DNA from: Stegostoma tigrinum
Taxonomy: Eukaryota
DNA: 64,000 bases
Direction of reading: 5' to 3'
Assembly (NCBI RefSeq): GCF_030684315.1
Contig: NC_081366.1
Span: 36,370,078-36,434,077, forward strand
Part shown: piece after piece, positions 1 through 64,000 of the stretch
How positions within the stretch are numbered: the first letter of the stretch is position 1
How the letters are laid out: each line of letters opens with the position of its first letter
The notes under the pieces: generated by a model
Database searches by the model: none
What the model was told of the DNA's origin: nothing
Seen by the model: only the letters and a program-made list of their open reading frames with translations
Translations under genes and position numbers: made by a program

Positions 1-504
1 CCTTATTCCTTAGTAGAAGGCCCCTTATTTGTGCAAGGCTTTTCAAACCCACATTAGTGCATTCAAACTAAATTCTAAATTCTACCATGAACGAACAGTT
101 TTCTAAAGGACTTTTTAAAAAAACCCAAAAGATTAGAGCAGAGTACTTAAAAATATATAATACCAAACAGAGATAGCAATGCTTCATGAAGGGAGAATCA
201 CACCTGGCAAATGTACTAATATTATTTGATGCGATAACAAGTAGGCTAAAGCAGAGGGCTGTGGGTGAAGAGTATAGCTTGTACTCTGCATGAGGAACAG
301 ATTTTTCATATGCCAAGAGACCTTGGGGTAGTACTAGGACTGAGTGAATTTGAAGTGACAGGTCTGTCAGACTGGGCATGCAGCAGGTAGTTAGAAAACC
401 GAAAACAGCATGCCAATTGCAAGTCATGCTCAAGGATATCCAGATCCCTCTGTAGCACAGTATTTTGTCACCATTCTCCATTTAAGTGTCTTTTTTTTGG
501 TCCT

Positions 505-610
505 GTTCTGAAGGAGGGTCACTGGTCCTGAAACGCTAACTTTGCTTTCCCTCCACAGATATTGCTAAACTGGCTGAGTGCTTCCAGAAATTTCTGGTTT
601 TGTTTTCAAT
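505..610 (+). mobile_element. Short Penelope-like 3' tail (family C) with degenerate hammerhead motif
   Basis: gttCTGAAGGagggtcactggtcctGAAAcgcTAac, followed by a tail (ctccacagatattgct...tccagaaatttctg) shared with copies at 29920-30060 and 43130-43325. Confidence 0.6.
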
Positions 611-2049
611 TTCTAACGCCCACAATTTGTGTACGCGTTTTACTGTTCTTCCTGCCAAGAAGGCCGACAATCTCATTTCTAACGTTATACCCCATCCATC
701 AAAAATTCACTACTCCCTTCAAACTTCACATATCCTTTTGCAGACTTGAGCATCCTAACAAACTGGTTTCCTATTTATATTTTTACACAAGAATTTTGGC
801 TCAATCCAATCCACCACTTCAAGCCATTAACAGATCACTAATAGTTAAGGTCCCACTGATTTTCACTGGTTACAGTTTGCTGATCTGAAAATAACCCAAA
901 TTGCTTCCCGCTTCATTAAGTATTGAGCATACTCGAGCATTTTAATGCAAAAACTGCTCTTGATGTAGTGTCAGTGTCAGACTGCCATTCACAGTTCCAC
1001 TAGAAGCAGGGAGCAGCAGTCGAGAGGCATCCATGTCAATATTTAACTGCTGTCACCATATATTGATGTTTTATTTGTTATAGCAACCAGTTGCAATATT
1101 TTGGAAAAAAGTTATTTAAAACTGTTAAATGTAACCTTCTTACAAGTGACTGGGAGAATGTTGGTGAGGGAGGTGGAAGGAGGAGGAAAGAAGGGTAAAT
1201 TTTGCATAACAGATTTAGATTAGTAGCAAAGAAGGGCAGTTAGAAAGCTCGACTAGCGCATAAAACATCCGCACGGACCAGTTGGGCTGAATAACTGGTT
1301 TGCGTAACTATCGCCGATGTAATCTTTTGGTCTGTAAAAAGGGTGATCTAAATCCGTACAAAACTAATACAACCTCAGCACAGCAGAATTGGAATCGGAA
1401 GTAATCGTTATTAAACGATATTTAAGTCAATATACAGAGGAGATAAATATTTCCAAAATCAGACTCAATCCGCTTGTGGAAAGGTATTTCGAATCAGTTA
1501 TCGCGATTCCTTCTGATTAATGATATATACAAAAAAGTTACGCATTCTCTTCAAATCAAACTAGGCAGAGGGCGATTTATTAGGTATAGTGAAATACAAC
1601 GCGTCTCTTTCAGCGAACTGAGAAACTTAACACGCCAAAGTCCGGGCCAAGTGCCTGTAGCAAATTAAAGTAGAAATTTCCCTTTAAAAAATTAGGATCA
1701 GAATTTCAACTTTCATCCTTGGCAAGCTTGGCGTTTAAGTAATTTCACCAACAGCTTTGTGGCTTTCTGGAATGATCTACGAAATCCCGTTCCAAAAAAA
1801 AACATGCGTCAGGACGTTGACAAAAAGGGAAACCCGGTCCTACAACAACAGCACAATCTCTCCAGAGTATACCAGGAGCGAACAAGCCTGGTAAACAAAA
1901 AAATATGCCTGCCCATACATGCTGTGTCAGCGTTTGTCGAACGACTACATCAAGGTCCCTTTTTTTCGGTTAAAAAGTATTCTTAATTCGTTTCCTCCAG
2001 GTACGAACTACTAGTAAATAAAGGTAGTTGCTCTTAGTATTAAAAAAAC

Positions 2050-2700
2050 TGCGTTTAAAACCACGTCGTATAGGAACGCGGCGGGACTTGTACAACATAT
2101 TAAATTACTAATGGGGGAAGTAACGTTGTTATAAATTGGAAATCATAAACTGGCGCCCAAATCTAACAGCAACAACTATATTCAACAGTAACCTCCCCTC
2201 CTACTGTAACTGGCAGTCACTGCAGCGCATGCGCCGCTGTTGGCCCCTACAAACGGGCGCATACTCAGTGCAGTCCGGTGGCTGGGACTCAATTTGGCGG
2301 CTGCACGAACAAGTCCCGACACAGGCCGATCCCACACTTACCTGTCCGGGCCCAAACAACCGAGCTCGGTACAGACCAATCCGGAGTCGATTATTTTCTG
2401 CCGTCACGTCGGAAAACACCGCCTCAACCCGCTTCAAAACACCAGCTACAGTCTCGTGAATTCTCTCGTTCTCTTTTCTCTTCTTCTTTCGACTTTTTTT
2501 CCGCCCCCCCGATATATTTTCTTCGCTAATGCTCAGGCTTCTGCGTCACCAACCGAAACCGCTACCGGAAGGCGCGTCAGTAGACTGAAGTGACCAGCCA
2601 TTGGCTGGCAGGCTGTGCGATTACGTCATTGACAAACTAGCAGCTGCTGTCAGACAGGGCGTTGCCATGGAGCTTGGTTGGGAGTGGTAGTAAGTCAAAT
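2050..2700. promoter_or_regulatory. CpG-rich housekeeping-type promoter
   Basis: Local CpG enrichment against a CpG-poor background. Perfect NRF1 palindrome GCGCATGCGC at 2225-2234, ETS motif CCGGAAG near 2565, CRE-like TTACGTCA at 2621-2628, and RFX X-box-like GTTGCCATGG at 2661-2670. Confidence 0.75.
2342..2570 (-). other. Probable non-coding first exon of an unidentified - strand gene running off the left edge
   Basis: Consensus 5' splice donor CAG|GTAAGT on the - strand (plus-strand acttac|ctg, 2336-2344) inside the CpG island. The start position is approximate. Confidence 0.6.
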
Positions 2701-3065
2701 GATGTAGCAAGAAAAACATTTTTTAAACAAATAAAGCGCATTTAAGTATTTAAAATTACTGCATTTTCCATAAAATCAGGAGAGTTATGATGCAGCAGAT
2801 TAGAAATGAACATGCCGTTTGTACGTCTTCATTTTTACAAGGATATTAATACTGTAGGTGATTTAATGATTTATTAATTAATATGATTGAGTGTAGTAAT
2901 AAATGCTGCAAAGTAGACGCTAATGCTGCATACAAAATTGGCCCAGTAATGCCAGTGGTGGAATCTCTAACATGGCAATATTGCAGTCAAAGCTCCCCCT
3001 GTAATAGCTATGCAATGGGAACAGTCTCAAAAATGCTCCAAAACACATCAAGGCATTAAGTTTTA

Positions 3066-4020
3066 GGTTTCCAAACGACACCTCTGCCATCAGCAATCCA
3101 ACCCTACCACTGAAAACATTTTTCCCTCCCCACCCTTGTCTGCCTTCTGGAGGGACCACTCTCTCCGTGACTCCCTTGTCTGCTCCACACTCGCCTCCAA
3201 CCCTACCACACCAGGCACTTTCCCCTGCAACCGCAGCAATGGCAATACCTGCCCCCTACTTCCTCCCTCACCCCCATCCTAGGCACCAAGAAGACTTTCC
3301 ACATCAAGCAGATGTTCATCTGCCAATGTGGTATACTGCATCTGTTGTGGCCTCCTCTACGTTGGGGAAACCAAGCGGAGGCTTGGGAACCGCTTTGCAG
3401 AACACCTCTGCTCGGTTCGCAAAAACAACTGCACCTCCCAGTCGCAAACCAATTCAACTCCCCCTCCCATTCCTTAGACGACAAGTCCATCCTGGGCCTG
3501 CTGCAGTGCCCCCATGATGCCACCCGAAGGTTGCAGGAACAGCAGTTCATATTCTGCTTGGGAACCTTGCAGCCCAATGGTATCAATGTGGATTTCACAA
3601 GCTTCAAAATCTCCCCTCCCCCACTGCATCCCAAAACCAACTGTAGCTTGTCCCCGCCTCCCTAACCCATTCCTCCTCTCACCTATCCCCTCCTCCCACC
3701 TCAAGCCACACCCCCATTTCCTTCCTACTAACCTCATCCCGCCCCCTTGACCTGTCTGTCCTCCCTGGACTGACCTATCCCCTCCCTACCTCCCCACCTA
3801 CACTCACATATGCTGTCTCCATCCCTGCCTCTTTAACTTGTCTGTCTCCTCCCCAGCTACTCTATCCACCTTCGATCCACCTCCCCCTCTCTCCCTATTT
3901 ATTTCAGAACCCTCTCCCCCTCCCCCTTTTCTGATGAAGGGTCTAGAGCCAAAACATCAGCTTTTGTGCTTTTAAGATGCTGCTTGGCCTGCTGTGTTCA
4001 TCCAGCTCTGCACTTTGTTA
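3066..4020 (+). mobile_element. Penelope-like element (Neptune-type, family A), 5'-truncated: GIY-YIG remnant plus 3' tail
   Basis: Frameshifted match to the GIY-YIG ORF at 23655-24137 (…CLGTLQPNGINVDF). C-rich tail; hammerhead CTGATGA at 3931 with GAAA mutated. Flanks tcaaggcattaagt (3048-3061) and tcaagcaattaagt (4021-4034) look like a TSD. Confidence 0.85.
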
Positions 4021-5259
4021 TCAAGCAATTAAGTGTTTTACCCAAATGGCAACACTTTATTGTGAGGCTGTAAAAACAATGGGCTATTTGACAGAAGTGA
4101 CGTGTTCTCTTTTTGATTTGGAATGACAGTACAGTTCATGTACAAGAGTGCAAGAAACCTGGTCAACATAAACTCGCTAATTGCACCAACATCACTACCT
4201 GGCTAAGTTCAGGAAGGACCAAAAGTCTTGTAATATGTTCACATGTTTCAGCACTTAGCGACTTCATATACTCACTTCTTTGATTATCTGTGTTCATATT
4301 GAAGGTGGGTCCTTGATTAGTTGTTGGATGGTGGAAGATCCTGAACCATTTTTACAGCAGTTTTTGGCAATTGCAGTTTTCCAATGTCTTTCCACTTTCA
4401 GGTACAGATTGAGGGCCACTGCCAGAATGAGAATACAACCCATGCATTTGGCACTAATGTGCACCACATGCTAGCCATGTAACCAACTGAACTAGCAACC
4501 TCAATTGCACTGACTCACTGAACTATCAGTGTAAGAACCTCCATGCTTGATAATCAGATAGATCACGGAATCTATGATCAGGAAAAAGATCATAGAAGGA
4601 CTTGCTTTCACAGAAATCAAATATCTGTGTTAATAGGAAGGTAGAACACTAACAATGATTTTTAAACTTGACAAATTGCAAAATAGTGGGTGTAAATGTT
4701 TAGTTAAGATTGAAGAATCAATGCTGAGGGATCTCCTCTATGCTGGAAATCTGTCTATGATCCTCAATAGTTCTCTGTAAAGGGAAGCTGCCGCTGACTA
4801 ATGGAAAGGAGGTCAAAGCCAATGGAATGACTGAAGACCAATCTTAGGAGGTGGTGTGATACAGTCAGATAAGGAAATTTAATTTTCGCTACCTTGGGAA
4901 AAGAAATCAAATGAAGGAAAATACCAGAAAACTGCATTAAACTGCATATGATGAACCTACAACTACTAATGCTATGTATATTATACAACAACTACCTCAA
5001 CTTGATTACTAAGTACGGATCATTTGGGGTTGAAATAGGCATAAAGTTGCCCCGAGAAACTTTCTCATTCTGTCATCATGTTGTTACTGGGAGCTCCTTG
5101 TCATGACTGACCATTTATGGAGCATATTCTTCCCTTTTGTTTTCTCCCCTTAACCCTTACTTTTATCGCTCATTCTATATTTTTGAAACAGAACAGGCCA
5201 TATTGGACTTAGTATTGTATAATGTTCCACAATTAATTAATCACCTCAGAGTAAAGGCA

Positions 5260-6960
5260 TTTCTAGGTTACAGCAATCATAAAAGGATTGGATTTTGCAT
5301 CCTGTTGGAAAAAGATGAGAATGTTTTAATCTCAATGAGGGCAACTGTGGACATGACAACTGAGTTGGCTGAAATGTACTTGTTTATTAGGAGAAGAGTA
5401 GCAGTGGAAGACATTTAAATGGATATTTCAGAATATTGTTACAGCTCAAATGAGAAGAGTGTACTGGTAATCAAGGTTCACTACTCCATGAGCTATACCA
5501 AAAAGTTCAATTTATTCCTCTTTATCACTGTTGTCTAGAACAAAGACTCTCACAAGATTTATTCGACAAACTCAAAAAATTACTTGTTTGTTAAGAACTT
5601 GTTTATTTATTCCTTAAACAAATAGAAAAATGGGCTGTTAACTAAGCTACTATGGAGACCCAAACTATATCTCCTTAGTCCCACACATACATTCATACAC
5701 AGAGACAAGACAGCGTAGATATTATTGATTTTTAAAAATAGGCAAAAAACATACCCCTATAGGTCAAGGGTCCACATTCAGAAAATATAATCACTTGATT
5801 TCTCACAGTTTCTTTGCTATCCTGTTGATGAGGTCCAATTGCTGACAGTCGCAGAATGATGGAAAATCTTCAGACCAGATCGTAGATTTTGTTGAGAAAG
5901 AGTTAAGTGTCCTTGTAATTGAAACTTTATCAAGTTTTTCAAACTACATCAGAGAAAAAATAGAGCTTCTTACCTGGTTTTACTTTGAAGATTTTTCTTT
6001 TAAAGGGACAGAGATAGCTCTGCCTTCTTGCAAGCCTGTCTACCAGTGTCACGCCTAAGTATAAACTGAAAAAGTAGCTTTCATTCAAATGCTGTTGCTG
6101 GACAGCCTTCAGCACAGATACAAATTTATTTATCCAATAATTAAGCGACAAAAATCCATCCCTTTTCTGAAAATTTTTGTTGACACTTTTTTCCACAGTC
6201 AGCTGATTTTGTCAGACAGTAGGTATACCACCCTCTCTTTGCACTTTTAACTTTTCATTTCCAATAAATCAATGATAAATCCCTCAAACCAGTAATATCC
6301 AAACAGTTCAATATTACAGTTTCTCATAGAAATTCATAAATATTTACTGACAGACAATGTACAGAATTGTTACATTACTATCTTAGAGGAAAACCCCCAG
6401 GGAAGACCTGCCATCCATGGTTAACTAAAGAAGCTAAGGAAAGCATCAAGCTTAAGAAAAAAGTACATAGTTGTGCAAATGTAAATAGTACTTCAGATGA
6501 TTTGTCATATTACTAAGGACAGAAAGTTACTTAAAGATTGATCAGGACAAATAACTTAAAATGTGAGAGGGAGCTAGCGAGCTATGTAAAAACAGATGGC
6601 AATAGTTTCTATAGAAAATTCAAAAGGAAAAGATAAAGAAAGGGAATGTTGGTCTTTTGGAGGGCGAGAATGGGGAGATAAATGATAAAGATGGCAGATG
6701 TAAATAATTAATATTTTGCTTCTGTCTTCATTATAGCAAATAAAAAAGATTTGATAATCGAGTTGGAAAAAGAGAGGTACTTGGCATAATTATAATCAAG
6801 AAGGAAGTGGTACTGAACAAACTGATGGCCCTGCAGGTTGATAAGTCCCCATGTCCTGAAAAAAAGACTTTGATTTAAACAGAGAATAACTGCAGAATTC
6901 CAAAATGTAGTCGGATCTAGGTGTTCTCGTGCATGACTCATAAAAGTATGCAGATACAAT
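5260..6960 (+). mobile_element. Decayed CR1 LINE ORF2 fragments interrupted by an unclassified ~0.9 kb insert (about 5437-6375)
   Basis: CR1-like stretches (ccatggttaactaaagaag; gataagtccccatgtcctga) lie either side of an AT-rich insert bounded by tgttaca at both ends. Confidence 0.5.
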
Positions 6961-7399
6961 AATATATTAAGAACATGTCACTGTCTGTCATTTCCAGAAA
7001 TTCTGACAAGATCCCAGCACCAAGTAAATCTTATCCTATCTTTTGGTTTTCTGATGGAATGATTCTCTCTAATTCTTCCATTATCCAAGCAATTTTTTCT
7101 CTTCCTTTGCCAGCTTGCTGCGCAAATACAGATGTAACACTGGCTCATTCATTTCCTACTGCACTCTGTCTGTGATGCCAAGCATTCCTAACTGAGAGAG
7201 CAGTTGAAGAGTATTGTCTATACTTCTCATGATCTTATCTACAACAGCAAGTTAAAAAAAAATTATTCCTTTAAAAAAATGAAATGTCAAAAATGAAATT
7301 TTGAGCTAAACTTTTAATGGGGGATTGGAAACTGGGACTTAGGACATGTTGTAGGTCTGAACTTCTATATGGCCTAGTAGTAAATATAACCACCATTTC

Positions 7400-9735
7400 A
7401 CTTAGAAGCATTGGAAAAGGAATTTGCTGAGACATATAATGGGGAACAAGGAAATGGCAGAGGAGTGAAACAGATGTTTTACATCAATCTTTCTGGTGGA
7501 AGATACTTTGTCAATCCCATTAATACCAAAGAATACATGGGAGGAATTAAGTACCCTCACCACCACTAGAGAAGTAGTATTAGACAAACCAATGGAGCCA
7601 AAGGCAGACAAATCCTCTGACGTTGACGGATCCTGAGAGAAGTAGCTGCAGAGATAGTGATGCATTGGTTGTAATTTTCCAAAAATCCTTTAACTCTGAA
7701 GGATTTTTGGAGGATTAGAAAACTGATAACATGACACCTCTATGGAAAGAGGGAGAGAAGCAAAAAGCTGGTGCCTATAGGGCGATGAACCAAAAACATC
7801 TGTTGTTGAAAAAATGTTGGAATCAATCGCTAGGGAAGTATTAGCAGCATGTTTGGCAAGTTATCATAATCTAATCAAGCAGAGTCAGAATGGCTTCGTG
7901 AAAGAGAAATCATGTCAAATTATCCCATTAACATCTCATGTGAATTTCTCGAACAAATGCAGAAATTAATTTGACATGATTTGGGATAATATCCCATTAA
8001 CTGTTATGCTCCTTATCTTCTTACACAGGAGTATGTTGAAACTGTCTTAAACTTCCTGCCCAAATAGGATTGGGTGGGAAATGTTTGTCAAGGTGTGAGA
8101 CTACTGTAATTCTGTAAAGGGGTGAAACTTTGGTAAAGGTATGAAACTCATGTTTCTATTGAAGTGGCCAGGTCAGTGACCTTTGTTCAAGCCAGACACT
8201 TTGGCGGCTTTAAATCACATTCTGTCACTTTGGCGACTTGAAATCACATCCTGTGTTATCAGTCACTTCACGAACGATCAATGCTGTATCCTGTTCTCTT
8301 TATGTTCCAAATAATTGTTTTATGTATCAGCCAATTCATAGAGTATAGATAGCGGGGACTGTCTGCTGTTCGGGGAGAATCACTTATGAAACTCAGCACT
8401 CTGAGCCGGGTTGAGTACAGCGATCCTCCACAGCTTGTACTTGCTTAATAATAAAGGATTGTGTTTTTGTAGCTAGGTCAGTGTCTTGCTAATGCATCAA
8501 GTCCATGAGGGTCTCCGAAAAAAACGAACCTAACACTCAACCACAATTGATAGCAGTAAACCAGTAGATGTTTTGTATTTGGACTTTCAGAACGCATTCA
8601 AAAAAGTACCTCACAAAAGGATAGGTCAGAAGATAAGAGCCCATGTGTTGGAGGTGGTATATTGACATAATTGGAGAATTGACTATAGGTCAGAAAACAG
8701 TGACTGGAGATAAGGGTTTTTTTTTCAGTTTGGTGACCTGTAACCAGTGAGATTCCTCAGAGGTCAGTGCTGGCACCACCAGTGTTTACAATATATTATC
8801 AATGACTTGAAGGAGGGAAACAAATGTACTCTCACCAAATTTGCAGATTACACAAAATAGGTGGAAAGGCAAATTGCGAAAGGGATACAGACCATTTATA
8901 GAGAGACATTAATAGGTTAAGTAAGTTGGCAAAATGTTGGCAAATGAAGTATAATGTGGGAAAGTGTGAAGTTGTTCGTTTTGCACGTGAAAATGAAAGA
9001 ACGGTGTTATTTAAGTGGAGGAAAACTGCAGAAAGCTATAACACAAAGGGACTTGAGAGTACTTGTGCACGTAACATAGAAAGCTAGCACACAGCTGCAG
9101 CAGATAATCAGGAAGGTTAATGGAATGTTCACCCTTATTTCGAGTGTTTGGAGTATAAGAGTAGGAAAGCCGTACTGCAACTGTACAAGGTGCTGATGAG
9201 ACCACATTTGGAGTATTGTGTGCAGTTTTAGACCCTCATTTAAGGAAACATATTATTTCATTGGAAGCAGTTCAGAGAATGTTCACAAGGATGATCCCTA
9301 GTATGGAGGGATTGTCTTATAAGAAAATGGTGAACAGATTGGGACTCTGTACACTGGAGTTTAGAAAAATGAGATGTGATGTCTTTGAAACATATCGGAT
9401 TTTTAGTGGGCTTAATGGGGCAAATGCTGAGGGGATGTTTCTGCTCATACGATATTCTAGGAGCAGAGGACATAGTCTCAGATTAAAGGGGTATCGATTT
9501 CAGACTGAGATGAGGAAGAATTACTTTTCTCAGATTCTTGTGAGTCTTTTGCACTCCAGCCACAGAAAGTCATGGGGAAAGAATCTGTGTGTATATTTAT
9601 GGCTGAGTTAGATTCTTCATCACTAGAAGAATTTGGGTAACAGGGAAAGGGCAGGAAGGTGGATAAGAAGAATTTTGGATCAGCCATGATCCTCTTGAAG
9701 GCAAGGAGGCTCAAAAGGTCGAATAGTCTACTTAT
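7400..9735 (+). mobile_element. CR1-clade LINE ORF2 (RT) and 3' end, decayed
   Basis: Recognisable RT motifs: VDVLYLDFQ (8565-8590), PQRSVLAP (GVPQGSVLGP-like), KFAD, LMRPHLEYCVQF, and ORF 9216-9611 LEAVQRMFTRMIP…RGHSLRL. Confidence 0.9.
7913..8535 (+). mobile_element. Probable solo LTR inserted in CR1
   Basis: Begins TG, ends CA and interrupts CR1 RT sequence. AATAAA near 8450. Internal ~29-bp tandem duplicate (cactttggcg…aaatcacat.ctgt) near 8197-8254. Confidence 0.6.
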
Positions 9736-9745
9736 GTTACTCTTG

Positions 9746-10338
9746 AAGTTGTTGACTTACTGACCGAACTGGCTGGTTATAGTTCAGACATGTTGTTACC
9801 ATGCTAGGTAATGTCATCAGTGCAGCCTCCAAAGAAACAATGTTGTTCTACTGCACTTGGTATTTACATGATCTGGTCTGTTGAGGTGTTTTGAGCCATT
9901 TTGGGTTTTTTTTTGCAAGGGTTTGTATATGGAGTCTAATTCCACATATTTATTGATTGCATTTACGGGTGGAGAACCAGGCCTCTAGGATTTCCCGTGC
10001 ATTTCTATGGTTGGCTTCCATCTTAGTTCAAGCCAACTATAGATATGCACAGGAATTCCTAGAGGCCTGGTTCTCCACCCATAATACAATCAATAAAATT
10101 GTGGAATTAGACGCCATATACAAACCCTTGCAAAAAAAGAACTGGAAATGACACCAAATACTTCAACAGACCGGATCATGTAAATACTTAGTGGAGTAGA
10201 ACAATTTAGCTTCATCGGAGGCTGCACTGATGATGTTACCTAGCATGGTGATGAAACATCTGAACTATAACCAGGAGCTCAGCGAGCAAGTCAACAATCT
10301 AACCCACAACCCAAGCTACAAATCCTTGCAAGAACCTT
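9746..10338. mobile_element. Fold-back (inverted) Penelope-like element, family B (Poseidon/Penelope-type)
   Basis: About 270-bp arms in inverted orientation around about 10025. The right arm encodes the endonuclease C-terminus (QEFLEAWFSTHNTINK) and a hammerhead core at 10227-10260. Confidence 0.8.
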
Positions 10339-10989
10339 ATGGTCCACTTCGTTATGGTCATAAAGTGAGGCTACAAACAGCAAGCGATGAGGGTAAGTGA
10401 GTTCATTTATAGTTTAGAATGCCTTGGCTGTCTAACCATGGTTCTGGAGAGACAACTATCCAACCACCAACTACCCCTTCCCATACCTGCTTCTCCCCAA
10501 CTCTCCTTCACCTCCACCCTACCTCTGTGGTCAAAAAAACGCAACAATCCTTGGTAATGAAACAGTTATTTTTCATCGCAGTCCACAATTAAAAATACAG
10601 AAAAATAAAAAAATGCTGTCTTTACTGCAGGAATATTGCCTTAATGAGACTCTTAATTAAGTGTAAGAACTCTACACCGGCTATCTGCCACTTGCCAGGT
10701 GGCAGCCTTTCTGACTTCAGGCTGGCCTCTAAAAGTTTGGAGTAGAAATCCTAGTTGTGAGTTTGGCGCTGAGGCCAGTAAAACCAAATTACGGCTAACC
10801 CCCTCCAATCTAGGCCCTGGCTTACTTTAAAAATAAACTCCATGAGTCCCACATCCCTTGCCACTTCAACTCTGCATCACATTTGTGATCTGTTTTTATT
10901 TTGCCTGTTTTGCTCCTGACACTGGTTCAATAAAGCAAGTAGCACTGTTTATTTCACTTGGGCTCTCTGGCCTTAGTAGTTATTTTAAT

Positions 10990-11839
10990 GCTGTGGTTGG
11001 TTGGCTTGCCAAGCTGGTTTGTTAGTTTGCAGAAGTTTCATTACCCTGCTGGGTAACATAATCAGTGCAGCTTCCAATGAAGCGCTGTTGTGCTTTCCCC
11101 CCGGTATTTAAACTCTGGGATCCGTTGGATTTGATTACCTAATTTCCGGTTTTTCCTTTGCAGTGTACGTATATCGGGTCTAGTTCTATGTGTTTGTTGA
11201 TGGCTTTCTTGGTGGAGAACCAGGCCTCTAGTAATTCCCGTGCTTGTCTCTATTTGGACTGTCCTAGGATCCTGGTGTTGTCCCAATCGAACTGGTGGCT
11301 CTCCATATCCGTGTGAATGGAAATGAGTGAGAATTGATTGTGCCTTTTTGTTGCTAGTTGGTGTTCACGTACTCTTGTGGCCAGTTTTCTTCCTTCTGTA
11401 TAGATCTATACAGACAGGAAGAAAACTGGCCACAAGAGTACGTGAACACCAACTAGCAACAAAAAGGCACAATCAATTCTCACTCATTTCCATTCACACA
11501 GATCGACTGGGGCAACACCAGAAACACCAGAATCCTAGGACAGGCCAGTCAGAGACAAGCATGGGAATTATGAGAGGCCTGTTTTTCCACCAAGAAGGCC
11601 ATCAACAAACACATTTAACTCGACCTTATAGATACACCACTGCAAAGGAAAACCGGAAATTAGGTAATCAAATCCAATGGACCCCAGAGTTTAAATACCA
11701 GGAAAGCAAACACAACAGTGCTTCATTGGAGGCTGCACTGATTATGTTATCCAGCAGGGAAATGAAACTTCTGCCAACTAACAAAGCAACTTGGCGAACG
11801 AACCATCCACAGCCCGAGCTACAAATCTATCAAGAACCT
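10990..11839. mobile_element. Fold-back Penelope-like element, family B; spacer-less palindrome
   Basis: Arms meet at ctgtataga|tctatacag (11404/11405). The right arm encodes a GIY-YIG remnant (IQTGRKLATRVREHQLA). TSD-like flanks tagttattttaat (10977-10989) and tagttactttaat (11840-11852). Confidence 0.85.
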
Positions 11840-13667
11840 TAGTTACTTTAATACTTTTAACTCTTAAATGCAGCTTCAACTTTTTGGCAACAGGAGCTGA
11901 CAATGTGGGATTGATGAATCAAATCAATGGTTGGGTGAAAGACACTGTGTTGAAATGTCAACCCAGTTGCTTGGTTTGCTCCCAAACCCTCACTTTTCTT
12001 CTCCCATATGCTGAGTCATTCAAGTCTGCACTGCTTTGCCGGTTTTTCAAGTTTCCATTAAAACAGTTTTATGCATTTCGTTAGCCAGTCACACAGTGAT
12101 GGTGCCTCATAAATTCAGTTTTGTTTCCATACCTCTGGTTGTCACATGGTAATAACACTTCTGGCATTTAGACATTTTTCTTCCTCTGAAACAAATAGTT
12201 AATTTCTTCCCAAGTGTATGTTGGTGATTTTATTTCCCCTTTCATTTTGTTCTGCCTCTTTTACATGCTGCTTATCTGTAATATCTTCCGGTTTCAAAAA
12301 AGGATAGCACCAAAATGTTATGTTTGTCTTTCCTTTCAATAGATATTGGCTGACCTCAAGATAATTTTATTTCACATTTCCAGTATCTGAGGAATTTGTC
12401 AATTTATTTTTGTGCCCAGCCTAATATTCTGTGAATTCAAGCAGGTAGAACCAGTTTGGTCAGAGCTAAGCAAAAATCTCAAGCAGAAGAAGTCTATGAG
12501 GTTCAAAATTATAGCTATCCCAACATACAAACATGTGAATTAGGTGTGGGAGTAGGCTATTCAGTGTGTTGAACCTGTCTGCCATTCATTAATGGCGGAT
12601 CTGATTTGCTGATGACACAAATACAGGTATGAAAATAAATTGTGAAGAGGACATAACGAGGCTACAAAAATATATAGATAGATTGAGTGGACAAAGCTGT
12701 GGACAAACAGACTACAATAGATGAACATATGGAAATGTCTTTTTTGGCAAGAAGAAAAACACTTTAATATCTAAATAGTGTGAAATTGCAAAGCTCTGAG
12801 ATGCAGAGGATATGGATATCTTTGTTCTTGATTGAAACATACCGGATCTTGAGGATTCTTGAATTGTATATGTGGAGAGAATGTTTCCTCTTGTCAGAGA
12901 ATCTAGGACCAGCAATTCCTGTCTAAAATTAAAGGATGCCCATTTAAAACAGAATTGAGCCAGCGCAAGCCTTCAACCAGGTCCATAACAATTCAACTAA
13001 TTAACACATTATAGAAATAGATTAAAAATTGACCCAGGAATATATTAGACAACAATAATATGAAATGGATCAAACCAAATATCCATGCCAACGTAGAGTT
13101 TGATTTTTCACTCAAACAAAATTGAAAATTTATGTAGTCATGTTCTGTTTCCACCATTTTGTATTGCAGTAGTTGGCAGCTTGCCATCTGGGAGTTAGGG
13201 AATTAAAATGCTCCTGTATGACTGCAACATCTCAAAGGATGCACCATTTCCAAAATGGATTTTGGCAGCAGATCGAAAACCTCTGTGGCTACAGAATGTA
13301 CAGATCTATAAAATCTACTAAAAAGCAACAAGCTCCAAAAATTGGCAGCTGAAGCTATGGAGGTTAGGCCTTGTTTAAATCAATTTAACGCCTCCCAGGG
13401 CAGCAGAAAGAGCTGGACAGTCATTACCATAATGCCCACCATGTGTACTCAGGTTTAATGACCTTAACAGGAAGGTAAGAGAAAACATTAAAATTTTTCA
13501 AAAATGCCATCAAATGCACTTCAAACTATTCCCCCCCCCCATTGTTAAGGAAATGTATTCCCTTCCCACCATATTGTTAAAGACAGTATGGTGGCCTTAA
13601 TCCAAGCCAACACTTGGAACTATTCTTAGATTGAGATCAATCAACATTCAAAATCTCTCATGGAATC

Positions 13668-13885
13668 TGAAATAACTCTACAGTGGTCAGTATCCCATCA
13701 CTAAGTCAGCCTTTATTTGCACGTGGAAAGTCCTTGACGCTAATCCAGCTCTTCAGAGCCAGTTCTCAGAGTTTGAGGATATCTGACACTCCTGTTTTTA
13801 TCTGTCAGCCAGAGCTTCCTGGTTGGAGTAGATTTACAGCCACAATCAGGGAACTCACCTGGCTGATCTTGTGACAATCACTACA
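13668..13885 (-). mobile_element. Solo LTR of the same Gypsy family as 27172-33418
   Basis: Reverse complement starts tgtagtgattgtcacaagatcagccagg and ends gagttatttca, matching both LTRs of the Gypsy element. Flanks gaatc/gaatt. Confidence 0.8.
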
Positions 13886-15060
13886 GAATTAAACTGGTTG
13901 CACTTACATTTCTGACCTACTTCCTATCCCCCTGTCCCCACGACATCTGCCCTTCCAACCCTCATCCTTCCGTAATGGGTTGCATGCTGATATCCAGATT
14001 CTTCTGGAAATTTTGTCAATCTGATTTGCAGCAATATTGCACTTTTTGAAAATGTTACATCTAATGACTTTTGGGTCAAGATAGCTTCCATGCTATGTAG
14101 ATTTGCGATAGGGTTGCTGATTGTGCAAGCAGTGGTATAAAATCAATATAAAACCAAAGTAAACAGCTTAATGAGCAGGAAACTTCTATAAAATCTTCTG
14201 GATGCACTGATCAGTCTGTGTTAACATGATACTGCAGTCAAGAAGATAGGCATCAATGTTAATGTCTGTCAATTACTTTGTTAAGATTTGTTAATCTCTT
14301 TAAGGTTAAGAGAAATAGATAATGAATCTTAGTTGTATTTGACCACAAATAAATGAGGAGCAGTTGTGACACTAGGTACAGCATGAGAGAGTACCCCTGA
14401 CCAAGTCAATAAACTCTGTCCACAAAGGAAAGATATGTATCTTAGTTTCTATCTCATCAATGTATTAACAAGAATAACTTTGGTTCTTACGTCTTCCTCA
14501 GATTACTTCATTATATGTCTTAGAAATAATTAAATTATATTTTGACAGAACTATGAAATATTAATTACTATCTACTCCCAGAGGTCAGCAGCATGCAGCA
14601 CATGTACAATGTCAACAAATTAAACCTCTGAAACCATTTTGTGAGGCACTTCTGAAAGGTCAAAAATATTTCTACCTGTTGGTCCCACCAGACTTAAAGT
14701 GCACAATTTCAAACTTTGAAGATGATGCAAAAATGAAGTATTATGAACTGTTAAGAGGATGATAACAGAATTCAAAAGGATATAGGGTGGTGAAATGGGT
14801 GGAAATGGCAGGTGAAATTTAATGCAGGGATGTGGTCCATTCTTATCGGAGGAGCATGAAGAAGGAATCGCAAATGAAGGCGCAACCTCAAAGGGGCAAC
14901 AGTAATCGAGTTCTGGGGTTACAAGTGCCTAAATCACAAATGTGACAAAGAGTTCCAGACAGAGATAATGGGAACTGCAGATGCTGGAGATTCCAAGATA
15001 ATAAAATGTGAGGCTGGATGAACACAGCAGGCCAAGCAGCATCTCAGGAGCACAAAAGCT

Positions 15061-15088
15061 GACGTTTCGGGCCTAGATCCTTCATCAG
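15061..15088 (-). ncRNA. Minimal type I hammerhead ribozyme motif (Penelope-associated)
   Basis: Reverse complement CTGATGA-a-ggatctaggccc-GAAA-cg-TC. Confidence 0.7.
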
Positions 15089-15239
15089 AGAGGGGGATGG
15101 GGGGAGGGAACTGGAATAAATAGGGAGAGAGGGGGAGGCGGACCGAAGATGGAGAGTAAAGATCTTCTTTACTCTCCATCTTTGGTCCGCCTCCCCCTCT
15201 CTCCCTATTTATTCCAGTTCCCTCCCCCCATCCCCCTCT

Positions 15240-15267
15240 CTGATGAAGGGTCTAGGCCCGAAACGTC
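15240..15267 (+). ncRNA. Minimal type I hammerhead ribozyme motif (Penelope-associated)
   Basis: CTGATGA-a-gggt ctag gccc-GAAA-cg-TC: intact core, stem II, palindromic ACGT stem III, ct/ag stem I. Confidence 0.75.
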
Positions 15268-15869
15268 AGCTTTTGTGCTCCTGAGATGCTGCTTGGCCTG
15301 CTGTGTTCATCCAGCCTCACATTTTATTATCAAAAAGTTCCAGACAGCCTGGTTAAAAAAGTACACAGAATCATGAACTTCATAAGTAGAAGCATACGGT
15401 TGGATTTTTTTCATCCCAGTTGGTGGGGAAAGGGAACAAACCCATGGTTGGTGGGACAAAAAGATATGAAGAGCCATAATTCTGAAATTTCCACCTGATT
15501 TCATCTTCCACCCTACATGATTTTGAAATGAAGCAGGTCATTGCCCACTGTTTTCAAAAGCAGAACTTCCATATTGCCGCTACCTCAATTTTTTATATCC
15601 TGTAGTTTAAAATGTGCATTTAGGTAGATAGGCTTCTGAAGTCTGTGAACCATGGCAGATCAGAGGGTTCACGATCCCACTGTTCTACAGTCTTTCACAG
15701 CTCTGGACATCGCATATCATTGATAGATAGTGAGATAATTCCAGGACATTATTAATGTAAAAATTGTTGATTGGACATCATTCTTAAAAAGTAAGTACCA
15801 TTAAAATAACGAGCATTTTGAAGGTATAAGCCAATACACTTGGGAAATGCTAACAAGGCAAAGGGTTCC

Positions 15870-16230
15870 ATTTATGAACAGTATGATCTTGGAAAAAAAT
15901 TGAACATCAATGAGACCTTGGCATGCAATCCACAGATCCCTGAAGGTAGCAGAGCAGGAAGATAAGATGGTTAAGAAGCCATATGGGATATTTGACTTTG
16001 TTAGCCAAGGCATAGAATACAAGAGCAGGGAGGTTATACTGGAACTGTATAAAATGCTGGTTACCTCACAATTGGAATATCAACAGTGAGTCTGGTCGCC
16101 ACATATGGCAAGGATGTGATTGCATTAGAGATGATGCAGGTGAGATTTACAAGAAAGCTGTTTTGACTAAGTTGTGAGCTATGAGAAAATATTGGACAGG
16201 TTGGTGTTGTTTTCCTTTAAGCTGCAAAGG
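15870..16230 (+). mobile_element. CR1 LINE fragment
   Basis: gcatagaatacaagagcagggaggttatactggaactgtataaa (GIEYKSREVILELYK-type CR1 ORF2 C-terminus). Confidence 0.7.
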
Positions 16231-16514
16231 TCGGGAGTACTTAGATTTAGATTTAGACCTTATTGTCGTGTAGTCCTCAAGTACAAATGCACAAGGGCAC
16301 ATTGAAAATTTTTCAACATTGCCACACACAGTTCCATCTTAGGTATAAATGCCTAATGTACGAAAACTTAAGAATAAGATAGAAAGAAATAAGGAAGAAA
16401 GTTAAATGCCAAACATTACAGTCACTCTTAATGTAGTGCAAAATAAAATAAAGTTAAAAGTTAAACTTTACAGTCCTTAGTATAAAATCCAATACTAAGA
16501 AAATAAAGCCCCGA

Positions 16515-16835
16515 GTTAGAGATAGCAAAAAGCTTTTTCCCAGAGTGGGGGACTCAATTACTAGGGGTCATGAGTTCAAAGTGAGAGGAGGAAAGTTTAA
16601 GGGAGATACGCGTGGAAAGTTCTTTACACAGAGGGTGGTGGGTGCCTGGAACTCGTTGCCAGTGGAGGTGGTAGACGCAGACACATTAGCGTCTTTTGAG
16701 ATATATTTGGACAGGTACATGGATGGGCAGGGAGCAAATGGACACAGACCTTTAGAAAATAGATGACAGGTTAGACAGAGGATCTTGATCGGCGCAGGCT
16801 TGGAGGGCCAAAGGGCCTGTTCCTGTGCTGCAGGT
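16515..16835 (+). mobile_element. CR1 LINE 3' end, relatively young
   Basis: ORF 16545-16766 TRGHEFKVRGGKFKGDTRGKFFTQRVVGAWNSLP followed by the gggcctgttcctgtgctg tail. Confidence 0.9.
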
Positions 16836-18024
16836 TTCTTTGTTTGTTTCTTTGTTAAACATTGCAGTCTTTCTGAACTGTGTAGCTATGTTGGGATTGC
16901 AGTTCCTATGAAGGCTCAATGTCTTCCGCTTTAGCATGCTTTCTCTGCCCTGGCTCGATCTCCCCTGCTGTTGTTGTCACCGCAGATGTGGGGGGATCCT
17001 CTACCACCACATTGGGCTCATTCTTGGGATCTCAGACTGCCAAAGTCCCAGGTGAAGGACTTCAGCTACTGCCACACACCAGACCGCCAAAGCCCCAATC
17101 CAGGTGCCATATATGCCAGACCTCGGTCTTCCCTTTGCTTTGCACTCTGGACCTCAGCCTTGCCTTCAGTTCATGCACTGGGCCTTGCCCTTGGTCCATG
17201 CGCCAAGCCCGAGTCTCATCATCAGTTTGCATGCAGGGCATTGGCAACTCACTGAGAGTCCCAGGCCGAGCCCCCAGCCGCAACCTTGCACTGGGCATCT
17301 AGGCAACTGCCAAATTCAATGAGCCTGATACTGCCACTACCACAGCCTCTCTCCAAATTGTAAGCTGGTAGAAGAAGAACTAAAACAAACTAAAAATAAA
17401 AAAAACAAGAAAAGAAGAAAAAAGGCAAGGAAAAAGAAGAGCAGACAAGTGGATGTGCCTCGTCTGTTGTCATATTGCTAGAGATGAGAACTTGATGGAG
17501 ATGTATAAGATTGAGGGCCATAAATAGGGTGGAACCAAAGGCACATTTTCCATTAGTAAATAGGTCAATAACAGTGAGAATAGATTTAAGATTAAAGATA
17601 GAAGGGAAAGAGGGAAGTTAGGGAAAAATATTTTCCATCCAAAGGGTGATGGATCTGTGGAATTCACTGCCTGAGATGGTGGTTGAGTCAGAAACTTACT
17701 TAATATTTAAGCAGGATTTAAATGTTGCCACATCATCCAGGCCTATGAACCTAAAGCTGGAAAACAGAGCTAGTGTAGTCAGATTTTTGTTGACTGGTCC
17801 AGACACGATGGGTTAAATGGCCTCATTCCATGCTGTAAATATCTGAGTATGAGATTGTGTTCAGATGTATTAGAGCACATTATCCACTCAATGAAGCGCA
17901 CTACTACTTTCAGAAGTGTTGTGATCTTGTCATTTGAAAACTACTTTAATCTTTACATTGATCCACAGCCCAACCATCTGTTGAGTCTTTTTATGAATGG
18001 CAGCCACAGGGATGGGTAAGAATG

Positions 18025-18990
18025 CCAGCTATTCATGATATATGCTAATGATTTAGTTGAGGGAACTAAATGTAATGTCTCAAAATTTGCAGATGACACA
18101 AGTCTGAGTGGAAGGGTGAGCTGTGAGGATAATGAAGAGATGTCGCAGTGTGATTTGGACAGGTTGAATAAGTGGGTAAATGCATGGCAGATGCGCTATA
18201 GTGTGGACAAATGTAAGGTTGTCCACTCTGGAAGCACATTTAAGAAGGCAGGTTATTATTTGAATGGCTGTAAAATGAGAAGGGAATGTGCAACAAGGCC
18301 TTGATGTCCTCATTAACCAATTGCTGGAAGTCAGCACACAGGTGCAGTATGCAGTAAAGAAGGCAAACTGTATGTTGGCCTTCATAGTGAGAAGATCTGA
18401 GTACAGGAACAAGGATGTCTTGCTGCGATTATACAGGGCATTGATGAGGCCACACCTGGAATATTGTGTGTGGTTTTGGCCTCCTTATCCAAATAAAGAT
18501 AGTCTTGCTTTTGAGGAAGTGCAGTGAAGTTCTCCCAAATTGTTTCCTGGGATAGCAGGACTGACGTATGAGGAGAGATTGAGTTGGTTAGAATTGTATT
18601 CACTAGAGTTTAGAAGAATGAGGAGAGATCTCATAAAAACCTGTCAAATTAGATACAAGAAGGATGTTCCCACCGGTGGGGAAGTCCAAAATAAGGGGTC
18701 ATAGGTTAAGGATAAAGGAGTAAACTTTTTAGGACTGAAATGAGGAGAAATTTCTTCACCCAGAGAGTGGTGAACCTATGGAATTCACTACCGCTAATAG
18801 TGATTGAGGCCAAAACATCACATGTTTTCAAGAAGGACATAGATATAGCTCTTGTGTCCATAAGGATCAAGGGATGTGGGGAGGGTGGGATTAAAGTATC
18901 GAGCTGAATGATTAGCATGATCATATTGAATGGTGAGCAGTCTTAAGGGGTCAAATGGGCTACCCCTGCTCCTATTTTCTATGTTTCTAT
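18025..18990 (+). mobile_element. CR1 LINE RT and 3' end
   Basis: IYANDL…SKFADDT (RT catalytic motif), LYRALMRPHLEYCV, FFTQRVVNLWNSLP, ctcctattttctatgtttctatg tail. Confidence 0.9.
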
Positions 18991-19704
18991 GTCCGGCAGG
19001 TTATGTATGGATACGTTAAAGTGGGATCACCCAAAGATATCATACATACAATCACACGGATAATGAGACATTTATTCATCAGCACAAAAGATCAAGGACC
19101 ACAAAATAAAGCAGTTTACAAAAGTTTCGGAATTCCTTTACACTTATTAAGGAAGGGGCAGATTTAAGATAGGATTTCAAACATTCTTAAGTTGCATTTC
19201 CTCAGTGATCCAATACAAAAAAGCTAGCTGCTAAATTTGAGATGGTTGCTTTCTCCAGGAATCCATGGACTGAACCTGATAAGTCCCTTGATTATGATTG
19301 ATTAAACCAGAATGACTAACAGTGGCTCAAAACAGTTTAATAAGATGCAAATGAATGGAAATAAGGTATTCAAGGGCAAGGTTCTAAAGTGACCATTTAG
19401 ACCTTGAGGGGAAATTCATAACAAGTTTGCTTCACTGTTTTTTTTTGCCCAATTTTATCATCATACTTGCTATTATTCTCTTCGCATCAGAAAGGGCAAA
19501 ATTCCATGTCGCTGCTCTCTATTCCTTCAGTCTAAAAAACTGAATTCTCTCCCCTTGAGATTCTCCATTGTTATGTCACTGATGATAACTTAATTCTTGT
19601 GAAGTACAGCATATTAATTTTTATCCTGCATCATTTATTAAAATTCTGACTGGTAAAACTTTGTTCATGCCTATTTTCAGAATTGATGCACTGTCAGTGA
19701 ATGT

Positions 19705-20145
19705 TATACAACATGAGGAGAGACTGACTAGGTTAGGATTGTTTTCACTGGAGTTCAGACAAATGAGGGGGTTCGCATAAAAACTGACAAAATTCTATAC
19801 AGGGTAAAGGCAGGGAGGATGTTCCTGATGGTGACTGAGTCCAGAACCAGAGGGCACAGTCTGAGTATTCGGAGTAGACCATTTAGGACAGAGATGAGGA
19901 AAAAGTCCTTCAACTAAAGAGTGGTGAGCCTGTAGAATTCATTACCACAGGAAGTAGTTGATCCCAAAACATTGAATGTATGCAAGAGGTGGCTGGATAT
20001 CGTATTTGGGATGAATGAGATCAAAGGTTATGGGGCGATAGCAAGATTAGGCTATTCAGTTAGACGATCAGCCATGATCATGATGAATGGCAGAGCAGGC
20101 TTGAAGAGCTGAATGGCCTTCTCCTGCTCCTACCTTCTATGTATG
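19705..20145 (+). mobile_element. CR1 LINE 3' end
   Basis: Same 3' region as 18560-18990. Confidence 0.8.
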
Positions 20146-20169
20146 ATTCTGTGTATAACTAGTTTATGC

Positions 20170-20635
20170 GTTCCTGCTGAACATAATCCCAAACTAAACT
20201 AGTTGCACCTGCCTGCTCCTAGCCCATATCCCTCCAAACCTTTCCTATTCATGTACTTATCCAAAAGTATTTTAAACTTTGCAAACATACCTACATCCAC
20301 CACTTACTCAGGAAGTTCATTCCACATGTGAGCCACCCGCCGTGTAAAAAATTTGTCCCTCTTGGCTTTTTTAATGTGACCCTAGTTTTGAAATTCCCCC
20401 ATCCTAGTGAAAAGACTACTGCCATTAACTCTATCTATACCCCTCATTATTTTATGAACTTATGTAGGGTTGCCTTCAACCTCCTATGCTCAAGTGAAAA
20501 AGTCCCAGCCTATCCAACCTTTCTTTATAACTCAAACCTTCCATATTCAATAACATCCTGGTAAATTTCTTTTGAACCCTCTCCAGCTTAAAAATATCCT
20601 TCCTACAACTGGGTGACCAGAACTGGACATATCTG
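20170..20635 (-). mobile_element. CR1 LINE 3' end (reverse)
   Basis: Reverse-complement CR1 3' ORF2 and tail (…ccagaactggaca). Confidence 0.7.
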
Positions 20636-20970
20636 GACATTTTCTTTTCATCTTGATTTGATTTCTTTACTTTCTTCTCTTGTTTTTTATTTCTAACGAT
20701 TGTGTACTAAGATGGCACTGTAGAGTGGCACCTCTGCATACTTTTCACTGTACTCTTATATTCTTGTACTTGGGTACACGTGACAATAAATAAAATCTGA
20801 AACCTGAAAATCTGAATTTAACCAGAAAGGTGCATTCTATCAATACAGCTAACAATTGTATGAAAAATGGGAAATTGAGATTGGTAGATTAAAGGTTGTA
20901 CTGCTGAGGTTGAGGCAACAGCACCATCTGATAGGTTTTCAGTAAAGGGGCAGAAACAGAACAATAAAAT

Positions 20971-21422
20971 CTCCCCTTCCCCCACTGCATCCCAAAACCA
21001 GCCCAGTTCGTCCCCTCCCCCCACTGTACCACACAACCAGCCCAGCTCTTCCCCTCCACCCACTGCATCCCAAAACCAGTCCAACCTGTCTCTGCCTCCC
21101 TAACCTGTTCTTCCTCTCACCCATCCCTTCCTCCCACCCCAAGCCGCACCTCCATCTCCTACCTACTAACCTCATCCCACCTCCTTGACCTGTCCATCTT
21201 CCCTGGACTGACCTATCCCCTCCCTACCTCCCCACCTATACTCTCCTCTCCACCTATCTTCTTTTCTCTCCATCTTCGGTCCGCCTCCCCCTCTCTCCCT
21301 ATTTATTCCAGAGCCCTCACCCTATGCCCCTCTCTGATGAAGGGTCTAGGCCCGAAACGTCAGCTTTTGTGCTCCTGAGATGCTGCTTGGCCTGCTGTGT
21401 TCATCCAGCCTCACATTTTATT
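20971..21422 (+). mobile_element. Penelope-like 3' tail (family A) with intact hammerhead
   Basis: Near-identical to the tails at 3600-4020 and 23327-23760. Three copies of a ~39-bp internal unit. Hammerhead at 21334-21361. Flanks acaataaaat (20961-20970 and 21423-21432). Confidence 0.9.
21334..21361 (+). ncRNA. Minimal hammerhead ribozyme motif
   Basis: CTGATGAagggtctaggcccGAAAcgTC. Confidence 0.75.
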
Positions 21423-23326
21423 ACAATAAAATGTGGTTTTGGTTTTAACAGCTCAGAAACAAAAATAATTCGTGAGTTTTACGTTTTGACAAAACGAAAG
21501 CATAAATTGTTCAGGAGCTTTAACTGCTGAGATGGCCCATCTGCTATTCCCAACACACTCTGCACATGAAACAGCAGCATCTAACTGATTGTCATGCATA
21601 AGGATGGCAACTCAGAGCACTAATAAATTTTTGTGTTCCTGTCCACAGCATCCACAGTTCTTCACCAAAAGCTGAACATTGATGTGTGGCAATATTTATG
21701 CTTGTAGTTACAATATTTTCTTGGGTTTTATGAAATTCTATTGTGAATGCAGCAAATTTGTAGAAAATCATCTATGGCAATACTTACTGCACAGAAAGAG
21801 GTAATTTGACCAGCCGCGTCTGTGCTGGCTGTCTGAAGGGACAATTCACCTAATGCCACTTGCCTGCCATTTCCTCACAGTCCTACACATTCTTCCCTTT
21901 CAGATAATAACCCAATTCCCTCTTGATGCCTCGACTGAACCAGCCTCCACCATTTTGTCAGTCATCATGGTTACGGATCCTAACTATTTGCTTTGTGAAA
22001 ACCTTTTTACTCACATTACCTCACTAACACCTTCACATCCTTCCTAAAGTATGGTACTCAGAATGGATGAAATACTCCAGTTGAGGTCAGACTCATGATT
22101 TATACATTTAACGTAACTTTATTGGTTTTGCATCTATTCATGAAACAGAGAATGTTGCATGCTATAATAACGATACTCTCGACCTGCCACCTTTAATGAT
22201 TTATGTGCAGATACGCTCAAGTCCCTTTTCTCATGTATTCCCATTAGAAATGTAAGCTATATTTTATAATGCCTCCCTAAGTTCATTCTATTGTAGTCAC
22301 TGCATTTATTTTTATTTGTACACGGAATGTAGATGTTATTTGCCAGGCCAGCATTTATTGCCCAGAGCTCAGGTCGGAGTCCATCACATTGTTGTGTTTC
22401 TAGATTCAGACAAGACCATGTAAGGTTTGAATATTTGTTTAGCAGGTAAGGACATTAATGAATCAAATTATTTTTTTAAGACAATCGACAGTGGTTACAT
22501 GGTCACCATTAGGCTGGGTTTTTTAAGTCCAGATTTTTTTAATTGAATTTAAAAATCTGCCATGGTAGGATTCAAACTCATGTTCCAGAACAATAGCCTG
22601 GAGCTCTAGGTTATGAAATTAATAACAGTGGGATCCAGAATTAATACAAGAAAGTAAGTCAAACAAGCTGTGAAAAATGGAATCAAAATGAATGAGAAAG
22701 AAACAGTCCAGTTGCTTTCAAATCATCAGGCAGCCTTCCCACCACTTTTCTGCATTTCTGGTGAATGTTGAGAGCATAGCACCCATTGTCCAAAACTCTC
22801 ATTCTGATCACAAGCACAATCCCAAAAAGGGGAACAATTAGGAGTAGAAAAGTTTTTTCTTGAAAATCTGCCTCACACTCCACGGAAACAGGGGCAATGA
22901 TAAACCTTCTGCTGCTGTAGAGATAGGCTATTTCAGCATAGAAAGGAACTGAATTTGGGACTCACCTTTACAAAATGGTTCACTTTACTCCACACAGTAT
23001 ACTTAGCAAAGCAAAAGCAAAATATTGCATAGGTTGAAAACTTGAAACTAAGAGGGAAAATGCTGAGAATATTCAGCTGATTAGGCAACATTTGCAAAGA
23101 AAAAAGTGTTCACATTTAGGTCAATAACCTTTAATCAGAACTCAAAAAGTTTCGAGACTTAACTGGTTTAAAGCAGGTCCAGGAACAGAGAAGAGGATAG
23201 GAGAGGAAACAATGGAAGAGAAGCTCTGGTGGTTGAGTGGCAGGCAACAAAGACAAAGTACAAAAGAAACAATGAGGGTAGACAAAGAGAAGTACAAGGA
23301 AAGAAACAAAAAGGAAGGTTCAGAGG

Positions 23327-25059
23327 ATCCAAGATAATAAAGTGTGAAGCTGGATGAACACAGCAGGCCAAGCAGCATCTCAGGAGCACAAAAGCTGACG
23401 TTTCGGGCCTAGACCCTTCATCAGAGAGGGGGATGGAGTGAGGGTTCTGGAATAAATAGGGAGAGAGGGGGAGGCGGACCAAAGATGGAGAGAAAAGAAG
23501 ATACGTGGAGAGGAGAGTATAGTTGGAGAGGTAGGGAGGGGATAGGTCAGTCCAGGGAAGACGGACAGGTCAAGGAGGTGGGATGAGGTTAGTAGGTACG
23601 AGATGGAGGTGCGGCTTGAGGTGGGAGGGAGGGATGGGTGAGAGGAAGAACAGGTTAGGGAGGCAGAGACAGGCTGGGCTGCTTTTGGGATGCAGTGGGG
23701 GGAGGGGATGAGCCTGGGCTGGTTTTGGGATGCGGTGGGGGAAGGGGAGATTTTGAAGCTGGTGAAGTCCACATTGATACCATTGGGCTGCAGGGTTCCC
23801 AAGCGGAACATGAGTTCTGTTCCTGCAACCTTCGGGTGGCATCATTGTGGCACTGCAGGAGGCCCATGATGGACATGTCGTCTAAAGAATGGGAGGGGGA
23901 GTGGAAATGGTTCACAACTGGGAGGTGCAGTTGTATTTTGTGAACTGAGCGGAGGTGTTCTGCAAAGCGGTCCCCAAGCCTCCGCTCGGTTTCCCCAATG
24001 TAGAGGAAGCCACACCGGGTACAGTGGATACAGTATACCACATTGGCAGATGCGCAGGTGAACCTGTGCTTAATATGGAAAGTCATCTTGGGGCCTGGGA
24101 TGGGGTGAGGGGGGAGGTGTGGGGGCAAGTGTAGCATTTCCTGCGGTTGCAGGGGAAGGTGCCGGGTGTTGTGGGGTTGGAGGGGAGTGTGGAGCGAACA
24201 AGGGAGTCACGGAGAGAGTGGTATCTCCGGAAGGCAGACAAGGGTGGGGATGGAAAAATGTCTTGGGTGGTGGGGTCGGATTGTAGATGGCGGAAGTGTC
24301 AGAGGATGACGCATTGTATCCGGTGTGTGAGAATGAGGGGGATCCTCTTGAGGCGGTTGTGGCGGGGGGGGGGTGGTGTGGGGGATGTGTTGCGGGAGAT
24401 GCGGTCAAGGGCGTTCTCGACCACTGCGGGGGGAAAGTTGCGGTCCTTGAAGAACTTGGACATTTGGGATGTGCGGAAGTGGAATGCCTCATCCTGGGAG
24501 CAGATGCGGTGGAGGCGGAGGAATTGGGAATAGGGGATGGAATTTTTGCAGGAGGGTGGGTGGGAGGATGTGTATTATAGGCAGCTGTGGGAGTTGGTAG
24601 GCTTGAAATTGACATCAGTTTCTAGTTGGTTACCTGAGATGGAGACTGAGAGGTCCAGGAAGGTGAGGGATGTGTTGGAGATGGCCCAAGTGAACTTGAG
24701 GTTGGGGTGGAAGGTGTTGGTGAAGTGGACGAACTGTTCGAGCTCCTCTGGGGAGCAAGAGGCGGCGCCGATACAGTCATCAATGTAACGGAGGAAGAGG
24801 TGGGGTTTCGAGCCTGTGTAGGTGCGGAAGAGGGACTGTTCCATGTAACATACAAAGAGGCAGGCATAGCTTGGGCCCATGCAGATACCCATGGCCACCC
24901 GCTTTGTCTGTAGGAAGTGGGAGGGATCGAAAGAGAAGTTGTTGGGGGTGAGGACGAGTTCGGCTAGGTGGATGAGGCTGTCGGTGGAGGGGTCTGGTCG
25001 GGCCTGCAGGACAGAAAGAAGCAGAGGGCCTTGAGGCCATCTACATGAGGAATGCAGGT
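23327..25059 (-). mobile_element. Penelope-like element (Neptune-type, family A): RT, GIY-YIG and tail, frameshifted
   Basis: RT motifs AMGICMGPSYA…FLRYIDD (ORF 24575-24898). GIY-YIG FTCASANVVYCIHCTRCGFLYIGET…RFAEH (ORF 23655-24137). Hammerhead at 23397-23424. Confidence 0.95.
23397..23424 (-). ncRNA. Minimal hammerhead ribozyme motif
   Basis: Reverse complement CTGATGAagggtctaggcccGAAAcgTC. Confidence 0.75.
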
Positions 25060-25359
25060 CCTGGAAGTAGGATTAGAGGAAACTATAACAGCTGTTGGCT
25101 GGAAATCTGAAATTGATTATTATGATCTGCAATTTTTGAGCTGAATGTTGAGTTGGGAAAAATTACTCATCAAAACATGAGAGCTCATAGTCAAATAATT
25201 GCTGTATCTGTAAAACTTCCATGTGGTATGCTGTCATGTTCAGATACCGATTGTTGAACCTACCTTGAGCTTTTATTGAGTTTTATTAGATAAGTGAAGG
25301 ACACCAAGAATAGAGTGGGGTGGAGAATTTAAATGAGAGGTGAACTGAAACTGAAGTTT

Positions 25360-26200
25360 TTTTATTGATTCAGTGGTGTGGCCTTCATTGAGTGGACCAG
25401 CAGTTATTGTCTATTTCCTGTTGCTCTCGAAGAAATGGCAATGTGCTGTCTCATTGAGCTACAGCATTCCATCTCAGGTCGGAGTCCCCACATATCTGAG
25501 AGGGAGAAAATTCCATGATTTTGACCTAGTGATATTGAAGTAACAACAATATATTTCAAAGTCAGGATATGAATGGCTTGAAGTGGAGCCTTGCAGGCGG
25601 TGATGTTGTTCCCATGTATCTGCTATCCTTGTCCTTCTGAATAGTAACATTCATGGGTTTGGAAGGTGTTGTCTAAGTATTTTGGTGAATTTCTTGTAGA
25701 TTGTGCACGTTGCTGCTACTGTGTATTATTTGTGGATGGAGTGAATGTGGATGTTATAACAACGAAACAGCTGTTTTGTCCTGGATGATGTGAAGCTTCT
25801 TGAGTGTTGGCGAGTTTTGAGAAGATTTGTAGCTCAGGTTAAGGTTCTGGATGTGAGTTTGCTCGCTGAGCTGGAAGGTTAGTTTTCAGACGTTTCATCA
25901 CCATTCCAGGTAACATCATCAGTGAGCCTCCGGTGAAGCACTAGTGTTATGTCCCGCTTTCTATTTATCTGGTTAGGTTTCCTTGGGTTGGTGATGTCAT
26001 TTCCTTCTTGAGTGTTGTTAGAGCTGCATTGATCCAGACAAGCAGGGAGTATTCCATCACACTCCTGACTTGCACCTTGGAGATGGTGGACTAGATTTGG
26101 GAAGTCCAGAGGTAAGTTACTTGCTAATATCTGACCTGCTCTTGTGGCCACAGTATTTATATAGCTCGTCATGACTCCAACCACTGGACAGATTTCTTCC
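25360..26200 (-). mobile_element. CR1-like LINE 3' fragment, second family
   Basis: Reverse-complement RT C-terminal sequence (…caagtcaggagtgtgatggaatactcc…) and a 3' tail related to 22310-22620 and 48585-48830. Confidence 0.65.
25810..26003 (-). mobile_element. Penelope-like family B tail with intact hammerhead
   Basis: Reverse complement tca-CTGATGA-t-gttacc tggaat ggtgat-GAAA-cg-TC-tga (25889-25922). Perfect 14-bp TSD cttcttgagtgttg (25796-25809 and 26004-26017). Confidence 0.85.
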
Positions 26201-26635
26201 TGATTCCCATTGACTCTGGTTTTGTCAGGGATCTTCAATGCTGCTTAAAGTTGTTGCACTTCTTGATGGGCCTTTGCTGAGGACTAAAGTTTTTCTTTAA
26301 ACATGTCAAGCTCAGATGTTCTGAATGCATTATACAAAGATTTGTGCATATAATTGGCTTCTGATTTTGCAGTGTGGCTCCATCCATCCTGATTGAAGTT
26401 CACTGTTCTTGAATTTGTTTTGAAGCTCTGAAACCTCGATAACACTAATTGTAATTTAATTTTACTGGCTGTAGAATGTTCTGAGGCTTCATTTGCTTTC
26501 GTTATTGATTGAACAAGCAAAAACTACTTTCTTGCTTCCCAGCATTATAACTCTGAAGGACGTTTTTCAGGTAATTGTGATTTCAGTTGTTGCTGTATCT
26601 CCTGGGCAGGTTCTGTAAAATTAGTAGACAAATTT

Positions 26636-26830
26636 AGATCATAGAATCATAGAATCCCGACAATGTGGAAACAGATCCTTCAGCTCAACAAGTCCACACT
26701 GACCTTCAGTGCATCCCACCCAGACCCATCCCCCTATAACCTACCTAACCTAAACATCCCTGAACACTACAGGCAATTTAGCATGGCCAATCCATCTAGC
26801 CTGTACATTTTTGGACTATGGGAAGAAACT
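26636..26830 (-). mobile_element. HE1/V-SINE-type SINE, partial
   Basis: Matches the 3' two-thirds of the other SINE copies (ggattggccatgctaaattgcc; gattctatgattct tail). Confidence 0.8.
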
Positions 26831-27810
26831 GTTTACATCTTCTTTATCTTCACAAGAAAAGCTGTGTCTCTTCAAGAGAGACAGCTGGATGTTCAGAAAG
26901 AGTATCCCATGAATCCAAAGGTGCAAAGGTCCAAAATTTATGATTTGAGTAAATGGACAACATGTATGCTGGTTTTCTTGCTTGCAGTATAGCTTTTTTT
27001 TGAAAGAGCAAACCACTTCCGGGAATGGCTTCTGCTGACAGGCTGCCAACTCCTTTGGAATTTTCTTTTCCTACCACTTTTACTTTCTGTTTTGAGAGAA
27101 ATGGATGGTCTACCCTAGTTTTGCAATGTTTGAGCCACAGACTCATGCAGCACAGAAAAGGCTTTTCGCCCTGCAGTTGTTGTAACAAGGTCAGCCAGGT
27201 TGACCTAATAGAAAATGAACCCTGACTGACAGATATAAACAGAAGTGTCAGAATTTCTGTTTACTGTGAGAGCTGGCTCTGAGGACTCTAGACCAGTGTC
27301 AAGTGCTATGCATGTGTGAATAAAGGGTGACTTGGTTATGAGATACTAGCGTCTGTTGAGTTATTTCAGTGGCGACAAGAGAGAAAAATACACACCTGAA
27401 GAAATTCCCTCGCAACATTCATCTTTGAGTTAGCGCAAGCATTTCTAACATCATGCCTTTATTTAGGAAGTTTGACTCTGTCAATCCTGCTGTTGAAGAT
27501 TGGGCCCAGTTTGTGGAAAGAATGTGATTTTTTAGGGCAAAAGACATTTGGGCAATTGAAAAGCAATGAGTAGTCTCCTAGCAGCTTGTGAGCTAGCAGC
27601 CTTTTCAGTTATTAGGAACCTAACTTTCCCTGAGGCACCACCCTGAGGCACCAGATACTAAAACCTTTCAAGAGTTGACATATTTAGTTAAGGAATATTA
27701 CAAGCCCAATCCTCTACTAATTTTGAGATGCTATTGCTTTTACTCAGCAATTTTGGAACAAGGGAAATCCATGTTCGTATTTTTAACTGGCAGAGGCATG
27801 TGACTTTGGT

Positions 27811-28103
27811 TTAGATTAGATTGGATTAGATTCCCTACTGTGTGGAAACAGGCCCTTCTGCCCAACAAGTCCACACTGTCCCTTGGAGCATCCCACCCAG
27901 ACCCATCCCCCTATAACCCACACACCCCTGAATACTACAGGCAATTTAGCATGGCCGATCCACCTAGTGGGACTGTGGGAGGAAACCGGAGCACCCAGAG
28001 GAAACCCACACAGACACGGGGAGAATGTGCAAACTCCGCACAGACAGTTACCCAAGGCTGGAATCGAACCCGGTTCCGTGGCGCTGTGAGGCTGCAGTGC
28101 TAA
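27811..28103 (-). mobile_element. HE1/V-SINE-type tRNA-derived SINE inside Gypsy gag
   Basis: Reverse complement has B-box gggttcgattcc, the conserved central domain and a CR1-derived tail. Confidence 0.85.
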
Positions 28104-29919
28104 TCCTTAACAAGATGCTGAGACTGTTCGTTTGGTATGTGGGATTAATGATATAACCATGCAAAAGCGCCTATTGTGTGAAGTCTAACTGGACTTCAAA
28201 CAGGCTCTACACCTGGCTTTGTCCATTATAAAATGCAGGAAGTGGACCATATAGGTTACAGGGTATGACAGTGGAAATGTGCACCCTTGTCAGTCCAACT
28301 GAGTTTGGAGGACACCACTTGACTGAAGGCAATTGCACAGCCTCATTCGGGACATATCTTGAACAGAGGGACTCCAGGTCAGTCGACAACATAACCCCAA
28401 AACAAAGCAAAGCCTTGGCCAAACAGTTAAAATTTTCTGAAGGTTAGAGGTAGGCTAGTCATTGCAGTTGCTACAATGCATGCAGACTCGAGACAGCAAA
28501 AAAGTCCCACTAGACCTAAATTGAGTAAGAGAACTCATAGGCCCGTATCCAGGAGAGTGTGTGTCTTGGAAAATCCACCTGCAGCTGACTTGGAATAGTT
28601 AAGTTGCTCAACAACATCCAAATCAGAACCAATCAAAATAAGCGTCTGGTTAAAAAGTCACCCAGTTCTAACGGAGATTGAAATAGGCATGGCTACATCA
28701 ATGATTACAGAATCAGTCTTTGACAAAATTCATTCTGGAATCCAAACCTAAAGTTTGCGCATGACCTCTGCTAGAGTGAGAACCTATACTGGGGAGCCTT
28801 TACAGTTTAAGGGCACAAGTTCAGTTCCAGTCTCGTATGAGAAACAGTTGGATCAGTTACTACTGATTGTAGTAAAAGGCTCGGGCGCAAGTCAGATGGG
28901 ATGAAATTGGTTGAGAAAAACTCACCATGATCAGCTTAACATTTTTCGATAGAAAATGGCTGCCTGCGTGAAGTCCCAAATGAATATCCAGACGATTTTC
29001 CAGAAGGTCTGCAGACTTATCAAAGAACTGAGCCCATTTTGCATGTCGATGAGGAAAAAATTCCACGATTCTGCAAAGTCCACCCAGTACCATTTGCCTT
29101 ACAGACAAAAGCAGATGCAGAAATCAGAAGATTGGAAAGTGAAGGAATCATCAAACTAGTAAAGTTTGCAGAATGGACAGTACCAATCATACCAATTGTG
29201 AGTCTGATGGGTTCGTTCACCTTTGTGGGGATTTTAAACAAACAATAAACAACTTCTCTCATCTGGATAAATACCCAATCCCTCGCATAGAGGACTTATA
29301 CATAAAGCTCATGGAGGCTGCTGTTCTTCACGAAGCTGGACATGAGCCATGTGTACCTGCAGTTGTGGTTAAATGAGGGTTCCCAGAAGTATGCTACAAT
29401 TAATATCCATAAGGGTTTGTACCAATATACAAGACTACCATTTGGGATATCATCAGCCTGTGCCATTTTTCAGCAGACAATGGACAACATTTTGCAAGGT
29501 CTACCCCAGCTAGTCATTTATCTGGATGACTTGCTAATAACAGGGAGCACCAATAAAGAGCACCTCAATAACTTGGACGTAGTCCTTAGACATTTCCCTG
29601 AGCCGAGTGTAAGTGTTAGAAGAGAAAATGTGTGATCCAGGCAACATCAGTGACTTACTTGTGCTACAGAGTTGGCAAGACTGGGTTACACCCAATGGAA
29701 GATAAAGTGAGGACGATCAAATGTGCCCTGGCTCTCACTTCTGTACTGGAGCTTAGGCCTTTCCTTGGGCTGGTGAACTGTTCTGGAAAGTTCAAACATA
29801 ACATGACCTCCATTCTGGCACCTCTGCAGCAACTCTTAAAAAAGGGTCAGCCTTGGAAATGGTCTCGTGGCCAAGACATAGCCTTTAGGGAATGTGTAAA
29901 AGTGGCTACCATCATCTAA

Positions 29920-30060
29920 GGAAAAAAGCCGAAATAACTGCGGATTATGTAAATCAGGAACAAAAACAGAAGTTGCTGGAAAAACTCAGCAGGTCTGTCA
30001 GCATCTGTGAAGAAGAAGTCAGAGTTAATGTTTTGCGTCCGACGACCCTTCTTCAGAACT
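29920..30060 (-). mobile_element. Penelope-like family C tail inserted in Gypsy pol
   Basis: Reverse complement gttCTGAAGAagggtcgtcggacgc-aaaa-cattaac (decayed hammerhead). Flanks catcatctaa and cgttgtctaa could both derive from cgtcgtctaa by CpG decay. Confidence 0.7.
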
Positions 30061-30317
30061 CGTTGTCTAAAATTTTGGCACACCTTGATGTCAAGCAAGA
30101 TCTGGTGCTGACACGCAATGCCTCCCCATATAGTATCAAGGTAGTGTGACTCACAGATGGCCCAGTGGAGAGGAACACCTAATAGCATATGTTTCCCAGA
30201 CTTTGGCTGATGCAGAGCACAAATACACCCAGACAGAGAAAGAAGGTTTGGAGGTCATCTTTGGCATGAGAAAGTTCCACCAATATCTTTGTGGATGTAA
30301 ATTTGTAATAATAACAG

Positions 30318-31623
30318 TATTATAAAGCAGAGGTCAGCCCCTTGTGGGCAGCTCAGTGGTTAGCCCTGCTGTCTCACAGTGCAAGGGACCTGGGTTCAAT
30401 TCTACCCTCAGACAACTGTGTGGAGTTTGCACGTTCACCCTGTGTCTGTGTGGGCTTCCTCTGCGTGCTCCAGTTTCCTCCCACAGTCCAAAGATGTGCA
30501 GGGTAGGTGGATTGGCCATGCTAAATTGTCCGTAGTGTTGACGGATCTGTAGATTAGGTGGGCTATAGGGATTGGGTCGACATGGGATGCTCTGAAGGTC
30601 GATGTGGACTTATTGTGCCATAGGGCCTATTTCCACACTGTAGGGATTCTATGATCTTCTCCCTCTCTGATAACTAAAACAAAACACTTAGAGAGGTGCA
30701 CCTTGCGCTATATTTTGTTAAAAGAGCCCACAGTCTATTATAAAGGAGTCGTTAAACAAAACTAAACCCCGGACACTATCTTTGTAATCAACAAGTAACA
30801 ATTTATCTAACTCTAACAGTGAACAAACTAACTAAATATTAACAAACTGAACAAATCCCTTCTAACTACAAACTATTTCTGAATAAAACAATATTCTGGT
30901 GGTATGTTGTTCCAATAAATATAAGTCCCATTCATATAAAATATTTTTTAAAATTAGAATTAAATCTCTTGAAATTACAGCCAGGTTATGTCTCCAGAAT
31001 GTTCTGTGTTTTCTCTGACGCATTTATCTGTCAAGAATGTCTTCTCGGTGAATCTTTCTGTCAGGAACGCGTTCTCCATCAAATTCTTTTGTCAGGAATG
31101 TTATCTGTTTATGTCGCAGGTACCTCTAATTTAGATGGAGCTTACACTAAGGCAGAGAGAAATCTGTGAGAGCCAGTGATTCTTTCTTTTAGAACTGACA
31201 GCTGTTCTCTTGGCAGATGACACTTAGCTCTCCCTCAATTTTCCAAATGCCTCCATTTTTTACACCCTTGATGACTTTTCAATTTCTTATAATAGGATTG
31301 GTCCTATGTTGTTAAAACCATTAGATTTGAATTTAATTGGTTTTTGGTATCTGAGGGCCTGGTTTAAATTAATTGGCTAAATTCAAAAAAACCTGTTGTC
31401 TTGGTAAAAATGCTGCTTTGCATGCAAACTGTACAGCCTTTTAAAACAAATATTTCAATTCAGGTGCTCTGTGTATCCACAGACATCCTTACTGAATTTT
31501 TCAGCATAGAAAAAGCACATCATCTTTTAAAGAAAATGCACACAGATTTCCCCATAGCATTTTATAAATACGAAATTTTTAAATCCTGCTTTCCAATCCA
31601 CAAGTACTCTGCCCATCTTCACA
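30318..31623. mobile_element. Unclassified LTR-like insert (carrying a SINE) splitting the Gypsy RNase H motif
   Basis: Gypsy FVIIT|DHKPLLG is interrupted, and aataacag is duplicated (30310-30317, 31623-31630). The insert ends in CA and has clustered ATTGG motifs near 31300-31375. Confidence 0.6.
30344..30655 (+). mobile_element. HE1/V-SINE-type SINE
   Basis: A-box gctcagtggttagc, B-box gggttcaattc, central domain, gattctatgat tail. Confidence 0.85.
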
Positions 31624-34600
31624 ATAACAGACCACAAACCCCTGTTAGGGCTACTCGAAGTGGACAAGGCCATACCACGCACAGCTTCAGGTCGAATTCA
31701 GTGGTGGGGTCTAAGTGCATACAATTACAAGTGGGAGGTCAAGTAACAAATGCAGATGCCTTGAGTCACCTCCTGCCGGCAAATACACCACTCGTGATGC
31801 TGCCACTGGAAGGGTCCTTTTTGGTTTTAAAATTTCTGGGTACACTTCTGGTCACCGCTGACAATATCAGACTGTAGATGCAAGAAGCTCTTGTCCTGAC
31901 AAAACTAAAACAGCTGATAGGGCCATCATAACCAGAATTGAAACCAAAGAGGACAGCACTTCGTTATGGGGAGCAAGAGTGATTGTCTAGAGCAAAGGTC
32001 ACCACCAGATACTGGCTGTACTCCACAGGGTCATCTGGGATGTCCAAAATGAAGTGTTGGTGAGACATTATGTCTGGTGGCCAGGATTGGATGCAGACCT
32101 AGACGCATTGGTGAGGCAATGCCCAGAGTGCCAACAAGGACAAAAATTACCTCCAGCAGCTCCCCCCACATTGGTGGGAATGGACAATTAAACCTGGAAG
32201 TGGTTACACATTGACCATGTGGTTCTGCCATGGGCTGAATGTTCTTAGTCATTGTGGACACTCAGTCAAAGTGGTTGGATACGCATATATTTCGATACAA
32301 TATCCATTCGATAAATATGGAATGACAATAGAAAGGTTGTGATCAATTTTTGCAACTCACAGGCTCCCGAAGTGTTGGTCACTGACAAAGGACCGTTATT
32401 TACCAGCAGGTAATTTGACTCTTTCCTAATGTTGAATGGCATTTGGCATAAAGGGACAGATCCATACCATCCATTGTTCAATGGTCTGGCTGAAAGAGAA
32501 GCTCAAACTTTGAGGGCAGACTTTAAGAAACAGCCTACAGCTTCACCACATACCAAACTCCAAACTGTCCTGGTGCCTATTTGATATCAGACCATCCCTC
32601 ATGCAACTACAGGGATAGCTGTAGCAAAGTTACTAATGGGAAGAAGAGACCACACCAGGTTGAATCTGATCTTCCCAAACCTGGGGAGGAGGATGAAATG
32701 GCATAAGGACTGCCAATGCTGGATGCAAAACTCCTCTAAGTGAGAGAGACAGTTTATGTAATCGGACAATGTTTCGTGCTGAAAACACAGCAACGGCCAT
32801 GCATGCGTAAAAGGCATGGTCGAAGCGAGGGCAAGTGTCATGACATACAAATGTCAGATAGATCAAGTGGCCCTGAACAAGCACGTGGACCATATAAAAG
32901 CTGCAAATCTGTAAACAGGGCAGGAGCAAAACGTGCACAGTCAAAGGTTCTCACCAAGATTTGTAGCTCAGGTTGTGGATGAGGTTGCTGGCTTGCTCAC
33001 CAAGCTGGCCGTACAATAACCAGCCAGCTCAGCAAGCAAACCAACAACCACACACCCAGTCCCTCAGAACAGCCAGAAATCATCATGGAATCCCTAGTGT
33101 CCAATAAAAACCTTAAAATCTGAGATAGGCACAGTGGATATTGCAGCCTTGATGCCTTTACCTCTTGAAGAAGAGGGTGAATTTCTTACGAGGTGCTCCG
33201 GGTGCAAGAGGCAGGCTACTGTCTGGTACATGCCATCCGTATCTGAGGCTGAGTCAGAGGAACTGGACCCAGTGCAACAATGCAGTAGGAGAGTCTACAT
33301 GAAAAGCAACAGGTCTGCATCACCAGACCTAGAGGGGGAGGGATGAAGTGATTGTAATGAGGTCAAATACTATGCACTTGTAAATAAAGGGTGACTCAGT
33401 CTCTGTGGAGTTATTTCACAGTCTATTGTGTCTGTGCTAACCTATCTACATGAATCCCACTAGCCAGCACTTAGCCCAAGCATTAAAACATTTTAACGTC
33501 AATTGCTCATCTATGTATTCTCTAAACATTTTCAGGTTTCCCACCTCTGCTAGATCATCTTGGCCTGCTGTGTTCACACAGCCCCACACTTTGTTATCTT
33601 GGATTCTCCAGCATCTGCAGTTCCCATTATCTCTGCTAGACCATGCATCCAGATTCTTCACACTTCAGGTGAAAAGATTTTTCTTCAAATGCCCTCTAAA
33701 CCTCCTGCCCTTCATCTTAAGTCCTAATTTTAAGCATAATTTTAAGTGTTCTTGGTGAGTGCTAACTGAAAAATGTGGAAGCTATACAAGTAGCCCTGCT
33801 TAATAAAGAATCTTTATGATTAGGAATTACATACTAAGGTCTTACTCAAATTTTTGTACCTCTCAAGCACCAAAGGTTAACAGAACACAGTCTCAGGATT
33901 TCTGGTCTCCACCATGACAGCCTGCAAAAGGATCATAATGCCTGCTTCTGTTTCCAATTTCAAACTAGTTTATTTTGCCATTCACTTGAATCTCTGCATA
34001 CCAAAATTAATCTTGCAGGACTATCACTTTACCCAAGAGGAGCACATTTTGTTCATTTAGTTCATTTGGGACATCTGTTTCCTGAATTGCTGCAGACTGA
34101 AAAGGTCTGACATGTAACTTTCAAAATGTAGGCTGTGAACTCCTGTTGCTGCTTTAGCAAACCACCTGAAAATGGCCTGACCTACGCCATACATGTCACT
34201 CAGCATATATGATGGTACAGTTCTGTCACTGATGTGGACTTTTCCTGCCATATAGTAGACAGGAAGCAATGACAGAACTAGTGCTATACCCCCATTGTGG
34301 TTCTTGTCTTGCTGGTGTGTTAGGAGCTTTCTGATTGATAAACCAGACTGAGTTGAGGTCAACAGTCTGACTCCAAAAATATTCTCTGGCTACCCAGATA
34401 AAAATAACCTTTTTTTGTGAAGTTCAGTCTGCCTGACATACTGCAGTAATTTTTGTAATGTAAAATCTTCTTTAAAAACTCTGACAGGTCTTCATCCTGT
34501 GCCTCCATCACAGTGTTTCCTTGTTTGCAATCGTACGTGAGGTGGTATAATCATTCATGATGGAATCAGTGTTTTTGCGTAACCCTTGTTATATCAACTA

Positions 34601-34974
34601 AACTTCCAGTCCAAAATGGCCTTTCTTCTTAAACTGAAAATGAAACAGGAATTGAATGCTTTAACTATAAGTCATACTTTGTCGTTTCTTCTCAATACTT
34701 TGTCTGGCAAGACTGGTGTCAACACTGCCACTGATCACGTAAAATAATACACTCACATGGTCCTTGTTTAGCTTCTTTGTTAAGGTTTACTGTGACTGTC
34801 AGCACCAGTTTACCCAATACAAAGCTCATTCAGGGCAGTATGAACATTCACATAGATCCAGTGGGGCTTAGGCATTTTCTTTTAGGATTGAGGTATCTTC
34901 ACTGTGGGCTGTGGCAATCACATTATTCCAATTGTTTGAACACTTTTTTGTGGCTTTGTGCAAGAGCCTGCTGA

Positions 34975-35565
34975 ATATCTCCTTTTCTGACTTATAATGG
35001 AGGTATGGTCATTGATGAAGCAGCTGAGGATGGTTGGATTAAGGGCGCTACCCTGAGAAACTCCTGCAGAGATGTCCAGGAACTGAGATAACTGATTCAC
35101 AACTACCACAACTATCTTCCTATGTGTGTGAAATATGACTGCAGCCAGCAGAGAGATTTCCCCCTGATTCCCGTTGTCTCCTCAATGCCACATTCAGTCA
35201 AATACAGCTTTGATGTCAAGGATATTCACTCTCATCTCACCTCTGGACTTCAGCTCTTTTGACCAGTGTATGAACCGAGGCTAAATGAGGCCAGGCACTG
35301 AGAGGCCGTAGCAAAATCCAAACTGGGTATCAGTGAGCAGGTTATTGCTAAGTAAATGCTGCTGATGACACCTTCCATCACTTCACGGATAATTGAGATT
35401 AGATTAATGCAGCAGCATTTGGGTGGGTTGGATTTGATCTGCTTTTTGTGTACAGTATATACCTGGGCAATTTTTCACATTGTCAGGTCAATATCAGTTT
35501 TGCAGCTATACTGGAATAGCTTGGTTAGGGATGTGGCAGTCCTGGAGCACACATTTTTAGTAGTA
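34975..35565 (-). mobile_element. CR1-like LINE RT fragment
   Basis: ORF 34918-35109 DISAGVSQGSALNPTILSCFIND (RT GVPQGS motif). Confidence 0.8.
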
Positions 35566-36999
35566 TTGCCTGTTGCTAAATGTGTGTCTTGCCATGGGCA
35601 TTCTCCCATTCTATCTTCAGTTTCTGTGCAGGGTTTCCTGTTCCATGGTTCATTGCCTAGATATGCCTCAAACTGTCATTTGCCAGTTTCTACCACTACT
35701 GGGCTTCACTTCAGGTATTTCCAACACCATTGGTTTTGGATCACTAGACTGGTCTTGTGGCATACTATGATTGGCTGTGTCAGGGTCTTACTGTCTGTCT
35801 GGAGTTCTGTGGGTCATGACACTATTGCTGCTATGTAGTGGGGTCTACACTTTTGTATGTGAAAAGTAACAGGCTTTATTGATCATAATTAATTACAAAC
35901 AGATAATGGAGTCCTACATGCCCAGGTCCAAATCTATGTAATCTGACTTGACTATGACCTGATTGCTTTCGCTCATGCCCAGTAGCTTTTCCAGAGTAAC
36001 AGTACAGTTCCAGCTGTACCACAGTTATCACTTGAGGCTAAAATTTCAAAGAATTCATCAAGAAATCCAATAGGGCATTCAGAATAAACTGTTTGTCCAA
36101 AGAGTGGTAAGAATTTAGAACTTGCTACAACAAGCTGTGGTTGAAGTGAACAACAAAGGTGCATTTAATGGAAAGTAAATCAAGTATTTGAGGGAAAAGG
36201 GTGGATTTAGGTGAAAACCAATGGGAACAATATTCAAGTGCAGGCTGAACACTGGAGTCAACTCGTTGAGCTTAAATGACTCATTTCTGTGCTGTATAAT
36301 GTATAATGTAGTTACCTCCCACCCCGGTAGCTCGTTATTTATTTGAACTGAAAAAGAATCCTTCAGAATATGTACAGCCAATTCCACTCAATAGAATTGT
36401 GTATGAGGGGACTTGGTTATTTGAAAATGAAACTAAGCCTTTGTCACTTTATCCCGTCATTTGCAGGTCCTCTGTTAGTAACACTGATAGATACACGTTC
36501 TCTTGGAGCTTACCGATTGAGAGTCTGGACCATTGTTTTGGGGATCATCAGGAATCGGCACAACGTTCGGTTGGCTCTTTATAAAGTGCGATGAAGTATT
36601 CTTTTCAACATGTGTTCATGCAAACGTTGAGTGCACCTGCCTAATGTCAACAAGACGAGAAAATGTCGTTATAATGTGAATTGTACTGAAAATAATAATC
36701 GGTCCTTCTAACTCCCCAGGAATAAAAAGTGTATCTTTAGTGGAGTATCCTCGCTGGTTCTAGTGTGTTATTCACGGTTGTTTGTCGTTCGTGAATGCGA
36801 GGATGTTAGTGCAAAGGTGCCTTTCTTCCCATCTCTGGGAGAGGACAATGCCCCATTCACTTGTACATCATTGGTACAAATCTCCAACAGTGCACTTCAT
36901 TCGCGCCCTGAATCCTGAGAAATGGCTTCTCAGACCTCAGCTTTGCATCAGTTTTCTGCTGATGCTCTCACCGCCTGTTCCAGCAACACTGCAATGCTA

Positions 37000-37152
37000 T
37001 TTGCTGCGCGCTTGATTTCCGGAAAGGCGGTCCCCTTGTTCGGTCAGATATTTATGCTAATCACGCGGAGCTCTGCGCTTTTTAATCCACGCCCAAGCAG
37101 TGCAGATAGAGAATTGTATCTGAATCTTTCCTAGAGTGGGACAAAGATAAAG
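37000..37152 (+). promoter_or_regulatory. Probable beta-thymosin promoter and non-coding exon 1
   Basis: CpG-richer stretch, TATA-like ttttaa near 37081, and strong donor AAG|GTAAGT at 37152/37153. Vertebrate beta-thymosin genes have a non-coding exon 1. Confidence 0.6.
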
Positions 37153-37940
37153 GTAAGTGATACTCCTACGATCGCTTTTTAAAACAAAAAAACTCATTCC
37201 TTCACATTTGGATACCAGAACATTCAAATATTTTATGATTTTGTAAATATTTGGATTTAAGATCTGTTATGTTCGCGATTTTAGCAGGTTTGCTGAGCAA
37301 TCATATCCTTTATTAAAATTAATAACAGATGAAGGCGTTAGTTTATTTAGACCAAGGCTGGATAAATCTTCGTGACGAATCGTTGAAGGGTTGAAAATCA
37401 AATAAAATTGCAAATATTGGCAATTTAGGTTCTTAGAACAATACTATTTAATTTCAAATTCTGGGTATTGGAATGTTTCATTGTTACACTTTTCATTTCT
37501 AATCAGAGTTATATGAAAAGCGACCTTCTAAACCCCTTAAATTCTATTTTCGAAAACAATAACAGCAAAAGTCTGTGCCTGAATTAATGCAGGGCGGCTC
37601 CCATTGACAACAATGCTAAACAGAGGAATGTAGGATTAGCGTGATCTTAATCCAATTTTAGGAAGGACGTAAATTCCAAAAAAAGCCAAATGAAAGGACA
37701 TTAGCAAAACATAATTTTTAAGTTTATGTTTTTATGCAAGGCTGCTAAATCCTAGTAGTTTTCGTTGCAGTTTTATTTTGTACTTGATTGATCATTCATA
37801 TGATGGTCACTTTTGCTGATTTCTGTACAAAAGGACCATATTGTTCGTCGATCAGACTCTGTTCTAGTGTGTTCTGTACGCAACAGAAAGGAATAAGTGA
37901 CTTTATATGCCGCATTGCTCTGTACAGTCTTTGATAGTGA

Positions 37941-38383
<443 letters not shown>

Positions 38384-38684
38384 ATGTGAAATGGAGGAGA
38401 TGCAACTTGTTTTTTTTTAAGTTGACTGGTTTTTGTTTCAAAACCCTTACTGCTAACTGACTCGCGGATGGGACTCTGTTATAGCATACTGTCCACTCCC
38501 AAGATGGGGACTACTCCCTGTAGTGCACCAAGGGACCAACTTATTAATATAATGGTGTTTGGACCATACAGTGAAAGGAAACAATGTATCTGCACACTAA
38601 ATATTTGAAGTCAGTTTCATTTTATTTATGTATTTAAAATCCATCTTTCCATGGACACTTCTATGCTTAACATGTTACAAATCT

Positions 38685-38690
38685 AATAAA
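38685..38690 (+). terminator. Polyadenylation signal of beta-thymosin
   Basis: AATAAA about 300 nt after the stop, followed by GT/T-rich sequence and preceded by an AU-rich element near 38620-38638. Confidence 0.65.
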
Positions 38691-39769
38691 AACCAATGAA
38701 ATAACCAAATGTGTGGAATAGTTTAGATTTTTTCTTGTCCTTCCGCACTCCAAAGATATTGTTGCAGGTAATTGGCAAAATCCATGGGGTTTCTTTCCAT
38801 ATATCATGCATTTAATAAATGTTTCCCTATCTTTTGATACACTGATTAAATGAACATTGTAGTTTCTTATTGTGTTTCTTTCTAAGAGACTTGTACAAAC
38901 CTGTTTAAAAGAGATGAAACAACTATTAAGTGGCTGGGGAAAGAAGAGTTATTTTGCAATGTTTAATTGCATTTGCAATTAATTAATGCTTTGTTAATAT
39001 ATAATGAAAATGGTGTTTGGTGGTCCTCTTCATCAGTAATGATCCTGCAATGTATTGGAAGATCTATTCCGGCTCCTAAATGAGCGGTCATTGTTTAAAA
39101 CAGTCACTGTAAACATAGTTCAAATGTATCTGTCTGTTTAGGAATTCTCTTTTGTGCAATATAAAACATTATTGAAACTGTGATTTCATTAAGAGTAGTC
39201 ATATGTGATAGCTTTAAATTGTTTAATTCAAGATTATAGCTCTGGCCTGCCTACAGCCTTCAACAGATCATTGTAACATAATGTGCAATGGTTACATGAT
39301 TTGTGGATTTTGTTTCCAAATCATAAAGACTGTTTAAAATTTTATTTTGTCCAGCGGACACCAGGATTTAAAAATGGATGCTTCCTGTAGAATTGCACAT
39401 TTTTGTTCCAATCAACTATTTTGTAAATTGAAAAGATTGCAATGAAAATAAGCTTACATTTTATGTTTTATTGGAGTTATAATTCAATTTTTACCCCAAA
39501 ATCTAATGTCATTCACTATCAATAAAGTGAGGTCAGGCAACCTGTTCCCAGCCATTTGTAAGACAATGAATATTTTGTTTTGTCCTTCCTTTTGGAGGAA
39601 CAATCTCAAATTATACAGTGAAAATATTATTAATTTTGTGTCCTGTTTTCATATTGAAAAATCTAATGACTTCAATATATTTTGGTGTTCAATGTAGTTA
39701 TCCTTTCATATTATAGTGAGAAGCAATGCTTAGGTTCTTGACAGCTTGTAAAACATGGTTGCAGTATTG

Positions 39770-40757
39770 CCAGACCATCAATGACCTCATCCATTCGGAT
39801 TTCCCGTCCACAGTCTCCAACCTGATGGTTCCTCAACACCTTACCACCATTTTTTTTCTCTCACCTTCTGTCATTTTCACCACCTGTAATCAGACACCAT
39901 CACCAGAAAGATATTTTCTTCCCCCACCCCTATCTGCTTTCCATAGGGACTGCTCACTCTGAAACACCGTCGTCACCTACACAGTCCCCACCAATCTTTC
40001 CACCACACCTGGCATCTTTCTCTGCAACCACAGAAAGTGCTGCACCTGCCCCTATTCCTCCTCCCTCACCTCTGTCGAAGGCTCCAAACAATCATTCCAA
40101 ACACAACAGAGATTCACCTATACATCTTCCAACCTGGTCTATTGCATCCATTGCTCCGGATGTGCTCTCTCCTTTGTGGGAGAGACCAAGCGCAGACTCG
40201 GTGGTTGATTCATGGAGCATCTGCACTCTGTACGCTCCAATCAACACCACCTTCTGGTTGCCATCCCTTCAACTCCCCCTCCCACTCGCTTGGTGACATG
40301 TCGATCCTGGGCCTCCTCCACTGTCAAAATGAAGCCACACTTAAACTGGAGAAACAACTTATATTCCATGTCGGGAGCTTACAGCCCAATGTTCATCAGC
40401 TTCAAAATCTCCCCATCCCAGTCTCATCCTACGTCCAGGCCTGTCTCTAATCACCGCCTTGTTGACCTGACACAACCTGTCTATCTGCCCTCTCACCTAT
40501 CCGCCCCACCCTTGCCACTGACCAATCTCCACAATCCCGTACCTGATTCCACCTGTCAACATCCCACCGACCTTTTCCCCAGCCCCACCGTCGTTCCGTT
40601 ATTTATTTGACTCCCCTTCTCCCTCCCCAGTCCTGTAAAGGGTCCAGACCCAAAACGTCGATTTTCTTGCTGCTCCGATGCTGTCTGACGTGCTGTGTTT
40701 CACCAGGGTCACATTTTATCGACTCTGACTTCCGGCATCTGCAGCCCTTACTATCTG
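39770..40757 (+). mobile_element. Older Neptune-type Penelope-like element, decayed
   Basis: Colinear similarity to 3066-4020 (CNHRKC, LVYCIHCSGC GIY-YIG remnant). Decayed hammerhead near 40633-40660. Confidence 0.85.
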
Positions 40758-43129
40758 CACGTATGCAGTATTGTCTGGCTTAGCTCTAGAAATACCACAA
40801 ATAACCTAAAATCCCCAAATTAGGGGTGAATTGCGAATGTCCTGCTCGTGTATATATATATATATGGACGTCAGAAAGAAGTAAATTGGTCTTAGGTGGA
40901 TGACCCTCCTGCCTCCTCACAGTTAAATGCCGAGGCTAATACATAAAAATGAGTTAGAAGATGTTTTCTGCAACAACCTGTGGAAGTTATGCTGACCTAC
41001 ATGATAATTTTCAGGAGAAAGGAATTACGACAATTTGAGGGACAATGAGCAAGCTCAATAACAATTCAAGTACATAATACCTTTGCAGATTGCGTGATTT
41101 AATTTTTATTACATTTACACAAGAATGTAAGACTTGTTCCATTAAATTATTTTGTTAATTTTCATTATATCTTTCAAATACGTGACATGCCTCCCCCTTC
41201 TATTTATAAGGCGGCAATAGTTATGTTCTAATAAAACAGACTCTGAGCAGTGTTTTATATCGGGTGAAATTGTGTTGTATGATGTCTTCTTCAAAGCTGG
41301 ACTTTCAGAATGCCTTATTTCTGATGACGTATATAAATTTCATGGGAACCGGGAGAGACTCTCTAGATACAATAGCCCTCTGAATTGTGGCGTGGTTGGC
41401 GGAGGTTTTCTTTTTACGTTCATGTTTTCTGTTCATTTTTGAAAACTGCTAGCGCACAATTAGTTCTAGGCCAACAGATTCTTTACACACTCAAGGATAA
41501 TCACATCTTTCCGTATTCATGCATTAAAAAAAAAACAAAAGACAGGTCTTTCCAGTTTCTAGAATTGAAATATTGAAGGGTTTTAATTGCACAACTTAGA
41601 ATATATAAAATCCAAATGAGGATCACATCTTTGCCCAACAAAAAAAACTACTTGATTTTCAGATGTGTGCGTAAACAGCAGCAATGTCCGTTGTAGAAAA
41701 AAATGTTTTCAATGTATGAAACACTTCCAAAATACAATGCATGGTTTTCCTGCCATAAAAATATCGAGGTGCGGAGCGTTCAAGATTTCCTTAGGGAACA
41801 ATAGTATCTCAATGACAAAAACATGGGCTGGGACACTTGGAGGGTCTGGAAACAGATCCGGTATCTTCCATATCGAGTATCACATTTATTATGTATATAG
41901 AAAGGGTCCCGATTAGACAATGACAGTCAGCTAACAGATGGGCAATTGATTTTGGAACACTCTGAGCTTGGAACAGCTGGCACCACCGTGGAACAGAGGA
42001 GAGAATTCTTAAGTCTTTGTTGAAGGAGATACACATTTGTGAAGAAATCAGTCTGACATAATGCCAATAATGCTAATAACCACTCTGTTGCTGGACATTA
42101 TTTAATAAATTACTGATAGCTTTCTTCATCGATTTATATATGAGGTAAACCCCCTTTTTAAAAAAAGAAATGCAATTGAGTGTCTGTGCAATTTTAGGTG
42201 AACAATTTGGTTATATCCAGAGTCCACTTGGATGATATACATGTTGGTCTGTTTCCGTGCTGTGCACTGTGCTGGCCGTCACATTGTGTCTGGAAAAACA
42301 GTCAGCTGATTCCATCGATGTCTGCACCACACCGACAGCATTTTTAGTTGGTCCCAGCGAAATCAGATTGTTGAATTAGTTTCGAGGTGGAAGAGAAGCA
42401 ACAACTCAAGGTGTCACTTAGAATCCGGAAAATGGTTATTTTCAGGAATTTCTCACCATGGTATTTTTGTTTATTAGTATCTACAGTTCTTTGATGAATT
42501 AAGTTCTTAATCGTATTGTAATTCTATCATTTTCAGTATCGTGATCTCATTAACTATATCTCTGCTTGACAACTGTTACAATGTGTAATTTACTTTTTTT
42601 AGGGATTTGTGTTGTTTCTGTATTATCTGACAGCAAAAGATGGAATACAGCTCCCAACAGTTCTTTCATAATTTGAGATTTTTCTCCTTGAATCCAAAGG
42701 GCACAAACTTGAATAAAACTCAGTGTCCAATTTTTTTTAGACATTCGTCACCAATTTTGCTCGGTGCACATTAAGCATGATTGAGCACTGTTATCATCTG
42801 TCATAACTGACGATTAGTCCAACGTTATCCTGAATTGCAAAGTAACTCAGTGCTTATTTTCCTTATTACCAGAGGTCTCCTTAAATCTCTCTGCTTCACC
42901 ACTACACCCTCATCTTAAACAAAGTACTCAATACATTTTTTGATAAAGAATAACTTTCCATGCTTAAGGACATATTCGTTGTTGCATTGTTGTATTTTAC
43001 TAGCTGGCTTTGACAATGTGAACTCCATGAATTCCTGTGCTAGAATTCACTGCCAAAAGGATACAGATAAGGAATCCATTGTCATCTTCCAAAGGGATGG
43101 ATAGGTGCCAAGATTTTAATACATCTTCA

Positions 43130-43325
43130 AAAACAGAAATTGCTGGAAAGGTTCAGCAGGTCTAGCAGCATCTGTGGAAAGAAATCAGAGGTAACATTTT
43201 TGGTTGAGTGATCCTCAGAACGTTAACTTAGATTTCTTTCCACAGATGCTGCTAGACCTGCTGAACCTTTCCAGCAATGTCTTTTTTTTTTATTTCTGAT
43301 TTATAGCATCTGTAGTTCTTAGGTT
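43130..43325. mobile_element. Short fold-back Penelope-like tail (family C)
   Basis: About 48-bp inverted arms 43139-43187 and 43231-43278 with a decayed hammerhead remnant in the spacer. Confidence 0.7.
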
Positions 43326-44156
43326 TTTTTAAACACATCCTTGCAACTTAGTATTGTTCAACACACCCTGTCCCAATATAATATTGTCTGGAAATACTCC
43401 ATTGCCAAATGAGCCAGGCCTGTGAAAACTCTGATATGTAACCGCAATCCTTGACTCTAAGCTCTTAGTGACACTTGTCTCAAAATGTCAGTAATTCCCA
43501 GGGATGGTAGAAGCCAAGGGCAGAAATGTTTTATTTAAAAAGTGAGGTGGGGGTGGGGTGAGGGGACAGGGTTTTAAGTTCTGCTAAATTAAGAGCTAAA
43601 GATAACAAAAAAACCTTTTTTTATTGGACTAACAGCCTCTAATAATTTGACTATGACACTCAACTTGATATTTCGCTTTACTGTATTTTGATATTACCAA
43701 CCACTTCAATCATCACCAAGTGGAACCCATGGAGGACAAGTTCAAGCAGCAGAATCCAGAGCATCCCACTTATCCACCTCATCAAACCTGTGGCAGAGAC
43801 TGTGGCTCTAGGACTGAATGATTCAGCCACAGCAGGACCCACCCACCCTCACCCCCTTGCCCAGAGTGGAAGTAAGTCATCCTTGACTTTAAGGGACTGC
43901 CAGAGAAGAAAGAGTTTTCATATTATGGTGACAGTGTGGTGTGGTGTAAATCAAAGGTGAGCACCTTTTAATTCACATAATGGGGATCCTTTTATCAGAT
44001 ATATATTCCTTTATACAGAATAGCATAAATGACTTTGTATACAAAATGATAGCACATTTCACGTTGGATCATCTTAACTTGAAGGAAAGGATACATAAAC
44101 TATTGGCATCAAGCTCAACACAATGTCATTTTCAAAGTTAGTGAAGGGCTTTAGTT

Positions 44157-44752
44157 TGTCGATATACTATGGCTTTAAGGGGTATATTTTATGGTTTGTT
44201 TTATGAAGAAAGGTTGAGACAGAGGTAGCGAGTGGTCTTTCAAGCCAATTAACAGCTTGTGAGCCTTTAGGTATTTTTTTGAGTTGTAACAATAGAGGCA
44301 GCGTGAATGGGTGGGAGCAAGCTCCCACAGCAGCAGAATTTTAGTCTAACTTTCAACTTTAGCAGATGGAGTTTGAAAGCTGCTGTACATCTCTCTATGC
44401 TACAGCAAAACACTTGAGTTCTGTCTATCTATCAGAGATTTTTCTTGATTATCTTTCCTCCTAGACTGGAGAATTGCATGTGAGATAATCCATTATACTG
44501 AATTTATCTTTGCCAAGGGTATAGTTATGGGTTATTACTATATTGGAACAGTTACTGTTTAGAAGTTAAATAATCTATTATCTGTCAAGTTTTCCATAGA
44601 GTTGTTACTCCAATTTTCCTTTCTTTTGTTTGTGTTTTAACTATAGTGTAAGAATAAAGCGTGCTTTGCTTCAGGCTGGTACACTTGCCTTTAAAGATGG
44701 GGTCCAGACAATCTTCCTAATATTTCAAGGGGGTTTAGTCTGGTCCATAACA
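44157..44752 (+). mobile_element. Probable solo LTR
   Basis: TG…CA ends, AATAAA near 44653, flanks agtt/aatt. Confidence 0.5.
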
Positions 44753-45899
44753 AATTGCAAAACAGAATTTTTCTCTAGTTAGCAAACATTTTAAAAACAC
44801 ATTTATTTAAATTTCCAGTCATGGATGCAGTATTTGTTAGGCAGTTGTTTCAGTCCTGATGAAGATTGGTGTTCTTCATTCCCTCAATGGCCTATTAGAT
44901 AAAGGCACTATGTGTTTCAGCATTTAGTTATACTGATTAGAAAAGTCTCCATTTTTAACCCTGCACTTGTAGGCATAAAACAATCAATACTGCAACATAT
45001 TCACTGAGGGCATGGTCCCTTTAGTGAAACAAAATGTGTCAGTAGTCCTCAGTACATTCAGTGTTGAATGCCTAATGATTTTTAATTATTTGAGTAAGTG
45101 TTACTTATATGGGATGGCCTCATTTGAGACAGCAGAATTATTTAATGAATGAACATTGTGTCCCATGGTCTTTTGCAATACAGCTTCAGATTCATTAACT
45201 ATCTGTGCAAAATGCATTCTGGAAGACTGCCAAGTCATTTGATCCACAGTCAATACTTTAAACCAGGTTATCATGGTTTTGACATATATTTCAACTTGCA
45301 AAACTAAACATTATTCATTATAGAGAGTGTTTATTTTCCCTGATACTTTCCTTTTATAATGCGTGCATCGATAAAATAATACGAGAAAAGAGAATCAAAT
45401 GAGGTTAAAGAGATGAGGCAAATGAGAACATAACAAAATAAGTTTCATGCTGTTCTGTTAATAACAAATTGCAAACAGAGGCAAATTCTGTCTTCCTTCT
45501 TCTAAAGATAAATTTAACTATGGACAAATTGGGAGTGATAGACAATTAAACATATTTATGTTTGTGCATGATACCTGTTTGCTCATCTTCCACTGCCACT
45601 TGTTGATTGTTTTGTCAAAATATTTCAGTCAATTGTTTTCAATTGTTAACAAAAGGGAAGTCTAAAAAGCCCCTCAATTTATGTTCAAAAGTTTAAATTT
45701 TTGGGAACTCCGTTCTATAAATTGCTTTTATATTAGAAGAACTGTTGACCTTTCTTTATTTACAGCTGGTCAGTTCATTTCTGGAGTGAACTGCCAGGTC
45801 AGCAACCCATTTTAAAAACAAATATATAAAGTTTAATTCTTGATCAGCTGGAGAAACAAAGAAGCTAGAACAGAAAGGAAACAGAAAACAGGAAGTGAC

Positions 45900-48515
45900 A
45901 AGCAAAATGCCAAGGGATCTGCATAAGTTAGTAAGCTGACCTGATGAATGGAAAACTAAATTTAACTATGGACAAATGAAAAGTAATGAGTTTGAAGAAG
46001 GGAAATAAGCAGTAGTATAATATATATAATAATAGCTCTAACTGCAATTTAAAATGGATGTGGGGATACCAAAGAAGTACTGAAAGATGACGAGTTACTG
46101 AAATGTGTCCAGAAGAATTTTATAGATGAAAATGTTTTGATCCAATGAGGAAAGAGGTATTGTGAGATCTAGTTCTCAGAATTTGAGTTATGGTTAATTG
46201 GATTAAATAACAGTATGGGAACATTAAGGGATGGATATTATAAAATCATAACATGTAATTTAGCCACAGAAGGGACAAAAATCAATCTAGACTGAAAATT
46301 AGGGAAGTGCCAATTTCAGTGGCGTAAGAATGAATATGAAAAGGCAAATTGAAAGCAATGATTGTCAAGCAAAACCAGAGTGAAACAATGGGCTATCGTT
46401 AAAGAGGAAATGATTAGGTATAATTAAGATACATTTCCTACGCGGGAAAGTCACGACGAACAAATCTGGAGTTCCCTCACTGACGAAAGAAACAGAGAGT
46501 AAGATGAAACTGATATAGGGATCATATGATAGATGTTAACTTTATTACATAAGTGAGAAGCTGATGTAAAAATGTAAAAAGAAATAAGAGAAACAAACAG
46601 AGAACCTGAGCAAAGACATGCAGCTATAATAAAAGGGCATCAAAAATCTTCAATGGGTATATGAATTGTAAAAGTGTCACAAAAATAAAAGAGGCTAATT
46701 TGAGCTCAAAGAGGGGATTTCACATTATGACAGAGGGTTTAACTGAGGTATTAAATAGCAACCTTATCTGTCTTTGTCAAGGAAGAAGCTGTTGACTGAG
46801 GTGTAGTAAAGAGGAGGTAACTGAAACACTAGATGGGCTAAAAATAATAAAGTGAGACATTAGAAAGGCTATGGTGCTTAAAGTTGATAAATAAAGCACC
46901 AGATTAAATGTATTTGAAGATACTGAAGGCGTATGGTGGAAATTGTGGTGGCACTTTTCGTAATCTTCTGTGTTTTTTTGGTGACAGACTGGTGCCAGAA
47001 GATGAGAGAACTGCAAATGCCACAGGTTTGGAGGCGAGTTTGGGTTCTCAGTGGCATCTGCTTCCATTGGTAGGTGAAAGTTTGGGCCCAGTTTAAGACC
47101 CAGTGGCATCAGCAGTGGAATCAAGTTTGGGCCAGTTTGGTTGCATCTGTATTGGTGAGATCCGGCGAGGGCATTAGTGGAGGCGAGATGGCACTGAAGA
47201 GTGGAGAATTTCATGAAGAGTGGTAGTGATGTGGTGCAGGTGACTCATGTCTGGCCACCTGGCCCATGGCAGAGCATTTAATAAGAGGGACTGTAAACTT
47301 TCTTTATTTCTGCATGTTTTTTTCTTTTATATTCTAAATTTTGGTTTATTTTTCTTGTTTTAAGCTGGGGAGTGATGACACTATACAACACGTTTCACTG
47401 CATTTTGTAACAAGATACATGTGACAATAAATAAATCAAATCAAATCTCATACAGTTCCTTGAAAAAGGCTGTAAACATAAACATAGTAACAAAGAAGGA
47501 AAAGATTTTAGAGATTATAATCCAGGACAAAATTAATTATCACTTGGTCAATATATGATTAATTAAAGAAAGTCAACATAGATTTGTTAAAGGCAAATCA
47601 CTTTTAACAGAGAGGTTAATCAAGGTAATGCAGTTGATAGATTTTATAAAGGTATTTTATATAGCCATAAATAAATTTACGTGCTGAGTTAAAACACATG
47701 GAGTAAAAGCGATTGTTGTAGCATGAGGAAATTGAGTGGTGGTGAATTGTGATTTTTTTCAGCTTCAAGGAAGGTTTATAGTGGTGTTATCTGAGGGTCC
47801 ATATCACAGTCATTGTGTTTCTTGGTCTATACTAATGACCTAGACTTGAATATGCAAGACTCAATTACAAAATTTGCAGATGACACAAAACTTGGAAGTA
47901 TTATGAACCGCGAAGAGCACAGTGAAAAATTTCTAGGACAGGCTGGCTGTTTGAGTGGACAGACACGTGGCAGGTTAAACTTAAGTTAACGAAATATGGA
48001 CTGACAAAGATAGAATGAACTATGAAAATTGATATAAAATGACGGATCTAATTTTAACAGTGATGCATACACAAATTGCTGAAGGTGGCAGAGCAAACTG
48101 AGAAAGTATTAAAGCATAGAGGATTCTGGACTTTTTAAATAAATGCATAGAGTATAAAAGCAAGGATGATACAATGATCCTTTATAGAACATTGGTTAAG
48201 TTCTGGTTGGAGTATTATACTGCACTTTAGGAAGGATCTGAGAGAATTAGGGAATGTGTAGAAATGATTTTAGAGAATAGTTCCAGTGTAAAGAACTTTG
48301 GTTAGTTAATCGATTTACCAAATTGCTTGGGCCTGGAATGCGTAGCCTCAGTTTGTGGGAATTGGATAATTACCTGAATATAAAAAAAAGCAGGACTTTG
48401 GGGAAAGTGAATAAGTATAGGACCAGCGGAGCTGCTTTCGCAGAGAGCTGATGTGGAAATGACAGGCCAAATGGCCTCCTTCTGGCCTCTTATTCTGTAA
48501 CTATTCAATGATTCT
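45900..48515 (+). mobile_element. Heavily decayed CR1 LINE ORF2 with an internal insert (about 47020-47450)
   Basis: SQHRFVKGKS, TNDLD…KFADDTKL, ggccaaatggcctccttct tail. Confidence 0.8.
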
Positions 48516-48980
48516 GTATTTGCTCTAAATATCTCTGGTGTCTATAGTTAGAAAGACATAGTTTAATTAAGGGAGATATTTCTTTTTTTAAAATTCATTC
48601 ACAGGATGTGGATGTTGCTGGTTCGACCAGCATTTATTGTCCATCTAAATTGCCCAATGGACTGTTAAGAGTCAACCACATTTGCTGTGGATCTGAAGTA
48701 ACATGTATGCCAGACCAGGTAAGGATGGCAGATTTCCTTTCCCAAAAATAATTAGTGAACCTCTGGGTTTTTCCGAGAATCGACAATGATTTTTTTGGTC
48801 ATTACTTGACTTTGTATTCCAGAAATTCATGCTGCAAATGCATTTAACTTTCTCATATAGTGTATTGACAGGACTGCTACTAATGCTGAGAATGATTTTT
48901 TTTCAAATAATGAGACAAAAAGTATCATAATTATTTAGCAAAGGCTAAACAGCAATTAGTAATTGGTACCAAGGATTACC

Positions 48981-49256
48981 TAAGTCAACACCGATGCTCC
49001 AAAGAGCATTCCACCCAGACCCACCTCCACCCTATCCCTTAACCCTGTATTTCCCATGGTTAATCCACCTAGCTGCACATCCCTGGGCACTACGGGTAAC
49101 GTTGCATGGCCAATCCATCTAATCTGTACATATTTGGACTGTGTGAGGAAACCAGAGCAGCCAGAGTAAACTCCACACAGACAATTGCCCAAGGCTAGAA
49201 TCAAACCCGGTCCCTGGCACTGTGAGGCAGCAGTGCTAACCACTAAGCCACTGTGT
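48981..49256 (-). mobile_element. HE1/V-SINE-type SINE
   Basis: Reverse complement gtggcttagtggttagcactgctgcctcacagtgccagggaccgggtttgattc. Confidence 0.85.
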
Positions 49257-49269
49257 TGACATCTTTTTG

Positions 49270-51230
49270 AAGTTCTATATTATCCTCTCACAGTTTACAA
49301 TTCTTCCAATTTAGTGTCATCTGCAAACTTGAAAATGTCCCTGCAAAGCAAGATCAAGATTATTGATATATATCAGAAAAAGTAAGGGTCCCAAACCAAC
49401 CCTGGGGAACTCTACGACAAACCTGTCTCCAGGCCATAAATATATCCATTGACTATTACTCTGTTTCCTCGTCAATTTTGTATCCATGTTGCCACTGTCC
49501 TTTTTATATCATGATTCCATAACTTTCCTCACAGGCCTGTTGTGTGACATTATCAAACATGTTCTGGAACACAACGTATATATCAACACTATTACCCTCA
49601 CTAACATTCTGTCTAACCTCTTCAATAAAATTGCAACATTTTAGTTTGACAAAATTTCACGTTTAGTAATCCATTTTAACTCTTCTAATCCACCCACCTT
49701 TTCCTAAATGACTATTAATTCTGTACAGAATAATTGTTTCCAAATGTTTCCACACCACCAAAGTTAAAATAACTGGTCTGTAATTGCTGGGATTGTCCTT
49801 ACAACCTCTCTTGGACAAAGCCATTGTATTTGCAATTCTTCAGTCTTCTGGCATGTTCCAGGGAAAAAAATATGGCCAGTATTCCTTCAGTTTCTACTCT
49901 CATGGCCTTCAAAATGTTTGGATGCATCTTATCTGAACCTGGTGTTTTATCAACTTAAGAGCCAACAATCTATCCAGGACTTTATAAATTTTAAACTGTT
50001 CTGAGAGACTTGCCATTCTTGTCACCATATCCTGGGCATCATCCTCCTCTTGTAAACACAGATGTAAAATATTTGTTTAACACCTCAACCATGCCTTATA
50101 CCTTGATGTGTAAATCCACTTTATGGTCCCTGATCGGTCCTACTCCTTCTTTAACCATTCTCTTACTGTTTATATGCCTATCAAAGACGTTGAGATTTCA
50201 TACAGGCTACTGATCTTTTTTCATAGGTCCCCTTTGTTTCTCCTGTTTGCTCATTCACCTCCAACCTGAACCTTCTATGTTCCTGTTTGTTCTCAATAGT
50301 ATTTTCTGCCTCATACCTGTTATTGGCAAACTTTTTCATTCTCACATTAATTCCTACCTCCTTTGCCAGCCGGAGGACCCTGGATTTGTTAGCCCTACAT
50401 TTTCTGTGAGAGGAAATGTAACTCAACTGTATCTGAAACATCTGCTCTTTGAAGGTAGCCAATTGTTCAGTTGTTGTTTTTACACACTAACCTCTTATTC
50501 CAATCAATTCTGCTCAGTTGTGTTCTTGTCGCATTAAAGTCAGCATTCCACTGATTGATTTTTCTTATTTTGGGTTGTTCCAAGTCATTCTCCAACACCA
50601 TCCTGACCCCTATCACACAATGATCATTGTCTCCTAAATGTTGTCTCACTGACACTTGATCCACATATCCAAGGACCAGGTCCAACATGTACCCTTCCTT
50701 ATTGGCCTGTAAAATATTGCTGCAGGAACCTTTCCCAAACACAATCTTGGAACATTTGACCCTTGTTGTGCCTTACACTACCAGTATTCAGCCTATATGT
50801 GGGTGACTGAAGTTCCTCTATAATGTTGGCATCTTTCTGTAGATTTGTTCCTCAACATCCTTTCCACTTTTGGTGGTCTGCAGACTACACTGCACAATGT
50901 TATTGTACTATTTTTATTCTGTAACTCTAGCCAAATTGAGCCCGTCCTTGAATCCTCTGAGACATCTTCCTTCTCGAGGACTGAAATACCTCCTTAACTG
51001 ATACTACTATTACTCCTCCTTTACCTATTTTCCACCTCTCCTGAACAACTTATATTCAGGAATAATTAACACCGAGCCTCACGCTTCCTTCCACCAAGTT
51101 TCTATCACTGCCACATCATAATTCTACGTTGCAATCTTCACCTGTAACTTCCCAACCTTATTTATTATGCTTCATGCACTTATATGTATACATATTTATT
51201 CTGTTTTGGACTTACCTTTCTCCTCGACTT
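49270..51230 (-). mobile_element. Decayed CR1 LINE (endonuclease to RT)
   Basis: ORF 50467-50742 LDLVLG…HLGDNDH (AP-endonuclease end). Reverse complement tttgcagatgacactaaa (FADDTK) near 49310-49328. Confidence 0.85.
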
Positions 51231-51779
51231 CTTGAAATTCACCTATTTGTGACTCACAATGCTAGTGCCAGGCTTTTTCAAAGTGTTTTGCAGGTCTGAC
51301 ATTTTCCTTAATTATTCTTTCTTGATTCCCTCACATTGCCAAATTAGTTTAACTTGGAAATGAGGTGAATCAAATGGTTCAAGTGTCAGTGAGACAACAT
51401 TCAGCCCTCCCAATGACACAAGCTGAATGCCCCACATCATACCCTGTTGCTCAGGGGCATTTTGCTTGCATGTTACCCTGTTGGTATGATGTGGCATTTG
51501 AAAATACACTCACTGATCTTACGACTCATACAAAATCATTGACTTTTTTATGGCCCTACCTCCTGGTCTTTTAGGTCTTAATTACTGGCATTGACTGCCA
51601 TAGCTACCTGCTTCCATAATCTTTTGTGGCAGATGATTTCTTGGTTTCCTCCAGGTACAGATCATGTTTCTTACTGTTTACCTCATTCACTAAGGCCTCC
51701 AGAGCATCAGCTAAAACCTTGGAGGCCCATTTCTTGTATGTTGCGCCATTCTTCAGTTATTATATTCACTTAGTGTCAT

Positions 51780-54170
51780 AGAGTTAAACAGACGGAAACA
51801 GACCCTTCAGTCCAACTTCTCTGCTCTCACTAGATATTCTAAACTGATTTGATCCCATTATATAGGTATTTGGCCTATATCCCTCTAAATGCTTCCATTT
51901 CATGCAGCCATCCAGATTCATTTTAACTGTTGTAATTGTATCTGCCTCCACCACTTCCACTGGCAGGTTGTTCCATAAGTGCACTAACCTCTGCACGAAA
52001 GAAATTGCACCTCAGATCCCTTTTAAATCTTGCCCCCCTCACCTTGAATCCATGCCCTCTAGTTATGAACTCTACTACCCTAGCAAAAAGACCTTGGCTA
52101 TTCACCCCATCCGTGCCCCTCATGATTTTATAAACCTCAATAAGGTCACCCCTGCCTCTGATGCTCCAGCCTCACTCTATAACTCAAACATTCCAATCTT
52201 GGCAACATTCTCATAAATCTGTTCTGAAACTTTTCAAGTTTAAGATAACGAGGTGTAGAGCTGGATGAACACAGTAGGCCAGGCAGCATCAGAGGAGTGG
52301 GAAAGCTGATGTTTCGGGTCTGGACCTTTCTTCGGGGAAGGGGGCTCTGAAATAAATAGAGAGACGGGGAGGCAATGATAGAAGGTGGATAGAGGAGCAG
52401 ATAGGTGGAGAGAAAACAGACAGGTCAAGGAGGCAGGGATGAAGCCAGTAAAGGTGAGTGTAGGTAGGGAGTTGGGATGGGGGTTAGTCGGTGGGGGTGG
52501 GTGATAGGGAAGATGGACAGGTCAAGGAGGCGGGGATGAGGCTAGTAGGTAGGAAGTGGGGGTGGGGGTTGGTCAGTGAGATGAGAGGAGTGGATAGGTG
52601 GAAGAAAAGATGGAGAGGTCAAGGAGGCGGGGATGAGATGGGCTAGTCTTGGGATGAGGTCGGGGCGGGGCAGTTTTGAAGCTTGTAAAGTCCACATTGA
52701 GGCCATTGGGCTGCAGGGTTCCCAAGCACAATATGAGGTGCTGTTCCTCCAGCCTTCGGGTGGCATTGTTGTGGCACTGGAGAAGACCCAGGATGGACAT
52801 GTCATCCAAGGAGTGGGACGGGGAGTTGAAGTGGTTCACGACTGGGGTGTTGTCGCTTATCATGAACTGAGTGTAGGTGCTCCACAAAGCGGTCTCCAAA
52901 CCTCCGCTTGGTTTCCCCGATGTGGAGGAGGCCAGATCGGGAACAGTGGATATAGTATACGACATTAGTGAATGTACAGGTGAGCATCTGTTTAATGTGG
53001 AAGGTTTTCTTGCGGCCTGGGATGGAGGTGAGGGGGGAGATATAGCACTTCCTGCGGTTGCAGGGAAAAGTGCCAGGGGTGTTGGGGTGAGTGGGGAGTG
53101 TGGAGGGGATGAGGGAGTCGTGGAGACAGCGGTTCCTCTGGAAGGCAGATAAGGGTGAGGAGGGAAATATGTCCTTGGTAGTGGGGTCAGATTGCAGGTG
53201 GCGGAAGTGGTAGAGAATGAAGTGTTGAATCCAGAGGTTGATGGGGTGATATGTGGGGACAAGGAGATTTCTGTCTTTGTTGTTATTGCGGGGAAGGGGT
53301 GTGAGGGCTGAGGTGCGGGAAACGTGAGAGATGTGGTCAAGGGCGTTCTTGACCACTGTGGAGGGGACATTGCACCTATAGCCTCACCCCACCATCTTAA
53401 CCTGTCCATCTTCCCTCCCACGTACTCGTCCCTCCCTCCTCACTGACCAACCCCCATCCCAAATCCCCACCTACACCCACCTTTACTGGCCTAATCCCCA
53501 TCTCCTTGACCTGTCCGTCTTCTCTCTACCTATCTGCTCCTCTGTCAAACTTCTATCATCGCATCCCCCTCTATTTTTTTCAGAGCCCCCTTCCCCTCCC
53601 CCATTCCTGAAGAAGGTTCCTGACCCAAAACGTCAGCTTTCCTGCTCCTCTGATGCTGTCTGGCCTGCTGTGTTCATCCAGCTCTACACCTTGTCATCTC
53701 AGACTCCAGCATCAGCAATTCCTACTATCTCTTTTCAAGTTTAATATCTTTCCTACAGGAGGGAGGCCACAACTGAACACAGTATTCTAAAAGTAGCCTC
53801 ACTTTATATGACTTTATATGCAATATGATGTCCCAACTTCTATACTCGATGCATTGACCAATGGAGGCAAGCTTGCCAAATACCTTCTTCACCATCCTGT
53901 CTACCTGTGACTCCACTTCCAAAAGGATGCGCCTGCACCCTTAGTTCTCTTTGTTCGGCGCACTCACCACTGTTCGGCCATCAGCTGTAGAAGTCTTGGC
54001 CTGGTTTGCCTTAGCAAGATGCAAAACCTAAAACATATCCAAATTAAACCTCATCAGCCATTTCTTGGCCCATGTGATCAAGGCCTTCTTGTCCTTTGAG
54101 ATAACCTTCTTCACTGTCCACTACACCACCCATTTTGGTGTCATCTGTAAACATACTAACATAATTGCCA
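51780..54170 (-). mobile_element. CR1 LINE 3' part, split by a Penelope insertion
   Basis: ITRGHGFKVRGARFKRDLR (51923-52123) and IEYRSWD…LLEYCVQLW (53725-53922) on either side of the insert. Confidence 0.85.
52244..53730 (-). mobile_element. Neptune-type Penelope-like element with inverted 3'-tail copy (53371-53730, +)
   Basis: ORF 52802-53356 CNRRKC…TCTFTNVVYYIHCSRSGLLHIGETKRRFGDRFVEH (GIY-YIG). Perfect 14-bp TSD cttttcaagtttaa (52230-52243 and 53731-53744). Confidence 0.92.
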
Positions 54171-54469
54171 AAATATTCCCCTTTAAGTGGTGTAGACTAG
54201 CTTTGAATGCAGCTATCCACTCGTGATATGGCACCCTTTTCAGACATACATAATCAATAGTGGTTGCTTAGCATTGAGTGAAAAAGTTCAGGTGGTACAC
54301 AGCACAAAATTGATGTGATCGTTGCTGCTTTTCATTTAATGTGTTTGAGTTAGTCACAGTCTCCAAGCCTGTCTTTTTTTCAGGAGGGAGAAAATTACAT
54401 TTGCATTTATGGTGCTTCATACTATCAAGGAACATCGCCAAGTGTACAACCAAAATGAAACATTACATT

Positions 54470-54895
54470 GAAACATAGAAAATAGGTGCAGGAGTAGGTC
54501 ATTCAGCCCTTCAAGCCTGTACCACCATTCAAAATGATCATGGCTGATCATGCAATTTCATTATCCCGTTTCCACTTTCTCTCCACACCCATTGATCCCT
54601 TTAAGTTATAAGGGCCACGTCCAGCTCCAACTTGAATATATCTGATGAAGTGGCCCCACAACTCTCTGAGGTAGAGAATTCCACAAATTCACTACTCTCT
54701 GAGTGAAGAAATTCCTCCTCATCTCAGTCCTGAATGGCCTACTACTTATTCTTAGATTGTGACCCTTAGTTCTGGACTTCCTCTACATCAGGAACATTCT
54801 TCCCACGGAATTTTATATGTTTCCAGGAGATCCCCGTCATTCGTCTAAATTCCAGTGAGTACGAACCAAGTTGATTCAGTCTTTCTTCATATGTC
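54470..54895 (-). mobile_element. CR1 LINE 3' end
   Basis: Reverse complement FFTQRVVNLWNSLP and ctcctgcacctattttctatgtttc tail. Confidence 0.85.
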
Positions 54896-55239
54896 AATAA
54901 TTACCATGTGCAATTTCTATTCAGCTAGATTCTGCTATTTTGTGGCTATCAAAATTATCTTTTAATGCTCCAGTCCCCAGCCAACTGCTTGTTTGGTCAA
55001 CAGTTCCAAGTGATTGCTGCTGGCTGGTCAGTGCCTTTTGACACTTCCAGCAGTCGAAAGGGTAACTGGAATCGTTGGATCCATTCCCTCCGGGTGTAAG
55101 TTCCCGTGTGACAGAATAATTTGAGAACAGACTGAGGCAGCTAGCTGCTTTCAATCAGGTTCTTGATTTTGCTATAAGTATACAATTGTTATTTCGAAAC
55201 AGTTTGCAGCTCCAACCGGCAACATCAAGTTAAACGTCA

Positions 55240-61717
<6,478 letters not shown>

Positions 61718-61772
61718 AGTGTTTCTTGCAAGAAGATACAGAGAATCTTTACTTGTTCGGGCTTATTCCTGA

Positions 61773-61778
61773 AATAAA
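61773..61778 (+). terminator. RACK1 polyadenylation signal
   Basis: AATAAA 55 nt after the stop codon. Confidence 0.75.
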
Positions 61779-63567
61779 ATATTGCCTGTTTTCAACTTGT
61801 CTGAATCTCAATTTAAGTCTGTAGTCTTCCCTTTTGAATCTCTTGTTTCCGGAATTCATGACTGATTTAATTCATCTTTCTTTTGTTCATGATGACACTA
61901 TCAATCAAATATTCGTTGTGTATACATAACCCTGTTTGAATTATTTACTTGTGCAAGATTTTTGCTGTTTGCTAAATATTCTTGTCTAAGTAAAACTGAA
62001 TTGGATTGGTTCAGAAACTGATTTCACATGGGTCCTGATTAGGTAGGTTGGGTGGCTTTTATTTAGCTGAATAGTAATACTGTCACGCCTCTTGAATCTC
62101 AATGGTATTTACAAGCCTCAGTACTGATCTTGTAATCCATGTTCAGACATAAGATGAGATACTGATCCATAACTGTCTTTTCCTTGCTGCATGTGGCACT
62201 GGGCTAAATGTGCCAATCTCCAGTCCTGTTTCTCATTGCTCTGTGGGAACTTACTCTGGCAAATTTTGCTTAAATAGATTTTAAGTGCATACATTTTTAG
62301 TCTTTTGTGTTGCGAGTACATTTATTGCTAATTTGTCATGTGTGCTTTTGGCTGTGGCAGGATTTGTCAATTCTTCCTGATATTGGATCTAGCATGTCAC
62401 AGGATGCAGTTGATCTTTATAGCATGTTCTATTATTTTGAAATGACTGAAATTGTTTCATGCCCCACTGGTTATATCCTTGGTCTTTATCTGCACTGAAG
62501 CTAATTTTCAAGATTTAGTTTTAAAAGTGCTGCTGGATCTTCATTGCATCGTTCAGGAACAAGAAATATAATGACTGTCCATGAAACCTGACTTCTGGTG
62601 AATAGAAAAGTGAATTTTACATGTGAAACAAAAGCAAACTATGTTGGAAATCTTGTGCTACAAGTAGACAGATGCTCTGTCTTCACATGAGGGGATCTGT
62701 GTAGCATTTTTATCTGAATATCGTCAGTTTTTGTGCTTCAGCAAATTGACACTAAATCTTAAGAATCTGCACTTGAAAGCCAATATTTTATCAATGCTTT
62801 TGTTCACACAAGGCTGTTCAAGTCAATTCAAACCTTTGTGTCTCTGCTAGCTGTGTGCATGAACCATCTCTCACACATGCAGTTGGGAAGATTTAATAAT
62901 GTTTGTGGTTCAGTTAACCTGGATGTCTGAGATTAAAATTGCAACCCACCCCCCCCCCCCCCCCCAACCTTTCCCTGATTCACCTATTAAATTTGGAAAA
63001 TGTGCATCAAGTATATTTGAAGTTGCTGCTGAATGCTATCAAGTTTACTCCATTACAAAATTGGCCTTGACCAATAACATCATCCTTTCTGTGTCAAATT
63101 GCATAACCTCATATTCCCACGTTCCGTGTGCCAAACCTTTACCCATTCGCTTAGCCTTTTCTGCATCCTCCTGTACTATCATGCACAAACTTGGCTGTAC
63201 TACATTCACTTTTCTCATCCAAATTATTTAATGTATATTTTTAAAAATTGAGAGCTACACCTGATGACTGTGGCGTATCACTAGTTATAGATTATCATCC
63301 TGGAAATGTTCCCCCTTGTCACAACTTTTCTGTTAGCCTATGCTCTATACAAACTATGCCTTAACACTTTAGTACTCTATCGAATCCCCTCTGAAAATCC
63401 AAATATATTGCGTGTGGTACTCTGCTGTCCTATTTATTACCATTTCCAAAGAGTTCCTGTAAATTTTAGACAGGCATGATTTCCCTTTTGTTAAACTATG
63501 CTGATTGATTTAGACTGTGCATTGCTAAATGTTTTGCTATTATTTATAATAGATTCCCTAGCATTTC

Positions 63568-63850
63568 TGGTGGCTCAGTGGTTAGCAGTGCTCCCTCACC
63601 ATGCCAGGGACCCAGGTTTGATTCCAGCCTCAAGCAACTGTGGAGTTTGCGCATTCTCCCTGTGTCTCTGGGTTTCCTCCCACAGTCCAGAGATGTGCAG
63701 GGTAGGTGGATTGGCCTTGCTAAATTGCCCATAGTGCACAGGGATGTTTGGATTAGGTGGGTGAGACATGGGAAATGTCAAGGCCTGATCCTCTTTGGAG
63801 GGGTAGAGTGGATTTGTGGGCCAAATGGCCTGTTTCCACACTATAGATTA
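63568..63850 (+). mobile_element. HE1/V-SINE-type SINE
   Basis: tggtggctcagtggttagcagtgct…ggtttgattcc, central domain, ggcctgtttccacact tail. Confidence 0.88.
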
Positions 63851-64000
63851 AGCTAGCTGTGTTCTGTGGTCACTGTTATTTTTTGTCTCCTATCTTTTTT
63901 TCATTTAAGGTTCTAAATTGACTGACTTTTTTTCAAACCTCTGACACACTTCCAGACTGATTTGTAGAAGATTACCACTAGTGCATCCACTATCTCTAGC

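Follow-up and report, generated by a model that had tools for sequence, protein, structure and literature searches.

Minimal hammerhead motifs in a shark genome likely lie at the 3' ends of 5'-truncated Penelope-like elements

The closest described counterparts of the motifs analysed here are the minimal hammerhead ribozymes in the pseudo-LTRs of metazoan Penelope-like elements (PLEs), which, in the available parts of the original report (Cervera & De la Pena 2014, PMC4209133), share with the shark copies the core boxes, an extra base between positions 9 and 10.1, a palindromic 15.2-16.2 stem without loop III and the presence of several families per genome. They too are mostly single dispersed motifs from truncated PLEs, with opposite-strand pairs 100-700 bp apart, and were counted at ~4,000 in coelacanth and ~9,000 in Xenopus. 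EN+ PLEs of the Neptune/Nematis and Penelope/Poseidon clades, as far as the accessible text of PMC8557442 and PMC3846280 describes them, resemble the shark inserts in 5' truncation, an inverted truncated copy, a target-site duplication (TSD), a one-sided 30-40-bp tail and palindromic junctions, as well as in the CX2-5CxxC linker, present in family A and absent in relatives of family B. In the green anole Poseidon element PAc (Frangieh et al. 2024, PMC11167929, available portions), the hammerhead overlaps the ORF start, as in family B, two 3' end points match two RT start sites, and cleavage was not required for insertion in vitro. Non-LTR retrozymes (PMC7229834; bioRxiv 10.64898/2026.07.22.740005, both in their accessible parts) are likewise small units with a hammerhead and no ORF that are related to the pseudo-LTRs of PLEs.

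Based on a window of 64,000 nucleotides from Stegostoma tigrinum (NC_081366.1, positions 36,370,078 to 36,434,077), we propose, with a probability of about 0.82, that the hammerheads of this shark genome stretch lie at the 3' pseudo-LTR ends of 5'-truncated, mutated PLE copies of two lineages, likely dead-on-arrival products. Both stems of family A are shorter (I 2 bp, II 4 bp) than those of the schistosomes, for which the available part of PMC4209133 gives consensus lengths of 4-5 and 7-8 bp, and the copy number appears far above that of the genomes treated there. The shark inserts differ from the EN+ PLEs as described in being mostly very short, many consisting of two ends only, and from the retrozymes, which form head-to-tail tandem arrays, in that they stand alone or head-to-head, vary at their 5' ends and carry minimal motifs. 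Compared to PAc, family A represents another clade, and the shark elements are known here from sequence, PAc from biochemistry. No description of minimal hammerheads in sharks was found in the literature searched; the supplements of PMC4209133 and bioRxiv 10.64898/2026.07.22.740005 may list sharks. Known minimal hammerheads are now extended to a shark, and the window is an ordinary yet dense record of Penelope activity, useful as material on how PLEs build mirror ends with one-sided tails and on whether the ribozyme cuts in vivo; its weight would be far greater should dispersed copies prove to cleave host RNA or to constitute a mobile family of their own. The 15 inserts, together covering ~13% of the window, are as follows.

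503..642, plus: short family C insert; decayed hammerhead (core 508), tail; starts at about the core; possible 7-bp duplication by eye, weak
3065..4022, plus: 5'-truncated family A PLE; broken GIY-YIG region, 3' UTR, decayed hammerhead 3931, without tail; TSD score 10.5
9745..10339, both: family B head-to-head insertion; arm 9820 (minus) decayed, tailless; arm 10227 (plus) with ACAU, tailed; arms 83% alike; TSD weak (6.5)
10993..11839, both: family B head-to-head insertion; endonuclease C-terminus; CUGAUUA and ACUU in both arms; plus arm tailed; 16-bp TSD (score 11)
14963..15330, both: family A fold-back insertion; arms 98% alike; 17-bp TSD (score 14.5)
15061-15088, minus: arm of 14963..15330; stem II mismatch; tailed
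15240-15267, plus: arm of 14963..15330; canonical hammerhead; tailless
20971..21422, plus: family A insert of 3' UTR; its hammerhead, 21334-21361, is canonical; 10-bp TSD
23028..23143, minus: decayed family C copy
23328..25068, minus: family A copy of greatest length; C-terminal half of the RT, CX4CxxC linker, GIY-YIG with a broken frame, and 3' UTR; its hammerhead, 23397-23424, is canonical; TSD weak (7)
25810..26003, minus: family B solo insert; tailed; hammerhead 25889-25922 overlaps PLE ORF start; perfect 14-bp TSD
29922..30060, minus: family C insert inside a Gypsy-type RT-RNase H remnant; decayed core 30056, tail; begins 4-5 nt before the core
32956..33051, both: family B inverted insert; neither arm with a hammerhead; single tail
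33559..33630, plus: 72-bp family A insert; starts downstream of the hammerhead; tailed; 14-bp TSD (score 11.5)
39860..40756, plus: old family A copy; endonuclease region, decayed hammerhead 40633, compensated stem I, tail
43126..43327, both: family C inverted insert; minus arm core decayed; plus arm begins within the GAAACGUU half, tailed; TSD weak (7)
52247..53730, both: inverted insertion of family A, its arms unequal; core decayed in each arm; TSD score 14.5
52247-53373, minus: arm of 52247..53730; endonuclease region; tailless
53374-53730, plus: arm of 52247..53730; tailed

The motifs combine the CUGANGA and GAAA boxes, the UH cut site and stem II of PLE minimal type I hammerheads. A structural descriptor returned five strict matches in the 64-kb window against a mean of 0.065 (maximum 1) in 200 block-wise dinucleotide shuffles; all five carry the extra base before stem II and four the palindromic ACGU, with no such match in any of the 200 shuffles. 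Chance occurrence of so short a motif could be invoked in view of 17 loose CUGAnGA...GAAA matches, 11 of which fall outside PLE inserts. However, it is ruled out, its likelihood being practically nil, by the descriptor excess, by stem I pairs that vary yet stay paired across families (CU/AG, AGUC/GAUU, GAGUU/AACUC, UCA/UGA), and by the same place being occupied in two unrelated PLE lineages. Between families, stem I shows two-sided changes. Pair counts were read by hand, since MAFFT misaligned B against A. Of the 69 Rfam matches to the window at E<=5, none is to a hammerhead; the microRNA-like ones correspond to fold-back inserts and all score below the gathering threshold.

A first-pass annotation had assigned these motifs to minimal type I hammerheads of PLEs, in agreement with the ORF links found for families A and B. 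All six copies that it considered core-intact do carry CUGAnGA-N-stemII-GAAA, although 15061-15088 fails the descriptor (G>A, stem II of 2 bp), and each of its ten decayed sites is a homologous remnant. The extra nucleotide, ascribed to every copy, is confirmed in the intact ones, whereas ACGU is not universal, as 10227 has ACAU, and 11065 and 11738 have ACUU (and CUGAUUA). Only 15240, 21334 and 23424 are fully canonical (n=3), combining the core, G10.1-C11.1 and ACGU. The G10.1-C11.1 pair is present in four young family A copies and G-U in four of five family B copies, the latter probably through CpG decay. The same would probably explain G10.1-U11.1 instead of G10.1-C11.1 at 25922, because arms 9820 and 10227 show both complementary decay products of one CG. 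The three families were described as having unrelated stem II sequences; as families, only B is unrelated, A and C profiles cross-matching at E ~1e-8 to 1e-10. Likewise, the estimate of about one copy per 4 kb needs correction: 9820/10227, 11065/11738, 15088/15240 and 52335/53607 are each a two-armed single inverted insertion, and the 16 copies listed collapse to 12 insertions, or 13 with an overlooked decayed family C copy at 23028-23143 (minus). In total, 13 insertions hold 17 core remnants, and the window has one insertion every 4.9 kb. These are independent insertions of mixed age and strand rather than an array.

Family A ends are joined to an RT, a CX4CxxC linker and a GIY-YIG domain. 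RVT_1 and GIY-YIG were found in the 23.3-25.1 kb copy, both below the Pfam cut-off; among named relatives, proteins of sharks and rays rank best (82% to one of the whale shark). A tblastn search with PLE-like proteins matched four family A inserts and none of family B or C. By sequence features, family A is probably Neptune/Nematis-type and family B, with its hammerhead overlapping the ORF start, Poseidon-type; the CX2-5CxxC linker is present in A near 24150 and in P0075 and absent from the B relative P0159, and the clade placement of A (Neptune/Nematis) versus B (Penelope/Poseidon) is by this linker. For family B, the endonuclease part lies in the window and the RT is seen in relatives: phmmer gave 81 matches, of which five of the seven scanned hold RVT_1 and/or GIY-YIG, and the first 19 residues of P0159 match the frame through 25922 (10/19 identical). 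A word-based protein search with a family B fragment found nothing, where phmmer did match. Family C is related to A and is placed among PLEs by likeness to A ends only; no ORF DNA was found beside its four copies in the window. No full-length parent element was seen. An atlas search with the 2204-2545 frame gave no matches.

The inserts have common 3' ends, with or without a ~35-45-nt tail, and differing 5' ends, which in families A and B range from below the core to ~1.6 kb above it; two inserts (32956..33051 and 33559..33630) lack the hammerhead altogether. In all six inverted inserts the tail is one-sided, and 11065/11738 has the same dead core in both arms. Of the 14 inserts examined for a TSD, seven reached a score of at least 10 (null P 0.009 per pair), the TSD of the other seven not being significant. 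This layout is the already published PLE anatomy. We propose that both strands are nicked by the PLE protein and that reverse transcription is then primed at either of two sites beyond the hammerhead. Because the priming sites lie there, nearly any product longer than ~100 nt would carry the motif. Early stops, together with fold-back or a second cDNA, would then generate solo and mirror inserts. The ribozyme would be a passenger in the dispersed inserts and likely functions solely as a double hammerhead, assisted by protein, within the tandem transcript of the parent; dispersed copies likely decay neutrally.

Alternatively, the inserts have been regarded as retrozyme-like non-autonomous units, which in the case of non-LTR retrozymes means tandem hammerhead repeats releasing circular RNAs. 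Retrozymes are kin of PLE pseudo-LTRs and were found in the one chondrichthyan sampled, according to the accessible part of bioRxiv 10.64898/2026.07.22.740005, and rare contig joints with 35-50-nt tandem core duplications exist elsewhere in the genome (depth 26-1900 vs ~3e7). However, hammerheads are absent from all four tandem arrays of the window, the pairs are head-to-head, not head-to-tail, the motifs are minimal, not canonical in the sense of PMC7229834 (available parts), and the inserts are continuous with ORF DNA. Retrozyme identity, to which the variable 5' ends of A and B and the two hammerhead-less inserts are also contrary, was rejected on the defining head-to-tail tandem arrangement and is extremely unlikely. 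Cutting of host read-through or intronic RNA, suggested in the same annotation, is to be judged from decay, folding and location of the copies. Among the contigs listed for runs X10 and X11, to which only copies at least 80% alike were recruited, the four CpG bases are changed at 12-17%, the catalytic G12 at 13%; G12 decays like neighbouring CpGs. Compensatory stem II changes in family A were absent at 4% or more of contig depth in the contigs listed for four runs, as was a 5'-end pile-up at the cut site among the X10/X11 loose ends listed. The cores of fold-back inserts are predicted to pair with the opposite arm (P 0.90-1.0 in 4/4 folds), and forcing a double hammerhead costs 21-38 kcal/mol relative to the best predicted fold in 8/8 copies, in a model without tertiary contacts, Mg2+ or proteins that would score true minimal hammerheads poorly too. 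No intact copy was located in a detected host gene; the Pfam scan covered 300 of 325 unmasked frames of at least 55 aa, those up to 59.5 kb, and would miss shorter exons. As to domestication as an intronic or 3' UTR host hammerhead, there was neither an intact copy in sense orientation within a detected gene nor a sign of purifying selection on the core, with G12 changing at the CpG rate.

It is nonetheless conceivable that dispersed intact copies cut host RNA through long-distance pairing or in trans, considering the three canonical copies, the great abundance of the family (at least 64,599 and at least 63,772 contigs over 90 bp, summed contig depth not being usable as copy number or to rank element parts), a rough product of CpG rates that would leave about half with both CpGs intact, and the cleavage of the anole motif with its protein (PMC11167929, as available). 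Yet stem I of family A has only 2 bp, 15240 lies within a hairpin, 21334 and 23424 are mutually inverted 2 kb apart with a predicted duplex of -244 kcal/mol, the closest same-strand canonical pair is 6.1 kb apart, and the sole copy in a putative intron is the decayed, antisense 508. Furthermore, a schistosome monomer gave no cleavage, the anole cut site is without RNA read ends in the accessible part of PMC11167929, and 8/9 Xenopus dimers failed to cleave in that of bioRxiv 10.64898/2026.07.22.740005. We consider this scenario very unlikely. Since the majority of dispersed copies carry mutations or are trapped within mirror-image hairpins, they likely do not cut host RNA to any meaningful extent.

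What survives in reduced form is a class of short inserts whose start lies immediately ahead of the core, as many short copies appear to show. The 30060 copy begins 4-5 nt before its core inside the Gypsy remnant, the minus arm at 43225 likewise, and the 503 insert probably also begins just before the core, with no upstream sequence common to the three family C copies tested. In addition, position 23425 shows a pile-up of loose ends, long and of low agreement, in 4/4 runs (at least 918 and at least 898 contigs). The family C copies and this pile-up suggest a preferred 5' start, unexplained by random truncation. Both could reflect a non-autonomous SINE-like unit of ~100-140 nt, comprising the family C type and short A copies, that extends from the hammerhead 5' edge and relies on PLE protein for copying in trans. 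However, a parent RNA starting there, with RT run-off, would predict the same pattern, none of the 13 core-bearing arms of A and B starts there, and clipping at a variable pyrimidine tract may account for part of the pile-up; such a unit is improbable. An internal promoter is described for Drosophila Penelope in the available part of PMC2377424. Similarly doubtful is the broader idea that sharks carry self-standing 100-140-nt mini-retroelements, with the hammerhead's 5' edge as their own and trans-copied by Penelope proteins, whose tens of thousands of intact motifs, with palindromic halves pairing between transcripts, cut host RNAs together with PLE protein. A less far-reaching variant is more likely: the fixed start would be the transcription start of the parent, and the inserts would map both ends of PLE reverse transcription genome-wide.

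The hammerhead motifs of the three families of Penelope-like element (PLE) ends, A, B and C, are genuine, of known kind and located in known PLE debris. A structural descriptor of stems I and II recovers five motifs in the window, where 200 shuffles average 0.065; with the palindromic ACGU included, it recovers four, against none in the shuffles. The six core-intact coordinates of the first-pass annotation were confirmed on re-checking the window sequence and its ten decayed sites are true homologues, to which we add a decayed copy at 23028-23143. The uniformity it described is reduced, however: ACGU, ascribed to all copies, is replaced by ACAU in the copy at 10227 and by ACUU in those at 11065 and 11738, which also have CUGAUUA in common, and stem II is broken at 15088, with three copies (15240, 21334 and 23424) being fully canonical. 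Likewise, of the three families described as unrelated, B stands apart as stated, but C is homologous to A. Positions within the motif follow the hammerhead numbering, as generally known and as used in the cited papers. G10.1-U11.1 occurs in four of five family B copies, and since a CG at 11.1/12 has decayed in complementary ways in 9820 and 10227, the arms of one insertion, the U probably represents decay after insertion. In the literature searched, no shark-specific account was found beyond one chondrichthyan in bioRxiv 10.64898/2026.07.22.740005; supplementary lists may name shark motifs.

The motifs reside in 15 inserts occupying 13% of the window, with 17 core remnants spread over 13 of them and none in the other two. 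The copies agree at their 3' ends, where some have a tail of about 35-45 nt and others lack it; their 5' ends vary. Target duplications score at least 10 in 7 of 14 inserts tested (null P 0.009 per pair), with none reaching this score in the other seven. Six inserts are head-to-head, all with the tail confined to one arm; in five the arms begin at nearly equal positions, as read manually, and the sixth, 52247-53730, has unequal arms. AGATCT joins the arms of two fold-back inserts from unrelated families (15159-15164 and 11403-11408), and a third is joined via AACGTT of the hammerhead itself (43219-43224). Inverted ends, one-sided tails, target duplications and palindromic junctions are known for PLEs from PMC3846280 and PMC8557442, and PMC4209133 describes truncated PLEs that leave single motifs, as well as pairs on opposite strands spaced 100-700 bp.

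The anole PLE biochemistry (PMC11167929) has both strands nicked and extended, two reverse transcriptase (RT) start sites bounding the tail, and ribozyme cleavage being dispensable. By analogy, copying would begin about 65-110 nt beyond the cut site, thereby placing the motif in nearly every product; solo ends would be early stops of copying, and mirror inserts may arise through cDNA fold-back or a second cDNA. The motif-less inserts, and the dead core that the two arms at 11.0-11.8 kb have in common, fit insertion that does not require the ribozyme, with arm-to-arm conversion as an alternative origin of the shared dead core. Counter to our best reading, short copies seem to have a preferred start just ahead of the core: the 30060 copy begins 4-5 nt ahead of it, a similar start is seen in the minus arm at 43225 and, probably, in the copy at 503, and at 23425 long low-agreement loose ends pile up in all four runs (918, 898, 37 and 40 contigs, among those listed). 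Such a start could mean that copying ran off where transcription of the parent begins, that the copies form a SINE-like family, or that a variable tract caused clipping.

Family A ends continue into RT, CX4CxxC linker and GIY-YIG DNA in four inserts, which by the linker criterion of PMC8557442 places the family with Neptune or Nematis; the RT fragment at 24.6-25.1 kb has whale shark, zebra shark, bamboo shark and ray proteins as best named relatives, which marks the window as elasmobranch DNA. The family A 3' UTR opens with 2.9 copies of a 39-bp unit (20972-21083), and contig joints near 23663-23714 vary in unit number. Family B arms encode the C-terminal end of an endonuclease, for which phmmer gave 81 hits; five of seven hits scanned carry RVT_1 and/or GIY-YIG. 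Among these five, the longest has no such linker, as is the case in Penelope/Poseidon, and its first 19 residues match the frame across the family B hammerhead, so that motif and ORF start overlap, as for the anole element (PMC11167929). A VTKRL stretch, the reading frame over the GAAACGUC half of the hammerhead, is kept at the ORF start of three distant Poseidon-type proteins (P0125, P0147 and P0159); coding and ribozyme constraints overlap there. Family C has no adjoining ORF in the window.

Contigs matching 90 bp around 23424 number 64,599 and 63,772 in sequencing runs X10 and X11, respectively, a depth that does not equal copy number. Among the contigs listed, changes of at least 4% within this family A motif fall at the two CpGs (12-17%, with G12 at 13%), position 7 (8-9%) and loop II (4-5%), and none is compensatory in stem II, a pattern that fits neutral decay. 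For family A, this lack of stem II covariation corresponds to half of the refuting outcome named in advance by the first-pass annotation. Between families, stem I stays paired although its sequence differs; this supports the idea that selection acts on the fold in active parents.

Host genes and other repeats in the window are as follows.
37050-38830, plus strand: compact thymosin-beta gene, coding exons about 37964-38061 and 38347-38384
ending at 37152, plus strand: probable 5' exon of the thymosin-beta gene
55400 to beyond 59000, plus strand: WD40 gene, which we take to be RACK1
about 2560-2342, minus strand: possible non-coding first exon, by eye (GTAAGT donor, GC-rich promoter)
28940-32600, plus strand: broken Gypsy-type retrotransposon (RT, RNase H and integrase pieces)
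26646-26831, 27827-28103, 30351-30655, 49049-49256, 60266-60523, 63569-63841: six copies of a 200-300 bp dispersed repeat family, SINE-like in size

A family C insert and a further repeat interrupt the Gypsy-type remnant. RACK1 introns of other vertebrates contain C/D snoRNAs; an Rfam search detected none in the introns of the WD40 gene. No hammerhead insert was found within the thymosin-beta gene, and no remnant between 53.8 kb and the end of the window.

Cutting of host RNA by the dispersed copies, as suggested earlier, appears unlikely. Stem III consists of ACGU only and family A stem I of 2 bp, so a partner motif is required. Mirror arms, being opposite strands, cannot serve as cleavage partners; predicted folds pair the core to the opposite arm in four of four cases (P 0.90-1.0), and 21334 and 23424 would form a long duplex with each other. 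Relative to the best fold, an enforced double hammerhead costs 21-38 kcal/mol in all eight copies, in a model without tertiary contacts or protein, and the sole copy in a putative intron is the decayed, antisense 508. The retrozyme reading of the inserts was rejected. At 23378-23428, X10 and X11 contigs contain rare joints stepping back 35-50 nt, which are direct tandem duplications of the whole core at a few loci elsewhere in the genome and candidates for natural double hammerheads.

Follow-up and report, generated by a model that had tools for sequence, protein, structure and literature searches.

Layout of the insertion

The window, by which we mean the whole stretch of 64,000 nucleotides analysed, contains at 14946-15347 a real insertion: a ribozyme-bearing Penelope-like end in two mirror-image halves, with a tail on one side only. 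That it is an insertion of a Penelope-like element (PLE) we regard as nearly certain. Direct-repeat comparison placed the two copies of the target-site duplication (TSD) at 14946-14962 and 15331-15347 (both + strand), the first base of the right copy being common to the arm end. The left arm (14997-15162, − strand) is a 166-nt, 5'-truncated 3' end (pLTR-type region) of the family, recognized as an inverted repeat and by tblastn with residues 484-522 of the protein P0001; the right arm (15166-15331, + strand), also 166 nt, is a tail-less 5'-truncated 3' end of the same family, recognized as an inverted repeat and by family alignment. A 3-nt spacer (15163-15165, + strand) separates the arms. The tail (14963-14996, − strand) was delimited by family alignment and by the two positions, 14960 and 14996, at which family ends pile up.

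An earlier note, made from the letters alone, had described two inverted arms of about 165 bp with two mismatches, a 3-nt loop between them and one 17-bp TSD bracketing both, and measurement bore this out. The arms differ at exactly 2 positions (15145/15183 and 15078/15250), the loop is 3 nt, and the two TSD copies are identical at 16 of 17 positions with one mismatch; such a match has a computed chance probability of about 5e-9 per boundary pair. The same note had taken the insertion for two family tails in mirror image. The mirror-image arms stand, but the symmetry does not: the left arm carries 34 extra 3' bases (14963-14996) that the right arm is without. Furthermore, the TSD bases 14960-14962 also match the end of the family tail, family contigs matching down to 14960. 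As these bases fit both the TSD and the tail end, the tail can be taken as 34-37 nt long and the TSD as 14-17 bp; the overlap is possibly a primer-template microhomology.

Among the 105 window ORFs of at least 75 aa that lie outside element copies (of 162 in all), no host domain was found near the insertion, the only one being a WD40 domain beyond 56 kb. A CpG island and the first exon of this WD40 gene occur from 55425 onward (+ strand), with WD40 matches at 56860 and 58562; we take its N-terminus to resemble that of RACK1. At the other end of the window, the segment 2100-2720 is GC- and CpG-richer and promoter-like; near 2665-2695 (+ strand) there may be a short first exon with its splice donor. 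A similarity search for look-alike stretches in other scanned genomes found none.

An endonuclease-bearing Penelope-like family

The focal insert holds the family 3' end only, and the protein-domain evidence comes from another copy in the window and from homologues. The longest family copy in the window (23328-25059, − strand) is a separate, frameshifted insertion in which Pfam, tblastn and alignment identified a reverse transcriptase (RT), a CX4CxxC linker and a GIY-YIG endonuclease (EN), followed by the same hammerhead-bearing end. Its Pfam hits, RVT_1 (E 0.003) and then GIY-YIG (E 0.004), are both below the Pfam cut-off. Its endonuclease part matches two proteins (P0001 and P0002, from zebra shark and whale shark) among 516 longer candidates; these cover the copy in the order RT then GIY-YIG at 60-83% identity, and P0002 passes the GIY-YIG cut-off. 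P0001 spans RT, endonuclease and then focal-arm sequence, and its tblastn matches to both arms are at 87-90% identity.

EN+ PLEs are defined by a CCHH motif whose two cysteines lie between GIY and YIG, and the Neptune and Nematis clades by a CX2-5CxxC linker between RT and EN (PMC8557442, Craig et al. 2021). We found CX4CxxC at that place in the 23-25 kb copy and in P0002, and two cysteines between the VY and YIG motifs with downstream histidines in ORF 23655-24206 and in P0001 and P0002. The linker and the two cysteines together point to an EN+ PLE of Neptune/Nematis type, and by its sequence the family is an endonuclease-bearing, Neptune-like PLE, the clade being assigned by motif only. The EN+ PLE features present are RT with C-terminal GIY-YIG, CCHH, a terminal-repeat hammerhead motif (a putative ribozyme), a tail, an inverted copy and a variable TSD. 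No full-length pLTR-ORF-pLTR copy was found in the window; short head-to-tail joints are present in contigs.

Three other assignments were rejected: the Penelope/Poseidon clade, by the presence of the CX4CxxC linker; an L1 twin-priming inversion, by the missing poly(A), the duplicated 3' end and the PLE-type protein; and a MITE or DNA transposon, by the asymmetric ends, the variable junctions and the occurrence of 5'-truncated copies with RT.

Hammerhead motifs and hairpin RNA

A motif scan found a minimal type I hammerhead motif in the right arm (15240-15267, + strand), with the core, an extra base after A9, a 4-bp stem II, a palindromic 15.2-16.2 and a 2-bp stem I, features as described by Cervera and de la Pena (PMC4209133, 2014). 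Its counterpart in the left arm (15061-15088, − strand) was assessed by motif scan, folding and family depth. Here a private G>A change at 15078 removes stem II (0.0 vs -3.7 kcal/mol), and about 94% of X1 family depth shows the other base at this position. Thus the hammerhead that had been claimed for each strand is present on both as a motif, but the left motif is broken in stem II. An Rfam scan of the whole 64-kb window gave no match at the gathering score, and the 3' part of the right arm alone folds no better than shuffled sequence (z 0.23), its best fold not being a hammerhead. Minimal PLE hammerheads are thought to act as dimers and cleave poorly in vitro (PMC4209133). An ATG directly after the hammerhead motif opens a frame that runs through the tail, as an ATG in this place also does in rotifer and anole PLEs (PMC3846280, Arkhipova et al. 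2013; PMC11167929, Frangieh et al. 2024).

The whole insert is predicted to fold as a single hairpin on either strand (-369 and -358 kcal/mol), both arm mismatches becoming G-U pairs in the + strand hairpin. The long hairpin that had been expected of any transcript through the insert, and put forward as a possible siRNA or ADAR substrate, is thus reproduced by folding, although thermodynamically it is trivial. In such a fold both ribozyme motifs would be hidden. The focal insert, which has no ORF, is likely inert, and in this folding model read-through RNA would zip into a 166-bp hairpin concealing both ribozymes. Small RNAs are known from rotifer PLEs (PMC3846280), and siRNAs matching Penelope inverted repeats from transgenic Drosophila (PMC3681739).

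A single, fairly recent insertion

Several lines of evidence bear on whether the palindrome is genuine and arose at once. First, the left junction, from flank through TSD to the start of the tail, occurs in one contig each of the public runs X1 and X2 with no differences; this read support covers the left junction, and both runs may derive from the assembled animal. Second, a 276-nt contig of a related species (organism B) matches 14703-14962 with 14 differences in 260 and stops matching exactly at the end of the TSD, its 16 leftover letters not fitting the tail. A second organism B contig matches 14000-14584 with 28 differences. Runs with small shares (organisms C and D and most of organism B) do not enter into this evidence. 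From these contigs organism B, about 5% diverged, appears to be without the focal insertion, the shorter contig being like an empty site. The look for an empty site in related sharks that the earlier note had recommended gave the expected break at the TSD end, as indirect evidence. Third, the two arms share 4 variants when set against both nearest window copies. The one TSD, these arm-shared variants and the likely empty site in the relative uphold the claim of a single insertion event. The arms have diverged by 1.2% (95% range 0.15-4.4%) vs 5.0% between the organism A and organism B flanks; the focal insertion is a fairly young, ordinary PLE stub of the published inverted-plus-tail form.

Fourth, raw bisulfite reads from another organism A sample contain strand-switch joints within the family, in both mate directions: 367 reads at 15078/15087, 98 at 15087/15092, 87 at 15071/15087, 80 at 15046/15050 and 74 at 15068/15078. 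These five are part of 15 joints listed of 324, and their positions may be shifted by bisulfite conversion and by the private base at 15078; none of the five is in the X1 contig list and one is in that of X2. Such joints in raw reads indicate that palindromes are common in the family. The listed joints mostly centre near the 5' edge of the hammerhead, where plain copies also start (15089).

An assembly or read fold-back artefact, or a pair of independent side-by-side insertions, would be another origin for the focal structure. The read support does lie at the left junction and not at the central one, in runs possibly made from the assembled animal. Bisulfite libraries can generate chimeras. 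A fold-back chimera, however, would mirror the flank, and here the two flanks are unlike and have a TSD in common; the arms are told apart by 2 sites and the tail; contigs of two runs contain the left junction; and the strand-switch joints come from a different sample in both mate directions. Two separate insertions would not share one TSD or the 4 arm-specific variants. We find either origin barely credible, and the assembly fold-back that had been named as a refutation is unlikely.

The frequency of palindromic copies in the family could also be taken to mean that the palindrome moves as a non-autonomous unit in its own right, or that it has been selected to give hairpin RNA; to the latter the Drosophila siRNAs from Penelope inverted repeats offer a parallel (PMC3681739). 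This is highly improbable. The listed raw-read joints lie elsewhere (15046-15092), none of the 15 listed of 324 falling at 15162-15165; the insert is apparently absent from the relative about 5% diverged; and the left ribozyme has already decayed.

Family ends, tail and abundance

Family 3' ends in public contigs pile up at 14960 (537 contigs in X1, 555 in X2) and at 14996 (941 and 929), with mixed, A/T-rich flanks beyond both; both ends carry the same short motif, ATTATC. The extension between them ends the window copies at 33559-33635, 40600-40756 and 53374-53730, and is missing or shortened in those at 3077-4022, 20966-21423, 23328 and 52242. Assuming a genome of 3-5 Gb, the family numbers roughly 27,000-90,000 copies. 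This abundance gives enough junctions to test integration models, and should copies be transcribed, the family would yield long hairpin RNA in large amounts. Pattern scans for further copies gave none in metagenome and viral contigs and none in prokaryote genomes; two metagenome pattern matches were rejected as chance matches of 20-21 nt.

Family 5' ends pile up strongly at 15089 (639 contigs in X1, 621 in X2, 96 in X12), just upstream of the hammerhead core and not at the cut site, which hints at a defined RNA start or an RT stop. Joints of another kind place a tailed 3' end directly against an opposite-direction tail-less 3' end (14960-14964 / 14992-14998; 163 contigs in X1 and 148 in X2, six joints listed). 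These tail-to-tail joints suggest that copies have inserted into the 3' end of the element itself, or that palindromic units form arrays. Within the window, the family copy at 20961-21436 has a 10-bp TSD and a target that reads as the 3' end of the element itself in reverse complement, with a resulting 11-bp tail-to-tail mini-palindrome at about 21412-21435. A tailed micro-copy of 75 nt occurs at 33545-33641, with a TSD of about 10 bp and the hammerhead lost. There are also head-to-tail tandems running from the predicted hammerhead cut site (15061/15060) to 14960. One such joint is seen in 4 X1 contigs and 5 X2 contigs, and further rows have 1-3 letters in between. Since 15055 and 15083 have joints of this sort as well, the counts do not establish a peak. 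Tandem joints at the cut site would add in vivo use of ribozyme-cut RNA as template.

Other head-to-head insertions in the window

We found four further head-to-head insertions in the window, making five in all. The one at 52230-53744, identified by alignment and direct repeat, is older and belongs to a related subfamily of the same family; it has an exact 14-bp TSD, a long tail-less arm (52242-53373, − strand) and a short tailed arm (53374-53730, + strand), and its arm start points are about 840 nt apart. Two belong to a second GIY-YIG-type family and have a 40-nt-class extension on the right arm: 10977-11852 has a 13-bp TSD with 1 mismatch and a near-perfect centre, and 9749-10340 has a 12-nt spacer and no clear TSD. 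The last (43129-43330), with a 20-nt spacer and a weak TSD, belongs to a third hammerhead-bearing family, of which single copies also occur at 508-614 and 29922-30057. The 6-mer AGATCT lies at the centre of two palindromes of different PLE families (11395-11415 and 15160-15165), maybe by chance (n = 2).

In all five insertions the extension is on one arm only. The spacer belongs to the tail-less arm in three, to the tailed arm in one (the 9.7-kb palindrome, by a weak alignment) and has no clear owner in the fifth, two of the calls having been made by eye or from weak alignment. The 5' ends of the two arms lie within about 21 nt of one another in four of the five. Under independent exponential truncation with a mean of 150-600 nt, a crude null that ignores 5'-end hot spots, such coupling has a chance of at most 0.0013. 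At the five raw-read joints given above the arm ends are 4-16 nt apart.

How the two arms may have been made

In L1 twin priming, two target ends prime two cDNAs that are joined by microhomology within one TSD; the second priming is internal, and the 3' end is not duplicated. The focal insertion is alike in its single TSD and would be alike in two primed target ends and a microhomology join; it differs in that both arms carry the 3' end and are told apart by the tail. It was right that L1-style twin priming does not give the focal shape. Two mechanisms had been offered in its place, cDNA fold-back self-priming and priming at both target ends; the second fits better, and pure fold-back leaves the tail unexplained.

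The spacer carries much of this argument. Together with 15162 it extends the family sequence of the tail-less right arm (alignment to copy 23328-24500), not that of the left arm; beyond the left arm end (past 15162) the family sequence, as seen in contig loose ends, reads differently from the spacer. In a fold-back the template is the arm to which the loop belongs, and a copy cannot exceed the template's 3' end. The tailed copy would be 34 nt longer, so a second RNA-templated step is needed; since the spacer belongs to the tail-less arm, pure fold-back cannot supply the tail. This clean copy thus runs contrary to the simple self-priming prediction. Palindrome tips can lose bases after insertion, in which case spacer ownership would blur.

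Such tip loss enters into pure self-priming as it could be applied here: a tail-primed cDNA would fold back and copy itself, the endonuclease would trim the new end at the inner site, and later loss at the tip would shift the spacer. Published readings do invoke self-priming and endonuclease resolution of the tail (PMC3846280, PMC8557442), and ATTATC stands at both family ends, the anole enzyme preferring ATT (PMC11167929). We nevertheless consider this quite unlikely. It predicts a spacer on the tailed arm, and in three of the four scorable window cases, the focal one included, the spacer is on the tail-less arm; in vitro, moreover, the tail lies between two RT start sites and not at a trimming site (PMC11167929).

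The best explanation, to which we give about an even chance, is that both nicked target ends primed reverse transcription of the element RNA. The GIY-YIG domain would make two nicks about 17 nt apart, one in each target strand. From the top-strand end a cDNA would start at the outer start site and so include the tail, its primer matching the RNA over as many as 3 bases; from the bottom-strand end another would start at the inner site. The two cDNAs would stop at almost the same place, which is likely the 5' end of one shared RNA. A 1-nt overlap at 15162 would then serve to join their 3' ends, and each cDNA would be copied to give the other its second strand. The anole PLE protein, for which a dimer has been modelled, both nicks and extends the two target strands; it favours ATT targets, and its reverse transcription starts at two internal sites that bound the tail (PMC11167929). 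By analogy, the two family 3' ends, about 35 nt apart, match these two start sites. The portions of that paper we drew upon show no in vitro product of head-to-head shape. The coupling of the arm ends weighs against two cDNAs, fold-back being simpler unless both cDNAs copy one RNA to its end.

A combination of fold-back with second-end priming would account for this coupling in another way. Here a cDNA from the inner, tail-less site would stop at 15162, fold over the 3-nt loop and copy itself, and a short cDNA started at the tail site from the other target end would anneal to the new sense strand, closing the insertion. This would explain why the arms are nearly symmetric, why the loop is a minimal one of 3 nt, why the spacer goes with the tail-less arm and why only one side has a tail, with reliance on the two-strand priming seen in vitro for the anole PLE (PMC11167929). 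Against this, the fold-back would begin from a 1-bp stem; the spacer should go with the tail-less arm every time, whereas by a weak alignment that of the 9.7-kb palindrome goes with the tailed one; and an 840-nt loop would be required in the 52-kb case. We hold this combination to be rather less likely than priming at both target ends.

Returning to priming at both target ends, we tentatively propose a general form for the shark PLE families: a double-ended target-primed reverse transcription in which a protein dimer primes both target strands at two fixed start sites that lie about 35 nt from each other on a single RNA. If true, it would explain together why the tail is one-sided, why one copy is inverted and why there is a single TSD.

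Comparison with known systems

Earlier papers on PLEs already describe an inverted truncated copy, a TSD, a one-sided tail, opposite-strand hammerheads and siRNA arising from repeats of this sort; the earlier note had not connected the structure with this published layout. Typically, a PLE copy has beside it an inverted one, likewise 5'-truncated, and bears a 30-40-bp tail, often at one end only, and the mechanism is called undefined (PMC8557442). Inverted pLTRs have been described together with a TSD and a tail of 31 bp, head-to-head being the usual arrangement and self-priming being proposed from junction palindromes (PMC3846280); pairs of hammerhead motifs lie 100-700 bp apart on opposite strands (PMC4209133). 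In the literature outside subscription papers and supplements we found no study of shark PLE hammerheads and no worked mechanism for head-to-head PLE insertions; sharks are absent from the main text of PMC4209133.

The focal insertion shares with the described EN+ PLE layout its head-to-head 5'-truncated copies, junction palindrome, one-sided 30-40-bp tail, single TSD and terminal-repeat hammerhead (PMC8557442, PMC3846280). It differs in that each of its halves measures only about 170 nt, no ORF lying between them, that its family is from a shark, and that its TSD is 14-17 bp against 8-10 bp in the rotifer PLE examples. Its hammerheads resemble those of metazoan PLEs in the conserved core, the extra base between 9 and 10.1, G10.1-C11.1, the palindromic 15.2-16.2 and the missing loop III, and differ in having a stem I of only 2 bp and a stem II of 4 bp, broken on the left (PMC4209133). 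The anole Poseidon element PAc likewise has two discrete tail-bounding 3' ends, A/T-rich targets and a hammerhead beside the start codon, and in vitro both of its target strands are nicked and extended, as the mechanism favoured here would require (PMC11167929); PAc is, however, of the Penelope/Poseidon clade, whereas the focal family has the Neptune/Nematis CX4CxxC linker. Set beside these systems, the focal locus by itself leaves the picture as it was; what it offers is a data point on the origin of PLE inverted copies and one-sided tails, which PMC8557442 treats as unresolved.
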